Shown here piece after piece: positions 1 through 64,000 of a stretch of 64,000 nucleotides of DNA. Positions within the stretch are counted from its first letter, which is position 1. Every line of letters begins with the position of its first letter. The stretch comes from Clostridium sp. CAG:354_28_25. Lineage in GTDB: Bacteria > Bacillota > Clostridia > TANB77 > CAG-508. The translations under genes were made by a program, and so were the position numbers. The DNA lies in the NCBI GenBank assembly GCA_001915925.1, contig MNRL01000010.1, forward strand, positions 6,140-70,139, in the 5' to 3' direction. The notes below the pieces were generated by a model, which saw only the letters and a program-made list of their open reading frames with translations, was not told the DNA's origin and did no database searches.

Positions 1-825
1 AAAGCAACTTCAACTTCTACAGGTTATACATTAAGTGGATTACCAGCAGGTAGATATATTGTTATATTTAAATATGATAGAAATATATATAAAATAACAA
101 ACTATAGACAAGAAGGAGTAAACGATACATTAAGTTCTAAAGCAATTGCTGGAACAGCTACTATAGGAGGAAATTTAGAATATGTTGGAATGACAGATGT
201 AATAGAAATAACAAATAGTAATATTAATTCTATAAATATGGGATTAATAAAATTAGGAAATTTTGATGTTTCTATAGAGAAATCGCTTAGCAGAATTAGA
301 ACAGTAAATCCAAAAGGTAAAGAACAAAATTATAGTTATGACAAAGGAACAAGAATAGGAAAATTAGAAGTTGCAGCTAGAAATTTAGTTGGAACAGAAG
401 TAATGGTAGAATACACTATCAAAATATCAAACTTAGGTGAATCTAAGGCATATATATCAGAAATTATAGATGAATTACCAGAAGATTTAGAATTTGATGC
501 ATCATCAAATAGCGGTTGGTATGAAGAAGGCGGAAAACTTCGTTATACAAATTTAAGTGAAATAGAAGTAGGACAAACAAGAGAAATTAAACTAATTGCA
601 ACAATAAAACTAACAAATGATAATTTAGGAATAATTAATAATGTTGCAACAATTAATGCAACAGATGGTAATAATATACAAGAAAGCAATACGCAGAATA
701 ATACATCAAATGCACAATTAATTATAGGAACAAGTACAGGTAGAATAGTATTAAATATCTTAGGAATGGTTGCTTTATTAGCAATAATTGGAGTAGGACT
801 ATTTATAATTAAGAAATATAGATAA
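1..825 (+). CDS. 3' part of a large surface protein gene (5' end lies outside the window): Cna B-like beta-sandwich end, DUF11-type repeat, C-terminal TM anchor with KKYR tail
   Basis: Frame 1 is open from nt 1 (KATSTSTGYTLSGLPAGRYIVIFKY...) into the listed 190..825 ORF. DUF11-like motif TEVMVEYTIKISNLGES...IDELPEDLEF. Terminal hydrophobic helix LNILGMVALLAIIGVGLFII followed by KKYR and a stop. Confidence 0.6.
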   Translation, partial: KATSTSTGYTLSGLPAGRYIVIFKYDRNIYKITNYRQEGVNDTLSSKAIAGTATIGGNLEYVGMTDVIEITNSNINSINMGLIKLGNFDVSIEKSLSRIRTVNPKGKEQNYSYDKGTRIGKLEVAARNLVGTEVMVEYTIKISNLGESKAYISEIIDELPEDLEFDASSNSGWYEEGGKLRYTNLSEIEVGQTREIKLIATIKLTNDNLGIINNVATINATDGNNIQESNTQNNTSNAQLIIGTSTGRIVLNILGMVALLAIIGVGLFIIKKYR

Positions 826-842
826 TAGAGGGGAGGGAGAAA

Positions 843-3800
843 ATGAAAGTAATAAAGAGAATACTAATATGTTTGCTCATATTATTAGCTTATTATTTAT
901 TCTTTGGTTCGGGAAAAACATATGCCTATTATGTTGGACAAACAGGACTTAATATAATATTTGATAATCTAATAGAGTATGATCCATCACAACCATATAA
1001 CTGTACACAACAAGGAGAAAAGCCACTATGTGGTTCTGCTTCTGGTGGTTCACATTACTATCAAGTTATTTCTAGAACATGGTTATATGAAATAAGTAGA
1101 ACAGGTTCTGGAGCGAGTATTTCTTCTAATACTGGAAAAGTTAGCTGGAAGAAATATAATGATAGTACATACCAAATAGGTGCGTACAAAGTAAATTACA
1201 CAGGAAGTGTAACAAAAGTTGTTATAAGTACAGACAAAGGAACAGTAACATTAAATAATAATTCGACATCTAGTAATGGAAATTATAGTGTAAGCAATAT
1301 AGTTAGTGGTCAAAATTTTTACATATATGTAAAAAAATCAACAGGGGTAAAAGAGATTAAAAGTGTAACAGTATATGTTAGTGGAACATTATACGTAGAA
1401 TCACAATATAGATATGAATTACATTGTTATGCAACTGGAGGTTCTCATGGTGGATATGGATGTTGGGATCCAAGCCAATGCCAGATATTAGAGTGTTGGG
1501 GAAGTGAAACAGATTCAGACACTGAAGAAGATCATGTTAAGCTTCCAGGAGCATTAGGAATAATAGAATTAAACATATATAAAAGAGATAAATATTTACC
1601 TGATGTAGGTGTACCTGGTGCTAAGTATGAATTGTGGAGTGATGGTAAAAAACAATATTCTGGAACAACAGATAGTAGTGGTCACTTACTATTAGACGAA
1701 GTATTAATAGGTGATTACATAATAAAAGAAGTATATGTGCCATATGGATTTGAAATTGAAGGATATGCAACTATGAATGGCAAAAAATTTACAGACCTTA
1801 CAAATATGAAGGTAAATTTAGATGATGATTCTACTATGTATGTATATAATGAAAGTTATATAGATATAGGTGGTATAGTATTCTTAGATGCTAAAACAGG
1901 AAAAGCAAATGGACCACCTAATGGATATTATGATAGCGGAGATAAAGTTGTAGAAGGAATAGAAGTAAAACTTTACCGAGCAGATAACAATCAAGAATTA
2001 GAAACTAGATATACAGATTCTAATGGAAAATACGAGTTTAAACATCGTACAAAAGCATATAATTATTATATAAGATTTAAATATAACGGACAGATTTATG
2101 AGGCAACAACGTATAATGAAACATCAGCAGCAGCAAAATTTAGATCATATGCAACAGAAGGATTAAATGAAAGACGTACATTTAATAACAAATTTACTCC
2201 AGTAAACGCAAATCATACAGTTCCAAAATGGACAGATACATCAAATAGTGCATTTAATATTTATGCATATACTGGTGCTGATGGACCAAACAATAAAAAG
2301 ACATATGGAAAAAATAATACGACAGACGAATTAAAAAATATCAATTTGGGTATTAAAGAAAGAGATATATTTGATTTAAACTTAAGAAAAGATTTAGTAA
2401 ATGTTGATGTATCAATAAATGGTAAGAGTCATACATATGATTATAATGGAGAGGGAGAAGATTTAGAAGTAACGATAAGAGGTACAGATATACCAGATTA
2501 TGAAAGACAACTAAGAAAAACAGATTTACAATATAAATCAGCTGCACAATATGATTCTGATCCAGATAAATTACAAGTATATGTAACATATAAAATACAG
2601 ATAAAGAACCAATCAGTTGGTAAAATTACGGGATATGTACTAGACTTAAATGACTATGCAGATACATCATATCAATTAGTAAATTCTTATGATGAAAATG
2701 GAAAAGCCATAAATTGGAGTTCTTCTGGTAGTGTATCTGGAAATGGTAAGACATATAATAAAATACATACAACAAGTTTATCAAATGTAGGAATAACAGA
2801 TAAAAAATGGATTTTTATGCAATATAAAGTTTCATATGACACCTTAAGAGAACTATTATCGAAAGGTGAAACAACCGAAGAAAATTATGCAGAAATTGCA
2901 GGATATAAGAACACATACACAGATACAAGAAAAGATACAGAGGGAAGGGTAATGGCAAATGCAGGAGAAAATGCAGGATTAATAGACTGCGACTCAACAC
3001 CAGACAACATGAACCCAACATCTTCTAATGTTCAAAACTTTGTAAAACAATCTAAGACAGATGCTTACCAAAGCCTAAAAGGAGACGAAAAATCAAAACG
3101 TAGTATGGCAGTATTTGAGGATGATGCAGATGTTGCACCTGGCTTAAAACTTATAAGAGATGATACACCAAGAACAATATCAGGTACTGTATTCGAGGAT
3201 TCACCACTTGAAGATAAATTAAATAATAATGAAAGAATTGGTGATGGACAATATACAAGTGGAGAAAATATTGTAAATAAAGTAAAAGTAGAATTACTTT
3301 GCCAAAACAATGAAGATGTTGATACTTTAAATAAAGTAGAGACAAGAAGTAATCAAGATGGAAGTTACACGTTATCAGGATATATTCCAGGAGATTATCT
3401 AATTAAATTTACTTATGGTGATAAGGAGTGCTTAATAAATCCTCAAAAGAATAATCAAATGTATACAGGTCAAGACTATAAATCTACAATTTATACAGAA
3501 GGAGATTACAAAGATTTATACTGGTATAATAATACCTCACCACGTAAGAATGATGCGGTTGATGATTATGAAGGTAGAAGACAAGTAGTAAATTCTTATA
3601 GTAAAGATTACAAATATGATATTGCAAAAGTGCTAAATGCAACAAGAACAAATAATTCTGATTTATTGGAAACGTTAGCAGAGAAAACGTATATGACTGC
3701 AAATACAGCTAAAATGGCGATGGAAATAGAGTACTTAAAAGATGAAAAAACATCATATAAAGTACAAAATGTGGATTTTGGTATTATAGAAAGACCAAGA

Positions 3801-4763
3801 ACAAAGATTGTACTAGGAAAAAATGTATCACATATTAAATTGACATCAACAGATGGTACAACGATATTTGATACAAACCAATCAACCTCAAACTTAACAT
3901 GGAAAGAAAACAAATATAATGATAGAGGAAATATGGTATCTACTGGATTAGTACAAGGTACTGTAGATGAAAACTTACTATATGGTTCAACTTTAAATGT
4001 ACGATATACTTTAGAGATAAGAAACCATAGTGAAGTAGACTATAACGAAAAATCATATTATGTTACAGGTGTAGTTAAAGATAGAAGTACAATGAATAGA
4101 ATTGAGCCTACTAGTGTAATTGAATATGTGCCAAATGTATTACAATATGATGTAGAACTTACAAAAGCAAATGGAAAGGTAACGATAAATAATACAACTG
4201 CAACAGGAAACAATTCTGTATCAGAATGGGGAATAGAAGGCAATAATGACTTGTGGCAAATTCTTGCAAGCAAGAGAGAAAATAAGAACCTTCCAGATTC
4301 TTATAGAGATACTTTATTAGAGGCAGGAGCATTTGACGAAGCTAATAAAACTATAGACGAAATTTTGGTTACAGATTTAAATGGTGTAAAAGCAAAATTA
4401 GCAAGAAATGATAAAATAAACTTAACTGATGTCTTAACTCTTACAAGAGTTATTGCAAGAACAGAAGATACATCAAATGCTGATGAAATACAGAATATAG
4501 CAGAAGTTATAAGATTAACTATAGATAATGGTAGAAGACCATATTATGAAGATACTTCTAATAAGGAAGTAGTAGAAATTCCAGGTAATACATATCCATC
4601 AACACTTAAAAATATAGAAGAGGTGGATACTGGACGAGCAGAAGTATTAACATTTGTTGTACCATTTGGTGCAAACAGACAGTTAACATTAATAGTTATT
4701 GCTATAGTAAGCTTAGGAATATTGGTAGCAGGAATTGTAGTAATAAAGAAGAAAGTTTTATAG
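843..4763 (+). CDS. Large secreted/anchored surface protein (1306 aa): signal peptide, several Cna B / SdrD-B-like (prealbumin-fold) domains, C-terminal TM anchor with KKKVL tail, no LPXTG
   Basis: RBS GAGGGGAGGGAG 5 nt upstream of the ATG. N-terminus MKVIKRILICLLILLAYYLFFGSGKTYA looks like a signal peptide. Cna B-like segments (PGAKYELWSDGKKQYSGTTDSSGHLLLDEVLIGDYIIKEVYVPYGFE; ISGTVFEDSPLEDK...SYTLSGYIPGDYLIKFTYG). C-terminal hydrophobic LTLIVIAIVSLGILVAGIVVI + KKKVL. Confidence 0.7.
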   Translation: MKVIKRILICLLILLAYYLFFGSGKTYAYYVGQTGLNIIFDNLIEYDPSQPYNCTQQGEKPLCGSASGGSHYYQVISRTWLYEISRTGSGASISSNTGKVSWKKYNDSTYQIGAYKVNYTGSVTKVVISTDKGTVTLNNNSTSSNGNYSVSNIVSGQNFYIYVKKSTGVKEIKSVTVYVSGTLYVESQYRYELHCYATGGSHGGYGCWDPSQCQILECWGSETDSDTEEDHVKLPGALGIIELNIYKRDKYLPDVGVPGAKYELWSDGKKQYSGTTDSSGHLLLDEVLIGDYIIKEVYVPYGFEIEGYATMNGKKFTDLTNMKVNLDDDSTMYVYNESYIDIGGIVFLDAKTGKANGPPNGYYDSGDKVVEGIEVKLYRADNNQELETRYTDSNGKYEFKHRTKAYNYYIRFKYNGQIYEATTYNETSAAAKFRSYATEGLNERRTFNNKFTPVNANHTVPKWTDTSNSAFNIYAYTGADGPNNKKTYGKNNTTDELKNINLGIKERDIFDLNLRKDLVNVDVSINGKSHTYDYNGEGEDLEVTIRGTDIPDYERQLRKTDLQYKSAAQYDSDPDKLQVYVTYKIQIKNQSVGKITGYVLDLNDYADTSYQLVNSYDENGKAINWSSSGSVSGNGKTYNKIHTTSLSNVGITDKKWIFMQYKVSYDTLRELLSKGETTEENYAEIAGYKNTYTDTRKDTEGRVMANAGENAGLIDCDSTPDNMNPTSSNVQNFVKQSKTDAYQSLKGDEKSKRSMAVFEDDADVAPGLKLIRDDTPRTISGTVFEDSPLEDKLNNNERIGDGQYTSGENIVNKVKVELLCQNNEDVDTLNKVETRSNQDGSYTLSGYIPGDYLIKFTYGDKECLINPQKNNQMYTGQDYKSTIYTEGDYKDLYWYNNTSPRKNDAVDDYEGRRQVVNSYSKDYKYDIAKVLNATRTNNSDLLETLAEKTYMTANTAKMAMEIEYLKDEKTSYKVQNVDFGIIERPRTKIVLGKNVSHIKLTSTDGTTIFDTNQSTSNLTWKENKYNDRGNMVSTGLVQGTVDENLLYGSTLNVRYTLEIRNHSEVDYNEKSYYVTGVVKDRSTMNRIEPTSVIEYVPNVLQYDVELTKANGKVTINNTTATGNNSVSEWGIEGNNDLWQILASKRENKNLPDSYRDTLLEAGAFDEANKTIDEILVTDLNGVKAKLARNDKINLTDVLTLTRVIARTEDTSNADEIQNIAEVIRLTIDNGRRPYYEDTSNKEVVEIPGNTYPSTLKNIEEVDTGRAEVLTFVVPFGANRQLTLIVIAIVSLGILVAGIVVIKKKVL

Positions 4764-4818
4764 TAAGAACTTGACAAAGAAATAAAAAATATGTAAACTT
4801 AATAATAGGAGTTTAATA

Positions 4819-4847
4819 GGAGCTTTAGTATTAAAGCTCCTATATTT
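4819..4847 (+). terminator. Rho-independent terminator after the 843..4763 gene
   Basis: Perfect 9-bp inverted repeat GGAGCTTTA-gtat-TAAAGCTCC followed by TATATTT. Confidence 0.6.
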
Positions 4848-4855
4848 AACAATGA

Positions 4856-4883
4856 GGGATTTGGGGGACGATCCTAAAATCCC
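4856..4883. repeat. Intergenic GC-rich palindromic repeat unit (family copy a): GGGATTTGGGGGACGATCCTAAAATCCC
   Basis: Arms GGGATTT / AAATCCC are reverse complements around a GGGGACGRTCC core. Near-identical units recur at 8095, 11307, 25838-25936, 40231-40355 and 50629-50699. Confidence 0.7.
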
Positions 4884-4930
4884 TTTTTGAATTCACAAGG
4901 CAAACAAAAAGAGTAGGAGGGGTTTATAAT

Positions 4931-5884
4931 ATGATAAAACTATATAATACAAACTTGGAAACAAATAAACTAGAAAGTGTAGATACATATACAAGAGGAA
5001 CATGGATACATATGGTAGATCCTTCGGAAGAAGAAATAAAAGAAGTTTGCCAAAATGTTAATATAAAAGAAGATTTTATAAGATATGCACTAGATAATGA
5101 AGAAAAAGCCAGAATTGACGTAGAAGACGAAGATGACACAATATTATTCATTATAGACATACCAGTTACTGAGAAATCACAAAGTGGTGGATATATGTAT
5201 GCAACAATGCCTATAGGTATGATTGTAGTAAGAGATGATTTTTTCATAACAGTAACTTTAAGAGAATGTAGTTTAATAAAAAAATTTGAAACTGGAAAAG
5301 TAAAAAGTTTTTGTACATATAAAAAGAGTAGATTTATTTTACAAATGATGTATAACAATTCTTCAGATTATCTAGAATACCTAAAAAAGATTAATAAAGA
5401 AACAGAAATTGCAGAAAATGTATTAAAAAATTCCATGAAAAATAGAGAATTATTAAAATTACTAAGTTTAGAGAAATCTTTAGTATATATAACAACATCA
5501 TTAAGATCAAATGAAGCGGTTATGGAAAGAACTTTAAAAATAAAGAATATAAAATTATATGATGAAGATGAAGACATTTTAGAAGATGCAATAATAGAAA
5601 ATAAACAAGCTATAGAAATGAGTAAAGTGTATAGCGATATCTTAAATGGTACAATGGATGCATATGCTTCTATAATATCAAACAACTTAAATGGGGTTAT
5701 GAAATCATTAACTTCAATTACTATAATAATTGCAGTACCAACAATGATTGCAAGCTTTTGGGGGATGAATGTAAAATTACCGTTTGAGGGAAATATATTG
5801 GGATTCTGGATAATGATTTTTATAGCAACATTGCTTACTATTATTTCTGTAGTATGGTTAAAAAAGAAGGATATGCTAAATTAA
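4931..5884 (+). CDS. corA: Magnesium/cobalt transporter CorA
   Basis: RBS AGGAGGGG upstream of the ATG. C-terminal two-TM region contains the CorA signature F-W-GMN-V-KLP (ASFWGMNVKLPFEG). Acidic N-terminal cytoplasmic domain and length (317 aa) are typical. Confidence 0.85.
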   Translation: MIKLYNTNLETNKLESVDTYTRGTWIHMVDPSEEEIKEVCQNVNIKEDFIRYALDNEEKARIDVEDEDDTILFIIDIPVTEKSQSGGYMYATMPIGMIVVRDDFFITVTLRECSLIKKFETGKVKSFCTYKKSRFILQMMYNNSSDYLEYLKKINKETEIAENVLKNSMKNRELLKLLSLEKSLVYITTSLRSNEAVMERTLKIKNIKLYDEDEDILEDAIIENKQAIEMSKVYSDILNGTMDAYASIISNNLNGVMKSLTSITIIIAVPTMIASFWGMNVKLPFEGNILGFWIMIFIATLLTIISVVWLKKKDMLN

Positions 5885-5898
5885 TTTAAATAGCGGAC

Positions 5899-5929
5899 AC
5901 AAAATTTATAGTATAGGGGTAAATTTTGT
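5899..5929 (+). terminator. Possible weak terminator hairpin after corA
   Basis: ACAAAATTT-13 nt loop-AAATTTTGT perfect 9-bp AT-rich stem, followed by ATCTGCTTTTATT. Confidence 0.3.
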
Positions 5930-5974
5930 ATCTGCTTTTATTGATTTAATAATAAAATAAGAAGGAGAAAACAA

Positions 5975-6445
5975 ATGAAAAGTAATAAGTTAGATAAAGT
6001 ATATTTAGTAGTGTTTTTAATATTAGAATTTATAATATTTTTTGTGTTTAAATACTTTGATATTTCAGATATTAAAATATTTATAATTACACAACTAGTT
6101 TTTGTAATATTGTTTAGCATATTGTATTTCGTGATAACTTTATTTATAGAAAAACTAGCATCACGTAAGTTTTGCATAAAATATAATAAAATAATGAGAG
6201 AATATCAAAAAAGTGATAATGCTAAAATATTTTATGATAAGCTAAAAAATATGAAGGAAAAGCCTATAGGTGATGATATACAAAACACATACTTTTTAAG
6301 TTTAGCAACAGCAGCATATAAAAATGGAGAAAATGAAGAAGCACTAAAATATTTAGATATGATAAAAACAGACGATGTGCATATTTTAAAAGTAATAGAA
6401 GACGAAAGACAAACAATATTGGGAAAAGGTAAAAATAGAGCCTAA
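5975..6445 (+). CDS. Hypothetical small membrane protein (2 N-terminal TM helices, TPR-like C-terminal segment)
   Basis: RBS AAGGAGAAAAC upstream of the ATG. Hydrophobic N-terminal half (LVVFLILEFIIFFVF; LVFVILFSILYFVITLFI). C-terminal YFLSLATAAYKNGENEEALKYLDMIK looks TPR-like. Confidence 0.5.
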   Translation: MKSNKLDKVYLVVFLILEFIIFFVFKYFDISDIKIFIITQLVFVILFSILYFVITLFIEKLASRKFCIKYNKIMREYQKSDNAKIFYDKLKNMKEKPIGDDIQNTYFLSLATAAYKNGENEEALKYLDMIKTDDVHILKVIEDERQTILGKGKNRA

Positions 6446-6504
6446 AGTTGTAAAATTATAATAAATGGTATATAATAATGCAAGCTAAAAAAGGAGGAGA
6501 AAAT

Positions 6505-8088
6505 ATGTTATCTGTAAATGGTGTAACAGTGCGCTTTGGCAAAAGAATATTATTTGAAGATGTAAACATTAAATTTGGAAAAGGAAATTGCTATGGAATA
6601 ATTGGAGCAAATGGTGCAGGGAAATCTACATTTTTAAAAGTACTTTCTGGTGAACTAGAACCAAGCAAAGGAGATGTAACAGTAGATAAAGGAGAGAGAA
6701 TATCTATTTTAAAACAAGATCACTTTGCATATGACGAATATAATGTATTAGATGCTGTTATAATGGGGAACCAAGAATTATACAGTATTATGAAAGAAAA
6801 AGAAGAAATCTATGCTAAAGAAGATTTTTCAGAAGAAGATGGAATGAAAGCTGCGAAATTAGAAGAACGATTTGCAGAACTAGACGGCTGGAATGCGGAA
6901 ACAAATGCAGCAACTTTATTAAATGATTTAGGAATATCTCCAGAAAATCATTATAAACAAATGAAAGAAATTGAAGATAGGGAAAAGGTAAAGATATTAC
7001 TTGCACAAAGTTTATTTGGAAATCCAGATATATTATTATTAGACGAGCCTACAAACGATTTGGATTTAAAGACTATTCAATGGTTAGAAGAATTCTTAAT
7101 AAATTTTGAAAATACAGTAATTGTAGTATCACACGACAGATATTTCTTAAATAAAGTATGTACACATATCGCAGATGTGGATTTTGGGAAGATTAAAGTA
7201 TACCCAGGAAACTACGATTTCTGGTACGAATCTAGCCAGTTAGCATTAAAACAAATGAAAGATGCAAATAAGAAGAAAGAAGAAAAGATAAAAGAATTAC
7301 AAGAATTTATTGCACGTTTTAGTGCTAATGCATCTAAATCAAAACAAGCTACATCAAGAAAGAAATCGTTAGAAAAGATTCAATTAGACGAAATAAAGCC
7401 ATCAAATAGAAGATATCCATATATAGATTTTAAACCAGACAGGGAACCAGGAAAAGATATTTTAACAGTTAAGAATTTAAGTAAAACTGTAGATGGCGAG
7501 AAAGTATTAGATAATGTATCTTTTACAGTAAAAACAGATAATAAGATTGCTATAATTGCAGATAACGAAAATGCAAGAACAACATTGTTCCAAATACTTG
7601 CAGGAGAATTAGAGCCAGATGAAGGAGAAGTATCATTCGGGACAACTATAACTAAAGCATATTTCCCAAAAGATAATAGCTACTTGTTTACTCAAGATTT
7701 AAGTATAACAGACTGGCTAAGGCAATACTCTAAAGACCCAGACGAAACATATGTAAGAAGCTTTTTAGGTAGAATGTTATTCTCTGGTGATGAAGCATTA
7801 AAAAATGTAAAAGTTTTATCTGGAGGGGAAAAGGTAAGATGTGTATTATCTAAATTAATGTTATCAGGTGCAAACTTCTTGATTTTTGATGAACCAACAA
7901 ACCATTTAGATATGGAGAGTATTACTGCATTAAATGAAGGAATGGAAAGGTTTAAAGGAAATATGATATTTGCATCACATGACCATCAATTAATGCAAAC
8001 TGTAGCAAATAGAATAATAGATATTAAAAAAGACGGAAGCGTAGTAGACAAAGAATGTACTTATAACGAATACCTAGGCTTAGAATAG
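6505..8088 (+). CDS. ABC-F family ATPase (two fused ABC domains with inter-domain linker; EttA/YdiF/Uup-like translation factor)
   Basis: Two Walker A motifs (GANGAGKST; second domain IIADNENARTT), two signature/Walker B regions (LLLDEPTNDLD; LSGGEKVR...LIFDEPTNHLD) and a charged linker KKKEEKIKELQEFIARFSANASKSKQATSRKK. No TM domain. I prefer the ATG at 6505 (RBS AAGGAGGAG) over the ORF-track start at 6478. Confidence 0.85.
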   Translation: MLSVNGVTVRFGKRILFEDVNIKFGKGNCYGIIGANGAGKSTFLKVLSGELEPSKGDVTVDKGERISILKQDHFAYDEYNVLDAVIMGNQELYSIMKEKEEIYAKEDFSEEDGMKAAKLEERFAELDGWNAETNAATLLNDLGISPENHYKQMKEIEDREKVKILLAQSLFGNPDILLLDEPTNDLDLKTIQWLEEFLINFENTVIVVSHDRYFLNKVCTHIADVDFGKIKVYPGNYDFWYESSQLALKQMKDANKKKEEKIKELQEFIARFSANASKSKQATSRKKSLEKIQLDEIKPSNRRYPYIDFKPDREPGKDILTVKNLSKTVDGEKVLDNVSFTVKTDNKIAIIADNENARTTLFQILAGELEPDEGEVSFGTTITKAYFPKDNSYLFTQDLSITDWLRQYSKDPDETYVRSFLGRMLFSGDEALKNVKVLSGGEKVRCVLSKLMLSGANFLIFDEPTNHLDMESITALNEGMERFKGNMIFASHDHQLMQTVANRIIDIKKDGSVVDKECTYNEYLGLE

Positions 8089-8094
8089 AAAATA

Positions 8095-8121
8095 GGGATT
8101 TGGGGACGGTGCTAGAATCCC
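8095..8121. repeat. Intergenic palindromic repeat unit (copy b): GGGATTTGGGGACGGTGCTAGAATCCC, with a degenerate second copy at about 8127..8157
   Basis: Same family as 4856..4883. Starts 7 nt after the ABC-F stop codon. Confidence 0.65.
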
Positions 8122-8172
8122 AGTAAAAGGGAAAAGAGGGAGTTCTCTAAATCTCGGGGGAGATAAATTACT

Positions 8173-9015
8173 ATGAAAATACATCCTAAAACAAATGAAT
8201 TTTTAGAAGGAATAGAGGCTATGAGCCAATATATAGAAGAAGAAAAAGGAGTTGAGATACAGTATTTTGCTAAAGATGAAGAAAAATTAGTCGATTTCGA
8301 AGCAGAAAAACCAATAAGAAGACTTATGAAAAAATTTCCAGCTTTAGAAGAAATAACTGTACATCCACCTCTTTCTGGGTATGATATAGAGTTACTGTTA
8401 TATAAAAATAAAGATTTAATATATAGCGAGCTTAAGCAGTTAATAGACTTAGCTAATGAATATGGGATAAAAATAAATATTATATATCATACAGAATTTA
8501 TAATGAAAAAACATAAACTAACAACATTAGAAGATATTAAAGAAATTGCAGAATTTTTAAAAGGAACAAAAGTGACAATTTTTTTAGAAAATCTATTTAT
8601 GATGAGAGAAAGGTATTCATGTACAGTACTAGATTTATGTGAGCAAATAGATAGCCCCAATATTAGAGCATGTATAGATATATGCCACATATATTGCCAA
8701 GCAAAGATTTGGCATGAGCCAATGAAAGAATTTATAAAGAAATATTTAGATAAAGAAAAATGCAAAAAATATGTAGCACATATACATTTTTCGTCAACTA
8801 TAAATGATGATGGTTATATAGAGAGAAAGACACATGGAAGAAAACATGAAACGGGTGAAAAATTATTCGAAGACGCAAATATACTTTGTGAGTATGGTAT
8901 GACTGCGAAAGATATTAATTGGGTAACAGAAGTATCAGAAGAAGATTATGTCTTAAGACCGGATCAAATAAGTGAGATAGCGGGACTAAAAAAGTATAGA
9001 GAAAGCTTAGCATAA
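8173..9015 (+). CDS. Divergent AP-endonuclease family 2 / endonuclease IV (Nfo)-like TIM-barrel protein (xylose-isomerase-like fold)
   Basis: Blocks alignable to Nfo metal-binding motifs: ITVHPP (Nfo VHAPY), IFLENLFM (IALETM), IRACIDICHIY (SVCFDTCHTH), AHIHFSS...DG...HGRKHE (LHINDSK...DRHE). Confidence 0.45.
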   Translation: MKIHPKTNEFLEGIEAMSQYIEEEKGVEIQYFAKDEEKLVDFEAEKPIRRLMKKFPALEEITVHPPLSGYDIELLLYKNKDLIYSELKQLIDLANEYGIKINIIYHTEFIMKKHKLTTLEDIKEIAEFLKGTKVTIFLENLFMMRERYSCTVLDLCEQIDSPNIRACIDICHIYCQAKIWHEPMKEFIKKYLDKEKCKKYVAHIHFSSTINDDGYIERKTHGRKHETGEKLFEDANILCEYGMTAKDINWVTEVSEEDYVLRPDQISEIAGLKKYRESLA

Positions 9016-9068
9016 AATATCAGAAGATAAGAGGTATATTTATTTTTAGGAAGGAACATGGTAGTAGA

Positions 9069-11222
9069 ATGAAAAAAATAGAGCAAATTATAGCAGAAGA
9101 ATTAAATATTAAGGTACAACAAGTAGAAAACACGATAAAACTAATAGATGAAGGAAATACAATTCCTTTTATAGCAAGATATAGAAAAGAAGTAACGGGC
9201 GGGCTTTCTGATGAAGTTTTAAGAACTTTTGGAGAAAGACTAAACTATTTAAGAAATTTAGAGAAGAGAAAAGAAGAAGTTACAAATTCTATCGAAGAGC
9301 AAGGAAAGTTAACAGAAGAGATAGTAAAAGATTTAGAGAATGCTATTACTCTTGCAGAAGTAGAGGATATTTATAGACCATATAAACAAAAGAAGAAGAC
9401 AAGAGCAACTGTAGCAAAAGCAAAAGGGTTAGAACCACTTGCAGAAATTATTTTGGCTCAAGAAGAGACAAAAAATATACAAGAAATAGCAGCTGAATAT
9501 ATAAGCGAAGAAAAAGAAGTAAAAACTGTAGAAGAAGCAATACAAGGAGCATTAGATATTATTGCAGAAATGATATCTGATAACCCAGAATATAGAAAAT
9601 TAATTAAGCAAATAGTATATTCAAAAGGAATTATAAAGACTACTGCTACAAAACCAGAAGAAAAATCTGCTTACGAAATGTATTATGATTATAGTGAAAA
9701 TGTAAATAAAATACCAAGTCATAGGATTCTTGCAATAAATAGAGGAGAAAAAGAAGAATTTTTAAAAGTTAAAATAGAAAAAGAAGAAGATAAAATTTTA
9801 GAAAAAATAGAGAAAGATATAATAAAAGGTGAAAACCAGTTTACACAGTACTTAAAAGATACTATTCAAGATAGTTTTAAAAGATTAATAGAACCATCTA
9901 TCGATAGAGAGATAAGATCAGATTTAACGGAAAAAGCAGAAGAGCAAGCAATAAAAGTATTTGGTAAAAATGCAAAACAATTATTATTAGGTGCTCCAAT
10001 AAAAGGTATAACAGTTATGGGATTTGACCCAGCATATAGAACAGGTTGTAAAATCGCAATAATTGATGAAACAGGCAAGGTTTTAGATATTACAACAGTA
10101 TACCCAACAGAGCCACAAAATGACGTAGAGGGAGCGGAAAAAGAATTAGTAAGATTAATTAATAAAGATCATGTAGATATGATTGCAATAGGAAATGGGA
10201 CAGCTTCAAGGGAATCTGAAATGTTTGTATCAGAGATGATAAAAAAATGTGACCATGAAGTTTTATATACCATAGTAAGTGAAGCAGGAGCTTCTGTATA
10301 TTCTGCGTCAAAACTTGCAACAGAAGAATATCCAGACATAAATGTTTCTATAAGGGGTGCAATATCTATAGCTAGAAGACTTCAAGATCCTCTTGCAGAA
10401 TTCGTTAAAATTGATCCAAAATCTATAGGTGTAGGTCAATATCAACATGATGTAAATCAAAAGAAATTGGAAGAAAGCCTAGCAGGAGTTGTAGAAGATA
10501 GTGTTAATAAGGTAGGAGTAGATGTAAATACTGCAACACCATCACTGCTTTCATATGTTTCTGGAATAAATAAAACTATAGCTAAAAATATAGTAAAATA
10601 TAGGGACGAAAATGGAAAGTTAAAAACTAGAAAAGAATTACTTAAAGTTCCTAAATTAGGTAAAGTTGCATTTGAACAATGTGCAGGATTTATTAGAATT
10701 CCAGATGGAACTAATCCATTAGAAAATACAGCAGTACACCCTGAAAGCTACGACATAGCAGAAGAATTATTAAAGACTTTAGGTTATGGAACAGAAGATT
10801 TAAAAGATAAAGATAAATTAGTAGAGCTTAGAAAAAAATTAGGAAGTATAAATTTAACCGAAACAGCAAAAGCTTTAAATGTAGGAGAAATGACGCTAAA
10901 AGATATTATAGATGAATTATCAAAACCGGGAAGAGACCCAAGAGAAGATATGCCAAAGCCAATACTAAGGCAAGATGTTTTAAAATTCGAAGATCTAAAA
11001 GAAGGTATGATATTAACAGGTACTGTTAGAAATGTAATTGACTTTGGAGCATTTGTGGATATTGGTGTAAAACATGATGGACTTGTCCACATATCAGAGA
11101 TGAGTGAAAAATTTGTTAAAAATCCATCAGATATCGTGTCTGTTGGAGATATTGTAAAAGTAAAAGTTATCGGAATAGATAATGAAAGACAAAAAGTAAA
11201 ACTTTCTATGAAAATTGGATAA
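9069..11222 (+). CDS. tex: Transcription accessory protein Tex (YqgF/RuvC-like, HhH and C-terminal S1 domains)
   Basis: N-terminus IAEELNIKVQQVENTIKLIDEGNTIPFIARYRKEVTGGL is the hallmark Tex motif. 717 aa. C-terminal S1 domain (GMILTGTVRNVIDFGAFVDIGVKHDGLVHISE). Confidence 0.9.
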   Translation: MKKIEQIIAEELNIKVQQVENTIKLIDEGNTIPFIARYRKEVTGGLSDEVLRTFGERLNYLRNLEKRKEEVTNSIEEQGKLTEEIVKDLENAITLAEVEDIYRPYKQKKKTRATVAKAKGLEPLAEIILAQEETKNIQEIAAEYISEEKEVKTVEEAIQGALDIIAEMISDNPEYRKLIKQIVYSKGIIKTTATKPEEKSAYEMYYDYSENVNKIPSHRILAINRGEKEEFLKVKIEKEEDKILEKIEKDIIKGENQFTQYLKDTIQDSFKRLIEPSIDREIRSDLTEKAEEQAIKVFGKNAKQLLLGAPIKGITVMGFDPAYRTGCKIAIIDETGKVLDITTVYPTEPQNDVEGAEKELVRLINKDHVDMIAIGNGTASRESEMFVSEMIKKCDHEVLYTIVSEAGASVYSASKLATEEYPDINVSIRGAISIARRLQDPLAEFVKIDPKSIGVGQYQHDVNQKKLEESLAGVVEDSVNKVGVDVNTATPSLLSYVSGINKTIAKNIVKYRDENGKLKTRKELLKVPKLGKVAFEQCAGFIRIPDGTNPLENTAVHPESYDIAEELLKTLGYGTEDLKDKDKLVELRKKLGSINLTETAKALNVGEMTLKDIIDELSKPGRDPREDMPKPILRQDVLKFEDLKEGMILTGTVRNVIDFGAFVDIGVKHDGLVHISEMSEKFVKNPSDIVSVGDIVKVKVIGIDNERQKVKLSMKIG

Positions 11223-11237
11223 TTTAAATAAATAAAA

Positions 11238-11278
11238 AACTTCTTATACATATTGTGTAAGAAGTTTTTGGCTTTTTT
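11238..11278 (+). terminator. Rho-independent terminator after tex
   Basis: AACTTCTTATACA-tattg-TGTAAGAAGTT stem followed by TTTTTGGCTTTTTT. Confidence 0.7.
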
Positions 11279-11306
11279 AACTATTTGATAAATTAAAAAC
11301 AAAATC

Positions 11307-11333
11307 GGGATTTAAGGACCGTCCCCAAATCCC
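11307..11333. repeat. Intergenic palindromic repeat unit (copy c, opposite orientation): GGGATTTAAGGACCGTCCCCAAATCCC
   Basis: Reverse-complement form of the family consensus, in the convergent tex / DUF975 intergenic region. Confidence 0.65.
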
Positions 11334-11359
11334 GAGAGACCAAAATTCCGAAGAAGAAT

Positions 11360-12292
11360 CTAATCTTTATTTTGGTCTAAATTTGGTATGTCTACTATTT
11401 CTGCTTTTACATCTTGAGAACCAGATTGTTCTTTTATTTCATTTGTTGTTGTATTTTCATCTGAGTTTTCTGTTGAATCTACAGTACCTTCGGCAACTGT
11501 AGCAGAACTATCTATACCAGCTCTATTTTCATAGAATACTATTGATGCAAACCCAATATATGGTGTTAATACAATAGTACCAGCGATTGCTGCTATCCAG
11601 CCAATAAAAGGTATTAAAGATACTACAACAGCTAGAGCAATCCATCCAATGAATGAAAGATATAGGCAGAATAAACGACCTTTATTTCCATCCATAAGTT
11701 CTTTACTTTTGTTAACACAATCAAGTGGTTTCATAGTTGGATTATCAATTGCAAGGTATATACCTAAACCATATGATAATGACTTCACGAAAAGCCATAT
11801 GTATGCAACAAGTACAACGATATATGCTATTATTGTTAAAGCACTAACACCAACTATAGCACCACCTAAAGTAGAAGTAGAAGTACTTATTCCTACTGCA
11901 AATGCAGTTGCAAAAGATGCGATAATAGAAACTACCATTATAATGATTGCAACTATTATTAATATTAGCGGAGCAATCATTTTTAAAAGTAATCTTCCTG
12001 TAAGGCACCAAGCTCTTTTAAAATTAGTAAAACCATCTTTAAAAAAATCAAAGTATCCTACACTTTCTCCTCTTTTTAGCTTCATCATAGTCATCATAAA
12101 ACCATATATTATTGGAATATCAATGACAATAGCAGCTATAGAAACTAAGAATCCTAAAAAAGGAATAGCAGAAAGTAATCCTACTAAAAATGAGTATCCT
12201 AAAAATATTAAGGTAATTAAAACCACAACTCCCCATTTACCTTTTAAAGATTCTCTGGCTTGCTTTCTTGTTTCTGAAGCAGTTAAAACCAT
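11360..12292 (-). CDS. DUF975-family polytopic membrane protein with acidic C-terminal tail
   Basis: N-terminus ...KQARESLKGKWGVVVLITLIFLGYSF... matches the DUF975 pattern (LKGNWG). Six or more hydrophobic helices. RBS AAGGAGGGG on the minus strand. Confidence 0.55.
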   Translation of the reverse strand: MVLTASETRKQARESLKGKWGVVVLITLIFLGYSFLVGLLSAIPFLGFLVSIAAIVIDIPIIYGFMMTMMKLKRGESVGYFDFFKDGFTNFKRAWCLTGRLLLKMIAPLILIIVAIIIMVVSIIASFATAFAVGISTSTSTLGGAIVGVSALTIIAYIVVLVAYIWLFVKSLSYGLGIYLAIDNPTMKPLDCVNKSKELMDGNKGRLFCLYLSFIGWIALAVVVSLIPFIGWIAAIAGTIVLTPYIGFASIVFYENRAGIDSSATVAEGTVDSTENSDENTTTNEIKEQSGSQDVKAEIVDIPNLDQNKD

Positions 12293-12336
12293 TTTTAAAT
12301 CCCCTCCTTAATTAATTATATTAAATACAAATAAAG

Positions 12337-13365
12337 TTAGTACTTTTCTTGTATTTGTTTAATAGAATTAAAATCATTATCTAAAATATCTAGGAAAGCT
12401 ATACCTATTTCTGGGTCAAACTGAGAACCCAAATTTTCTAATATTTCAGATTTTACAACGTCCATTGGTAAAGAATCTCTGTAACTTCTTTTTGAAGTCA
12501 TAGCATCAAAACTATCAACTATAGAAGTGATTCTAGCAAGATAAGGGATATTTGTTCCTGCTAATCTTTCTGGATATCCATTTCCATCAAATCTTTCGTG
12601 ATGATATTTTATGATATCTAGAATATTTTTAAACATGTCAGCATTTTCTAAAATGTTATATCCAATTACGGGATGTTCTTTAATTTTTGTATATTCCTCA
12701 TCTGTTAATTTAGATTCTTTTAGAAGGATGCTGTCTGGAATACCAATTTTTCCTATATCATGAAAAAGACCGCCAATTTTTAGCTTTTCGATATCATCGT
12801 CAGGCAAATTAAGTTTTTTTCCTAATAGAACTGCGTATTCAGAAACTCTGTCAGAATGACCTTTAGTATAAGGATCTTTTGCTTCAACAGTGTGTCTTAA
12901 TATTTCTATACTGTCTATGTAAGCTTTTTCTAAATTGTCATTCATTCTAGTTATTGTTCGCATTTGATTTACAGATTTTAATCCAGATTCTATTAATAGT
13001 AATAATTGGTCAAATTTATCACTTTTTTCGCAATATCCTTGGATATCAAGTTCGTGAATAGTTTCTAATGGTGGAGCCAAATCTTTATGACCAGTTAAAA
13101 GAAGAATATATAGATCTTTATTAAATTTTCTGATTTCTTCAACAACTTTGTCACCATGAATTGGGTCCATAATAAAATCTAGTACCATTAAATCAAAATG
13201 TTCTGTTTTTACGCGATTTATAGCTTCTATAGGATCTGTTATGCCAACAAAATCATAGCCAGATCTTTTCATAAATATAGATAATGAATCTAAAATTCCT
13301 TGTTCATCATCTACAGCGATTATTTTAAAATCAGCACTTTTGGATGTAACTTGATTCTTTCTCAT
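12337..13365 (-). CDS. Response regulator with N-terminal receiver domain and C-terminal HD-GYP (c-di-GMP phosphodiesterase-type) domain
   Basis: REC: KIIAVDDEQGILDSL...DLMVLDFIMDPIHGD...LTGH. HD-GYP: HSDRVSEYA...HDIGKIGIPDSIL...HHERFDGNGYP. Confidence 0.85.
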   Translation of the reverse strand: MRKNQVTSKSADFKIIAVDDEQGILDSLSIFMKRSGYDFVGITDPIEAINRVKTEHFDLMVLDFIMDPIHGDKVVEEIRKFNKDLYILLLTGHKDLAPPLETIHELDIQGYCEKSDKFDQLLLLIESGLKSVNQMRTITRMNDNLEKAYIDSIEILRHTVEAKDPYTKGHSDRVSEYAVLLGKKLNLPDDDIEKLKIGGLFHDIGKIGIPDSILLKESKLTDEEYTKIKEHPVIGYNILENADMFKNILDIIKYHHERFDGNGYPERLAGTNIPYLARITSIVDSFDAMTSKRSYRDSLPMDVVKSEILENLGSQFDPEIGIAFLDILDNDFNSIKQIQEKY

Positions 13366-13425
13366 AATAACAGACCTCCTAATATAGAAATTATATAAAT
13401 AAAAAGTTATAAAAGCAAGAAAAAA

Positions 13426-13480
13426 GTCAAAAAAAATACAAAAAAAGCGAAGGTAAAATTTGCCAATTTATCTTCGCTTC
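13426..13480 (-). terminator. Possible intra-operon terminator/attenuator between the histidine kinase and response regulator genes (minus strand)
   Basis: On the minus strand AGCGAAG-loop-CTTCGCT followed by a long T-run (the A-run 13426-13445 on the plus strand). Confidence 0.45.
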
Positions 13481-13492
13481 TAATATCTTTAA

Positions 13493-15559
13493 TTATTTAT
13501 CAGTTTTATTAGAATTATCAATTTTTGGTAAAGGAATAATAATTGAAAATGTAGTACCAGTTTTATCTGAATCACATTTGATATCACCATTAAAATGAGC
13601 TTTAATAGTAGAATATGATACGAATAAACCAAGTCCTGTTCCATTTTTTCCCTTTGTGGTAATCATCTCTTTAAATAGTTTTTCTTGAACCTCTTTAGGA
13701 ATACCTGGTCCATAATCCTTTACTTGTATTATTATGTTATTATTTTTTACATTTAATATTAAATCTATTTTTTGATTTGGTTTGCCATTATATGATTGAA
13801 TAGCATTTGAAATCATATTATTTATTACTTGTACCAAGCAGTTTATATCACCATTAATATAAGTACTTGAAGGTACATTATTTATTAAATTAAGTGAAAC
13901 TAAAGCATTTTTTAATTCGTGTTTCATTAATATATCAATATTTTTTAGTAATTCATCCATATAAAAATGAATATTACTTGTAGAAGAGAAATTAACAGCC
14001 TGACCTTTAACTGCGGTTATAACATCAGACATATATTCTGTATAAGTTTTAATTTTTTCTATCCAAGAAGTCATATCTTTTGCAATATCATGATGATCTT
14101 GTTCTGTTACATCTTTATCTCCAATAGATTTATCATATTCGGTAACTAAATCTGTAAGCCCTTCTGCAGCACCAGATATAGACATTATAGGTGTTTTTAA
14201 GTTATGAGCTATACCTCCAATTAATTGTCCTAAAGATGCCAAACGTTCTCTTTCTATAAGCATGTTTTGATTATTATGTATTTGATTTATATTATTCTTT
14301 GTTAGATCCTGAATCTCATTAAATGCATTTACTAAGTCACCAATTTCATCATTAGAAACAACTGGTAATCTAGCACTATGGTCGATATTTCTATTTTCTA
14401 CAATTTTTAGTAATGCATCAGAAACCCTTTTTATTTCATTTGCGATATAATTTGCGAAATATCTTAATAAAATAATATTAACTATAAATAATACAGCAAA
14501 AATTGATAACAATCCAATTAAAATAGTATTAGACACTAAATTATAACGTATACCTATAGTCCATGTTTTTCCGTTTATAGTAACACTTCTAAATACCCCT
14601 TGAGAATCATCACCATAAAAGTCATAGGTTCTATTCTTTTCAGGTTGTGTAGATGATAAATCATTCATATATTTTGTAAAGAATATTGATAATTCTTCAC
14701 CATTAGAAGTTGTTATATTGCCATCTGGAGCAATAATAAAATATGAATCTACCTTAGCTTTTTTATATTCAATTTTTGAAAGTGCTTCAGATAAAACTTC
14801 TAATGGATCTTCTTCTGTTTGAGTAGGTAAATCTAATGAATTTAATTCCTGATTATAAAAATCATAAGTTAAATTACCCGTTTCTTTTATTATAGAAGAA
14901 TAACCAGATAAAGCAATTAAAAGTGCAGTAACTATAAACATAGGTATTGTTACGATAAAAATAACATTTTTTATACTTGATCTTTTTACATATTTATTAA
15001 AATTACTATCTATATTAGAATAGCCAGAAACTTCATGATATATATATACTAAAATGTTCTGAAAAGTCTTTTTAGAGAATATATATGAAATACTTGCTAT
15101 TAATGTTAACATAGATAAGAAGAGCAAGCATACTTTTAAAGTAATAAACAATTCACCTTGTAATAAACTAAAAGTTATTGCAATCATAATAACAGGAACT
15201 ATTATTTGTACTATATATATTAAATTAGGTATTCTGGATATTGTTTTAGAAAGTTTATAGTATAATTTAGTAGCATTTTTTTTAGGCACTTGCAATAGTT
15301 CAGCTCTTATTTTATTTGCCTTTCTTAAACTATGTATTAATATAATATTTTCCATTAATAAACTACATAATACAATCATTATATATTGCTGTGTATAAGT
15401 TAGTCCATTAATAACTATTTGAAATTCATTATCTATAGAATTTGGTGGGTAACATAAAAATGTAGGCACCAATTTATAGAAAAATAATGAAACAATTATA
15501 CAGGCAAGGTTATATACTAAAATCAGTTTAGCCCAATTTTTGTCCAAAGTTTTTTTCAT
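13493..15559 (-). CDS. Membrane sensor histidine kinase (multi-TM N-terminal region, extracytoplasmic sensor segment, HAMP-like linker, HisKA and HATPase_c domains)
   Basis: H-box LASLGQLIGGIAHNLKTPIMSISG, N-box LVQVINNMISNAIQ, G-box VKDYGPGIP / GTGLGL. At least 8 predicted TM helices. Start overlaps the NRPS stop by 32 nt. Confidence 0.85.
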   Translation of the reverse strand: MKKTLDKNWAKLILVYNLACIIVSLFFYKLVPTFLCYPPNSIDNEFQIVINGLTYTQQYIMIVLCSLLMENIILIHSLRKANKIRAELLQVPKKNATKLYYKLSKTISRIPNLIYIVQIIVPVIMIAITFSLLQGELFITLKVCLLFLSMLTLIASISYIFSKKTFQNILVYIYHEVSGYSNIDSNFNKYVKRSSIKNVIFIVTIPMFIVTALLIALSGYSSIIKETGNLTYDFYNQELNSLDLPTQTEEDPLEVLSEALSKIEYKKAKVDSYFIIAPDGNITTSNGEELSIFFTKYMNDLSSTQPEKNRTYDFYGDDSQGVFRSVTINGKTWTIGIRYNLVSNTILIGLLSIFAVLFIVNIILLRYFANYIANEIKRVSDALLKIVENRNIDHSARLPVVSNDEIGDLVNAFNEIQDLTKNNINQIHNNQNMLIERERLASLGQLIGGIAHNLKTPIMSISGAAEGLTDLVTEYDKSIGDKDVTEQDHHDIAKDMTSWIEKIKTYTEYMSDVITAVKGQAVNFSSTSNIHFYMDELLKNIDILMKHELKNALVSLNLINNVPSSTYINGDINCLVQVINNMISNAIQSYNGKPNQKIDLILNVKNNNIIIQVKDYGPGIPKEVQEKLFKEMITTKGKNGTGLGLFVSYSTIKAHFNGDIKCDSDKTGTTFSIIIPLPKIDNSNKTDK

Positions 15560-18500
15560 TTAAATTTTCCTCCAATCCGTGTTTAAAATAATTAGTATTT
15601 ATATTAGACCAATTAAAATTAATTTCTTTTAATACCTTAGTTGTATAAGGACTAGATACTTTGATATTGCTTGCTTCGTGTTTACTAGTTAATAATTTAT
15701 ATAAGTAAGAAGATAAATTAATATCTTTTGTGGAAGCTTCTAAATCTTGTAATGAATTATCAGTAGTAAATTGTATGTTAAAACCTAAATTATTTAATAG
15801 GTTAACAATTTCTTGTAAAGTTAATTCATTTTGATTATATATATGATATACATTATATTTATTATCATTTTGTAGAATAGATACTATTAAACTAGCACAT
15901 TCATCAACAGGACTTATATTAAATGTTTTATCTTTTAACTCTAGAGGAATTTTTTTTGCTTTTATAATAAATTGTATTAAATTAAAAAATAAGTTTTCCT
16001 CTAAGTTGTGTTGGAATATACCATCATAACTTCTCCAAGTAATATTTCCTAAACGGAATATTGTTATAGGAAGACCTTTTTGGTTTTCTTCTAATAATAG
16101 CTTTTCTGCCTCAAATTTAGTTTTTATATAAATATTTTCACTAATATCTTGGTTAACAAATAAATCCTTTTCTGTAAAAGCGCATGAACCATTAGGATCA
16201 TTACTGCCTGCAACTGAAAGCGTAGAAATATGTACTAATTGGCAGTTTGGAATATCTTTACAGACTGCTATTAAATTTTTTACACTTAATACATTTGTTT
16301 TTTCAAAAACAGCATAATCTCCTAGATGTTTAACAGTTGCTGCAGCATTAATTATACATTGTATATTTGTACACAACTCATTATATGCATTATAAATAAG
16401 ACCTAAGTGTTCTTTAGTAAAGTCACCATTAACAACTATAATTCTATTATTAAAATAATGATCTAATTTATCTTTAAAGTAGTATTGTAGTCTTTCTTTT
16501 AATCTGTTAGTTGAACTTTCTAAAGATTCTCCTCTTACTAAACAATATATCGTATAATTTGTTTTTTCTAATAATTCATAAAGAATATGAGCACCTAAAA
16601 ATCCTGTAGCACCAGTTAATAAGATATTACCATTTATATAACTTGGAGAGCTTTTTTCTATTTGAAAAGTTTCGTAATCTACTGTATTAATTGTACTAGA
16701 AATAGGTGATTGTGTATTTAGCGCATATTTTTCTAATAATTTAATTGTAGGATATCTATAAAAATCTTGTGCAGATAATTTTATATCATATTTTGCAGCT
16801 TCTACAGAAATCTTTATAGAATCTAGTGAATCTCCTCCTAAAGCAAAGAAATTATCTTTTATTCCAATCTTAGATTTTCCTAAAACCTTTTCCCATATAG
16901 AACACAATTTTTTTTCTATATCGTTATTAGGAGCATCATAATTTTCTACATCTAAATCATTTATATGTTCTAATAATTTTTTCCTATCTATCTTTCCATT
17001 TGTATTTAAAGGAAATTCATCTAAAAACTCAAACTGATTTGGAATCATATAATGAGGCAACTTATTAACTAGTTTATTTCTAAATGATTCTTGATCTATT
17101 ATTGATGAATCTATAATTACAAATGCAACTAGAGTAGAATTATCAGAAGATTCTTTATTTAATATAATTGTACAATTTTTTACACCGTGAATATTTTTTA
17201 TCGTATTTTCAATTTCTCCTAAATCAATTCTATAACCTCTATATTTTATTTGATTATCATTTCTACCCACAAACATTATAGAGCCATCTGGAAGCCATTT
17301 TGCAGAATCTCCAGTTCTATATATTCTATTTTTTAAATCAAAAGATGCTTTTGTTTTTTCTGGATTGTTTAAATACCCATTACCAACACATTCACCTTGT
17401 ACATAGATTTCGCCAACTTTACCAATTGGAACTAACCTTTTTAATTTATCTAAAATAAATATTTTAGAGTTACCAATTGGACTTCCAATAGGTGTTATGT
17501 TATTAGGTGGCAGAGTATTTTTAAATTTATACATTGTACAACAAATAGTAGTTTCAGATGGTCCATAACCATTTACAATTTTCATGTTAGGATTTAGGTT
17601 ATAAAAATTAGATAGAGTAGAAGCTTTAATAGGTTCCACACCAACCAATATTTTATTTAATGCTAATTTAGGATATTTAGCTAATTCCTCATATATAGAA
17701 TGCAACATAGCAGGTGGGAAGTATGCAAATGTAATATTATTAACCGAGATATATTTAGCAAGTTCCACGATGCTACTATTATTTAAATCTTTATATAAGT
17801 GTAGATTGCCACCAAAAGTAAGCGCTGTGAAAATTTCTGCCATACTAACATCAAAACAAATATTAGTTACAGATAAAAATTGGTCATCAGCTTTAATTGA
17901 ATCATCTAAATAATGCTTAAAAGAGTATACAAAATTAATAATATTATTATGTGATTGCATAGTTCCTTTTGGCTTTCCTGTAGAACCAGAAGTGTAAATG
18001 ATATAGGCATTGTCAGTTGGTAATACTTTAGGAAATTTAGCAATAGCTGGGTAATCCTTTAATTTATTAATGTATAATCTTAGACATTTTATATTTAAGC
18101 TTTCAAAATATTGTTCAGTAATTAATATTTTGCTATTACTATTTTCTAAGATATATTCAATTCGTTCATTAGGATAATCAGGGTAAATTGCTAAGAAAGC
18201 AGCTCCAGCTTTTAAAATTCCTAATAATGAACAAATAAGGTTAATATCTTTATTTTTAAATAAAACTGCTACACAATCTCCTTTTTCTACGCCATTTTCG
18301 ATAAGGTTAGTAGCAATCTTAGTACTATTAGCAATTAATTCTTTATAAGTTATATGTTCGCCATTATATGTAACTGCTGTATTATTAGGATACTTACTTG
18401 CAACAGCTTCAATTAACTCATGAATTCCTATGTTTTTAGGATGAGAGATATTAGAATTATTAAATTTATTTATTATAAGTTCTTCTTCTTTCTCGCAGAT

Positions 18501-19805
18501 AATACTTATATCTTTTAGTAAGATAGAAGGATTCTCTAATACATGTAGAGTCATATTCATAATTCTTGAATGAATTTTATCTATTTGTTCTTCCGAAAAT
18601 TTAGAAATTTTATAATCATAATAAATGTTAATTATTCCAGTATCATCTAAATCATAAAAATGTATTTGTAAGGTATCAGAACAATTATTATTAAAAGACC
18701 AGTTTGTATGAAATTTTATATCAGCTACAGTATTATCTATTCTAGCATTTTGGTAAGATATGGCTAAATCATATAAATTATATGAGATATTATATTTGGT
18801 TTTTAAATCTTCTAGTAATGTAGAATATGAATATTTTTGATGTCTAAAGAATTTCATTTGGTTAGTTAAAACTTCTCTTAAGAAGTCTGTAAAAGTCTCT
18901 TCATAATTCATTTTCATAAAAAAGGCTTGCGTACTTACAAATATTCCACAGGTATTTTTTTCTTTAAAATTGGTTCTATTTAAGATAGGTGTTCCAATTG
19001 TAGAAAAATCATTATTATTAATGCGTGCTAAATATAGTGAATATATAGCCATAAAAAATGTATAAAGAGAACAGTTATGTTCTTTGCAAAAAGCATCCAA
19101 TTTTGAATACAATTCTTTATCTAGAATATATATTTTTCTTTTTGCAGTTGTATCTATAATTTTTTCTTTTTGGTCGGAAATTAAAGATGGCTCTGGCTCA
19201 GAGTCAAAGAAAGTATTCCAAAATTCTTTATCTTTTTGGAATCTTGGAGTATGTAAATAATCTTGTTCACTTTTTGCAAAGTCTAGATAGGAATTATTAG
19301 CAGAATCATCAATAATTTCACCAGCTATTAATTTTGAATAAATATTCATTACTTGGTCTACGAATAAACTCATAGTCCAAGCATCACAAATAATATGGTG
19401 AAAAGTTACGATTAATCCCCCTGTATTATCTTCAAACTTGAAAAGAGTAACCCAAAATAGTTTAGAATCAAAAAAATTAAATTTTTTATTAACAGCCTGT
19501 AAGCTAAGGTCTTCTAATTCTTGTTTATCTTTAATAAAAACTCGTCTTATAGTAAAAGGTTCATATGGAGTTATGTACTGCTTTGGTTTGTTATTTTCCA
19601 TATGAATACGAATTCTAATTGCGTCATTCTTTTTTACAAAAATATTTAAAGCTTTTTCTAAAAAATCTAAATTTACCGGTTCATCAATAATAATGTTACC
19701 ACCAATTAGATTAACACTACTACCAGATGCATATTCTTCGGTTAAGTAAATAGATTTTTGTGGAATAGTTAAATCATAAAATTTAAAATTATTCATAAAA
19801 ATCAC
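15528..19805 (-). CDS. Single-module non-ribosomal peptide synthetase, domain order C-A-T-R (condensation, adenylation, thiolation, terminal NAD(P)H-dependent thioester reductase)
   Basis: C domain HHIICDAWTM (HHxxxD). A-domain cores LAYIIYTSGSTGKPKG, FDVSMAEIF, NGYGPSETT, GELYVQGECVGNGYLN, YRTGD, GRNDNQIKYRGYRIDLGEIE. PCP FFALGGDSL. R domain LTGATGFLGAHILYELL (GxxGxxG) and YIKTK (YxxxK). Confidence 0.85.
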   Translation of the reverse strand: MIFMNNFKFYDLTIPQKSIYLTEEYASGSSVNLIGGNIIIDEPVNLDFLEKALNIFVKKNDAIRIRIHMENNKPKQYITPYEPFTIRRVFIKDKQELEDLSLQAVNKKFNFFDSKLFWVTLFKFEDNTGGLIVTFHHIICDAWTMSLFVDQVMNIYSKLIAGEIIDDSANNSYLDFAKSEQDYLHTPRFQKDKEFWNTFFDSEPEPSLISDQKEKIIDTTAKRKIYILDKELYSKLDAFCKEHNCSLYTFFMAIYSLYLARINNNDFSTIGTPILNRTNFKEKNTCGIFVSTQAFFMKMNYEETFTDFLREVLTNQMKFFRHQKYSYSTLLEDLKTKYNISYNLYDLAISYQNARIDNTVADIKFHTNWSFNNNCSDTLQIHFYDLDDTGIINIYYDYKISKFSEEQIDKIHSRIMNMTLHVLENPSILLKDISIICEKEEELIINKFNNSNISHPKNIGIHELIEAVASKYPNNTAVTYNGEHITYKELIANSTKIATNLIENGVEKGDCVAVLFKNKDINLICSLLGILKAGAAFLAIYPDYPNERIEYILENSNSKILITEQYFESLNIKCLRLYINKLKDYPAIAKFPKVLPTDNAYIIYTSGSTGKPKGTMQSHNNIINFVYSFKHYLDDSIKADDQFLSVTNICFDVSMAEIFTALTFGGNLHLYKDLNNSSIVELAKYISVNNITFAYFPPAMLHSIYEELAKYPKLALNKILVGVEPIKASTLSNFYNLNPNMKIVNGYGPSETTICCTMYKFKNTLPPNNITPIGSPIGNSKIFILDKLKRLVPIGKVGEIYVQGECVGNGYLNNPEKTKASFDLKNRIYRTGDSAKWLPDGSIMFVGRNDNQIKYRGYRIDLGEIENTIKNIHGVKNCTIILNKESSDNSTLVAFVIIDSSIIDQESFRNKLVNKLPHYMIPNQFEFLDEFPLNTNGKIDRKKLLEHINDLDVENYDAPNNDIEKKLCSIWEKVLGKSKIGIKDNFFALGGDSLDSIKISVEAAKYDIKLSAQDFYRYPTIKLLEKYALNTQSPISSTINTVDYETFQIEKSSPSYINGNILLTGATGFLGAHILYELLEKTNYTIYCLVRGESLESSTNRLKERLQYYFKDKLDHYFNNRIIVVNGDFTKEHLGLIYNAYNELCTNIQCIINAAATVKHLGDYAVFEKTNVLSVKNLIAVCKDIPNCQLVHISTLSVAGSNDPNGSCAFTEKDLFVNQDISENIYIKTKFEAEKLLLEENQKGLPITIFRLGNITWRSYDGIFQHNLEENLFFNLIQFIIKAKKIPLELKDKTFNISPVDECASLIVSILQNDNKYNVYHIYNQNELTLQEIVNLLNNLGFNIQFTTDNSLQDLEASTKDINLSSYLYKLLTSKHEASNIKVSSPYTTKVLKEINFNWSNINTNYFKHGLEENLNEKNFGQKLG

Positions 19806-19920
19806 CTATTTTAATCTTGAAAAAATTATATACTTAAAGAAACTAAAAATCAACAAAAATATTGAACAATTTAACCATTTGTTATAGAATAAAGGCATCC
19901 TAAGAGATGTTGGGGGAAGA

Positions 19921-31731: not shown

Positions 31732-34700
31732 ATGGACGAGTTAGAAGTCTTTGATAAAATAAAAATTGGTTTAGCTTCTGATGAAAAAATAAGAGAATGG
31801 TCAAAAGGTGAAGTTAAAAAACCAGAAACTATAAACTACAGAACATTAAAACCAGAAAAAGATGGTCTATTCTGCGAAAGAATATTTGGACCTACAAAAG
31901 ACTGGGAATGTCACTGTGGAAAATATAAAAGAGTTAGATATAAAGGAATCGTTTGTGATAGATGTGGTGTAGAAGTTACAAAATCAAAAGTAAGACGTGA
32001 AAGAATGGGACACATCGAACTTGCAGCACCAATTGCACACATTTGGTTCTTTAAAGGAATACCTAGCAGAATAGCATTAATGCTAGATATTTCTCCAAGA
32101 AATCTAGAAAGAGTTATATATTTTGCATCATATGTAGTAACAGATAAAGGAACATCAGGCTTAATGGAAGCACAAGTTTTAAATGAAAGAGAATATCATG
32201 AAGCTGTAGAAAAATACGGTAAAGATTCATTTAAAGCAGAAATGGGTGCCGGAGCATTAAGAAAATTACTAGAAAAAATAGATCTAGAAAAATTATCTGC
32301 AAGCTTAAAGAAAGAAATTTCTAAAGCAAGTGAGCAAAAGAAAGTAAAATTAGTTAAGAGATTAGATACAGTAGAAGCATTCAGACTATCTGGAAACAGA
32401 CCAGAATGGATGATTATGAATGTTGTACCTGTAATTCCACCAGATTTAAGACCAATGGTTCAATTAGATGGTGGTAGATTTGCAACATCTGATTTAAATG
32501 ACTTATATAGAAGAGTTATAAACAGAAACAACAGATTAAAAAGATTATTAGAATTAGGTGCACCAGAGATAATTGTAAGAAACGAAAAAAGAATGTTACA
32601 AGAATCTGTAGATGCATTAATAGATAATGGAAGACGTGGTAGACCAGTAACAGGTGCTGGTAATAGACCATTAAAATCATTATCAGACTTATTAAAAGGA
32701 AAACAAGGTAGATTCCGTCAAAACTTACTAGGAAAAAGAGTTGACTATTCTGGACGTTCAGTTATCGTTGTAGGTCCAGAACTTAAGATATACCAATGTG
32801 GTCTTCCAAAAGAAATGGCTGTAGAATTATTCAAACCATTTGTTATGAAAGAATTAGTAGGAAGAGGAATTGCACATAATATTAAAAATGCAAAAAGAAT
32901 GGTAGAAAAATTAAGTCCAGAAGTATGGGAAATATTAGAGGATGTTATAAAAGATCATCCAGTAATGTTAAACCGTGCTCCTACATTACACAGACTTGGT
33001 ATTCAAGCATTCGAGCCAGTTTTAGTAGAAGGTAGAGCGATAAAATTACACCCATTAGTTTGTACACCATTTAATGCTGACTTCGACGGTGACCAAATGG
33101 CTATTCACTTACCATTATCACCAGAGGCACAAGCAGAAGCTAGATTTTTAATGTTATCTGTAAACAACTTATTAAAACCACAAGATGGTAAACCAGTTAC
33201 AGTCCCAACACTAGATATGGTTCTTGGAAGTTATTACCTAACAATGGCCTTAGATGGCGAAAAAGGTGAAGGTATGTACTTTAAAGATAAAGATGAAGCT
33301 ATAATGGCTTACGAAAACCATGATGTTGGAATACATGCAAAAGTATATGTAAGATTTAGCAAAGAAGTAGACGGAATAGTTAAAACAAAGAAAGTACAAA
33401 CAACAGTAGGAAGAATTATTTATAATGAAGGAATTCCACAAGATTTAGGATATGTAGATAGAACAGATCCAGAACACGAATTCGACTTAGAGATAAATTT
33501 CCCAGTTATAAAGAAAAACTTAGGAGATATAGTAAACAGATGTATTAATGTACATGGGTTATCTAAATCTGCAGAAGTTTTAGACTATATTAAAGCAACA
33601 GGATTTAAATATTCTACACTTGCAGGGGTTACATTCTCTGCAGCAGATGTTAAAGTACCAGCAGCAAAAGCTGATATATTAGCAAAAGCCGAAGAGCAAG
33701 TAGAACAAATAAGAAAACAATATAAACGTGGTTTAATAACAGACGAAGAAAGATACAATGCTGTTATTAACGTATGGGATAAAGCAACAAATGATGTTAC
33801 AGAAGCAATGAAAGAAAACTTTGATGACTTAAACCCAATATACATGATGGTTCAATCTGGAGCCCGTGGTAATATGAACCAATTAAGACAAATCGCAGGT
33901 ATGAGAGGTCTTATGGCAAGTACTACAGGTAGAGCAGTAGAAATTCCTATTAAATCATCATTCGCAGAAGGTCTAGATGCCTTAGAGTACTTCATTTCTG
34001 CACATGGTGCTAGAAAAGGACTTTCTGATACAGCTTTAAGAACAGCTGACTCTGGATATTTAACAAGAAGATTAGTTGATGTATCTCAAGACATTATCGT
34101 AAGAGAAGAAGACTGCGGAAGCCATGACGGAATTGTTTTATGTGATATAAAAGAAGGAAACCAAATAATCGAAACTTTAAGAGAAAGATTATTAGGAAGA
34201 TTTGTTATAGAAGATTTAAAAGATCCTAATACAGGAGAAATTTTAGTAGATACTAATACAATGATAACAGATGCAATAGCAGACAAAATAGTAGCTGCTG
34301 GAATTGAAAAAGTAAAAGTACGTTCTGTTTTAGGATGTAGATCAAAACAAGGTGTATGTCGTAAATGCTATGGTATGGGATTAGCAAGAAAAGACTTAGT
34401 AAATATAGGAGAAGCAGTAGGTGTTATTGCAGCACAATCAATTGGTGAGCCTGGTACACAGCTTACTATGAGAACTATCCACTCTGGTGGTGTTGCAGGT
34501 GTTGCAGATATCACACAAGGTCTTCCTAGAGTTGAAGAGTTATTCGAAGCTAGAAAACCAAAGGGACTTGCAATTATGGCAGAAATATCTGGTAAAGTTA
34601 AAGTTGTAGAAGACAAGAAAAAGAAAGAAGTTGTTATTACTTCTAAAGATGATTCTAAGACTTATACAATACCATTTGGTGCTAAACTAAAAGTTATGGA

Positions 34701-35265
34701 TGGTGACGAAATAGAATCAGGTGACCCAATAACTACAGGTTCATTAAATCCAAATGATATACTAAAAGTAAAAGGAGCAGAGGGAGTATATACTTACCTT
34801 GTACAAGAGGTACAAAAAGTTTATAGAAACCAAGGTGTTGATATAAACGACAAACATATCGAAGTTATCGGAAGACAAATGATTAAGAAAGTTAGAATAG
34901 AAGATAATGGAGATACAGACTTATTCCCAGGTTCTTTAGTAAATGTATATGACCTAGAAGAAGTAAACGAAAAAGCTATAGCAGAAGGAAAGAGACCTGC
35001 AACAGCAAAACGTGTATTATTAGGAATAACAAAAGCATCATTAGCTACAGAAAGTTTCTTATCTGCAGCATCATTCCAAGAAACAACAAGAGTATTAACA
35101 GAAGCTGCAATAAAAGGTAAGACAGATGAGCTTATGGGGTTAAAAGAAAATGTTATGATAGGTAAATTAATACCAGCCGGTACAGGAATGGATAGATATA
35201 AAAATCTAAAAATTCATGTAGAAGGTCAAGATGAGGAAGAACAAAAAGAAGAGCAAAAAGCTTAA
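31732..35265 (+). CDS. rpoC: DNA-directed RNA polymerase subunit beta'
   Basis: Zinc-binding CHCGKYK...CDRCGVEV, catalytic [12 protein letters not shown], trigger loop/bridge regions. 1177 aa. Confidence 0.95.
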
Positions 35266-35280
35266 TAAGAATATAATAAG

Positions 35281-35315
35281 ATAGAGAGAACTATATAGGT
35301 TCTCTCTATTTTGTT
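35281..35315 (+). terminator. Rho-independent terminator after rpoC
   Basis: ATAGAGAGAAC-tatatag-GTTCTCTCTAT followed by TTTGTT. Confidence 0.7.
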
Positions 35316-35391
35316 ATATAAATGTAAATTAGATCAAAAATATTGAGCCGTAAGTAGTTCGAAAATGGGAAAATATAAGCCAAAAATGTAA

Positions 35392-35421
35392 TTGACTTTA
35401 TACTATAAAACGAGGTATAAT
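35392..35421 (+). promoter_or_regulatory. Sigma-A-type promoter for the first adhesin gene (TTGACT-18 nt-TATAAT)
   Basis: ttgact 35392-35397, tataat 35416-35421. Confidence 0.5.
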
Positions 35422-35455
35422 ATATGCTAGAAAAAATAGAAGGAATTGATGTTGT

Positions 35456-38400
35456 ATGAAGTTATTAAACAAAAAATTAATGTTACTAATGATGGGGATA
35501 ATAGTAATGCTACTTGCATTGTTAACAGGAAAAGTGCAAGCTGCATCACAAGAGTTTGGATTACAAGAATATAGAAAACCAGTAGGAAGTACACAATATG
35601 GTTATAAAGTAAGTGATAAATATGTATGGAAAATAGTAACATATTCTGGTAGTGCAATAAATTATGATAGAACACTTTATTGTTTAAAAGCAGAACAAGG
35701 TTTCTATACTTCAGAACCAGGAGTTTTTAAAGAAACATATAATTTATCATATGACTTTATGAACAAAAATAGTATGAATCCATTACCTGTACCATCACAA
35801 TATTATAATCAAATTGTATGGATTTTAAATCATTCATATATACCAAGTGCATCAACAGCTAGTACAGATAAAGCAACATTATTACAAAATGCAGGAATAA
35901 GTGGAAATAGTGAGTTATCAGATGATGATATAGATGTTGTACAACAATTAGCATTATGGTATTTTACAAATTATGATGATTCAACATATCACAAAGATTT
36001 TGAAAATCAAGCATCTTTCCAAACTGTATTGCAATCAACTAAAACTAGTGGGGGAACAAGTGCATACCAAGCAATCGAAGATATTAATCAAACTAGATAT
36101 GACCAAATGGATAAATTGTTTGTATATCTTGTAGAAAATGCAAAAAAAGCAACAGCAAGTTCTAACAGTACTTCATCACCAATAGCTATGGGAAATACTA
36201 CCCCAACAGTAGAAGTAAGTGGAAGCAATTATATAGTAGGACCATTTAAAATAGATAAAAACAATGACACTCCATATACTATAAACTTTAGTATAACAGA
36301 CCAAAGTGGTAAAAGTTTAGCCGGAAAATATACTTTATTAGACTCAAATAAGAGTCAAACAAGCCAAACTTTAGCACAATTAGTTGGAAGTAATTTTTAT
36401 TTAAGAATACCAATTAGTACAGTAAATTCAGAAAATATTACAAGTCTAAGATTTTCTATGAATGGAAATTATACTATAACAACAGCTACATATTGGACTA
36501 AATCTGGAGATAGTACAGTACAACCAATAGTAGAATTGAGTAGAACACCAAAAGCTTTTAGTGGTAACAAAGAAGTAACATTTCCAAAAGAAGGTTCATA
36601 TAATTTAAAACTTATAAAAGTAGAACAAGGTAATACAACAAACAAATTACAAGGTGCAACATTTAGAATTACAAGTCCAAATGGAACGGTAACAGAAACA
36701 ACAAGCTCAAATGGTGAGATTAATGTAGGACCAATTACTATAAATACACCTGGAACAGATACAATAACAATAGAAGAAACACAAGCTCCAGATGGATATG
36801 AAAAAGTAATAACAGCACCTATAAATGTACAAGTAACAAAAACACTATCAAGTAATACATATACTATGTCAAATGCTGTAATAACTAATACCCAGACGGG
36901 ATCTAGTATAAGTGTAAGTGGAAGTACGATAACAGTAACGGTAGAAAATAAATTAATACCAAAAGACAGCGAATATAATTTAAAACTTGTAAAGGTGGAA
37001 CAAGGAAATACAAGTAAAAAGTTACAAGGGGCAGAATTTAGAATCAATTCACCAACTGGTGAAGTAACACAAACAACAAATGCAAGTGGAGAAATAAACA
37101 TAGGTCAAATTGCAGTAACAGCTACAGGAACAGACACAATAACAATAGAAGAAACAAAAGCACCAGATGGCTACGAAAAAATAATAACAGCACCAATAAC
37201 AGTACAAGTAACAAAAGTATTCGAGAATAATACATATAAAATGTCAACTGCACAAATAACAAATGCACAAACAGGAGCAAGTTTAACATTATCAGGAAAT
37301 ACAATAACAGTAACAGTAGAGAATAAATTAATTCCAAAAACAAGCGAATATAACCTAAAACTTGTAAAGGTAGAAGAAGGAACAAGTAATAAATTAGAAG
37401 GTGCAGAATTTAAAATAAATTCACCAAATGGAGAAGTAACAAAAACAACAAATGCAAGTGGAGAAATAAATATAGGACCAATTGCAGTAACAGCTACAGG
37501 AACAGACACGATAACAATAGAAGAGACAAAAGCTCCAGCAGGATATGAAAAGATAATAACAGCACCAATAACAGTGCAAGTAACAAAAGTATTCGAAAAT
37601 AATACATATAAAATGTCAGATGCGGTAATAACAAATGCACAAAATGGAGCAGATATAAGCTTAAGCGGAAATACAATAACAGTAACAGTAGAAAACAAAG
37701 CAAAATATTTTGATTTAGCATTAAGAAAATATATAACACAAGTAAATGGAGAAAATGTTGCAAATACTAGAGTACCAGTTATAGATACAACATCGCTTAC
37801 AACTGGAACAACAGCAAGTTATAAGCATAGAAAAGATCCAGTTGCAGTAACAACAGGTGACAAAGTAATATACAATCTTACGATATATAATGAAGGACAA
37901 AAACCAGGTAGAGCAACAAAGTTACAAGACCAATTACCAACAGGCTTAGTATTTAATAGAGTAGTGTCTGGAAATTTTGAATTGGATTCTTATAGTGAAA
38001 CAGATAATCTATTAAAATTAAGAAGAACATCAAATACAGATAATCTTGATGCATATAATGGAACTACATTAGATTCAGAAACAATACAAATAGAATGCAC
38101 AGTAACAGCAGTCCCAACATATAAAGAGCAAATCTTAACAAATGTCGCATGGATTTCAGAAGAATATGATGCAGAATCAAATGTAACAATAACAAACGAG
38201 GAAAATGCAGATAGGGATTCTGTTCCAGGAACACATCCAGATGTAAATAAAGATAATATGGAAGATTATACTGGAAATAATAATCAAGAAGATTTAACAG
38301 ATGATGATTATTACTTCAAAGGTCAAGAAGATGATGATGACTTCGAAAAATTAAAAGTAGTATATTTTGACTTAGCATTAAGAAAATTTATAACAGGTAA

Positions 38401-40231
38401 AAATGATACAGCATTAACAGGTAGAGAACCACAAGTAGATGTAACAAACTTAGCAGATGGAACATCTACAACAGCTACATATAATCATCCAAAAAATCCT
38501 ATAGATATGCAAAGAGGAGATATCGTAATATATACAATAAGAGTATATAATGAAGGTTCAATGGATGGATATGCAAATGAAATAACAGATTATTTACCAG
38601 AAGAATTAGAATTTTTACCAGACCATGAAATAAACCAAGAATATGAATGGCAAGTATCTAGTGATGGAAGACATGTTACAACAGATTATTTATCAAAAGC
38701 TAAAGAAACATCATCAAGACAAAACTTATTAAAAGCTTTTGATGGAACAACATTGGATTATAAAGATGTAAAGATAACATGTAAAATAAAAGATACTGCA
38801 GAAGTTGGTAAAAAGCTAACAAACTTAGCAGAAATAACAGAATCTAAAGATTCAGATGGAAATGATGTAGTAGACAGAGATTCTGAAACAGATAATGTAG
38901 AAGTACCAACAGACGAAGATTTACCAAATTATAAAGATGACGAAATAGATAAAGACTATGTACCTGGTCAAGAAGATGATGATGACTTCGAAAAGGTAAA
39001 AGTAGTATATTTCGATTTAGCATTAAGAAAATTTATAACAGCAGTAGATGATACAGAAATAACAAACAGAATACCACAACTAAGTATTGGTGAAGATGGA
39101 AATATAGATTATAATCATACAAAAGAGCCTGTAGAAGTAGAAAATGGTAATATAGTAACATATACATTAAGAATTTATAATGAAGGTATGATGGCAGGTT
39201 ATGCAAGCAGGGTAAAAGATGATGTGCCAGATGGATTGGAATTCTTGCCAGACAACGAGATAAACCAAGAATATAGATGGGTATTATCAGAAGATGGAAC
39301 AAGTATAGAGACCGATTATCTATCTAAAGAGCAAGAACAAACAGAAGGTGCAAACTTAATAAAAGCATTTGATCCAGAATTAGGAATAACGGATACAAAC
39401 CCAGACTATAGAGATTTAAAAATAGCATTTAGAGTAACAGAACCAAACACATCAGATAGAATATTAGTAAATACAGCAGAAATTTCAGATGACAGAGATG
39501 AAAACAATGATCCAGTAGACGATATAGATTCTACCCCAGATAACAATAACGAGTGGAACGAAGAAGATGATTTAGACAAAGAATTTGTAAAAGTTAAATA
39601 CTTTGATTTAGCATTAAAGAAATGGGTAAGTAGAGCAATTGTTACAAACCAAGATGGTTCACAAAACATAATAGAAACAGGACATACAGGAGATGAAGAT
39701 CCAGAGCCACCAGCAAAAGTAGATTTAGGAAGACAAGACATTAATAAAGTAACAGTAAAATTTGAATTCCAAATTAAAATAACAAATGAAGGTGAAATTG
39801 CTGGATATGCAACAGAAGTAACAGACTATATTCCAGAAGGCTTAAAGTTTATACAAGAAGACAACCCATTATGGTATCCAAGAGAACCATTAAACGGAAG
39901 AGAAAGAGTTGGAACACAACAATTAGCAGATACATTACTACAACCAGGAGAAAGCGCAACAATATCAATCCTATTAACATGGATAAATGATCCAAATAAT
40001 ATGGGATTAAAAACAAACATAGCAGAAATAAGCCAAGATGATAATGATAGTGATACACCAGATATAGACTCAACACCAGATAACTTTACAGATGGTGAAG
40101 ACGATATAGATGATGCACCAGTAATGTTAACAGTAGCACTAGGTGATACACAAATATATATAGGTTTAGGATTTGTAATAGTAGCAATGTTAACAGGTGG
40201 AATTTGGGCAATAAAAAGATATGTTTTATAG
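35456..40231 (+). CDS. Giant surface adhesin (1591 aa): signal peptide, N-terminal thioester-domain (TED)-like module, three tandem Cna B-type domains, four DUF11 repeats with acidic linkers, C-terminal TM anchor (KRYVL tail)
   Basis: Signal MKLLNKKLMLLMMGIIVMLLALLTGKVQA. Conserved Cys and Gln motifs TLYCLKAE and DVVQQLALWYFTN (see finding). Cna B repeats ...TITIEETQAPDGYEKVITAP.... DUF11 repeats YFDLALRKFIT...GD.V.YT..IYNEG...V.D.LP.GLEF. C-terminus LGFVIVAMLTGGIWAI-KRYVL. Confidence 0.75.
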   Translation: MKLLNKKLMLLMMGIIVMLLALLTGKVQAASQEFGLQEYRKPVGSTQYGYKVSDKYVWKIVTYSGSAINYDRTLYCLKAEQGFYTSEPGVFKETYNLSYDFMNKNSMNPLPVPSQYYNQIVWILNHSYIPSASTASTDKATLLQNAGISGNSELSDDDIDVVQQLALWYFTNYDDSTYHKDFENQASFQTVLQSTKTSGGTSAYQAIEDINQTRYDQMDKLFVYLVENAKKATASSNSTSSPIAMGNTTPTVEVSGSNYIVGPFKIDKNNDTPYTINFSITDQSGKSLAGKYTLLDSNKSQTSQTLAQLVGSNFYLRIPISTVNSENITSLRFSMNGNYTITTATYWTKSGDSTVQPIVELSRTPKAFSGNKEVTFPKEGSYNLKLIKVEQGNTTNKLQGATFRITSPNGTVTETTSSNGEINVGPITINTPGTDTITIEETQAPDGYEKVITAPINVQVTKTLSSNTYTMSNAVITNTQTGSSISVSGSTITVTVENKLIPKDSEYNLKLVKVEQGNTSKKLQGAEFRINSPTGEVTQTTNASGEINIGQIAVTATGTDTITIEETKAPDGYEKIITAPITVQVTKVFENNTYKMSTAQITNAQTGASLTLSGNTITVTVENKLIPKTSEYNLKLVKVEEGTSNKLEGAEFKINSPNGEVTKTTNASGEINIGPIAVTATGTDTITIEETKAPAGYEKIITAPITVQVTKVFENNTYKMSDAVITNAQNGADISLSGNTITVTVENKAKYFDLALRKYITQVNGENVANTRVPVIDTTSLTTGTTASYKHRKDPVAVTTGDKVIYNLTIYNEGQKPGRATKLQDQLPTGLVFNRVVSGNFELDSYSETDNLLKLRRTSNTDNLDAYNGTTLDSETIQIECTVTAVPTYKEQILTNVAWISEEYDAESNVTITNEENADRDSVPGTHPDVNKDNMEDYTGNNNQEDLTDDDYYFKGQEDDDDFEKLKVVYFDLALRKFITGKNDTALTGREPQVDVTNLADGTSTTATYNHPKNPIDMQRGDIVIYTIRVYNEGSMDGYANEITDYLPEELEFLPDHEINQEYEWQVSSDGRHVTTDYLSKAKETSSRQNLLKAFDGTTLDYKDVKITCKIKDTAEVGKKLTNLAEITESKDSDGNDVVDRDSETDNVEVPTDEDLPNYKDDEIDKDYVPGQEDDDDFEKVKVVYFDLALRKFITAVDDTEITNRIPQLSIGEDGNIDYNHTKEPVEVENGNIVTYTLRIYNEGMMAGYASRVKDDVPDGLEFLPDNEINQEYRWVLSEDGTSIETDYLSKEQEQTEGANLIKAFDPELGITDTNPDYRDLKIAFRVTEPNTSDRILVNTAEISDDRDENNDPVDDIDSTPDNNNEWNEEDDLDKEFVKVKYFDLALKKWVSRAIVTNQDGSQNIIETGHTGDEDPEPPAKVDLGRQDINKVTVKFEFQIKITNEGEIAGYATEVTDYIPEGLKFIQEDNPLWYPREPLNGRERVGTQQLADTLLQPGESATISILLTWINDPNNMGLKTNIAEISQDDNDSDTPDIDSTPDNFTDGEDDIDDAPVMLTVALGDTQIYIGLGFVIVAMLTGGIWAIKRYVL
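36596..37700 (+). repeat. Three in-frame tandem direct repeats of about 375 bp (125 aa Cna B-type domain) inside the adhesin gene
   Basis: Units start at about 36596, 36971 and 37346 (S/EYNLKL[IV]KVE[QE]G...TVENKLIPK). Units 2 and 3 are over 90% identical at the nucleotide level. Confidence 0.8.
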
Positions 40232-40281
40232 GGAATAAGGGACGTTCCTAAAATCCCGGGTAAACCGGGATTTTAGGAGTC
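40231..40281. repeat. Two adjacent palindromic repeat units (e1 40231-40257 GGGAATAAGGGACGTTCCTAAAATCCC; e2 40266-40281 GGGATTTTAGGAGTCC, truncated) forming a larger inverted structure around CCCGGGTAAACCGGG
   Basis: e1 starts on the last base of the adhesin stop codon. Confidence 0.65.
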
Positions 40282-40328
40282 CTTTTTGCGTTTAAAGAAA
40301 GCTACATATATTTGGCAGGTTCTATTGT

Positions 40329-40355
40329 GGGAAAAAAGGAACGTCCCCAAATCCC
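40329..40355. repeat. Palindromic repeat unit e3: GGGAAAAAAGGAACGTCCCCAAATCCC
   Basis: Nearly identical to unit f2 at 50673-50699 (GGGAAAAAAGGAATGTTCCCAAATCCC). Confidence 0.65.
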
Positions 40356-40514
40356 ACTAACCTCGAATTTTATAAAAAATTATTGTAAACTTAACAAAAA
40401 TGTAATATAATTGTAATGTGGACTAAAAAAATTGACGGAATATAGCAAAAACTGTATCCGTAAGCAGGTTCGAGCCACAAAAAAATAACCATAAAAAACT
40501 GCTATTTTTTGCTA

Positions 40515-40542
40515 TTGACTATTATTTAGAATATAGTAAAAT
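40515..40542 (+). promoter_or_regulatory. Putative promoter of the second adhesin gene (TTGACT-16 nt-TAAAAT)
   Basis: ttgact 40515-40520, taaaat 40537-40542. Confidence 0.4.
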
Positions 40543-40583
40543 ACACTTAGCAGTATTATGAGAAAAAGGATGGTAACGAAACT

Positions 40584-43500
40584 ATGAAACTTATTAAGAA
40601 AATAGCTGTAAGCATCATAGTTATGCTTTTAGCATTAGCTATGGGAACATCAGTATTTGCAGCTACAAATCCAGTTACATTTGGACTAAGTGAATATAGA
40701 AGAGAAACAAACGGAAAACAATATGGATATAGAATAAACAATGGAAATAAAAAAGTTTGGAAAGTTATTGTGTACGAAAATGACGGGACAACAATGAATT
40801 TTGACAATACAATATACTGTTTAAAAGCCGAAAAAGGTTTTTACACAGCAACACCAAATTCATTTAAACAAACATATGATAAAATGGTAGACTTTGCAGA
40901 TAAATCAAATTTAGTACCTGCAATTTTCGAAAACGATGACTATTATTATGCCGCTACATGGATTTTAGACCATGCATATATACCATATTATGCAAAATCA
41001 GGAGATTCAGTAGAAGTACAAGCTCAAAAAACTGAGCAAGCTGCACAAGATAGAGAAGATCTATTAAACGCATCTGGGATGAGCGATTCATTAAAACAAG
41101 AATTAACAGATGATGATATAGATGTAGTACAACAAATGGCATTATGGTATTTTACAAATACAAAAGCAAATGAGAATGCAGATATATATCATGTAGATTA
41201 TGCAGGAGAGCCATCATTCCAACCTGTAGCTATAGCTGAAAAAGGAGTAGGTTCTTATACAACAATAGAAGATGTTAACCAAACAAGAGCTGATGCAATG
41301 GAAAAACTATATCAATATATGGTAAAAACAGCTAAAAGTACAGAAAACATTGAATATTACAAAACACATAATGGAAAAGTAGAAGAACCAATAACATTAG
41401 CTACAGAAGTTAACCCAACAGTAGAATTAGATGGTGGAAATTATATAGTAGGACCATATAAAATAAATAAAAATAATGATTTACCATTCGAATTAAATGC
41501 AAAATTCACAGACCAAGATGGAACAGACTTAAATGGTAAATATACATTATTAAATTCAAGTAAACAAGCAGTATCACAAGGAACAACAATAAAAGATTTA
41601 GTAGGACAAAGTTTCTATATTTCAATCCCATCATCAAATATAGATGATATAACAAAAATAAAATTTAGTTATACAGGTTCATATAGAACTTCATCAAAAG
41701 GATTCTGGACAACAACACAAAATCCAGATACTGTACAACCATTAGTTGCAGTTGAAAAACAAGAAACTCCATTAAGTGGAGAAAAAGAAGTTGGAGTTGC
41801 AAAAAGAGAATTTGACTTATCATTAAGAAAATTTATTTCTGAAGTAAATGGAAAAGAAATAAATAGAGAGCCAACAGTAGATGTATCAAATTTAAATAAA
41901 AACATTGATGGAGCAAAAGTTACAACAGCTACTTATAACCATAACAAAAAACCAGTAGCAGTAAAACCAGGAGATATAGTTACATATACAATAAGAGTAT
42001 ATAATGAAGGTGAATTGGATGGTTATGTAGGAGAAATTACAGATTATTTACCAGCAGAATTAGAATTTATAAATGATGTAGAAAATTATCCAGAAGAAAC
42101 AGACTTTAATGCAGGTTATGGTTGGAAAATTGATGCAAGTAATAATAGAGTAATAAAAACAAATAAACTTGCTTACTCATCAGAAGCAGCAGACAGAGAT
42201 CAAAATGCAAGCAATTTAATAAAAGCATATAATGGAACAACATTAGATTACAAAGAAGTTAAAGTAAAATGTAAAGTAAAGAACTCTACAGAATCATTAA
42301 AGAAGATTACAAATTTAGCTCAAATTACACAAGAAACAGACAGTAAAGGTGGAGCAGTAACAGATAGGGACTCTGTACCAAATGGAAACTTTACATTACC
42401 ATCAGATACAGATTTACCAACATATAAAGATGACGAAATAAATTCTGGAAAACAATATATACCAGGACAAGAAGATGATGATGATTTTGAAAAAGTTATT
42501 ATTCAAGAATTTGATTTAGCATTAAGAAAATTTATATCAGGAAAAAATGGAACAACATTAATAGGTAGAGAGCCATCTGTAGATGTAACAAATTTAGCAA
42601 ATGGAACAGCTACAACAGCAACATATAATCATCCAAAGAAAGCTGTGGATATGGCAAGAGGAGATGTTGTAGAATACACAATAAGAGTATATAATGAAGG
42701 CTCAATAGATGGATATGCAAATAAAATAGTAGATAAATTACCAGCAGAATTAGAGTTCTTACCAGAAAACGAAACAAATATACAATATGGATGGCAAGTT
42801 TCAGAAGATGGAAGAACAGTAACAACAGATTATTTATCAGAAGCAAGAGGAGGCATTCCAGTTTCTACAGCAACAACTTCAAATCAAAATTTAATAAAAG
42901 CATTTGATGGAACAACATTATCATATAAAGATGTAAAAATAGTATGTAAAGTAAAAGATACTGCAGAATTTGGTAAGAAATTAACAAATTTAGCAGAGAT
43001 AACAGAAGCAAAAGATTCTGAAGGAAATGATGTAATAGATAGAGATTCTGAAACAAATAATATGCAAGTTCCAAGTGATGAAGACTTACCAGCATATAAA
43101 GATGACGAAATAAACAACGAATATGTACCAGGACAAGAAGACGATGATGACTTCGAAAAAGTTAGAGTAGTATATTTTGACTTAGCATTAAGAAAATTTA
43201 TTACTGCAGTTGATGACCAAGAAGTAACTACGAGAGTTCCACAATTAAGTATTGGAGAAGATGGAAATATTAAATATGACCATACAAAAGATCCTGTTGA
43301 AGTAGAAAACGGAGATGTAGTTACATATACAATAAGAATATATAATGAAGGATTAATAGATGGACATGCAACAGAAGTAAAAGATGATATTCCAGATGGA
43401 CTAAAATTCTTACCAGATAACCCTATAAATAGAGAGTATAGATGGCAAGAATCGGAAGATGGACAAAGTGTAACAACAGATTACTTAGCTAAGGCACAAG

Positions 43501-44396
43501 AAGAAAATGACGGAGATAATCTAATAAAAGCATATGACCCAGAAAAAGGACTAACAGAAAACAATCCTGATTACAGAGATGTAAAAATCGCATTCCAAGT
43601 AACAGAACCAAATACATCAGATAGAATATTAGTAAATACAGCAGAAATTGCTGATGATAGTGATAGTTCTGGGGATCCAATTGAGGATATAGATTCTACT
43701 CCAGATAACAACAATGAGTGGAACGAAGAAGACGACTTAGATAAAGAATTTGTAAAAGTTAAATACTTCGATTTAGCCCTAAAAAAATGGGTAAGTAAAG
43801 CAATCATAATAGATGCAGACGGAACACAGACTGTACAAGAAACAGGACATACAGGTGACGAAGATCCAGAACCACCAGCAAAAGTAGATTTAGGAAGAAG
43901 AGATATAAACAAAGTAACAGTAAAATTCGAATTCCAAATCAAAATAACAAACGAAGGTGAAATCGCTGGATATGCAAAAGAAATAACAGATTATATCCCA
44001 GAAGGTTTAAGATTTGTACAAGAAGATAACCCGGATTGGTATACAAGAGAGCCTTTAAATGGTAAAGAAAGAGTTGCAACAAAATTATTAGAAAATACAT
44101 TATTACAACCAGGAGAAAGTGCAACAGTATCAATCATCTTAACATGGATAAATGGACAAGATAATATGGGCTTAAAAACAAATATTGCAGAAATAAGCCA
44201 AGATTATAATGATAGTCATACACCAGACATAGACTCTGTGCCAGACAACTTTAAAGAAGATGAAGATGATATAGATGATGCTCCAGTAATGCTTACAGTA
44301 GCACTAGGTGATGCAAAATTATATATCGGAATAGCAACACTAGTAGTTATAGCACTAGGTGGAGGAGTATTCATAATTAAGAAATATGTAATTTAA
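40584..44396 (+). CDS. Paralogous giant surface adhesin (1270 aa): signal peptide, TED-like N-terminal module, four DUF11 repeats, C-terminal TM anchor (KKYVI tail). No Cna B tandem array.
   Basis: Signal MKLIKKIAVSIIVMLLALAMGTSVFA. Motifs TIYCLKAE and DVVQQMALWYFTN. The 3' ~1.9 kb is about 85-90% identical to the 3' end of the 35456..40231 gene. Confidence 0.75.
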   Translation: MKLIKKIAVSIIVMLLALAMGTSVFAATNPVTFGLSEYRRETNGKQYGYRINNGNKKVWKVIVYENDGTTMNFDNTIYCLKAEKGFYTATPNSFKQTYDKMVDFADKSNLVPAIFENDDYYYAATWILDHAYIPYYAKSGDSVEVQAQKTEQAAQDREDLLNASGMSDSLKQELTDDDIDVVQQMALWYFTNTKANENADIYHVDYAGEPSFQPVAIAEKGVGSYTTIEDVNQTRADAMEKLYQYMVKTAKSTENIEYYKTHNGKVEEPITLATEVNPTVELDGGNYIVGPYKINKNNDLPFELNAKFTDQDGTDLNGKYTLLNSSKQAVSQGTTIKDLVGQSFYISIPSSNIDDITKIKFSYTGSYRTSSKGFWTTTQNPDTVQPLVAVEKQETPLSGEKEVGVAKREFDLSLRKFISEVNGKEINREPTVDVSNLNKNIDGAKVTTATYNHNKKPVAVKPGDIVTYTIRVYNEGELDGYVGEITDYLPAELEFINDVENYPEETDFNAGYGWKIDASNNRVIKTNKLAYSSEAADRDQNASNLIKAYNGTTLDYKEVKVKCKVKNSTESLKKITNLAQITQETDSKGGAVTDRDSVPNGNFTLPSDTDLPTYKDDEINSGKQYIPGQEDDDDFEKVIIQEFDLALRKFISGKNGTTLIGREPSVDVTNLANGTATTATYNHPKKAVDMARGDVVEYTIRVYNEGSIDGYANKIVDKLPAELEFLPENETNIQYGWQVSEDGRTVTTDYLSEARGGIPVSTATTSNQNLIKAFDGTTLSYKDVKIVCKVKDTAEFGKKLTNLAEITEAKDSEGNDVIDRDSETNNMQVPSDEDLPAYKDDEINNEYVPGQEDDDDFEKVRVVYFDLALRKFITAVDDQEVTTRVPQLSIGEDGNIKYDHTKDPVEVENGDVVTYTIRIYNEGLIDGHATEVKDDIPDGLKFLPDNPINREYRWQESEDGQSVTTDYLAKAQEENDGDNLIKAYDPEKGLTENNPDYRDVKIAFQVTEPNTSDRILVNTAEIADDSDSSGDPIEDIDSTPDNNNEWNEEDDLDKEFVKVKYFDLALKKWVSKAIIIDADGTQTVQETGHTGDEDPEPPAKVDLGRRDINKVTVKFEFQIKITNEGEIAGYAKEITDYIPEGLRFVQEDNPDWYTREPLNGKERVATKLLENTLLQPGESATVSIILTWINGQDNMGLKTNIAEISQDYNDSHTPDIDSVPDNFKEDEDDIDDAPVMLTVALGDAKLYIGIATLVVIALGGGVFIIKKYVI

Positions 44397-44422
44397 AAAA
44401 TCTTTAAAACAAAAATGCAAAA

Positions 44423-44456
44423 AAAGAGGGTATTCGGATTAGATATCCTCTTTTTT
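44423..44456 (+). terminator. Terminator after the second adhesin gene
   Basis: AAGAGGGTAT-loop-ATATCCTCTT imperfect stem followed by TTTTTT. Confidence 0.5.
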
Positions 44457-44629
44457 ATATAAAGGTTATAAAATATTAGTAAAGAATTTATGAGTGCTAA
44501 AGATGATATAATAACTGGTATAAATTTATTAGACATATAGAACATTGATTTTTTGATATAGATTGAAAAAATAGAAATTTTATGATATCATAGTAGTTAC
44601 CATAAAACGAGAAGTAAAGGAGAAAAAGT

Positions 44630-44857
44630 ATGAGTGATATGAGTAAAAATACAAATCTAGAAATAGCTGTTGAAATTATGGCAGCTAAAATTGCAAAAAT
44701 GTCTAGAGAAGGATATACAGCTGAAGACGATAAAATGAAAAAACTGATAGATGAAAGAAATAAAATGTATATTGGAGAAGAGGATGTAATAGAGAAAATA
44801 ATAACAGAATACGGACCAGAAATAAAAAAAGATTATATTAATATAGAAGGAGAATAG
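44630..44857 (+). CDS. Small acidic helical protein. Candidate epsilon/PezA-like antitoxin, based on position immediately upstream of a zeta-toxin gene.
   Basis: 75 aa, charged. RBS AAAGGAG upstream of the ATG. Stop is 3 nt before the zeta-like gene start. Confidence 0.4.
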   Translation: MSDMSKNTNLEIAVEIMAAKIAKMSREGYTAEDDKMKKLIDERNKMYIGEEDVIEKIITEYGPEIKKDYINIEGE

Positions 44858-44860
44858 AAT

Positions 44861-45703
44861 ATGGAAGAAAATAAAACATTAGAAGAAGTATGTACTGAAT
44901 ATAAGCTTTCAGAAGACGAACGCAACGAAATAGGAAACAAAATAAATGCGATTATGTTAGCAGGAAAGAAAACAAGTGAGCAACCTATAGCAATAATAGA
45001 TATTGCACCTCCAGGTTCTGGAAAAACAGGTTTAAACGGATATGCCTGTGCACAGTTTAAGGATAATAATGCTGTTGTCATTAATAGTGATGAATTAAAA
45101 CCATTTCATCCTAGAATAGATGAATTAGCAAAAAAATATCCAGAATATTATACAAAAGTAACTAATCAAGAAAGTAATTTTTGGACAGACAATTTATTTG
45201 ATGTTGCAGTAGCTAGTAGGTATAATGTTATTTTTGAGGGAACAGGTAGAAACTTAAAACTATTAACAAAGATGATGAGCAAAATGCATGGGTACAAAAT
45301 AGTTGTAAGAGGAATGGCCGTTAATGAACTAAATTGCTTGATGTCAATAATTGAAAGATATGAAGGACAAGTAGAACAAAAAGGCTGGGGAAGGTTGGTA
45401 ATGGAAGATCATTTTTATAAAGCATATGATGAAATGCTAGAAAATATCCAAGCGATTGAAGAATCTGGAATGGCAGATATTGTTGAAGTTTATACAAGAA
45501 GTGACAATCCAAGTAGACCACTAAGAATATATAGTAGTAGAAATAGAGAATTTAAAGATGCAAGAACAGCTGTAATTGTTGGAAGAGAAAGAGACAGAAA
45601 AAGTGCAGAACAATATTATGAAGAAAAATTTAGTAAAAGAGGAACAAAACCAACAAAGTTTCCAGAAGAAAAAGAACTTCTAGAAAAAATAACAGAAATA
45701 TGA
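44861..45703 (+). CDS. Zeta-toxin family P-loop kinase (PezT/zeta-like; the family phosphorylates UDP-GlcNAc)
   Basis: Walker A IAPPGSGKTGL. Blocks VINSDELKPFHP (zeta VIDNDTFKQQHP), NVIFEGTGRN (NLVIEGTGRT), GYKIVVRGMAVNELNCLMSIIERYE ([25 protein letters not shown]). Confidence 0.75.
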   Translation: MEENKTLEEVCTEYKLSEDERNEIGNKINAIMLAGKKTSEQPIAIIDIAPPGSGKTGLNGYACAQFKDNNAVVINSDELKPFHPRIDELAKKYPEYYTKVTNQESNFWTDNLFDVAVASRYNVIFEGTGRNLKLLTKMMSKMHGYKIVVRGMAVNELNCLMSIIERYEGQVEQKGWGRLVMEDHFYKAYDEMLENIQAIEESGMADIVEVYTRSDNPSRPLRIYSSRNREFKDARTAVIVGRERDRKSAEQYYEEKFSKRGTKPTKFPEEKELLEKITEI

Positions 45704-45744
45704 GAACAAGGAATACAATTATAAATTTGAATAGAGGGATGATT

Positions 45745-46767
45745 ATGAACGAATCAAAAACAATAAAAGATGTTGTGGAAGAGGTAGAAAAATCTTCAAC
45801 AACCTTTGAAAAAACAAATACTGACTTAAAAAGAAAATTTTTAAAATGGAATATAGAAGCATTTAATATGATTGCTTCTTCAGTAAGTGTAAATAGAGGC
45901 TCATTTGGAACTGGCTATCCATTTTATGTATTGGATGAAAATTTAAATGGAGAAATTCCAATTATTTCGGAACAAATTAGATATAACAGGCAATTAGTAA
46001 GAGATGGGGAGCCTGTACAAAAATCCATATGGCAGTGTAAATCTTGTCTAGAAAGAAATTATGATATAATGCCAGATTTAAAAATAGTATGTAAACCATG
46101 CCAAAATATGATAGATTCATTAAAGCCAAGAAAAATTATAAACAGATTACCTGACTTAGACATGTGGTTAGTTTGTGAGGACGGAAGTATTGAACAAGCA
46201 CAAGCTGAATTAAGCAAATTACTAGAGAAATATAATATGCGTACATCAGATGTTTCTCCATTACAATCTTTAAGTGATGTTGTGAAAATTTCAACAAATT
46301 TAAAAGACGGAGAATTTCCAAAAGTATTTTTGCCAATAGATGCACATATTATGGAAAAATCAAAATTGATGGAACTAGTAGAACAAGTACCAGATGAATT
46401 ACAATTAGCAAAACTAGAAGAAAGAAAACCATATTTACCAATTAGACCAAAATCACTTAGAAAAGAATGGCAATATGATGACGAGGCATATAACTTTATT
46501 TATGATTATCTTTCAGCTTTTACAGCATTTAACTTTACAGAAGGAATGGAAGAAACACTACAAAAGAGCAGAACTAGAGTAATAAGAGAAAATACGCCAG
46601 AAGAATTGTTCGATTTTCTTACGCAAGCAGCAACTCCAGCAAACTTTAGAAGATTTCAGGAACATGAATTAGAAGAAATTTTTTATAGAAGAATAACAGG
46701 ATGGGGCGAGCAACTAACAAAGGAAAGAGGAGAATTAGAAGAAGACGAGGGACCTGAACTTGAATAA
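45745..46767 (+). CDS. Hypothetical protein with CxxC...CxxC zinc-ribbon (CKSC...CKPC) and an acidic C-terminus. Translationally coupled to the zeta-like gene.
   Basis: The ORF-track start at 45700 overlaps the zeta stop (ATGA). The internal ATG at 45745 has RBS GAGGG 6 nt upstream, so the true start is uncertain. No confident domain match. Confidence 0.5.
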   Translation: MNESKTIKDVVEEVEKSSTTFEKTNTDLKRKFLKWNIEAFNMIASSVSVNRGSFGTGYPFYVLDENLNGEIPIISEQIRYNRQLVRDGEPVQKSIWQCKSCLERNYDIMPDLKIVCKPCQNMIDSLKPRKIINRLPDLDMWLVCEDGSIEQAQAELSKLLEKYNMRTSDVSPLQSLSDVVKISTNLKDGEFPKVFLPIDAHIMEKSKLMELVEQVPDELQLAKLEERKPYLPIRPKSLRKEWQYDDEAYNFIYDYLSAFTAFNFTEGMEETLQKSRTRVIRENTPEELFDFLTQAATPANFRRFQEHELEEIFYRRITGWGEQLTKERGELEEDEGPELE

Positions 46768-46783
46768 TAAGGAGGAAGATAGA

Positions 46784-47677
46784 ATGGGAAAAAGAATAGA
46801 TTTACATATTCATACAACAGTTTCAGATGGAGCATTAACACCTAAAGAAGTAATAGATGAAGCATGTAAAAATGGAGTATCTGTAATTGCAATAGCAGAC
46901 CATGATACAGTAGATGCATATAATGATGAATTATTTGAATATGCAAAAAGTAAAAATATAAAGATAATAAATGCAGTCGAGATTTCTACTAAAGCGAAAA
47001 AAGCAGGAGTACATGTATTAGGATATAATCTAGATTTAAATGATGAAGAGTTTAAAGAAAGATTAAGTAAAATTAGAAATGCGAGACATAATTATTTACA
47101 TGATGTAGCTAAAAAGTTAGAAGAACTAGGATATTATATAAATGTAGAAGAATTAGATAAGATAGATGCTGTAACAAAAGCACATATAGCTTTAGATGCA
47201 ACAAACAATCCAAAAAACAAAGAAAAATTATTAGCAGAATTTGGGCATATTCCAAGTAAAGGAGAATTTATAGAAACAATAATGAACGAAAATTGTCCTG
47301 CATATGTAAAAAAGGAAAGTGCAACTCCAAAAGAAGCTGCAGAAATTATAAGAGCTGCAAATGGAAAAGTGGTTTTAGCACATCCAGTAGCATATGTGCA
47401 TGAAGATAATTTGAACGATGAAGATATTTTGGAAATTGTTAATGATATGAAACCTGATGGATTAGAAGCTAACTATTTGTATGTAGATAGATATGATAAG
47501 AAATTTGATGAAACAGAAAAATGGAATGAATTTGCTAAGAAACACAACTTATTTGTAACGGTTGGTTCTGATTTCCATAATAAAGATGGACTTAGACCAG
47601 AAATAGGTTTTATAAATACAGACTTTGTTTTAGCAGAAGAAGTTATTGAGGAGATTCTTAGAAATTTAGAAAAATAA
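46784..47677 (+). CDS. PHP-domain metal-dependent phosphoesterase (TrpH/YciV-type)
   Basis: N-terminal RIDLHIHTTVSDGALTPKEVI, IAIADHDTVDAY, later LAHP and GSDFHN motifs. RBS AAGGAGGAAG. I chose the ATG at 46784. Confidence 0.8.
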   Translation: MGKRIDLHIHTTVSDGALTPKEVIDEACKNGVSVIAIADHDTVDAYNDELFEYAKSKNIKIINAVEISTKAKKAGVHVLGYNLDLNDEEFKERLSKIRNARHNYLHDVAKKLEELGYYINVEELDKIDAVTKAHIALDATNNPKNKEKLLAEFGHIPSKGEFIETIMNENCPAYVKKESATPKEAAEIIRAANGKVVLAHPVAYVHEDNLNDEDILEIVNDMKPDGLEANYLYVDRYDKKFDETEKWNEFAKKHNLFVTVGSDFHNKDGLRPEIGFINTDFVLAEEVIEEILRNLEK

Positions 47678-47771
47678 AGTAAAGATAAGGATAGAGTTAG
47701 TAAAATTGAATATTATACAATATGTAATTAAAAAATAATATAAAATGTCTAAAAATAGTATCCGTAAAGTG

Positions 47772-47815
47772 ATAGAGCATTGCACCAAGAATTGGAAGCA
47801 ATGCTCTATTTACTT
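47772..47815 (+). terminator. Terminator-like hairpin after the PHP gene
   Basis: ATAGAGCATTGC-14 nt-GCAATGCTCTAT perfect 12-bp stem followed by TTACTTATATT. Confidence 0.45.
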
Positions 47816-47853
47816 ATATTAATATAATAAGTTATTATAGGAGAAATAGGTGT

Positions 47854-48462
47854 ATGCAAATGAAAGGAAAAAAAGTAGAATCGGTAAAAAACAATAATAA
47901 GAAAAGAGTAATAAATAAGAAAGCAATAATAGGATTAATAGTGATACTGGGAATTTTACTACTAACTTTTACTTTTACCAAACAATTTGTAGAATCAAGT
48001 GGCTCAACAGCAAAACAAAATGAAGAAACAAATGCAGAAACTAGAGCTACATCATAATCGGTAACAGGAAATGCAACAATAGAAGAAAACATTCCAGAAG
48101 GAATGAGCCTAGCAAACAATGACGGAACATGGGAAGAACAAGCTGGAGTATTAAGAAAGATAATAGCAGAAATAAATCCAGGGGAAACAAAAGAATATAC
48201 AGTAGTACTAGACTGGAATACAGCAGAAACCAACATGGGAGAAAAAGACAATATAGTAAGTATAGTAGATACACAAAATATACCAGGATTTGTAGATAAC
48301 AATGATAAAGATAATACATCAAATGCAAATGTCATAATCTCTGTAGAAACAGGAGAATTACCAATAGGATTAATACTTGCATTAGTAGCATTAGTAGGAT
48401 TAGAAACAGTAACATTAAGATATGCAGTAGTACTTACTAAAAGACAAAAGAAAAATAAATAA
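47854..48462 (+). pseudogene. Small surface-protein gene interrupted by an in-frame TAA at 48055-48057: signal/TM N-terminus, DUF11-like fragment, C-terminal TM anchor + KRQKKNK
   Basis: ORFs 47854..48057 and 48103..48462 are in the same frame, separated only by the TAA. Downstream sequence (...IPEGMSLANNDGTWEE...VVLDWNTAET...) resembles the C-terminal DUF11 module of the adhesins. Ends GELPIGLILALVALVGLETVTLRYAVVLTKRQKKNK. Confidence 0.5.
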
Positions 48463-48483
48463 AGACAAGTAATAATAAAATAT

Positions 48484-48545
48484 AAAGCATCAATTGAAAT
48501 GCAAACTTTTAGTTAAAGAAGGCATTCAATGGATGCTTTTATAAT
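48484..48545 (+). terminator. Terminator-like long hairpin
   Basis: AAAGCATCAATTGAAATGC ... GCATTCAATGGATGCTTT imperfect 18-bp stem followed by TT. Confidence 0.4.
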
Positions 48546-48552
48546 ATTGAAA

Positions 48553-48655
48553 TTATTTTGATACAGCAAAAAATGTTAAAGGAAGAAAATTATTTCGATA
48601 CAACGAAAAAAATGTCAAAAAAAGAAAGTTATTTCGATACATCGAAATAACTTGA
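48553..48655. repeat. Three tandem ~35-bp direct repeats (TTATTT[CT]GATACANCGAAAAAAATGTNAAA...). The last contains a perfect 10-bp-arm palindrome TTATTTCGAT-ac-ATCGAAATAA just upstream of the AAA ATPase gene.
   Basis: Read directly. Units start at about 48553, 48590 and 48630. Confidence 0.6.
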
Positions 48656-48698
48656 AAAAATAAAATAATCTGTTATAATTAAATTAGAGGTGAAAACT

Positions 48699-49895
48699 AT
48701 GTTAAAAAGAGAATATTATTTAAAAAGAATAAGACCATTTTATCAAGAAAATAGTTTAATTAAAATAATATATGGTTTAAGAAGAGCTGGTAAATCAGTA
48801 ATATTAAATCAAATTAAGGATGAATTACTAAAAGATAAAACTGATGAAAGCCATATTATATATATAAATTTTGAATCGTTAGATTACAGTTTTATAAAAA
48901 ATGCAATAGATTTAAATAATTATATAAAACAACAAATTAAAGATAATAAAACATACTATATATTTTTAGACGAAATACAAAAAGTAAAAGATTTTGAAAA
49001 AGGAATAAATTCACTTCGTATAACGAATCAATGTAGTATTTTTATAACTGGTTCAAACAGCAAGATGACATTTAAAGAACTTTCAACTGACTTAACAGGT
49101 AGATATGTTAGTTTTAAAGTAAATCCACTGAACTTTTCTGAAGCACTAGAAATAACAAATACAAATGATTATAAAAAATTATTGTTTGATATTTTTGAAT
49201 GGGGAAGCTTACCACAAAGGTTTTCATTTAAAGAGGATATTACTAAATTAAATTATATATCAGATGTATATGATTCTATTGTTTTAAAGGACGTTGTAGA
49301 GAGATTGGGAGTAAAAGATATTACTTTATTTAATAAAGTATGGCAATATATTTTAGAAACTGAAGGAAGAGAATTTTCTGCAACTAATGTCTTGAAATAT
49401 TTAAAAAATGAATATAGAGAAGTATCTGCAGAAACTTTATATAACTATATAGAAGCATTATGTTCGACTTTTATTATTAACAAAGTATACAGATATGATA
49501 TACATGGTAAAAGTATTTTAAAAACATTAAATAAATATTATGTATCAGATCTTGGAGTGAAAAAGATAAAAAATACAAATAAAGAAACTAATTATTCAAT
49601 TTGTTTAGAGAATTTGGTATATAATGAATTAATTTTTAAAGGATATGATGTTTATATAGGAAAATTAAAAGATGCAGAAGTCGATTTTGTAGCTATAAAA
49701 GATAAAAAGATTAAGTATATTCAAGTAAGCTTATATTTAAATTCCGAAGAAACAATAAATAGGGAATTTGGAGCATATAAGAGTATACAAGACAATTATC
49801 CCAAATATGTAATATCTTTAGATGATGTGGATATGTCAACTAATGGAATAAAGCATTTGAATGTTTTTGACTTTTTGTTAAATGAAGATTTTTAA
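48699..49895 (+). CDS. AAA+ ATPase of the COG1373 / AAA_14-DUF4143 family
   Basis: N-terminal P-loop IIYGLRRAGKSVILNQI, Walker B YIFLDEIQ, then the DUF4143-type C-terminal half. RBS GAGG 9 nt upstream of the ATG at 48699. The ORF track starts at the GTG at 48690. Confidence 0.8.
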   Translation: MLKREYYLKRIRPFYQENSLIKIIYGLRRAGKSVILNQIKDELLKDKTDESHIIYINFESLDYSFIKNAIDLNNYIKQQIKDNKTYYIFLDEIQKVKDFEKGINSLRITNQCSIFITGSNSKMTFKELSTDLTGRYVSFKVNPLNFSEALEITNTNDYKKLLFDIFEWGSLPQRFSFKEDITKLNYISDVYDSIVLKDVVERLGVKDITLFNKVWQYILETEGREFSATNVLKYLKNEYREVSAETLYNYIEALCSTFIINKVYRYDIHGKSILKTLNKYYVSDLGVKKIKNTNKETNYSICLENLVYNELIFKGYDVYIGKLKDAEVDFVAIKDKKIKYIQVSLYLNSEETINREFGAYKSIQDNYPKYVISLDDVDMSTNGIKHLNVFDFLLNEDF

Positions 49896-49948
49896 AGTCA
49901 AAAATTGCACAACAAAGTAGTCAAAAAATGCACAATGCTATTGGATGA

Positions 49949-50218
49949 ATGAAAATGTATACAATGTCTTTATATGAATCTGGAGATTCATCAGGAGAGG
50001 CTTCTTTAAAAGATTTATTTGAAAATAAAGTGAAAAAAAAGCTCGTAAAAAAGGTAGAGTTAAAAAGATTAGCGGAACTGATTGTAAAAGGTGGTTGGCC
50101 TGAAGCAGTAAATATTAGTGTTAATGGAGCTATGAAAATTACTAGAAGTTATATTGAGGCTGTACTAGATAAAGATATTATAGAGATTGATGGAGTAAAT
50201 AGAGATAAGCAAAAGTAG
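49949..50218 (+). pseudogene. Internal fragment of a second COG1373-type ATPase paralog (lacks P-loop and C-terminus)
   Basis: 89-aa ORF. ...LVKKVELKRLAELIVKGGWPEAVNI...SYIEAVLDKDIIEIDGVNRDKQK aligns to the middle of the 48699 protein (WGSLPQRF...VYDSIVLKDVVERLGVKDITLFNK). Confidence 0.4.
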
Positions 50219-50544
50219 GAGATGAATATGACATAAAAGCAAAAGAGTTCTTAAGTTATAAACTAGTAGAAGCAGATGAAGAAGAAAACAGCATGTTACC
50301 AACAAATGCAGCAGGAACGATGACAGAAGAGAAAATAGTAGTAAACTACTACTATAAGCAACCAGCAAAAGTAATAGTACACTATGTAGAAAAAGCAACA
50401 GGAAAAGAAATAGAGGAAATAAATCCAGAAACAGGAGAATTACCAATAGGATTAATACTTGTATTAGTTGCATTAGTAGGATTAGAGACAGTAACATTAA
50501 GATATGCAGTAGTATTTACTAAAAGGCAAAAAAATAAGAAATAA
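50209..50544 (+). pseudogene. 3' fragment of a surface-protein gene (end of a Cna B-like domain plus C-terminal anchor); no 5' part
   Basis: Open frame begins right after a stop at 50206 (...EYDIKAKEFLSYKLVEADEEENSMLPTNAAGTMTEEKIVVNYYYKQPAKVIVHYVEK...). Ends ETGELPIGLILVLVALVGLETVTLRYAVVFTKRQKNKK, about 93% identical at the nucleotide level to 48346..48462. Confidence 0.45.
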
Positions 50545-50550
50545 CTAAAA

Positions 50551-50596
50551 AACAGCATCTTAAGATTGTAAAAATTAAAAGGTGCTGTTTTTTTAT
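50551..50596 (+). terminator. Rho-independent terminator
   Basis: AACAGCATC-21 nt loop-GGTGCTGTT followed by TTTTTT. Confidence 0.5.
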
Positions 50597-50628
50597 GTAA
50601 AAACTAATTATACCAAAAATAGAAAATC

Positions 50629-50699
50629 GGGATTTTAGGAACGTCCCCAAACCCCTCCCCAAATCCCTCTTCGGGAAAAAAGGAATGTTCCCAAATCCC
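50629..50699. repeat. Two palindromic repeat units (f1 50629-50667 GGGATTTTAGGAACGTCCCCAAA[CCCCTCCCCAAA]TCCC with internal duplication; f2 50673-50699 GGGAAAAAAGGAATGTTCCCAAATCCC) upstream of the giant Fn3 protein gene
   Basis: Same family as 4856, 8095, 11307, 25838 and 40231. Confidence 0.65.
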
Positions 50700-50941
50700 T
50701 AAGGGTTTTACAAGATACAATGAAAGAACAATGGCAATAAAAAAATATTTTTTAAAATGTCATAATAATTTAATATTCTAAAAAATATAGAAGCAAAAAA
50801 CTTCAAAATAAGCTTCCGTAAATAGATAGAAGTAAAAAAAATGAAATTAAAAAAAATGGAAAATTCTATATATTGAAATGAAAAAATTTCTATGGTAACA
50901 TTTTTTTGATATAAACAAAACAAATAGGAGAGGGAAAGGCT

Positions 50942-64000: not shown

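Follow-up and report, generated by a model that had tools for sequence, protein, structure and literature searches.

The GC-rich palindromes of about 27 bp described here constitute a genuine repeat family that is dispersed in uncultured gut Clostridia. They are likely REP-type repeats of a RAYT/TIRYT-type Y1 (HuH) tyrosine transposase from a low-GC clade of these bacteria. The window, i.e. the whole 64-kb stretch of DNA that was analysed, contains units in six intergenic regions, and in related genomes units of the same type flank the transposase gene.

Repeat units in the window

The consensus of the repeat unit is GGGATTTGGGGACGKTCCTWAAATCCC. A pattern search of the window with up to three mismatches returned five matches, as compared to none in 100 shuffles. 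An nhmmer search (E<0.01, chance expectation 0) with a profile made from the copies returned nine full and one partial unit, distributed over six intergenic regions, and the sequences at 8127, 40266 and about 50656 were recognisable as degenerate fragments only. Thus, the six regions of the first-pass annotation were recovered, while its count of at least 13 units has to be revised to 10 solid units and three remnants. All window units are intergenic, and since the GC content of the window is 24-33%, they indeed stand out as conspicuous GC islands.

The unit at 4856..4883 (+ strand, 28 nt owing to an additional G, GGGATTTGGGGGACGATCCTAAAATCCC, then TTTTTG, 24.3 bits) is located 93 nt 3′ of the stop codon of an SdrD/SpaA surface-protein gene (843-4763) and directly 3′ of an ordinary terminator-like hairpin (about 4820-4845); its DNA fold amounts to −7.7 kcal/mol (z −2.9). 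The unit at 8095..8121 (+, GGGATTTGGGGACGGTGCTAGAATCCC, 24.7 bits) has a weakened stem (z −1.4), lies 6 nt 3′ of the stop codon of an ABC-F gene (6478-8088) and is not followed by a T tract, and the next gene begins about 50 nt further on. Its degenerate inverted partner, a fragment at 8127..8153 (−, GGGAAAAGAGGGAGTTCTCTAAATCTC on the + strand) that was identified by eye and is not significant in the profile search, completes a decayed convergent doublet. The best-preserved unit at 11307..11333 (−, GGGATTTGGGGACGGTCCTTAAATCCC on the − strand, then TTTTGTTTTT, 28.3 bits) is located 26 nt 3′ of the stop codon of a DUF975 gene (11360-12292, − strand), was flagged as terminator-like with a 14-pair stem and a T tail, and has a DNA fold of −10.5 kcal/mol (z −4.2).

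The partial unit at 25839..25861 (+, GGAATTGGGGACGGTCCCAAAAG, 12.9 bits, E 0.008) is arranged in tandem with the 28-nt unit at 25863..25890 (+, GGGATTTGGGGGACGGTCCTAAAATCCC, 25.1 bits, z −2.4), which is antisense to its − strand neighbour genes and is the inverted partner of the unit at 25910..25936 (−, GGGATTTAGGGACGGTGTTCCTTTCCC on the − strand, 17.6 bits, z −0.9). The latter is without the AAATCCC arm, and the TAG stop codon of a G5/glucosaminidase gene (25936-27429) ends with its first G. Likewise, the unit at 40231..40257 (+, GGGAATAAGGGACGTTCCTAAAATCCC, 22.9 bits), which is conserved in the related sequences L102 and L002, shares its first G with the end of the TAG stop codon of a TED/SpaA/DUF11 surface-protein gene (35456-40231). 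Its AAATCCC arm pairs with an inverted fragment, GGGATTT, in a terminator-like hairpin at 40244..40280 (+, TAAAATCCCGG gtaaa CCGGGATTTTA, then CCTTTTTG). With its inverted partner at 40329..40355 (−, GGGATTTGGGGACGTTCCTTTTTTCCC on the − strand, 22.4 bits, z −2.3), the 40231 unit makes up a convergent, REPIN-like doublet; the segment of the 40329 unit is rearranged in the relative L102 (92.6% identical). In the last region, the unit at 50629..50655 (−, GGGGTTTGGGGACGTTCCTAAAATCCC on the − strand, 27.0 bits) directly follows an ordinary terminator (about 50552-50595) upstream of a gene for 1817 amino acids and is in tandem with a variant unit at 50673..50699 (−, GGGATTTGGGAACATTCCTTTTTTCCC on the − strand, 19.4 bits, z −0.8). 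Between these two full copies a fragment (50656..50667, −, CCCCAAATCCC on the + strand) was identified by eye and is not significant in the profile search. Starts within 0-7 nt of a stop codon, as reported before, were therefore found at 40231, 25936 (−) and 8095.

The proposal that each unit can form a hairpin with a 7-bp stem holds only in part: four of nine units beat shuffled sequences in DNA folding (4856, 11307, 25863 and 40329, z −2.3 to −4.2), and the other five did not (8095, 25910, 40231, 50629 and 50673, z about −1.4 or weaker). In the units at 25910, 40329 and 50673 a T-rich or other sequence replaces AAATCCC, so that the 7-bp stem cannot close, and about half of the window copies are now unable to fold.

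The exact core pattern was present in at least 28 species-level assemblies of low-GC "uncultured Clostridia/Clostridium"; the family is thus dispersed and not confined to the window. A search of Rfam with the units gave no match to a known riboswitch or terminator class. The proposed enrichment around surface-protein genes was not borne out, as units in other genomes flank genes for tRNA synthetase, NUDIX, YqeY, ACPS and similar proteins.

Transposase gene and its flanking repeats

A family of Y1 HuH transposases occurs in the clade, with "REP-associated tyrosine transposase" as the best NCBIfam match. The protein of locus L015 matched this model (REP_Tyr_transpos) with an E value of 1.5e-20, as compared to 19 bits for the IS200 model. 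The scores of seven proteins on the NCBIfam RAYT model were 63-82 bits, six of them being below the cut-off of 80; on the IS200 model, the score was about 20 bits. The family passed the Pfam Y1_Tnp threshold, its sole PDB match was 4ER8, E. coli TnpA-REP, and its alignment revealed an invariant HxH, a YIHxNPVKAG motif and a C-terminal HTH. A separate true IS200 TnpA (153 bits) was observed in L028, and a wHTH-like small ORF follows the transposase gene in L116 and L159.

The gene order holB-PSP1-Fer4-unit-transposase is kept in L015, L117, L128-L131 and L133; the transposase gene is absent from the syntenic locus L022 and is a pseudogene in the syntenic locus L115. No transposase gene was found in the 64-kb window, and tblastn among the first-scan blocks detected homologs in L015 and L009 only. 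Given these absences, the window units could be relics.

For 80 metagenome transposase loci the flanks were surveyed for a core within 400 nt, for which a chance rate of about 0.03 per 400 nt was estimated. Upstream, the forward GGGAC[GA] core was found at 52 of 65 loci and the reverse core at 5; downstream, the reverse core was found at 47 of 52 loci and the forward core at 4; and 34 of 48 loci had a core on both flanks. Of 91 distinct flanking units, 50 enclosed the core in a perfectly paired stem of 6 bp or more, as compared to a mean of 9.6 and a maximum of 18 when arms were swapped between the units. The arms came in more than 40 different sequences, complementary within a unit and differing between lineages, and the GGGAC[GA] core immediately 3′ of the 5′ arm is kept across the wider protein family. 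Units of the window type have the same two-unit layout in related contigs, forward upstream and inverted downstream of the transposase gene: 2713+ and 3880−/3936− in L128/L129, 2870+ and 3837− in L131, and 76+ and about 1645− in L116. Moreover, L133 contains a dispersed doublet with a layout identical to that of its own transposase flank. The search for a cognate binding protein or tyrosine recombinase, which had been recommended, therefore led to this RAYT/TIRYT-type enzyme in related genomes. BOX elements are defined by a composite boxA/boxB/boxC layout, which was not seen; of the earlier comparison with REP/BOX-type elements, the REP part stands.

Position, orientation and alternative explanations

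Among 148 non-redundant copies, six were located inside ORFs and about six in divergent intergenic regions. The units were sense to the upstream gene in 92 cases and antisense in 44, with a median distance of 9 nt from the stop codon. Between co-directional genes, 41 singlets were sense and 13 antisense, and pairs were always convergent (12 '><', 0 '<>'); replication and transcription are confounded as sources of this orientation bias.

A preference for the sense strand close behind stop codons would be expected if the units were primarily host elements, namely intrinsic terminators or 3′-stabilising RNA hairpins whose link to the transposase is incidental. The same explanation is favoured by the T-rich tail after the A orientation (T at 82%, 71%, 60% and 55% at +30 to +33), by L076 and L052, where the palindrome fills the entire spacer between convergent genes, by the 11305-11335 unit and the 40244-40280 hairpin, which passed a terminator scan, and by the stronger RNA hairpin on the sense strand (−11.9 versus −9.8 kcal/mol). 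The latter is due to an invariant G9.T19 and a frequent G8.T20 in window-type units, which give G.U pairs on the sense strand only. However, the T tail is as common behind antisense copies (25 of 35) as behind sense copies (32 of 63), so that it belongs to the repeat itself and does not reflect selection by the context. Terminator-like structures occur in two of the six intergenic regions, several units (4856, 11307 and 50629) adjoin ordinary terminators, the 8095 unit has neither a T tract nor much space before the next gene, several copies cannot fold, and the inverted flanking of the Y1 transposase gene would be left unexplained. Hence, a primary host function is unlikely. If the units are repeats of a transposase, sense-strand copies can still fold as RNA before a U-rich tract once they are transcribed, and some of them would probably serve as terminators or 3′-end protectors; such terminator or mRNA-stabiliser roles are plausible as secondary effects.

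Very unlikely, too, are duplex binding sites of a host regulator or nucleoid protein, for which the C-terminal HTH of the transposase or the neighbouring small winged-helix ORF would be candidate binders. The near-palindromic sequence and the tandem period of about 21-26 nt fit such sites, but the half-sites are consistently unlike (TTTGGGGAC versus TTTWAGGAC), and neither this nor a biased orientation is expected of a symmetric site. Furthermore, the copies mark gene 3′ ends and not promoters, and between lineages the arms covary around a fixed asymmetric core, which is the signature of a hairpin. A point against the transposase reading is that, within the window-type family, compensatory changes of the stem are almost absent and the majority of changes are disruptive.

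Besides singlets, convergent doublets and short tandem runs, longer hairpin or MITE-like derivatives occur in multiple copies per genome, with inverted ends of 60-95 bp from the same modules and a non-coding interior. These forms, together with TA enrichment on either side of the 27-mer (36% and 38%), would suit ends or remnants of MITEs moved by a DDE transposase, e.g. of the IS630/Tc1 type with TA duplication, yet this is the least probable reading: TA was on both sides at once in 19 of 104 copies (about 14 expected from single-side frequencies), the alternative pair TC...GA indicates that the flanks merely extend the palindrome, five inspected long elements had no direct target duplication, ORFs enclosed by inverted pairs were all housekeeping genes and none encoded a DDE transposase, and the repeat-flanked protein is a Y1 enzyme.

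Relation to known systems and proposed mechanism

The exact sequence matches no element that can be named, as had been stated, but its class has been described (PMC3733652, PMC6006769). TIRtron repeats flank TIRYT-type tyrosine transposase genes and carry the motif GGGGWSAS (Di Nocera, De Gregorio, Rocco 2013, PMC3733652); these transposases probably correspond to TnpA-Y1 subclass 2.1 (Quentin, Siguier, Chandler, Fichant 2018, PMC6006769). Both systems share a Y1 HuH protein that is homologous to TnpA-REP, longer and equipped with a C-terminal HTH, a gene between inverted repeats with a G-rich motif near GGGGWSAS (the commonest clostridial core octamers being GGGGACGT, GGGGACGG, GGGGACAC and GGGGACAG), and a flanking repeat that is also dispersed as singles, dimers and clusters. 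In contrast, strict GGGGWSAS was found in 22 of 149 clostridial cores (GGGGWSRN in 76 of 149), and the clostridial flanks are clear hairpin units, in which arms that are specific to a lineage and complementary to each other surround the core, whereas it was reported that no REP-like sequences were found beside subclass 2.1 genes (PMC6006769). The repeats belong to a Gram-positive clade of uncultured gut bacteria, and the terms 'Clostrid' and 'Firmicutes' are absent from the text of PMC3733652.

With the REP/BIME/REPIN-RAYT systems of Enterobacteria and Pseudomonas (Bertels and Rainey 2011, PMC3116915; Bertels et al. 2017, PMC5581495) the family shares imperfect palindromes of 20-40 nt, an extragenic location chiefly behind genes, the occurrence as single units, inverted doublets or clusters, a cognate Y1 transposase gene between repeats and a conserved chromosomal position of this gene in several species, which suggests vertical inheritance. 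Unlike these systems, the clostridial units have no 5′ or terminal GTAG tag, GGGAC[GA] lies inside the hairpin beside the 5′ arm, and the transposase, with its C-terminal HTH, mostly scores just under the NCBIfam RAYT cut-off. Group 1 RAYTs are 'also found in the Clostridia', and abundant REP 16-mers were tied to Groups 2 and 3 only (PMC5581495). CGTC-tagged REPs are also short palindromic repeats behind genes, and CGTC is found within CGTCCC, the reverse complement of the clostridial core; however, their tag is at the end of an 8-9-bp stem with 4-5-nt loops and a CCA tail, and they were reported without a dedicated transposase (Di Nocera et al. 2013, PMC3733652), whereas the clostridial motif is within the hairpin and associated with a transposase. 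IS200/IS605 elements and their non-autonomous derivatives use the same Y1 HuH chemistry, likewise have subterminal hairpins and a strand polarity and cause no target duplication, and differ in that the clostridial protein favours the RAYT over the IS200 model and its gene is found at one conserved locus, not in multiple copies, and without tnpB.

If the mechanism resembles that of IS200/IS605 TnpA and E. coli TnpA-REP (PMC6006769), the top strand of transiently single-stranded DNA would fold into a hairpin with GGGATTT/AAATCCC as outer stem and the GGGACG core in the loop or inner stem. The transposase would bind this hairpin and, via its catalytic tyrosine, cut and rejoin nearby, whereby singlets and inverted doublets would be copied to new sites and the transposase gene itself would remain single-copy at a fixed chromosomal place. 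Of the new insertions, selection would spare only the harmless ones immediately 3′ of stop codons. Since no clean empty-site polymorphism was found, mobility is something we infer and did not observe. The repeat family would thus be a Gram-positive example of the already known REP/REPIN kind of mobile DNA.

Repeat units in the window and their distribution

Matches to the repeat consensus with up to three mismatches were found at 5 places in the window, compared with 0 matches in 100 dinucleotide-preserving shuffles. With a profile built from the copies visible in the window, nine full units (4856+, 8095+, 11307-, 25863+, 25910-, 40231+, 40329-, 50629- and 50673-) and one partial unit (25839, + strand) were detected at E<0.01. 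They occupy the six intergenic regions of the first-pass annotation, but its count of at least 13 copies was lowered to 10 profile-supported units, as three positions (8127, 40266 and ~50656) contain decayed fragments only. Doublets are present at 25863/25910 and 40231/40329 and tandem runs at 25839/25863 and 50629/50673. Orientation A was assigned to the strand that reads GGGATTTGGGGACGKTCCTWAAATCCC. All units are intergenic in DNA of 24-33% GC, and their described proximity to stop codons was confirmed: at 40231 and 25936 the final G of the TAG stop codon also serves as the first base of the unit, and the unit at 8095 starts 6 nt past the stop codon. The 7-bp stem ascribed to each copy was supported in part, since four window copies fold better than shuffled sequences as DNA (z -2.3 to -4.2) whereas five do not; in three window copies the AAATCCC arm is replaced by T-rich sequence.

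The window carries rpoB, rpoC, genes of Gram-positive surface proteins and similar genes, and no tRNAs were found in it. Contigs identical or near-identical to it originate from human-gut metagenomes. A single-module NRPS-like protein of the C-A-T-R type (Condensation, AMP-binding, PP-binding and a terminal NAD_binding_4 reductase) is encoded at 15528-19805 (minus strand), next to a histidine kinase and a response regulator with HD domain (13493-15559 and 12337-13365). Paralogous TED/SpaA/DUF11 surface proteins are encoded at 35456-40231 and 40584-44396 and share 81% identity over 1.87 kb (38320-40164 versus 42464-44329); in the strain variant L002 (L-numbers denote related loci or contigs retrieved for comparison) the surface protein has 1467 aa versus 1591 aa due to a change of the internal repeat number. 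The leader/promoter of the second surface-protein gene (~40375-40583) is 100% identical to that of L102, a 92.6%-identical relative, at ~92% identity of the adjacent coding DNA, and no Rfam match was obtained for this unusually conserved non-coding stretch.

For the first scan, one genome per GTDB species was searched with the pattern GGGACGDTCCTWWWWTCCC, resulting in at least 109 stretches. The low-GC matches span at least 28 species-level assemblies, labelled as uncultured Clostridia or Clostridium sp.; therefore, the family is not confined to the window, the outcome by which the first-pass annotation would have been refuted. In assembly USBY01, at least 27 units are located in 15 blocks. 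Chance-like single matches were obtained in high-GC taxa, and the 2 isolated matches in phage contigs, of 41-54% GC, were treated as chance. Rfam 15 at the gathering threshold gave 0 matches in the window, and the only match in seven related loci was a tRNA. Several contigs end within a unit; the repeats break assemblies and are open to confusion with terminators or regulatory RNAs in the annotation of these metagenome-assembled genomes.

Gene positions were derived from longest-ORF calls on all low-GC loci, comprising 148 non-redundant copies. Only 6 of the 148 copies lie inside ORFs and ~6 between divergent genes. Single copies in co-directional spacers are found 41 times in sense versus 13 times in antisense orientation, and two-unit arrangements in such spacers are all convergent (12 '><' versus 0 '<>'). 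Units lie at a median of 9 nt from the stop codon, and ~20 copies overlap the stop. Because a T-rich tail is equally frequent behind antisense and sense copies, it was regarded as part of the repeat. Local GC skew cannot be separated from gene strand: 14 copies match the gene but not the skew and 2 the reverse, which is at most suggestive. Due to the confounding of gene direction and leading strand, the polarity may reflect transcription, single-strand transposition at the replication fork, or both.

Repeats flanking a Y1 transposase gene

No Y1 (HuH) tyrosine transposase gene is present in the 64-kb window, and by tblastn against all first-scan blocks transposase homologs were found, among the matches listed, only in L015 and L009. 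A scan of all ORFs of the fetched loci for the HuH motif led to a truncated ORF of 144 aa in L015, with a perfect unit 205 nt upstream. Among the NCBIfam models, this ORF is matched best by 'REP-associated tyrosine transposase' (E 1.5e-20, 73.6 bits; IS200 model, 19 bits). The homologs have a length of ~210-270 aa, and in the family alignment (A2) an invariant HxH, a YIHxNPVKAG motif and an HTH-like C-terminal tail are conserved. The family passes the Pfam Y1_Tnp threshold, and its sole PDB match is 4ER8, the E. coli TnpA-REP. By far the best model is NF047646 (RAYT) with scores of 63-82 bits at a cut-off of 80, above which lies the family member P0022 alone (IS200, ~20 bits). The member P0012 passes HTH_24 and HTH_11, and P0022 has weak matches to sigma-70 region 4. 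The order holB-PSP1-Fer4-unit-gene is kept in seven loci of different species, a recurrence that suits a resident, vertically inherited transposase gene, and in L015, L115, L116 and L117 an A-oriented unit separates the small ferredoxin gene from the transposase gene.

In L115 the transposase gene is a pseudogene (1661-1990) with in-frame stops after 91 codons; its upstream unit (1434-1460) is intact. In two lineages, the segment bounded by repeats contains a small winged-helix-like ORF with weak PadR/AraR_C matches behind the transposase gene (L116, 1252-1566; L159, ~920-1240). A classical IS200/IS605 TnpA, distinct from the RAYT-like family, is encoded in L028 (4960-5511, minus strand; assembly CALXAB; 153 bits on the IS200 model).

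A metagenome scan yielded at least 497 transposase relatives, and 80 loci were kept. The core GGGAC[GA] was found in forward direction within 400 nt upstream of the gene in 52 of 65 evaluable loci (reverse core, 5/65) and as reverse complement within 400 nt downstream in 47 of 52 (forward core, 4/52); 34 of 48 loci carry it on both gene sides. The chance rate of the core in such AT-rich DNA was estimated at ~0.03 per 400 nt. The search for a cognate binding protein or tyrosine recombinase, as suggested in the first-pass annotation, led to a Y1 transposase gene flanked by inverted units in related contigs. The flank units consist of a 5′ arm, 0-3 nt, GGGAC[GA], 5-9 nt and the complementary 3′ arm. 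Arm sequences are lineage-specific (TAGACA/TGTCTA; CTGCCA/TGGCAG; TGAACACTT/AAGTGTTCA; TGATCCTTTTT/AAAAAGGATCA; GGGTGTTTTT/AAAAACACCC; GGGATTT/AAATCCC in the clade of the window), and more than 40 arm variants surround a core motif that stays fixed. In 50 of 91 distinct units the core is enclosed by a perfect stem of 6 bp or more, compared with a mean of 9.6 and a maximum of 18 when arms were swapped between units.

Window-type units are located on both sides of the gene in L128/L129, L131 and, 1.5 kb apart, in L116; these flanks are the two-unit block also found at the ends of MITE-like elements. Repeats and transposase occur on one contig in L015, L009, L133, L128 and L139, with further dispersed copies of the respective flank type on the contigs L133 and L139. 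A unit with other arms, TGTCAAAA...TTTTGACA around GGGACG, is located at 6350-6400 of L128, where units of the GGGAT type flank the transposase; this second arm type suggests that one organism carries two REP families. In L141-L148, from a different lineage of the human gut, 5-9 units with this same core follow one another at a period of 25-29 nt; these tandem arrays lie to either side of the transposase gene as well as at a greater distance from it (e.g. L143 3754-3856 and 5226-5356).

Unit anatomy, alternative readings and turnover

The anatomy was analyzed in an alignment of 170 copies and their flanks. The family is modular, with a = GGGATTT, its complement a′ = AAATCCC and b = GGGGACGKTCC, and the modules are arranged as a-b-a′ in the 27-mer, as a-b-a-b-...-a′ in tandem runs that repeat every ~21-26 nt, or in longer palindromes. 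In a position matrix of the 87 best copies the unit is extended by t-a on the left and T-a-T-T-t-t on the right, and flanks of the form TA...TA or TC...GA are a palindrome extension and not a duplication mark. Since G9.T19 is invariant and G8.T20 common, the hairpin is stronger on the A strand (-11.9 versus -9.8 kcal/mol as RNA). Almost no compensatory stem change occurs within the window-type family; stem covariation inside it was discarded as structural support for being too weak, and convincing covariation exists only between lineages.

A secondary role of some copies as terminator or 3′-end protector is plausible. The consensus carries a T-rich tail, the unit at 11305-11335 and the hairpin at 40244-40280 passed a terminator scan, and in L076 and L052 the palindrome is the entire spacer between convergent genes. 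Other window sites did not pass the scan, and the role cannot be general because units often adjoin ordinary terminators, some copies are without T tract and half of the copies in the window have lost the ability to fold.

In some species, hairpin or MITE-like elements of 125-460 bp occur whose inverted ends of 60-95 bp are two successive units. Elements of ~310-460 bp with a shared non-coding interior were seen at L084 166-475, L032 4352-4715, L108 1-170, L093 (several) and L037 1150-1595; multiple hairpin/MITE-like copies are present in assemblies CALXAB and CALXXK, and a number of contigs terminate within such an element. Their inverted ends would fit a MITE of a DDE transposon, but this was rejected because no target-site duplication was found at the five long elements of L084, L032, L037, L077 and L068. 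A TA target duplication was likewise discarded: TA is enriched on each side, yet not paired beyond expectation. The ORFs enclosed by inverted '+...-' pairs, which might have delimited a transposon, are all housekeeping genes (TyrRS, ProRS, YqeY, NUDIX, ACPS, DinB-like and RecD2), and a CRISPR was rejected for lack of regular unique spacers.

For the units as mobile repeats, empty sites were searched in close relatives. No differences were found in the unit regions checked in L001-L003, L001 being 100% identical overall, and in L102 the second unit is rearranged and no clean empty site was found. L102 keeps the first unit, and the rearranged segment of the second unit adjoins the 100% conserved promoter region; this rearrangement shows rapid turnover rather than transposition. 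At the orthologous position behind the HD-response-regulator gene, three different element forms occur (L076, L108 and L052), none of them in the window, and synteny differs at this site. In L022 the downstream synteny is present and the transposase gene is absent. The window copies may be relics. As a separate difference, a segment of 1,604 bp (44558-46161) is cleanly missing from the 92.6-98%-identical L102 (junction gattttttgat/gtggttag); a Zeta_toxin gene (44861-45703, 112 bits) is encoded there besides an ORF of 75 aa and the 5′ portion of the ORF 45700-46767, and the difference resembles a toxin-antitoxin indel that separates close relatives.

Relation to known REP systems

The units are probably REP-type repeats of a RAYT/TIRYT-type Y1 transposase. 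They are associated with the transposase gene in related contigs, show polarity, combine a fixed core with covarying arms and lack target duplication. By analogy to the biology of IS200/IS605 and TnpA-REP, from which the transposition mechanism is inferred, the top strand of a unit would fold on single-stranded DNA, and the transposase would read the hairpin and the GGGACG core and cut nearby. Singlets or doublets would spread in this way with the transposase gene staying in place, and selection would leave copies only directly behind stop codons.

To our knowledge, work on REP/REPIN-RAYT systems has dealt almost exclusively with Proteobacteria, and a weak or absent link to dispersed repeats has been described for the HTH-bearing relatives of TnpA-REP (TIRYT, subclass 2.1). 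Like those of REP/REPIN-RAYT systems, the repeats described here are short (20-40 nt), imperfect, multi-copy and extragenic palindromes occurring as singlets, inverted doublets and clusters, with a Y1 HuH gene flanked by inverted repeats, here in related contigs. Unlike in these systems, no terminal GTAG is present in the position matrix (flanks t-a and T-a-TTTT), and it is the internal GGGAC[GA] that is conserved. The TnpA-REP-like protein with C-terminal HTH extension resembles TIRYT/subclass 2.1 in its protein features. Di Nocera et al. (2013; PMC3733652) described 'TIRYT' genes, which are RAYT-like and bordered by inverted repeats with the shared motif GGGGWSAS; some of the repeats also occur in dispersed form, as dimers and in clusters (PMC3733652). 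GGGGWSAS fits strictly in 22 of 149 cores and the relaxed GGGGWSRN in 76 of 149, position 7 being more often G than A; GGGGACGT, GGGGACGG and GGGGACAC are among the top core octamers. In contrast to the TIRYT descriptions, an explicit hairpin with the core inside is present here. TIRYTs were equated by Quentin et al. (2018) with TnpA-Y1 subclass 2.1, comprising long proteins with C-terminal HTH, and no REP-like sequences were found beside subclass 2.1 genes in that study (PMC6006769). Bertels et al. (2017) reported Group 1 RAYTs in Clostridia and abundant REPs tied only to Groups 2 and 3 (PMC5581495).

On account of the Y1 protein with HTH tail, the G-rich core and the dispersed dimers, the family fits the known TIRYT kind. 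It is not a new category; its class and general behaviour are established, and the host is an uncultured Gram-positive gut clade. It is conceivable, but in our estimation rather unlikely, that the units are the first clear REPIN-like population of the HTH-bearing TIRYT/subclass 2.1 branch and the first in a Gram-positive lineage. If this were true, a third REP architecture would exist beside the GTAG and CGTC types, with GGGAC[GA] inside the hairpin and arms free to vary, the branch thought to be without REPs would drive abundant hairpin repeats, and the repeats would have been co-opted in this clade as stop-codon-abutting terminators or 3′-end structures. The natural covariation series across many uncultured gut Clostridia indicates which part of the hairpin is likely read by the enzyme and makes the recognition rule directly testable, and this series together with the Gram-positive host would be of interest to specialists in REPINs and Y1 transposases.

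Follow-up and report, generated by a model that had tools for sequence, protein, structure and literature searches.

In a lineage of uncultured gut Clostridia, a nonribosomal peptide synthetase (NRPS) together with residues 1 to about 397 of the adjoining histidine kinase (HK) is, judged by comparison of sequences, a replaceable cassette, with the kinase core and the response regulator (RR) encoded beyond it following the species background. Strains and sister species exchange the NRPS-sensor pair as one piece but retain the kinase core and RR, as would be expected if a private chemical signal were paired with its own receptor. We lean toward the interpretation that the locus is a three-part chemical signaling module, with the NRPS as signal synthase, the kinase as cognate receptor and a conserved HD-GYP protein as output. 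The window, by which is meant the whole stretch analyzed, is 64,000 nucleotides of Clostridium sp. CAG:354_28_25 (contig MNRL01000010.1), and positions in it are those used in Table 1 and below.

Table 1. Features of the NRPS-HK-RR locus, by position in the window
Feature	Position	Strand	Details
Terminator-like hairpin and T-tract	11305..11335	-	After DUF975 gene; 14 pairs, 6 of them G-C
DUF975 membrane protein	11360..12292	-	Pfam; 44 nt downstream of RR
RR	12337..13365	-	342 aa; Response_reg 15-124, HD_5 156-320 (Pfam); ribosome-binding site AGGAGG
Hairpin and T-tract	13429..13481	-	Between HK and RR; inner stem 13481..13443, T-tract to 13429
HK	13493..15559	-	688 aa; HAMP 368-417, HisKA 443-481, HATPase_c 570-678 (Pfam)
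HK conserved kinase core	13493..14368	-	DHp with H452 in GGIAHNLKTP, and HATPase domain
HK variable sensor half	14369..15559	-	aa 1 to about 397; 5 TM, PDC/Cache-like domain, TM6, part of HAMP
Replaceable cassette	14369..21640		About 7.3 kb; FACL, NRPS, HK sensor half
Overlap of NRPS 3' end and HK 5' end	15528..15559	-	32 nt shared
HK ribosome-binding site GGAGG	15569..15573	-	Within NRPS coding sequence, 9 nt 5' of HK ATG
NRPS	15528..19796	-	Single module, 1422 aa; C-A-T-R (condensation, adenylation, carrier, thioester reductase)
Promoter-like TTGATT-17-TATAAT	19825..19853	-	Just 5' of NRPS; 10/12 matches
FACL (fatty-acyl-CoA ligase-like)	19925..21634	+	Divergent from NRPS; Pfam, NCBIfam

Contigs from the same species, which encode an identical RR protein and have flanks of 97.3-99.2% nucleotide identity, carry either of two cassettes, each present in about 10 and 11 respectively of the contigs read. 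Variant B is a non-homologous cassette of ~5.5 kb at the same place, with flanks that match the window at 97.3-98.5% identity, as far as 21641 on one side and from 14368 on the other. The NRPSs of cassettes A and B have 36% amino acid identity, and the adenylation code is DVAYLGGICK in the window cassette as against an Asn-like DLTKIGEVGK in the second. Adenylation codes vary among cassettes generally, and we know of none that DVAYLGGICK fits.

Co-variation was assessed in two sets of loci, an L-type set and an S-type set, the latter with sensors of the HisKA_7TM plus PAS family. Mantel correlations between NRPS and sensor are 0.63 and 0.61 in the two sets (p = 0.0002 each). In the L-type set, the correlations of NRPS with kinase core (0.10) and with RR (-0.04) are both not significant; in the S-type set they are weak but significant (0.26, p = 0.003, and 0.21, p = 0.008), and core and RR correlate with each other at 0.56 and 0.80 in the two sets. 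NRPS and sensor are both at least 60% identical in 28 L-type pairs and both lower in 297, with none discordant, and there are 20 L-type pairs with diverged NRPS in which the kinase core is nevertheless at least 80% identical. In one pair (L005 and L008) the RR and the core are each 97% identical, while NRPS identity is 36% and sensor identity 34%, and the nucleotide breakpoints are sharp, at HK residues ~394 and ~388; the breakpoint in the window is at residue ~397. The class of sensor also follows the class of NRPS, 6TM-ECD-HAMP sensors occurring with one module and HisKA_7TM-PAS sensors with two (L030 is the sole exception), and close relatives can be of either class, in an interleaved pattern; L025 and L048, for instance, share 92% identity in Tex and 92% in the RR. 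As in pherotype systems, then, NRPS and sensor co-vary, with a break at HK residues ~390-397, while core and RR are conserved, and alternative alleles occur within a species. The suggestion in the first-pass annotation that the HK could sense the NRPS product has in this way gained comparative support, though not proof, from a joint replacement that sequence alignment reveals even intraspecifically.

Such co-replacement could also reflect passive linkage, since diverged NRPS and sensor sequences leave no homology at which recombination might part them. On a related account, which we consider unlikely though worth serious attention, the conserved operon has a kinase that responds to something unrelated to the NRPS product, perhaps envelope stress or a molecule from host or diet, the product itself being directed outward, for instance as a protease-inhibiting peptide aldehyde; NRPS and sensor would then travel together only through adjacency and the conserved recombination anchors at the two ends, HtrA/FACL and the kinase core. 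Breakpoints where homology resumes are what homologous recombination alone gives, an HtrA protease gene adjoins most of the loci, and related gut NRPS clusters are described as making cathepsin-inhibiting peptide aldehydes (PMC12282076, PMC8210680). This leaves unexplained why the sensor has diverged to 24-34% identity when the core of the same gene is at 55-97%, why sensor architecture changes with the number of NRPS modules, and why NRPS and HK are paired in three unrelated contexts with different flanks; replacement of the whole HK, or a break at the NRPS/HK junction, is seen in 0 of 325 L-type pairs. That the products of the related gut clusters are reported as inhibitors of host proteases, not as signals (PMC12282076), does count against a signaling role.

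The sensor half of the window HK is 24-34% identical to those of relatives and its kinase core 55-72%, and the DHp helix is almost invariant over 79 kinases of both sensor types. An AlphaFold model (pLDDT 85.6) places the extracytoplasmic PDC/Cache-like domain at residues ~242-343, and with it Foldseek gave weak matches to extracellular sensor domains. Conceivably the multi-TM half has instead a physical role in the pathway (export, docking at the membrane or protection of the cell from a reactive aldehyde) and co-evolves with the NRPS for that reason. The cassette is without a transporter gene, there are five or seven TM helices ahead of the kinase and the genes are translationally coupled, all of which would suit such a role. 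We regard it as improbable, as the modeled fold runs from a TM bundle through an extracytoplasmic PDC-like domain and a TM helix to HAMP and DHp, an arrangement standard for sensors, the S-type belongs to the HisKA_7TM plus PAS sensor family, and neither Pfam nor structural searches with the sensor half gave a transporter-like match.

The junction at which NRPS and kinase meet is itself well defined. The first-pass annotation had the HK starting within the 3' end of the NRPS gene, and this is borne out by the ORFs (NRPS stop TAA at 15530..15528, HK ATG at 15559..15557), by the GGAGG site and by an HK N-terminus that is conserved from residue 1 in homologues independently called as 685-689 aa proteins; a start further downstream, which would abolish the overlap, is not what the conservation indicates, and starting at the next Met would lose TM1. 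The 32-nt overlap is retained in the close relatives L001, L002, L006, L007, L083 and L092. Over about 65 species-level loci the distance between the NRPS stop and the start of the HK ranges from -52 to +72 nt, with most values from -14 to +24, and is kept tight despite NRPS identity of only 30-36%, the three outliers (+372 to +703) each having a broken ORF. Comparatively, these tight or overlapping junctions support the co-transcription of NRPS and HK that the overlap had been taken to imply.

NRPS adjoins the HK in 75 of 75 species-level relatives with sufficient upstream DNA, an adjacency which, on these alignments, is not by chance. The RR is less than 500 nt from the HK in 39 of the 75 loci, within 10 kb in 24 more (displaced by 0.5-8 kb) and missing from the 10-kb flank in 12. 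The question of whether the NRPS-HK-HD-GYP triad is conserved in relatives is answered further by its presence in two unrelated contexts. In one of them (L088/L089, 42% GC, between MutS2 and BipA) NRPS and HK overlap by 4 nt, the HK abuts a REC-DUF3369-HD-GYP regulator whose REC domain is 70% identical to that of the window RR, and the DHp motif matches. In the other (L086/L087, with variable flanks) NRPS and HK are followed by a REC domain with an unknown output domain. In L081 the FACL/NRPS-HK block is inverted as a unit with respect to RR-DUF975-Tex. Six loci have a second kinase directly adjoining the RR, and so the NRPS-linked kinase may not be the sole or main partner of the RR there. 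That the adjacency is fortuitous or an artefact of annotation, with the HK start mis-called and the RR an unrelated neighbor, draws only on the variable distance of the RR in relatives and the hairpin between HK and RR, and is extremely unlikely given the HK ribosome-binding site and conserved N-terminus, the unbroken NRPS-HK adjacency, the recurrence in other contexts including the 42% GC lineage, and the invariant DHp and REC residues.

A hairpin and T-tract between HK and RR had been proposed to attenuate RR expression. The structure itself stands (MFE -16.6 kcal/mol, z = -3.95, with 0 of 200 shuffles folding equally well), its stem is longer in L006, and analogous though non-homologous hairpin-U tracts lie 3' of the HK in about 25 of 39 relatives. 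A scan for consensus terminators did not pick it up, because the scan permits loops of 3-8 bases at most. Attenuation is not the better reading: the hairpin probably serves the NRPS-HK operon as an intrinsic terminator, in which case RR-DUF975 reads better as a separate transcription unit, since many relatives have the RR inverted or at a distance of kilobases. DUF975 adjoins the RR in many relatives and is probably co-transcribed with it. The HK-RR spacer has a possible RR promoter, TTGCTT-17-TATAAT, with just 3/6 matches at -35, that is not relied on.

The RR has both sequence features of the RpfG-type class, a receiver with phospho-acceptor Asp and acidic pocket and a full HD-GYP motif set. 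The receiver (Response_reg, E = 2.2e-15) has D19, D20, D63 and T91, and the HD-GYP domain (HD_5, E = 6.7e-38) has H170, H202-D203, H231, H255-H256-E257, G263-Y264-P265 and D284. The HHExxDGxGYP residues that looked intact on first inspection are so (HHERFDGNGYP), and every catalytic residue of REC and HD-GYP is unchanged across 60 of 60 orthologues; with an RR near the HK in most loci and the triad recurring at the 42% GC locus, the earlier view of a dedicated two-component system with HD-GYP output is supported. Among structures, PmGH (4mcw) is matched at E = 2.7e-41 and V-cGAP3 (5z7c) at E = 1.9e-37. The residue aligned with PmGH E185, which we take to be the ligand of the third metal, is Tyr, as in V-cGAP3, and for this reason the RR may be of the binuclear HD-GYP subtype. 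Against the NCBIfam model for NosR-family c-di-GMP phosphodiesterase response regulators the RR scores 197 bits, below the cutoff of 400.

No GGDEF, EAL or PilZ domain was found in other window ORFs by Pfam scans, and a search for GG[DE]EF among ORFs of at least 150 aa in the window and 82 loci gave one hit, which is non-GGDEF-like; the 1.6 Mb searched is mostly copies of one locus, and the absence of c-di-GMP genes from it says nothing genome-wide. An Rfam scan of the entire window gave nothing at gathering thresholds, c-di-GMP riboswitches included, and therefore no such riboswitch or leader connects RR output to the NRPS there.

The NRPS ORF was called as 15528..19805 on the minus strand with GTG as first codon, and the ATG at 19796, with AGGTGA just 5' of it, is the likely true start. 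Its Pfam domains are Condensation (8-444), AMP-binding (466-812), PP-binding (966-1027) and NAD_binding_4, the thioester reductase (1063-1307). Reductive release is indicated by a carrier domain with GGDSL followed by a terminal NAD(P)H-dependent thioester reductase (E = 2.4e-53) with GATGFLG, even if the score against TIGR01746 (208 bits) is slightly under the cutoff of 213. The top NCBIfam matches are AusA module 2 (654 bits, E = 5e-196) and MxcG (530 bits, E = 9e-159), and with cutoffs of 2500 and 2300 bits respectively the window NRPS is not orthologous to either characterized member.

As we envisage the module, the C-A-T-R enzyme, probably N-acylating via its N-terminal C domain, would release an N-acyl amino aldehyde or some compound derived from it, and the two-module enzyme of relatives would yield a dipeptide version. 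The kinase, made from the same mRNA, would detect this product via its 6-TM plus PDC-like sensor, and its conserved core would phosphorylate the REC-HD-GYP regulator, altering hydrolysis of a cyclic dinucleotide, perhaps c-di-GMP or 3'3'-cGAMP, with presumed consequences for downstream physiology. Synthase and sensor would be exchanged jointly as specificity alleles, the transmitter and output staying with the host genome.

In the Rpf/DSF pathway of Xanthomonas, RpfB is an acyl-CoA ligase, RpfF the signal synthase, RpfC the sensor kinase and RpfG a REC-HD-GYP protein. By analogy, the present locus would likewise cluster a signal synthase with a membrane sensor kinase and a REC-HD-GYP regulator acting by c-di-GMP hydrolysis and not DNA binding; it has a fatty-acyl-CoA ligase gene beside the synthase, and the RR resembles RpfG in its REC and HD-GYP domains with all motifs intact. 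Unlike in Rpf, the synthase is a C-A-T-R NRPS and not a crotonase-fold enoyl-CoA hydratase like RpfF (Pfam gave no crotonase-family gene in any ORF scanned), the host is Gram-positive and an anaerobe of the gut, and the window kinase is a plain HK (6TM-PDC-HAMP-DHp-CA) ending with its HATPase domain, in which Pfam detects no REC or HPt domain of the kind that makes RpfC a hybrid. Interchangeable synthase/sensor alleles, present here, are to our knowledge not described for Rpf. Pseudomonas Pvf, whose PvfC is an A-T-R enzyme, and the ham cluster are similar in that a small NRPS or NRPS-like enzyme working on one amino acid gives an autoregulatory signal; as far as is known, those clusters differ in being without a genetically fused sensor kinase, their receptors being unknown or different, and without cassette polymorphism, and their output is not HD-GYP. 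Both Rpf/DSF and valdiazen, the NRPS-derived diffusible signal of the ham cluster with HamD, are described in PMC12838280.

The likeness to Rpf/DSF is one of wiring, and that to agr and com pherotypes one of population structure. As in such pherotypes, the hypervariable block comprises putative signal-producing genes and the kinase sensor half, joins a conserved kinase core and RR with the breakpoint inside the kinase gene, and has alternative alleles in one species. Such Firmicutes systems include agr (AgrBDCA) and ComCDE in addition to ComQXPA. Here, in contrast, reductive release from an NRPS would give a non-ribosomal signal, where those systems have AgrB or ComQ process a ribosomal peptide, and the regulator is an HD-GYP enzyme and not a LytTR or other DNA-binding factor. 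The autoinducer synthase gene adjoins those for its cognate sensor kinase and RR in CqsA-CqsS, LqsA-LqsS-LqsR and Ralstonia PhcB-PhcS-PhcR, and Phc synthase and sensor variants co-vary; those synthases are, unlike the NRPS, aminotransferases or methyltransferases, and kinase architecture and output differ too. ComQXPA pherotypes are reviewed in PMC6334282. Terminal thioester-reductase release and a one- or two-module architecture are shared with AusA, MxcG (itself C-A-T-R) and a gut-Clostridia NRPS family of like origin, whose 47 clusters give peptide aldehydes or pyrazinones (Guo et al. 2017, as summarized in PMC12282076 and PMC8210680); those summaries mention no linked kinase or HD-GYP regulator.

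A literature search on NRPSs with HD-GYP or histidine kinase, on TANB77 and on pherotypes found no description of such an arrangement. It is a tentative proposal, somewhat short of an even chance in our estimation, that uncultured gut Clostridia, those of the TANB77/CAG-508 clade and of some others, have a new class of cell-cell signaling, with N-acyl amino or dipeptide aldehydes as strain-specific pheromones, co-inherited sensors on a conserved kinase/HD-GYP chassis and multiple pherotypes kept within species in the human gut. Clostridium sp. CAG:273, which GTDB assigns to TANB77/CAG-508 (PMC13508870), is a relative of the host lineage, and TANB77 is a clade with no cultured members, reduced genomes and a link to immunotherapy response (PMC11680825). 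A genetically defined signal/receptor pair with natural specificity alleles would be a handle on this clade that is testable without culturing the host, and the breakpoint at the HAMP/DHp junction marks where sensors can be swapped on a fixed transmitter, a natural design rule. Gut NRPS clusters with reductive release are abundant and expressed in human stool and have been interpreted as sources of host-protease inhibitors (PMC12282076); an adjoining, conserved and allele-matched sensor kinase suggests that at least this NRPS branch makes self-recognized signals, which would recast the purpose of such metabolites.

The adjacent HtrA protease was considered as a target of the aldehyde, an idea set aside because HtrA is absent in both other genomic contexts. 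The promoter-like sequence 5' of the NRPS is only a candidate, as such sites are not above shuffles in AT-rich DNA; the scan gave 59 sites, fewer than the 69 in shuffled sequence, and promoter calls are therefore weak. A +1 nt frameshift breaks the FACL gene, leaving an N-terminal fragment of 39 aa and an ORF of 514 aa that starts at 20090; as FACL is a possible supplier of the acyl donor, its disruption here counts against the signal interpretation. The same frameshift is common to L006, L001 and five metagenome contigs.

Between 11.3 and 19.8 kb of the window, which is chromosomal DNA of ~28% GC and also includes rpoB and rpoC, four minus-strand genes encode an NRPS, a histidine kinase (HK), a REC + HD-GYP response regulator (RR) and a DUF975 protein. 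The NRPS stop codon (15530..15528) falls 32 nt within the HK gene, whose ATG (15559..15557) has GGAGG 9 nt ahead of it, and homologues called independently share the HK N-terminus, starting with residue 1, so that the overlap of the two genes proposed in the first-pass annotation stands, its proposed check on the HK start included. The RR motif HHERFDGNGYP is intact, as had been thought, with all HD-GYP metal ligands present.

Features of the NRPS-HK-RR region and of other parts of the window (window positions)
Feature	Position	Strand	Remarks
NRPS	15528..19805 (ORF)	minus	condensation, adenylation, carrier and thioester reductase domains (C-A-T-R); likely start ATG 19796, with AGGTGA ahead of it
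HK	13493..15559	minus	688 aa; HAMP, HisKA, HATPase_c
HK-RR spacer hairpin	13481..13443 (inner stem); T-tract to 13429	minus	
RR	12337..13365	minus	342 aa; REC + HD_5/HD-GYP
DUF975	11360..12292	minus	multi-pass membrane protein; 44 nt after RR
Terminator-like hairpin	11335..11305	minus	after DUF975
tex	9069..11222		opposite side of the four-gene block from FACL and htrA
FACL (fatty-acyl-CoA-ligase-like)	20090..21634	plus	divergent from NRPS; 5′ end 19925..20090
htrA	21702..22835	plus	HtrA-type serine protease; divergent from NRPS
Exchanged cassette	14369..21640		
Very large surface proteins	190..4763; 35456..44396		TED, SpaA, SdrD_B and DUF11 domains
Zeta-toxin region	44861..47677		zeta-toxin domain gene, ORF without Pfam match, PHP-domain gene
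1817-aa ORF	50942..56395	plus	no Pfam match at E <= 1e-8

An HK-based scan with one genome per species gave 80 loci, all in MAGs of uncultured gut Clostridia from humans, rabbits, chickens and ruminants. One (L036) is from Clostridium sp. CAG:273; GTDB assigns the genus CAG-273 to TANB77/CAG-508 (PMC13508870), and the order TANB77 has been described as uncultured and as having reduced genomes (PMC11680825). Adjacency in relatives had been named as a check, and the reductase end of the NRPS abuts the HK in all 75 loci with at least 1.5 kb upstream. The distance from NRPS stop to HK start is -52 to +72 nt, mostly -14 to +24, and three outliers (+372 to +703) each have a broken ORF. The RR lies <500 nt from the HK in 39 of the 75, 0.5-10 kb away in 24 and outside the flank in 12, and what fills the larger gaps is a second kinase, in six loci, or insertions with, for example, TraG-like and DnaJ-like genes. 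The second kinase (HisKA_7TM + PAS, ~600-630 aa; L025, L031, L032, L048, L053 and L068, e.g. L031 11995..13824) separates the NRPS-linked kinase from the RR, which it abuts at ~12 nt; its DHp motif is that of the NRPS-linked kinase, so a single regulator may take input from two sensors. The 4-8 kb on the opposite strand between HK and RR in ~12 relatives (L072 10841..15359; L050 10855..18490), with a TraG/VirD4-like ATPase, a J-domain protein and a HAD-like protein among the products, looks like a mobile-element remnant.

Compared with the window, relatives are 63-70% identical in the RR, 55-72% in the HK core (aa 433-678) and 30-36% in the NRPS; for the N-terminal sensor half of the HK (aa 1-365) the figure is 24-34% in L-type relatives, and identity is undetectable in S-type relatives. 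L-type kinases (~660-690 aa, the N-terminal region without a Pfam family) pair with one-module NRPSs and S-type kinases (~600 aa; HisKA_7TM + PAS) with two-module NRPSs, L030 being the sole exception, and the two kinds of locus are interleaved among close relatives (L025 vs L048: Tex 92%, RR 92%). Sliding identity to the locus L008 is ~30-35% across the NRPS and HK aa 1-400 and then 68-92%; three comparisons of nucleotide breakpoints place the right junction at HK aa ~388-397. In Mantel tests (L-type n = 26, S-type n = 23, in that order here) NRPS vs sensor gives r = 0.63 and 0.61 (p = 0.0002 for both), NRPS vs core 0.10 (not significant) and 0.26 (p = 0.003), NRPS vs RR -0.04 (not significant) and 0.21 (p = 0.008), and core vs RR 0.56 and 0.80. 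Among L-type pairs, which are non-independent, NRPS and sensor are both at least 60% identical in 28, both lower in 297 and discordant in none, and in 20 of these non-independent pairs the kinase cores are at least 80% identical although the NRPSs have diverged. L005 and L008 share 97% identity in both RR and core, with 36% in the NRPS and 34% in the sensor; for L010 and L013 the values are 96%, 94%, 34% and 33%. We count no fewer than four or five independent exchanges, and the NRPS and the HK sensor form a replaceable cassette. The adenylation code varies by cassette, being DVAYLGGICK in the window, DILQLGVIWK in L008, DLTKIGEVGK in the L013 group and DFWNLGVIFK in L020, the last three of which we take to be Gly-like, Asn-like and Thr-like, respectively.

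The same exchange is seen at closer range. The window's exact RR protein is present in 1473 collection blocks and, among the matches listed, contigs with it are of two locus types, ~10 with the window's cassette (A, 99.68% identical to L092) and ~11 with a second one (B). Near-complete contigs with the locus include ERZ28759384 contig_4751 (1.77 Mb), ERZ28754132 contig_952 and ERZ28754359 contig_4608. Their flanks have 97.3-99.2% nucleotide identity over >11 kb and their cassettes are non-homologous, the NRPSs being 36% identical in amino acids. Type A has an NRPS of 1422 aa, an HK of 688 aa, an overlap of 32 nt and the code DVAYLGGICK; for type B these are 1425 aa, 671 aa, 20 nt and DLTKIGEVGK. 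The cassette polymorphism is intraspecific. FACL is absent from type B and is present, frameshifted, in type A; one extra nucleotide (+1) near 20035 splits it into an N-terminal piece of 39 aa and an ORF of 514 aa that begins at 20090. Since the same frameshift recurs in L006, L001 and five independent metagenome contigs (though not in L083, L002 or L005), assembly error is ruled out and the frameshift is real, a lineage-specific lesion or restart.

The triad is more than inherited synteny. L081 has the FACL/NRPS-HK block in the reverse orientation, as one unit, with respect to RR-DUF975-Tex. In L088/L089 (42% GC) an NRPS, an HK and a REC-DUF3369-HD-GYP regulator lie between mutS2 and bipA, with a 4-nt NRPS/HK overlap, the HK abutting the RR, a REC domain that shares 70% identity with that of the window, and a matching DHp motif. 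An NRPS-HK-RR trio with variable flanks is present in L086/L087 (24% GC), and its RR (9992..10957) has a homologous REC domain and a ~190-aa C-terminal output domain that matches no Pfam family, which shows that the module can have a different output. The main rival explanation is passive linkage, the gene for an outward-acting metabolite merely standing beside an unrelated sensor; it does not explain why the sensor is so extremely diverged beside the conserved core of one and the same gene, why sensor class changes along with NRPS class, or why the pairing recurs where the genomic context is unrelated. HtrA, considered as a functional partner of a putative protease-inhibitor synthetase, lies next to the cassette in the majority of TANB77-like loci; it is missing from the two other genomic contexts, and the adjacency was judged to be synteny.

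The part of the system that stays constant is kinase core and regulator. Across 79 kinases, L-type and S-type alike, the DHp helix ERLASLGQ[LM]IGGIAHNLKTPI hardly varies, and none of the REC and HD-GYP catalytic residues changes in any of 60 RRs. The nearest solved structures to the RR are PmGH (E = 2.7e-41), a c-di-GMP phosphodiesterase, and V-cGAP3 (E = 1.9e-37), which is cGAMP-specific; in the alignment the RR has Tyr in place of PmGH E185, the ligand of the third metal. An AlphaFold model of HK aa 1-400 (pLDDT 85.6, pTM 0.78) begins with five long TM helices, after which come a compact alpha/beta domain at aa ~242-343 and TM6 leading into HAMP; the model thus gives the window's sensor the layout 6TM + PDC-like domain + HAMP. 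Foldseek matches are weak (best E = 0.015; 4zr7, PctC, AbfS, CzcS) and consistently to extracellular PDC/Cache/PAS-type sensor domains.

The most economical reading is that a signal synthase is paired with its cognate receptor and that the pair is connected to a conserved kinase and HD-GYP output. The NRPS would be the signal synthase, the HK sensor would receive the signal made by its own cassette's NRPS, and the conserved kinase would pass it to the HD-GYP regulator; all functional statements on the module, from the product and its sensing through phosphotransfer to the phosphodiesterase substrate and the effects downstream, are inferred. The wiring resembles that of Rpf/DSF, with RpfB, RpfF, RpfC and RpfG (PMC12838280), but the locus has neither RpfF nor a hybrid kinase and membership in Rpf fails on both counts. 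In population structure the cassettes resemble agr/com pherotypes, and in chemistry the reductive-release NRPSs AusA and MxcG, the best NCBIfam matches, whose scores are so far under cutoffs that orthology to either is rejected. No account of an NRPS-HK-HD-GYP arrangement was found in the literature that could be searched.

Overlap or tight spacing argues for NRPS and HK forming one putative operon. The hairpin and T-tract noticed earlier between HK and RR are real (-16.6 kcal/mol, z = -3.95). Because ~25 of 39 relatives have a hairpin and U-tract after the HK, of non-homologous sequence, and the RR is often displaced, we read the hairpin as the probable terminator of the NRPS-HK operon, with RR-DUF975 a second unit; read-through attenuation at it is possible. 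DUF975 adjoins the RR in many relatives, even where the NRPS-HK block is inverted (L081), and may be its co-transcription or downstream partner. In the whole 64-kb window no match to Rfam attains the gathering score of its family, and at that threshold there is therefore no tRNA, riboswitch or leader.

Elsewhere, besides the 1817-aa ORF, the very large surface proteins are of adhesin or pilin type; a pilin-like protein of TANB77 has been tied to immunotherapy response (PMC11680825). The zeta-toxin region may be a toxin-antitoxin or defence island.

Follow-up and report, generated by a model that had tools for sequence, protein, structure and literature searches.

Among bacterial adhesins, covalent binding of the target is, to our knowledge, known only for the thioester adhesins, and nearly all work on these has concerned pathogens and plasmids of Bacilli. 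Class I thioester domains (TEDs) are represented by SfbI, FbaB, Cpa (2XID) and CpTIE of C. perfringens (Walden et al., 2015, PMC4450167) and Class II TEDs by BaTIE (6FWV), EfmTIE86-TED (6FWY), SaTIE-TED (6FX6) and TIEpLS20 (Miller et al., 2018, PMC6194298; Gago-Cordoba et al., 2021, PMC8092201). In TEDs the bond is formed by the Gln of a weak ΦQζΦΦ motif, which is carried by a later β-strand, and a helical TQxxΦW motif adjoins the bond, although its Gln and Trp are dispensable (PMC6194298, PMC4450167). The thioester Gln of SaTIE has been defined experimentally as Gln467 (PMC6194298), whereas its TQ-motif Gln, counted from the 6FX6 alignment, is residue 350.

The stretch of DNA analysed here (the window, 64 kb of contig MNRL01000010.1, assembly GCA_001915925.1) comes from an uncultured, low-GC gut Clostridium and encodes the paralogous proteins P1 and P2 (Table 1). 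P1 consists of a signal peptide, a TED, three CnaB/SpaA repeats, four DUF11 domains and a C-terminal transmembrane (TM) tail, while P2 has a signal peptide, a TED, four DUF11 domains and a tail of the P1 type but no CnaB repeats. A hydrophobic N-terminal leader was found across homologues. From predicted structures and analogy with described adhesins, P1 and P2 are probably (about 0.75) tandem fibrillar adhesins, each with a Class II-type TED in which a thioester is predicted between Cys76 and Gln356 (P1) or between Cys79 and Gln385 (P2).

Table 1. Features of the P1 and P2 genes, in window coordinates; functional roles are predicted.
Feature	Position	Strand	Evidence
P1, 1591-aa fibrillar adhesin ORF	35456..40231	+	ORF list, translation, Pfam
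P1 Sec-type signal peptide, aa 1-29, ...GKVQA/AS	35456..35542	+	direct sequence reading
P1 thioester domain, Class II type, aa 30-~375	35543..36580	+	Pfam, AF2, Foldseek
P1 Cys76 codon, YCLK = [YFL]CΦζ motif, predicted thioester Cys	35681..35683	+	conservation, AF2, hhalign
P1 QQLALW, aa 163-168, accessory helical TQxxΦW motif	35942..35959	+	helix at model residues 128-143; literature
P1 Gln356 codon, TVQPIV = ΦQζΦΦ, predicted thioester Gln	36521..36523	+	conservation, AF2 hairpin, SaTIE alignment
P1 three 125-aa CnaB/SpaA-type repeats, aa 380-749	36593..37702	+	Pfam SpaA PF17802, repeat boundaries
P1 four DUF11 (CLIPPER) domains, aa 750-1545	37703..40090	+	Pfam DUF11, TIGR01451, boundaries
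P1 C-terminal tail, GEDDIDDAPVMLTVALGD + 20-aa hydrophobic helix + KRYVL	40091..40228	+	translation, family-wide conservation
P2, 1270-aa paralogue of P1	40584..44396	+	ORF list, translation, Pfam, repeat boundaries
P2 signal peptide, aa 1-26, ...SVFA/AT	40584..40661	+	direct sequence reading
P2 thioester domain, Class II type, aa 27-~405	40662..41798	+	Pfam, AF2, Foldseek
P2 Cys79 codon, YCLK, predicted thioester Cys	40818..40820	+	translation
P2 QQMALW, aa 183-188, accessory TQxxΦW-type helix motif	41130..41147	+	helix at model residues 150-165
P2 Gln385 codon, TVQPLV, predicted thioester Gln	41736..41738	+	conservation, AF2
P2 four DUF11 (CLIPPER) domains, aa 408-1225	41805..44258	+	Pfam, NCBIfam, boundaries
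P2 C-terminal tail, DEDDIDDAPVMLTVALGD + TM + KKYVI	44259..44393	+	translation

By Pfam and by predicted fold, both N-terminal modules are thioester domains, as the earlier note had proposed from motifs. Scores against Pfam TED PF08341 were 42.6 bits (E = 8.5e-11) for P1 and 32.0 bits (E = 1.8e-7) for P2, above the curated (gathering) cut-off of 22 bits, and 44.7 and 30.7 bits, respectively, for the isolated modules; the score for NCBIfam TQXA_dom, 17.7 bits, was under its cut-off of 30.4. The structure prediction that had been suggested as a test of the TED fold gave confident AF2 models (pLDDT 91.6 and pTM 0.85 for P1, 90.5 and 0.86 for P2), the thioester bond itself being outside what AF2 predicts. 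In Foldseek comparisons of these models with the PDB, significance (E 1e-11 to 8e-9) was reached only by two Class II TEDs, 6FWY and 6FWV, with E values of 1.5e-11 and 2e-10 for the P1 model and 5e-11 and 5e-9 for the P2 model. Only these two structures were matched with probability 1.0, over alignments of approximately 350-387 columns, and the matches ranked next were noise (E ~1e-3). TM-scores to solved TEDs were low (0.25-0.35, rmsd 9-13 Å), which indicates that rigid superposition fails for the two lobes or for the insertions.

At the sequence level, phmmer with the P1 module and the family profiles A2 and A3 returned spurious armadillo and CRABP2 matches and no TED from PDB sequences, no sequence-level link to solved TEDs was obtained by phmmer or hmmsearch against the PDB, and tblastn of the module against plasmids yielded nothing relevant. 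The failure of PDB sequence searches to find a TED is what would be expected if the motifs resembled those of TEDs by chance in an unrelated module, but that explanation was rejected as having a negligible probability, given Pfam scores above the curated cut-off in both proteins and Foldseek matches (E 1e-11, probability 1.0) of two independently predicted models to two Class II structures.

The topology of the models fits the published description of Class II TEDs and follows the same order, i.e., a [YFL]CΦζ strand, a TQxxΦW-type helix, an inserted β-sandwich and a terminal hairpin that bears a Gln. The Cys occupies the end of a β-strand (model residues 45-48 in P1 and 50-53 in P2), QQxALW is on a helix, and about 100 residues of β-sandwich (model strands 215-321 in P1 and 244-350 in P2) separate the helix bundle, with its last long helix, from the long terminal hairpin. 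As in Class II TEDs, the domain is N-terminal, following the signal peptide, atop an isopeptide-type stalk. In contrast with those TEDs, to which sequence identity is just 10-13%, the Cys-Gln spacing is 280 residues in P1 and 306 in P2 as opposed to 171-204, extra helices and strands are present, Gln replaces Thr at the first position of the TQ motif, Pro fills the ζ position of the Gln motif (VQP), DUF11 makes up most of the stalk, LPXTG is lacking, and the proteins belong to uncultured gut Clostridia instead of Bacilli. With Class I TEDs, P1 and P2 have in common the Pfam family PF08341, the Cys and TQxxΦW motifs and the proposed chemistry of covalent adhesion, but Class I lacks the β-sandwich insert seen in both models; Class I Cpa matched the P2 model with a Foldseek E of 0.016 and was not among the 50 matches listed for P1.

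The Cys and QQ motifs on which the earlier note was based are indeed kept in both paralogues. In translation, P1 contains TLYCLKAEQ with Cys76 and DIDVVQQLALWYFTN with Gln163 and Gln164 (35942-35947), while P2 contains TIYCLKAEK with Cys79 and DIDVVQQMALWYFTN with Gln183 and Gln184 (41130-41135), and each Cys is the sole cysteine of its N-terminal module. The spacing between Cys and these Gln residues, 87-88 residues in P1 and 104-105 in P2, agrees fairly with the 90-100 estimated before. A third motif, TVQP[IL]V, was overlooked in that account; it lies beyond the coordinates considered there and is as invariant as the other two. In a six-frame regex scan of the whole window, YCLKAE, QQxALW and TVQP[IL]V were confined to the P1 and P2 ORFs. 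Conservation was assessed over 142 sequences, namely P1, P2 and 140 family representatives clustered at 50% identity. Cys was present in 140 of 141, the QQ pair in 138-139 of 142 and Trp at position 168 in all 142. Two relatives (P0010 and P0123) carried Ser instead of Cys. The Gln of TVQP[IL]V was kept in 139 of 140, and the pair Gln356-Pro357 was essentially invariant over the 140 representatives.

These sequence comparisons and models make Gln356 of P1 and Gln385 of P2 the likely partners of the Cys. In the P1 model, the terminal β-hairpin (strands 302-321 and 330-347) bears Gln356 at its tip, in the turn two residues ahead of the DSSP strand and outside the strand itself, and in the P2 model Gln385 is in the loop right before the last strand (residues 361-378). 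The earlier note had instead assigned the bond to a Gln of DIDVVQQ[LM]ALW, within a compact domain of about 230 residues. The near invariance of the QQ pair would agree with that assignment, and closeness to the Cys would seem to as well, since the equivalent Gln of solved TEDs adjoins the Cys (PMC6194298); the distance between Cys and the QQ Gln is a non-discriminating test because a TQ-motif Gln also packs against the Cys. What tells the candidates apart is that the bond Gln of described TEDs is elsewhere than in the TQ motif, as in SaTIE, with its thioester at Gln467 rather than Gln350, and that the pLS20 TIE is without any Gln in its TQ motif. Moreover, Gln163 is replaced by Glu in four representatives and Gln164 by Lys or Arg in three, all seven of which keep both Cys and Gln356. 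A bond to Gln163 or Gln164 was accordingly rejected as very improbable. The module limits proposed with it, 35456-36230 (aa 258) and 40584-41330 (aa 249), were also too short, as they cut the module before the β-sandwich insert and the predicted reactive Gln, and the predicted fold of both P1 and P2 reaches about 120 residues past them. With Gln356 and Gln385 as the reactive residues, the domains extend to the limits given in Table 1.

Alignment with TEDs of defined chemistry gave a consistent, though statistically weak, picture. The alignment of the family by hhalign with seven Class II TEDs was colinear from end to end and paired Cys76 with SaTIE Cys296, Gln164 and Trp168 with the TQ..W motif and Gln356 with Gln467, but E values across the hhalign runs (0.03-0.09) were not significant, so that Gln356 aligns only weakly with SaTIE Gln467. 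By MAFFT, SaTIE Gln467 and the modelled Gln256 of pLS20 shared one column. Alignments by hhalign of the A3 profile with pLS20, as a single sequence or a three-sequence profile, were likewise non-significant and chose the same register, GxxFYxxxP followed by Gln 36-41 residues on. A homologue search with the pLS20 TED recovered two relatives only; phmmer of the pLS20 TIE against the PDB gave no match, and the three-sequence profile gave a single, marginal match to SaTIE, which supplied the SaTIE sequence. SaTIE was also recovered from an E. faecalis plasmid, being absent among the features listed for the first 50 kb of pLW1043 (NC_005054). Mean-field DCA of 222 sequences for a contact in the Cys-Gln neighbourhood was dominated by indel columns and gap noise and was discarded.

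By analogy with the TED family, the domain would fold following export, and Cys76 (Cys79 in P2), on a β-strand of the head lobe, would form an internal thioester with Gln356 (Gln385), brought in by the long β-hairpin that returns from the inserted β-sandwich, with loss of ammonia (-17 Da). The QQ[LM]ALW helix would pack on the bond without being part of it, like TQxxΦW in solved TEDs. Attack on the thioester by a nucleophilic amine of the target, typically Lys, would then leave an intermolecular amide to Gln and a free Cys thiol. Thus, the tip domains of P1 and P2 may bond covalently to a target, and adhesion by this route would be covalent and possibly pH-reversible, a dependence on pH having been reported for SfbI. 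It is unlikely that the TED fold is present without a reactive thioester, leaving P1 and P2 as ordinary non-covalent adhesins. The unusual size of the domain and its low TM-scores to solved TEDs point in that direction, as does Ser in place of Cys in P0010 and P0123, which indicates that the Cys can be lost; however, the near invariance of Cys and of Gln-Pro among representatives less than 50% identical is hard to explain without function, and all 12 of the TEDs tested by Walden et al. carried the bond (PMC4450167).

By Pfam and NCBIfam, the stalk below the predicted thioester domains is built of isopeptide-type domains, whose K/E/N and K/D/N triads are judged by motif. The description of a CnaB and DUF11 stalk in both proteins proved correct for DUF11, which occurs four times in each, but by Pfam CnaB/SpaA is limited to P1 (PF17802, E 2e-27, three stretches), where the repeats carry the signatures K...EExxAPxGY...VENK. 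The DUF11 domains of P1, which were matched by Pfam DUF11 and TIGR01451 in four stretches each, open with YFDLAL[RK]K, and the Lys and Asn of the isopeptide triad may plausibly be those of FDLALRK and TN[LI]AEI. Experiments have shown DUF11 to be an isopeptide domain (PMC12617251), and the DUF11/CLIPPER adhesins described in the same work have a similar stalk, in which tandem DUF11 domains link an adhesive tip to a sorting region at the C-terminus. TIE proteins, i.e., sortase-anchored thioester, isopeptide and ester adhesins, resemble P1 and P2 in their isopeptide-type stalk but not in their LPXTG motif. No description of a TED combined with DUF11 and a non-LPXTG tail was found in the literature cited here.

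The statement that P1 and P2 are tail-anchored instead of LPXTG-sorted was borne out as far as LPXTG is concerned, since no LPXTG-like motif was present in either tail, and neither tail was matched by NCBIfam or Pfam models of sorting signals and anchors. The tail is, however, a conserved tripartite signal of the family, x[T/L]G + TM + IKKYV[LI], or more fully an acidic linker, a β-strand-like V[ML]L[ST][IV]x[T/L]G, a 20-residue helix and an IK[KR][YF]V[LI] end. The window clade has TVALG, with Leu for Thr, where relatives show S[IV]xTG. Most family members carry xTG, and the P1 and P2 tails may be processed. One family member passed TIGR01167 (19.8 bits, cut-off 15.9). LPXTG-type signals, including the NCBIfam variants Rumino_NPXTG and GVDTG_CTERM, are similarly tripartite, a short motif with G as its last residue being followed by a hydrophobic helix of about 20 residues and then by a basic C-terminus; the P1 and P2 tails differ in having no Pro and in the conservation of the extreme C-terminus, which is not conserved in ordinary LPXTG tails. 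Neither the 64-kb window nor most of the 20-kb neighbourhoods showed a sortase-like ORF; a clear one was seen beside the gene only at locus L049, and a possible one at L047. From this sequence conservation we tentatively propose, as a possible rather than a probable reading, that the C-terminal module serves uncultured gut Clostridia as a surface-anchoring signal not described before. It may act as a non-LPXTG substrate motif for a divergent enzyme of sortase-like type, the scissile Thr having been switched to Leu in a clade-specific manner, as a signal for some other processing enzyme, or as a true membrane tail anchor, in which case the membrane and not the wall would hold a covalent-binding adhesin. 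Occurrence of the same tail on non-TED surface proteins of the window and of related genomes would, if true, indicate a general sorting system of the lineage. The tail is thus a separate lead on the display of surface proteins in such bacteria.

The heads of P1 and P2 are about 46% identical as opposed to 78% for the final 508 residues, which suggests different specificities on a common stalk and anchor. The target itself might not be a host molecule, and the predicted thioester chemistry could serve adhesion between bacteria or attachment to dietary or mucus particles. This we regard as possible, if less probable than not: TIEpLS20, an adhesin with a Class II TED, acts in the contact between donor and recipient during conjugation (PMC8092201), the organisms are gut commensal MAGs with no known pathogens among them, and related genomes carry several divergent paralogues, at least three loci being found in single MAGs. 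On the other hand, the P1 and P2 genes are chromosomal, immediately downstream of rpoBC, and no conjugation genes were seen among the scanned ORFs of the window.

The tip domains of P1 and P2 are of a known type. Naming the predicted pairs (Cys76-Gln356 and Cys79-Gln385) together with the revised boundaries makes expression constructs and mutants meaningful. The family comprises at least 682 clusters at 50% identity from gut Clostridia, with at least 589 encoding stretches in species-representative genomes, and is fast-evolving, with several paralogues per genome in uncultured gut Clostridia of small genome size. By analogy with described thioester adhesins, so large, rapidly diverging and multiply represented a family suggests that colonisation by covalent adhesion is a common strategy among gut commensals.

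The N-terminal modules of P1 and P2, two adjacent giant surface proteins, are thioester domains (TEDs) with a Class II-type fold. The Pfam TED model (PF08341, curated cut-off 22 bits) matched P1 at 42.6 bits (E 8.5e-11) and P2 at 32.0 bits (E 1.8e-7), in agreement with an earlier note that had proposed TEDs in both; matches to NCBIfam TQXA_dom were sub-threshold only. Neither sequence nor profile searches run directly on the PDB reached a solved TED, and structure prediction, which that note had recommended, was therefore used. Confident AlphaFold2 models were obtained for P1 residues 29-395 (pLDDT 91.6, pTM 0.85, 35-sequence alignment) and P2 residues 27-420 (pLDDT 90.5, pTM 0.86, 37-sequence alignment). 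The only probability-1.0 Foldseek matches of both models in the PDB were Class II TEDs, namely E. faecium TIE86 (6FWY; E 1.5e-11 for P1 and 5.2e-11 for P2) and B. anthracis BaTIE (6FWV; E 2e-10 and 5e-9), aligned over approximately 350-387 columns; the remaining matches began at E ~1e-3.

Features of P1, P2 and other loci in the window
Feature	Coordinates	Strand	Remarks
Third surface protein	843-4763	+	1306 aa; signal peptide, SdrD_B and SpaA domains, no TED
Its tail module	4626-4760
NRPS-like protein	15528-19805	-	Single module: condensation, adenylation, carrier, terminal reductase domains
AMP-binding enzyme	20090-21634	+	Stand-alone; adjoins NRPS-like protein
rpoB	27911-31642		Upstream of P1/P2
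rpoC	31732-35265		Directly upstream of P1/P2 tandem
P1	35456-40231	+	ORF, 1591 aa
P1 TED	about 35543-36580		aa ~30-375
P1 SpaA/CnaB repeats			aa 380-749; three of 125 residues, signatures K...EExxAPxGY...VENK
P1 tail module	40091-40228
P2	40584-44396	+	ORF, 1270 aa
P2 TED	about 40662-41798		aa 27-405
P2 tail module	44259-44393
Zeta-toxin-family ORF	44861-45703	+	Directly downstream of P2; Pfam E 2.8e-32
1817-aa ORF	50942-56395	+	N-terminal hydrophobic segment; no Pfam match at E <= 0.001
493-aa ORF	56450-57931	+	Follows 1817-aa ORF; no Pfam match at E <= 0.001

The cysteine and QQxALW motifs occurred in both paralogues as the earlier note described. Translation placed Cys76 of P1 within TLYCLKAEQ and Gln163/164 within DIDVVQQLALWYFTN, and Cys79 of P2 within TIYCLKAEK and Gln183/184 within DIDVVQQMALWYFTN, each cysteine being the only one in its module. 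In a six-frame regular-expression scan of the whole 64 kb, these motifs were not found outside P1 and P2.

In Class II TEDs, the bond-forming glutamine is supplied by a long β-hairpin that comes back from a β-sandwich insert of ~75 residues, as in the pairs BaTIE Cys71-Gln266, SaTIE Cys296-Gln467 and EfmTIE86 Cys88-Gln292 (PMC6194298); the pair modelled in the pLS20 adhesin TIEpLS20 is Cys68-Gln256 (PMC8092201). The order of elements in the P1 and P2 models was exactly that of Class II TEDs: the cysteine ends a head-lobe strand, QQxALW lies on a helix, and a further helix, ~100 residues of β-sandwich and a long hairpin (model residues 302-321 and 330-347 in P1) follow. The hairpin tip carries TVQPIV (Gln356) in P1 and TVQPLV (Gln385) in P2. 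Among the two window proteins and 140 representatives (relatives clustered at 50% identity), the Cys76 position was conserved in 140/141. The Gln356-Pro357 pair was retained in 139/140, and there only truncated or frameshifted entries deviated. Gln356 in P1 and Gln385 in P2 are thus the likely thioester partners. The earlier note had instead assigned this role to the glutamine of QQxALW, which the TED literature contradicts: the equivalent TQxxΦW, the third of the TED motifs, is helical and adjoins the bond, and its Gln and Trp are dispensable (PMC6194298, PMC4450167). Furthermore, Gln163 was replaced by Glu in four representatives and Gln164 by Lys or Arg in three, all with Cys and Gln356 intact. 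Since the sandwich and hairpin glutamine belong to the domain, each TED reaches the end listed in the table, beyond the modules first delimited, which stop ahead of both elements.

Residue-level comparison was made with seven Class II TEDs, including TIEpLS20 (from plasmid pLS20), SaTIE (taken from a plasmid of E. faecalis that carries an identical copy) and four more encoded on plasmids of Enterococcus, Vagococcus and C. perfringens. MAFFT placed SaTIE Gln467 (GNAQKV) and pLS20 Gln256 (SSYQRL) in one column. With hhalign, the 142-sequence family alignment gave one colinear whole-domain alignment to these TEDs that was not significant by score (E 0.058), in which SaTIE Cys296 was the counterpart of Cys76, the TQ..W motif that of Gln164/Trp168, and Gln467 that of Gln356. 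The same β-sandwich register, GxxFYxxxP and then Gln 36-41 residues on, appeared independently in two further hhalign runs. A DCA attempt on the family gave noise only. In two relatives, P0010 and P0123, Ser replaces the thioester Cys (IYSLKAE / IYSLKAG), and the downstream Gln-Pro is retained in P0123; the heads of these proteins might conceivably form a Ser-Gln oxoester or be inactive.

A word-indexed search found 29 relatives, all metagenomic, and an exhaustive profile search at least 682 representatives (327 below E 1e-30), with the whole N-terminal module of ~430 residues conserved. At least 589 encoding stretches were noted in species-representative genomes, with up to three loci from a single MAG among the matches listed. 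The nearest loci (98-89% TED identity) were in gut MAGs that bear the label uncultured Clostridium or Clostridia; farther ones include circular MAG chromosomes of ~1.6 Mb as well as Candidatus Merdicola (Clostridia incertae sedis). The gene order rpoB-rpoC, TED1, TED2 was kept in a dozen related MAGs (L001-L007, L010-L012, L021, L034), in which identity of the TED1 head fell from 98% to 55% where rpoC was 94-99% identical. The adhesin has therefore diverged far more rapidly than the adjacent housekeeping gene, the pattern expected for a fast-evolving interaction surface.

Homologues of the zeta-toxin ORF occupied the same position in loci L006 and L028; in the window, the ORFs after it are one of 355 aa that has no annotation and one with a PHP domain. 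In L036, L040, L051, L058 and ~20 other distant loci, a recurrent set of three genes lay downstream of the TED gene: the first product (~312 aa) has a TM segment at its N-terminus, the second (~265 aa) is a multi-pass membrane protein, and the third (~316 aa) bears a GGDDF (GGDEF-like) motif. This set, absent from the window's clade, hints at c-di-GMP-linked control.

At the C-terminus, P1 and P2 both carry GEDDIDDAPVMLTVALGD followed by a hydrophobic helix of 20 residues and a final K[RK]YV[LI]; neither contains LPXTG. In the tail module shared by the window and loci L001-L071, an acidic linker leads into V[ML]L[ST][IV]x[T/L]G, after which come a ~20-aa TM helix and IK[KR][YF]V[LI]. Among 92 representatives with a complete tail (83 parsed by the pattern, nine missed), xTG, typically L[ST][IV]xTG, occupied the aligned position in 76 of the parsed and all nine unparsed tails, and xLG in seven tails, including the window's clade. 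The TG/LG divide tracked clades in 79 genome-locus tails: the window's relatives have LG, distant ones TG or sometimes SG. One TG-type tail just passed NCBIfam LPXTG_anchor (TIGR01167; 19.8 bits, cut-off 15.9); the window's tails matched no curated sorting-signal model in NCBIfam or Pfam. Among the neighbourhoods examined, only L049 and perhaps L047 had a sortase-like ORF next to the adhesin gene, and none was found within the 64-kb window. Thus, of the proposal that P1 and P2 are tail-anchored instead of LPXTG-sorted, the absence of LPXTG stands; with a mostly xTG tail family, a membrane tail anchor is possible and a non-canonical sorting signal equally so. The acidic linker and strand of the tail resemble the inter-DUF11 junction EDDDDFEKVxVxYFDLALRK, so that the tail motif may stem from a domain's first strand.

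The third surface protein has the same kind of tail (...VVPFGAN, TM, IKKKVL), and tails of this kind, with VPPFGA or IGIKTGG, also occur on non-TED proteins from related genomes. In L038, an ORF ending ...TRLPQTGENKN... (canonical LPQTG type) lies near a family member with an LSIKTGE tail, so that a single genome encodes both the classical and the variant type of signal.

The stalk, described earlier as CnaB plus DUF11 repeats, contains four DUF11 domains in each protein, following the SpaA/CnaB repeats in P1; CnaB is confined to P1. A Lys-Asp-Asn isopeptide has been found in DUF11 (CLIPPER) by crystallography (PMC12617251). P1 and P2 are mosaic paralogues, with an identity of ~46% for the heads and 78% for the last 508 residues, which suggests head diversification or gene conversion of stalk base and anchor.

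By the mechanism proposed, an internal thioester would form autocatalytically between Cys76 and Gln356 and be attacked by a Lys amine of the target, which may be host, mucus or other bacteria, and the outcome would be covalent attachment, possibly pH-reversible (10.64898/2026.02.05.703941). Pfam already calls P1, P2 and metagenomic relatives TED; the present results establish domain identity, fold class, conserved residues and architecture of P1 and P2. Their TED-plus-isopeptide-stalk architecture is that of the published TIE pattern, from which they are distinguished by the unusually large size of the Class II-type domain, a stalk composed mainly of DUF11 and a tail that lacks LPXTG, and they belong to a host lineage in which such adhesins had not previously been studied.

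What the first reader, a model, noticed from the sequence alone, without database searches (positions are those of the whole stretch)
44630..47677. Four-gene module: epsilon-like small protein, zeta-toxin kinase, coupled zinc-ribbon protein, PHP phosphoesterase
The zeta-family kinase is well supported. Its stop overlaps an ATG (ATGA) of a 355-aa uncharacterised CxxC-CxxC protein, which is followed 17 nt later by a PHP-domain phosphoesterase. Classical epsilon/zeta systems are two- or three-gene. An extended kinase, unknown and phosphoesterase arrangement in an accessory region next to an AAA/DUF4143 ATPase looks like a toxin-antitoxin-derived or phage-defence-type system.
Basis: partly seen in the sequence, partly recalled or inferred. 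Interest (0 to 1): 0.55.

Follow-up and report, generated by a model that had tools for sequence, protein, structure and literature searches.

The report
Zeta toxin cassette inside nucleotidyltransferase–PHP operon
A gut Clostridia bacterium has a zeta-type toxin–antitoxin pair sitting between the promoter and the first gene of a conserved, uncharacterised two-gene operon (a zinc-ribbon nucleotidyltransferase-like protein plus a PHP phosphoesterase), and this four-gene layout recurs in many related species, so the toxin kinase and the phosphoesterase may work together.

Summary
The four co-directional genes are real. They form one operon with a promoter at 44563-44591 and a terminator-like hairpin at 47773-47810. 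The organism is Clostridium sp. CAG:354 / Candidatus Merdicola, and the operon lies about 9 kb downstream of rpoBC.

The module has two layers.
1. X-PHP is an apparently obligate, translationally coupled pair. X is a 340-aa protein with no family assignment, an invariant D..D..D triad and a RanBP2-like zinc ribbon. PHP resembles TrpH/YciV (RNase AM). PHP follows X in 80 of 80 species loci and in all four distant X relatives examined (20-28% identity). Other distant relatives are annotated as Patescibacteria.
2. The small protein plus zeta kinase is an optional, faster-diverging cassette. It sits between the X-PHP promoter and the X ribosome-binding site. It is complete in 14 of 80 species, all within one Clostridia clade. 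Closely related syntenic genomes lack it.

Zeta keeps the Walker A motif, the catalytic Asp and the EGTGR motif. The small partner is a new family, predicted as three helices, with no sequence similarity to epsilon or PezA.

A zeta-centred search finds PHP in the same gene cluster almost every time, even where X is deleted or the gene order is changed. A functional kinase–phosphoesterase link is therefore plausible but unproven.

Nothing supports a phage-defence role. The neighbouring AAA_14/DUF4143 gene is an unrelated strain-variable insertion.

The parts
44563..44591 (+). Sigma-70-type promoter: TTGAAA, 17-nt spacer, TATCAT, with an upstream TG (extended -10).
   Evidence: It is the best promoter match in the region, 10 of 12 positions. 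It is homologous to the promoter that lies directly upstream of X in the zeta-less relatives L012, L015 and L028.
44592..44629 (+). 5' leader containing the conserved AGTAGTTACCATAAA motif and the AAAGGAG ribosome-binding site of the small gene.
   Evidence: The leader motif is conserved between zeta-bearing loci (window, L010, L011, L117) and zeta-less loci (L012, L015, L028). This marks the upstream edge of the cassette insertion.
44630..44857 (+). Small 75-aa protein, the presumed antitoxin (epsilon-like by position only). It belongs to a new family with the signature NTKLEIAVEI..A.KIA...ER.EMY.GN...I.KII..YG.
   Evidence: It is found immediately upstream of zeta in 14 genome loci and most metagenome loci. 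It has no Pfam, NCBIfam, PDB or PHROG match. It is predicted as three helices (residues 2-26, 34-47, 51-71) in the model of the natural read-through fusion P0311.
44861..45703 (+). Zeta-family P-loop kinase, the presumed toxin.
   Evidence: Pfam Zeta_toxin 2.8e-32. The family profile matches zeta 1gvn_B at 1.1e-24. The model matches zeta and PezT structures at about 1e-10, against 1e-3 for the polynucleotide kinase Pnkp1. GSGKT, D77 (zeta D67), EGTG(R130 nearly invariant), R166 (zeta R158) and D110 are invariant across 24 homologues.
45745..46767 (+). Protein X, 340 aa. Uncharacterised family, probably a Pol-beta-type nucleotidyltransferase fold with an inserted zinc ribbon and a C-terminal helical domain.
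   Evidence: The start is set by 35 homologues and by GenBank. No member of the family has a Pfam domain. D137, D139, D199, C116 and C119 are invariant down to about 20% identity. The AF2 model has pLDDT 81.7. The top Foldseek hits are ANT(9), AadA, CdnD, Tam41, NF90 and MNT, but with E>=0.03.
46030..46101 (+). Zinc-ribbon insert of X: W96-x-C98-xx-C101...N...C116-xx-C119, RanBP2-like.
   Evidence: The cysteines and W96 are conserved family-wide. There is a weak profile match to RanBP2/Nup153 zinc fingers, E 0.2-2.
46784..47677 (+). PHP-family phosphoesterase, 297 aa, of the TrpH/YciV (RNase AM) / 3',5'-bisphosphate-nucleotidase type.
   Evidence: Pfam PHP. NCBIfam gives the nucleoside bisphosphate phosphatase at 3e-42 and RNase RNM at 1e-37, both far below their cut-offs. 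PDB matches are 9etk, 7ug9, 2yb1 and 3e0f. The HxH, DHD, E, H, AHP and GSDFH motifs align to those structures. It lies immediately downstream of X in 80 of 80 loci.
47773..47810 (+). Terminator-like hairpin: a perfect 12-bp stem (ATAGAGCATTGC / GCAATGCTCTAT) followed by a T-rich stretch. It marks the end of the operon.
   Evidence: Read directly from the sequence. The consensus scanner missed it because the loop is 14 nt. The only Rfam match here is a sub-threshold sRNA hit on the same hairpin.

Best explanation
This is a composite operon.

The host part is an ancient two-gene unit, X-PHP. X is a zinc-ribbon protein that probably has a Pol-beta-type nucleotidyltransferase fold. PHP is a trinuclear-metal phosphoesterase of the TrpH/YciV (RNase AM) / pAp-phosphatase type. 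By inference, the two act together on nucleotide or short nucleic-acid ends: PHP as a 5'-3' oligonucleotidase or 3'-phosphatase, X as a nucleotide-adding or nucleotide-binding partner. This would be a housekeeping-like role in small-genome bacteria.

In one Clostridia clade, a two-gene epsilon/zeta-type toxin-antitoxin cassette sits between the X-PHP promoter and the X ribosome-binding site. All four genes are therefore transcribed from the host promoter.

By inference, the zeta-type kinase uses ATP to phosphorylate a UDP-sugar or nucleotide hydroxyl, most probably on UDP-GlcNAc as zeta and PezT do, and this arrests cell-wall synthesis. The 75-aa three-helix protein encoded just upstream would bind and block it.

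The small partner is too small to carry PezA's extra HTH domain, and no omega-like regulator gene lies in the operon, so the cassette depends on the host operon for expression. That dependence, together with the apparent indispensability of PHP, would explain why it stays there.

Shown: gene structure, the shared promoter, conservation statistics, conserved catalytic motifs, and the different evolutionary behaviour of the two layers. Inferred: toxicity, neutralisation, substrates, and the role of X-PHP.
For: Architecture:
- Gaps are 3, 41 and 16 nt, with one strong promoter and one terminal hairpin.

X-PHP autonomy:
- PHP is directly downstream of X in 80 of 80 species loci, and 64 of those lack zeta.
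- The pair lies in varied contexts, several of them housekeeping.
- The pair is kept, with overlapping or near-abutting stop and start codons, in relatives at 20-28% identity. Family members occur in Patescibacteria and Saccharibacteria.
- X and PHP divergence is tightly correlated, Spearman 0.91.

Cassette nature of small+zeta:
- In syntenic relatives (adhesin gene, X, PHP, 1817-aa gene) the cassette is cleanly absent.
- In those relatives the homologous promoter and leader abut the X ribosome-binding site.
- L016 keeps only the 3' half of zeta.
- Zeta and small identities are discordant with X and PHP. Window vs L009 gives X 89, PHP 95, zeta 66, small 67. Window vs L117 gives small 89, zeta 65. 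Spearman values are 0.2-0.5.
- Small+zeta also exists as a stand-alone two-gene unit (L116, L152-155).

Zeta identity.

L073 is the one locus without the small gene, and it is also the one whose zeta has lost the EGTGR arginine.

Neither X nor this zeta clade was found on mobile elements: X is absent from the plasmid and phage records, and both are absent from viral contigs.
Against: - The zeta clade is almost never found away from PHP. Only one lineage among roughly 20 lacks it nearby.
- Two rearranged layouts still keep zeta in the PHP transcription unit: L139 (PHP-small-zeta) and L073 (X-zeta-PHP). So do several loci where X is deleted: L121, L124, L127 and L092. Pure hitch-hiking explains the X deletions but not easily the rearrangements.
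- No toxicity, neutralisation or substrate has been tested.
- The small protein has no detectable similarity to any known antitoxin.
- The NTase fold of X rests on non-significant Foldseek hits (E>=0.03) and on motifs. An hhalign comparison to AadA was insignificant.
Confidence: 0.48

Rival explanations
1. An integrated kinase/phosphoesterase circuit. The zeta kinase makes a toxic phosphorylated nucleotide-sugar or nucleotide, such as UNAG-3P or a 3'-phosphorylated nucleotide like 3'-NADP. The co-transcribed PHP enzyme hydrolyses that phosphate and acts as an enzymatic reset or second antidote, analogous to DarG reversing DarT. The small protein is the fast stoichiometric inhibitor. X is an accessory factor of PHP.
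For: - Zeta-centred loci carry PHP in the same gene cluster in nearly all cases, including layouts without X (L121, L124, L127), a reordered PHP-small-zeta (L139) and X-zeta-PHP (L073).
- A strain of the same species has an internal 395-nt deletion in X but intact small, zeta and PHP.
- The closest characterised relatives of PHP remove the 3'-phosphate of pAp and cleave 5'-phosphorylated oligonucleotides (PMC11528712).
- Zeta-family kinases phosphorylate hydroxyls of nucleotide-sugars or of NAD (PMC5923241, PMC5491322).
- The literature states that a UNAG-3P block can only be relieved by breakdown of UNAG-3P, and names no enzyme for this (PMC5923241).
Against: - PHP (with X) is equally conserved in the 64 of 80 species that lack zeta.
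- No PHP or X residue tracks zeta presence. The best Fisher p is 0.0017 over about 300 columns, uncorrected for multiple tests and confounded by phylogeny.
- Small-zeta can stand alone.
- Adjacency after loss of X is expected anyway if PHP is indispensable.
- The known PHP relatives act on ribose 3'-phosphates and phosphodiesters, not on GlcNAc-3-phosphate.
Confidence: 0.28
2. A non-toxic end-healing or salvage pathway. The P-loop kinase, the nucleotidyltransferase and the phosphoesterase act in sequence on RNA or DNA ends, or on a nucleotide metabolite. This would be 5'-kinase plus 3'-phosphatase/5'-3' exonuclease plus nucleotide addition, as in Pnkp/Hen1 RNA repair, PolX, or CCA-adding enzymes with HD domains. 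The small protein would be a regulatory subunit.
For: - The three enzyme classes match the logic of end-healing systems.
- RNase AM-type PHP enzymes need 5'-phosphorylated substrates (PMC11528712, and my own knowledge of the Cv1693/TrpH work).
- The X zinc ribbon resembles RNA-binding RanBP2 fingers.
- A distant X-PHP locus has an AAA_33/KTI12-type kinase divergently upstream and a NUDIX gene downstream.
- Pnkp1 appears among the structural hits of the kinase.
Against: - The kinase matches zeta and PezT about seven orders of magnitude better than Pnkp1.
- It keeps the zeta-specific D67 equivalent and the EGTGR motif.
- It always comes with a tightly coupled small partner, as TA toxins do.
- It is optional and patchy, and evolves discordantly from X-PHP. 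That is not what a pathway enzyme would show.
Confidence: 0.1
3. A dedicated four-gene anti-phage defence system. The zeta kinase is an abortive-infection effector, released when phage infection perturbs the small inhibitor, X or PHP.
For: - TA modules, including zeta types, are often proposed to act in phage defence (review PMC10532202).
- The cassette shows presence/absence polymorphism and allele turnover.
- A NERD+HRDC gene lies directly upstream in one lineage.
- A PADLOC candidate gene (PDC-S01) lies 1 kb downstream in this strain.
Against: - None of the four proteins matches any PADLOC model.
- X-PHP is core-like and vertically inherited.
- The locus sits next to rpoBC and adhesin genes, not in a recognisable defence island.
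- The PDC-S01 gene is an independent insertion, absent in a strain of the same species.
- No relatives were found on phage, plasmid or viral contigs.
Confidence: 0.07

Closest known systems
Epsilon/zeta (pSM19035, with omega) and PezA/PezT toxin-antitoxin systems
   Same: - The kinase is a clear homologue: Pfam Zeta_toxin, and PDB 1gvn, 3q8x and 2p5t by both sequence and fold.
- It keeps the Walker A motif, the catalytic Asp and the EGTGR motif.
- A small helical protein is encoded immediately upstream, 3 nt before the kinase start.
- The pair can also occur alone as a two-gene unit.
   Different: - The small partner has no detectable similarity to epsilon or to the PezA C-terminal domain.
- There is no omega-like or HTH regulator.
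- The cassette has no promoter of its own here and lies within the 5' leader of a host operon.
- It is chromosomal, in uncultured gut Clostridia.
- It scores far below the PezT equivalog cut-off, 53 against 470 bits.
RNase AM / YciV / TrpH and Cv1693 3',5'-nucleoside-bisphosphate phosphatase (PHP family)
   Same: - Same domain and length, about 30% identity across the whole protein.
- All metal-ligand motifs are conserved.
   Different: - It scores well below both NCBIfam equivalog cut-offs, so it is a separate subfamily.
- It is invariably preceded by the X gene in this lineage. The characterised proteobacterial enzymes are not described with such a partner in the papers read here.
Fusions of a Pol-beta-type nucleotidyltransferase with a phosphoesterase: bacterial PolX (Pol-beta core + PHP) and class II CCA-adding enzymes (NTase + HD)
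   Same: The gene order X then PHP mirrors the domain order NTase then PHP in PolX. The logic of 3'-end cleaning followed by nucleotide addition would fit.
   Different: - This is a resemblance recalled from knowledge, not a detected homology.
- No PolX or CCA enzyme appears among the top structural hits of X.
- The PHP is of the TrpH type, not the PolX type.
- X carries a zinc-ribbon insert of about 80 residues between the GS and DxD motifs.
AvrRxo1-Arc1 (zeta-like NAD 3'-kinase with antitoxin)
   Same: It is a zeta-fold kinase that is toxic to bacteria and neutralised by a small partner. Its product carries a ribose 3'-phosphate, the type of bond that PHP relatives hydrolyse.
   Different: No specific similarity beyond the zeta fold was tested. 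The window protein is closer to classical zeta, with an identical EGTGR motif.
DarT/DarG (toxin whose modification is enzymatically reversed by the antitoxin)
   Same: Conceptual analogue only. It applies if PHP reverses the kinase product.
   Different: The enzymes and chemistry are unrelated. Here a separate small inhibitor also exists, and PHP is present in most genomes without the toxin.

Membership tests
Zeta toxin kinase family (Pfam PF06414; zeta/PezT) | Significant match to the family model, above the curated cut-off | tested here: met
   112.2 bits against a cut-off of 22.3, E=2.8e-32. The family profile against 1gvn_B gives 1.1e-24. Foldseek gives about 1e-10 to zeta and PezT.
Zeta toxin kinase family (Pfam PF06414; zeta/PezT) | Walker A lysine, catalytic Asp (zeta D67), the GTxR/EGTGR substrate motif and an Arg equivalent to R158 | tested here: met
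   GSGKT, D77, EGTG (R130 in all but L073) and R166 are invariant in 24 homologues and align to the zeta residues. The one exception is L073, which has EGTGN.
Zeta toxin kinase family (Pfam PF06414; zeta/PezT) | Phosphorylates UDP-GlcNAc (or another UDP-sugar) and is toxic when free | not testable with these tools
   Needs kinase assays and expression tests.
PezT equivalog (NCBIfam NF041574) | Score above the equivalog cut-off | tested here: not met
   53.4 bits against a cut-off of 470. It is a zeta-family member but not a PezT orthologue.
Epsilon / PezA antitoxins | Sequence or profile similarity to epsilon (Pfam Epsilon_antitox) or to the PezA C-terminal domain | tested here: not met
   No Pfam, NCBIfam or PHROG hit. 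A family profile against the PDB, which holds epsilon 1gvn and PezA 2p5t, found nothing at E<=10 apart from ribosomal noise.
Epsilon / PezA antitoxins | Small helical-bundle protein encoded directly upstream of zeta and co-inherited with it | tested here: met
   The stop-to-start gap is 3 nt. The small gene is present with zeta in 14 of 16 zeta-bearing genome loci and in most metagenome loci. Three predicted helices.
Epsilon / PezA antitoxins | Binds zeta and blocks its ATP site | not testable with these tools
   The model of the natural fusion P0311 returns no contact or PAE data. It needs a multimer prediction or pull-down.
PHP domain phosphoesterases (PF02811), TrpH/YciV/RNase AM subgroup | PHP domain above cut-off, with the metal-binding His/Asp/Glu motifs | tested here: met
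   43.5 bits against 26.4. HxH...D, DHD, E, H, AHP and GSDFH align to 9etk, 7ug9 and 2yb1.
PHP domain phosphoesterases (PF02811), TrpH/YciV/RNase AM subgroup | Equivalog-level membership: RNase RNM NF047791, or 3',5'-nucleoside bisphosphate phosphatase NF041577 | tested here: not met
   130 bits against 375, and 144.6 against 400.
Pol-beta-type nucleotidyltransferase superfamily (for X) | G[GS] motif, a [DE]x[DE] strand and a third carboxylate on a later strand | tested here: met
   The motifs are G52-S53, D137-x-D139 and D199. The three Asp are invariant in 67 representatives down to about 20% identity. The predicted strands at 50-56, 138-144 and 198-204 carry these motifs.
Pol-beta-type nucleotidyltransferase superfamily (for X) | Statistically supported fold or profile match to a known NTase | tested here: inconclusive
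Known or candidate anti-phage defence systems (PADLOC-DB v2) | Any of the four proteins matches a defence-system model | tested here: not met
   There were only two chance-level hits, at E about 0.01. The neighbouring AAA_14/DUF4143 gene does match PDC-S01 (1.6e-134), but it is an unlinked insertion.

The most novel reading that the evidence does not exclude
The zeta-type kinase and the PHP phosphoesterase form a previously undescribed toxin/enzymatic-antidote circuit. PHP, helped by the zinc-ribbon nucleotidyltransferase-like protein X, would break down the phosphorylated nucleotide-sugar or nucleotide made by the toxin. This would supply the missing 'reset' step that lets cells recover from zeta-induced arrest. 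Separately, X-PHP would be a new, widely conserved nucleotide- or RNA-end processing pair of small-genome bacteria, including Patescibacteria.
Probability: 0.25. Interest if true: 0.75.

Novelty: new variant of a known kind. Interest (0 to 1): 0.5.

Why it matters
- How cells clear the dead-end products of zeta toxins, such as UNAG-3P, is an open point in the field. A recurrent operon link between a zeta kinase and a phosphoesterase gives a concrete candidate to test.
- The finding defines a new antitoxin-like family for zeta kinases.
- It gives a clear example of a TA cassette that has no promoter or regulator of its own and lives inside the leader of a conserved host operon.
- The X-PHP pair is a conserved, unannotated two-gene unit. 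All GenBank records seen for X call it 'hypothetical protein'. It occurs in abundant human-gut Clostridia and Bacilli and in Patescibacteria.
- X-PHP is a worthwhile target for assigning function in reduced genomes. If it turns out to have no link to zeta, the locus is an ordinary TA insertion next to an uncharacterised housekeeping pair.

Tried and rejected
1. ATGA translational coupling of zeta and X is rejected. The true X start is 45745.
2. The AAA_14/DUF4143 ATPase as part of the module is rejected. It is strain-variable and flanked by 118-nt direct repeats.
3. A defence-system match was sought in PADLOC and none was found.
4. A mobile-element origin was tested. X has no relatives in plasmid or phage records, and neither X nor this zeta clade has relatives in IMG/VR contigs.
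5. Loci L142, L144 and L145 at first seemed to show four-gene conservation at 33-44% zeta identity. This is rejected as evidence of depth. They are frameshift-ridden long-read assemblies of the L055-like lineage.
7. I searched for PHP or X residues that track zeta presence. Nothing survives multiple testing.
8. I searched for zeta or small-gene remnants upstream of X in the 64 zeta-less loci and found none. L016 is the only remnant.
9. An Rfam scan of 44000-51000 gave only a sub-threshold hit on the terminator hairpin.
The natural read-through fusion P0311 was modelled instead, but the output gives no interface information.
12. Literature searches for a zeta toxin linked to a PHP domain or a phosphatase found no description of such a link.

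Full report
**What is in the window.**
Region 44563-47810 holds four genes on the + strand.
- A 75-aa ORF at 44630-44857.
- A 280-aa zeta-family kinase at 44861-45703.
- Protein X.
- A PHP-domain protein.

Reading the DNA shows:
- A terminator-like hairpin ends the upstream adhesin gene at about 44424-44457.
- The best promoter match of the region is TTGAAA-17-TATCAT with a TG extension, at 44563-44591.
- Ribosome-binding sites precede each gene.
- A perfect 12-bp hairpin lies at 47773-47810.

- X starts at ATG 45745, not at the ATGA at 45700. All aligned homologues begin at that Met. The GenBank protein OKZ60655.1 is 340 aa. AGAGGGA sits 6 nt upstream.
- PHP starts at ATG 46784 and is 297 aa, as in OKZ60656.1.
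- Most strains have a zeta that is 9 aa longer (P0272). The window appears to carry a 6-nt deletion that creates the TGA stop. The apparent stop/start overlap is therefore strain-specific.

The organism is Clostridium sp. CAG:354, also named Candidatus Merdicola sp., an uncultured and abundant human-gut member of the Clostridia. The locus lies about 9 kb downstream of rpoB-rpoC, after two giant TED/DUF11 adhesin-like genes.

**The four proteins.**

*The kinase* is a secure zeta-family member.
- Pfam Zeta_toxin gives 2.8e-32.
- The family profile matches zeta 1gvn_B at 1.1e-24 and PezT at 2.7e-18.
- A model matches zeta and PezT structures at about 1e-10. The next fold class, the polynucleotide kinase Pnkp1 and adenylate kinases, appears only at 1e-3.
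- GSGKT, D77 (zeta D67), EGTGR (identical to zeta 116-120) and R166 (zeta R158) are invariant or nearly so in 24 homologues.
- It is not a PezT orthologue by the NCBIfam cut-off.

*The small protein* defines a new family of 56-75 aa, with the motif NTKLEIAVEI...ER.EMY.GN...I.KII..YG.
- It has no similarity to epsilon, PezA or anything else in Pfam, NCBIfam, PHROGs or the PDB.
- In a model of a natural read-through fusion (P0311) it forms three helices.
- That is compatible with an epsilon-like bundle but does not prove one.

*X* has no family assignment in any library.
- None of 67 diverse members hits Pfam.
- D137, D139, D199, C116 and C119 are invariant down to about 20% identity. C98, C101, W96 and H201 are nearly invariant.
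- The AF2 model (pLDDT 81.7, pTM 0.82) places GS, DxD and D199 on successive strands. An insert of about 80 residues carries a RanBP2-like WxCxxC...N...CxxC zinc ribbon.
- Most top Foldseek hits are Pol-beta-type nucleotidyltransferases (ANT(9), AadA, CdnD, Tam41, NF90, MNT), but none is significant; the best E is 0.034.
- I therefore treat the NTase fold as probable, not shown.

*PHP* belongs to the TrpH/YciV (RNase AM) / Cv1693 group.
- It is about 30% identical to 9etk, 7ug9 and 2yb1, and all metal-ligand motifs are present.
- It scores below the equivalog cut-offs.
- Characterised members are 5'-3' oligonucleotidases with high activity on pAp (PMC11528712).

**Conservation: two layers.**

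*X-centred scan.* A scan of species-representative genomes found 117 species with X, and 80 loci were kept. All are uncultured gut MAGs labelled Clostridia, Bacilli or Tenericutes.
- PHP lies immediately downstream of X in 80 of 80 loci. In the more distant clades the stop and start often overlap by 4 nt.
- Four distant X relatives at 20-28% identity also have an overlapping or near-abutting PHP gene. Family members occur in Patescibacteria and Saccharibacteria.
- The surrounding genes vary and are often housekeeping: clpP/clpX/eno, metK, groES.
- Small+zeta lies immediately upstream of X in 14 of the 80 loci.
- L016 keeps only the 3' half of zeta.
- L073 has zeta between X and PHP, with no small gene.
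- The other 64 loci have no zeta and no remnant of it.
- On an X+PHP tree, the zeta-bearing loci are confined to one large Clostridia clade and are scattered within it.

*Zeta-centred scan.* The converse scan of metagenome contigs gave 58 loci.
- Nearly every locus with enough flanking DNA shows small-zeta-X-PHP.
- L121, L123/L124 and L127 have small-zeta-PHP without X.
- L139 has PHP-small-zeta.
- One lineage (L116, also seen as L152-155) has small-zeta alone.
- In L092, from the window's own species, X carries a 395-nt internal deletion while the other three genes are intact.

**The cassette sits inside the host operon's leader.**
- Close relatives share the order adhesin gene, X, PHP, 1817-aa gene. 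L012 and L015 (X 74% identical) lack small+zeta at exactly this site.
- The promoter and leader upstream of the small gene in the window (TTGAAA...TGATATCAT AGTAGTTACCATAAA) are homologous to the sequence directly upstream of the X ribosome-binding site in L012, L015 and L028.
- The 1.1-kb small-zeta unit is therefore an insertion or deletion between the X-PHP promoter and X. All four genes must share that promoter.

The two layers evolve differently.
- X and PHP divergences correlate at Spearman 0.91.
- Zeta against X gives 0.52, and small against zeta gives 0.23.
- There are clear discordances. Window vs L009 gives X 89%, PHP 95%, zeta 66%, small 67%. Window vs L117 gives small 89% and zeta 65%.
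- This pattern suggests allele replacement or recombination within the cassette, as is common for conflict genes.

**Interpretation.**
The best-supported reading is a composite operon: an autonomous epsilon/zeta-type TA cassette with a new antitoxin-like family, resident in the leader of an ancient X-PHP operon.

The kinase most probably phosphorylates a UDP-sugar as zeta and PezT do, and the small protein most probably neutralises it. Both steps are inferred. One supporting detail is that L073, the only locus lacking the small gene, also has a zeta that has lost the EGTGR arginine.

By inference, X-PHP acts on nucleotide or short nucleic-acid ends.

The main rival is a true functional link, in which PHP removes the phosphate added by the kinase.
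- For the link: zeta stays within the PHP transcription unit through X deletions and through two rearrangements (L139, L073). The literature says a UNAG-3P block can only be relieved by breakdown of UNAG-3P (PMC5923241).
- Against the link: PHP and X are equally conserved in the four-fifths of species without zeta. No residue tracks zeta presence. The cassette can stand alone.

A non-toxic end-healing pathway and a dedicated defence system are less likely. The kinase is zeta-like rather than PNK-like. It is optional and discordant with X-PHP. There is no PADLOC match for the four proteins and no mobile-element signal.

**The neighbouring ATPase.**
The AAA_14/DUF4143 gene at 48690-49895 matches the PADLOC candidate PDC-S01 at 1.6e-134. 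It lies beyond the operon's hairpin, inside a segment flanked by 118-nt direct repeats (48345-48462 and 50427-50544). That segment is absent from another contig of the same species, L097, where PHP is followed directly by the 1817-aa gene. It is not part of the module.

**Novelty and verdict.**
The zeta kinase and the PHP domain are known kinds. Three things are new.
- The antitoxin-like family.
- The nesting of the cassette in a host operon leader.
- The recurrent zeta-PHP association, together with the unannotated X-PHP pair.

A review of PezAT/zeta diversity does not mention any phosphatase or phosphoesterase, and full-text searches found no description of the link. I rate this a new variant of a known kind. 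Interest is moderate at 0.5, and would be higher if the kinase-phosphoesterase link is real.

Noticed in passing
window 48345-50544: The AAA_14/DUF4143 ATPase gene (48690-49895, PADLOC PDC-S01 1.6e-134), an 89-aa ORF and surface-protein C-terminal fragments lie between two 118-nt direct repeats (48345-48462 and 50427-50544, 93% identical). The whole segment is absent in another contig of the same species (L097). It looks like a strain-variable insertion into a degraded adhesin gene.
   Followed up: partly
window 48568-48653: A 39-nt tandem repeat, which also forms a 30-nt inverted repeat (TTATTTCGATACA.CGAAA), lies just upstream of the AAA_14/DUF4143 gene. It may be an operator or a recombination site.
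   Followed up: no
window 27911-44396: rpoB (27911-31642) and rpoC (31732-35265) are followed directly by two paralogous giant surface proteins of 1591 and 1270 aa. The 1270-aa protein has a thioester (TED) domain and a DUF11 domain; the 1591-aa one was not scanned. A further 1817-aa protein with no Pfam domain lies at 50942-56395. These adhesin-like genes are much more variable between relatives (58-99% identity) than X-PHP.
   Followed up: partly
window 45698-45724: The window's zeta gene appears to carry a 6-nt deletion relative to most strains. This creates a TGA stop and removes the last 9 residues (EIYDREQGMQL in P0272). Both variants are common in public assemblies.
   Followed up: partly
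L092 2977-2978 (corresponds to window 46030-46424): A metagenome contig of the same species has a 395-nt internal deletion in X. The deletion removes the zinc ribbon and the DxD motif, while small, zeta and PHP are intact. X seems dispensable, unless this is an assembly artefact.
   Followed up: partly
P0311 (protein from public assemblies): A natural variant in which the stop codon of the small gene is replaced by Tyr. The small protein is then fused in frame to zeta through a two-residue linker. The sequence is cut off by the end of its contig.
   Followed up: partly
L055 3894-4913 and L127 3784-4803: In an oral or gut Clostridiales lineage, a NERD + HRDC domain protein (339 aa) is encoded directly upstream of the small gene, 14 nt away. 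The operon there may therefore have five genes.
   Followed up: partly
L148 3717-7731 and L149 750-4764: Next to a very distant X-PHP pair (X 20% identical), an AAA_33/KTI12-type P-loop kinase and a YgjP-like gene lie divergently upstream, and a NUDIX hydrolase lies downstream. This may be an independent kinase association with X-PHP.
   Followed up: no
L025 and L061 (same MAG, CAZPKK01): One genome carries two copies of the four-gene set. In the second copy X appears truncated: its ORF ends after 717 nt, and a 349-nt gap precedes PHP.
   Followed up: no
P0185 and P0265 cluster: Distant members of the X family are annotated as coming from Patescibacteria and Candidatus Saccharibacteria. The X-PHP pair therefore spans several small-genome lineages.
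   Followed up: partly
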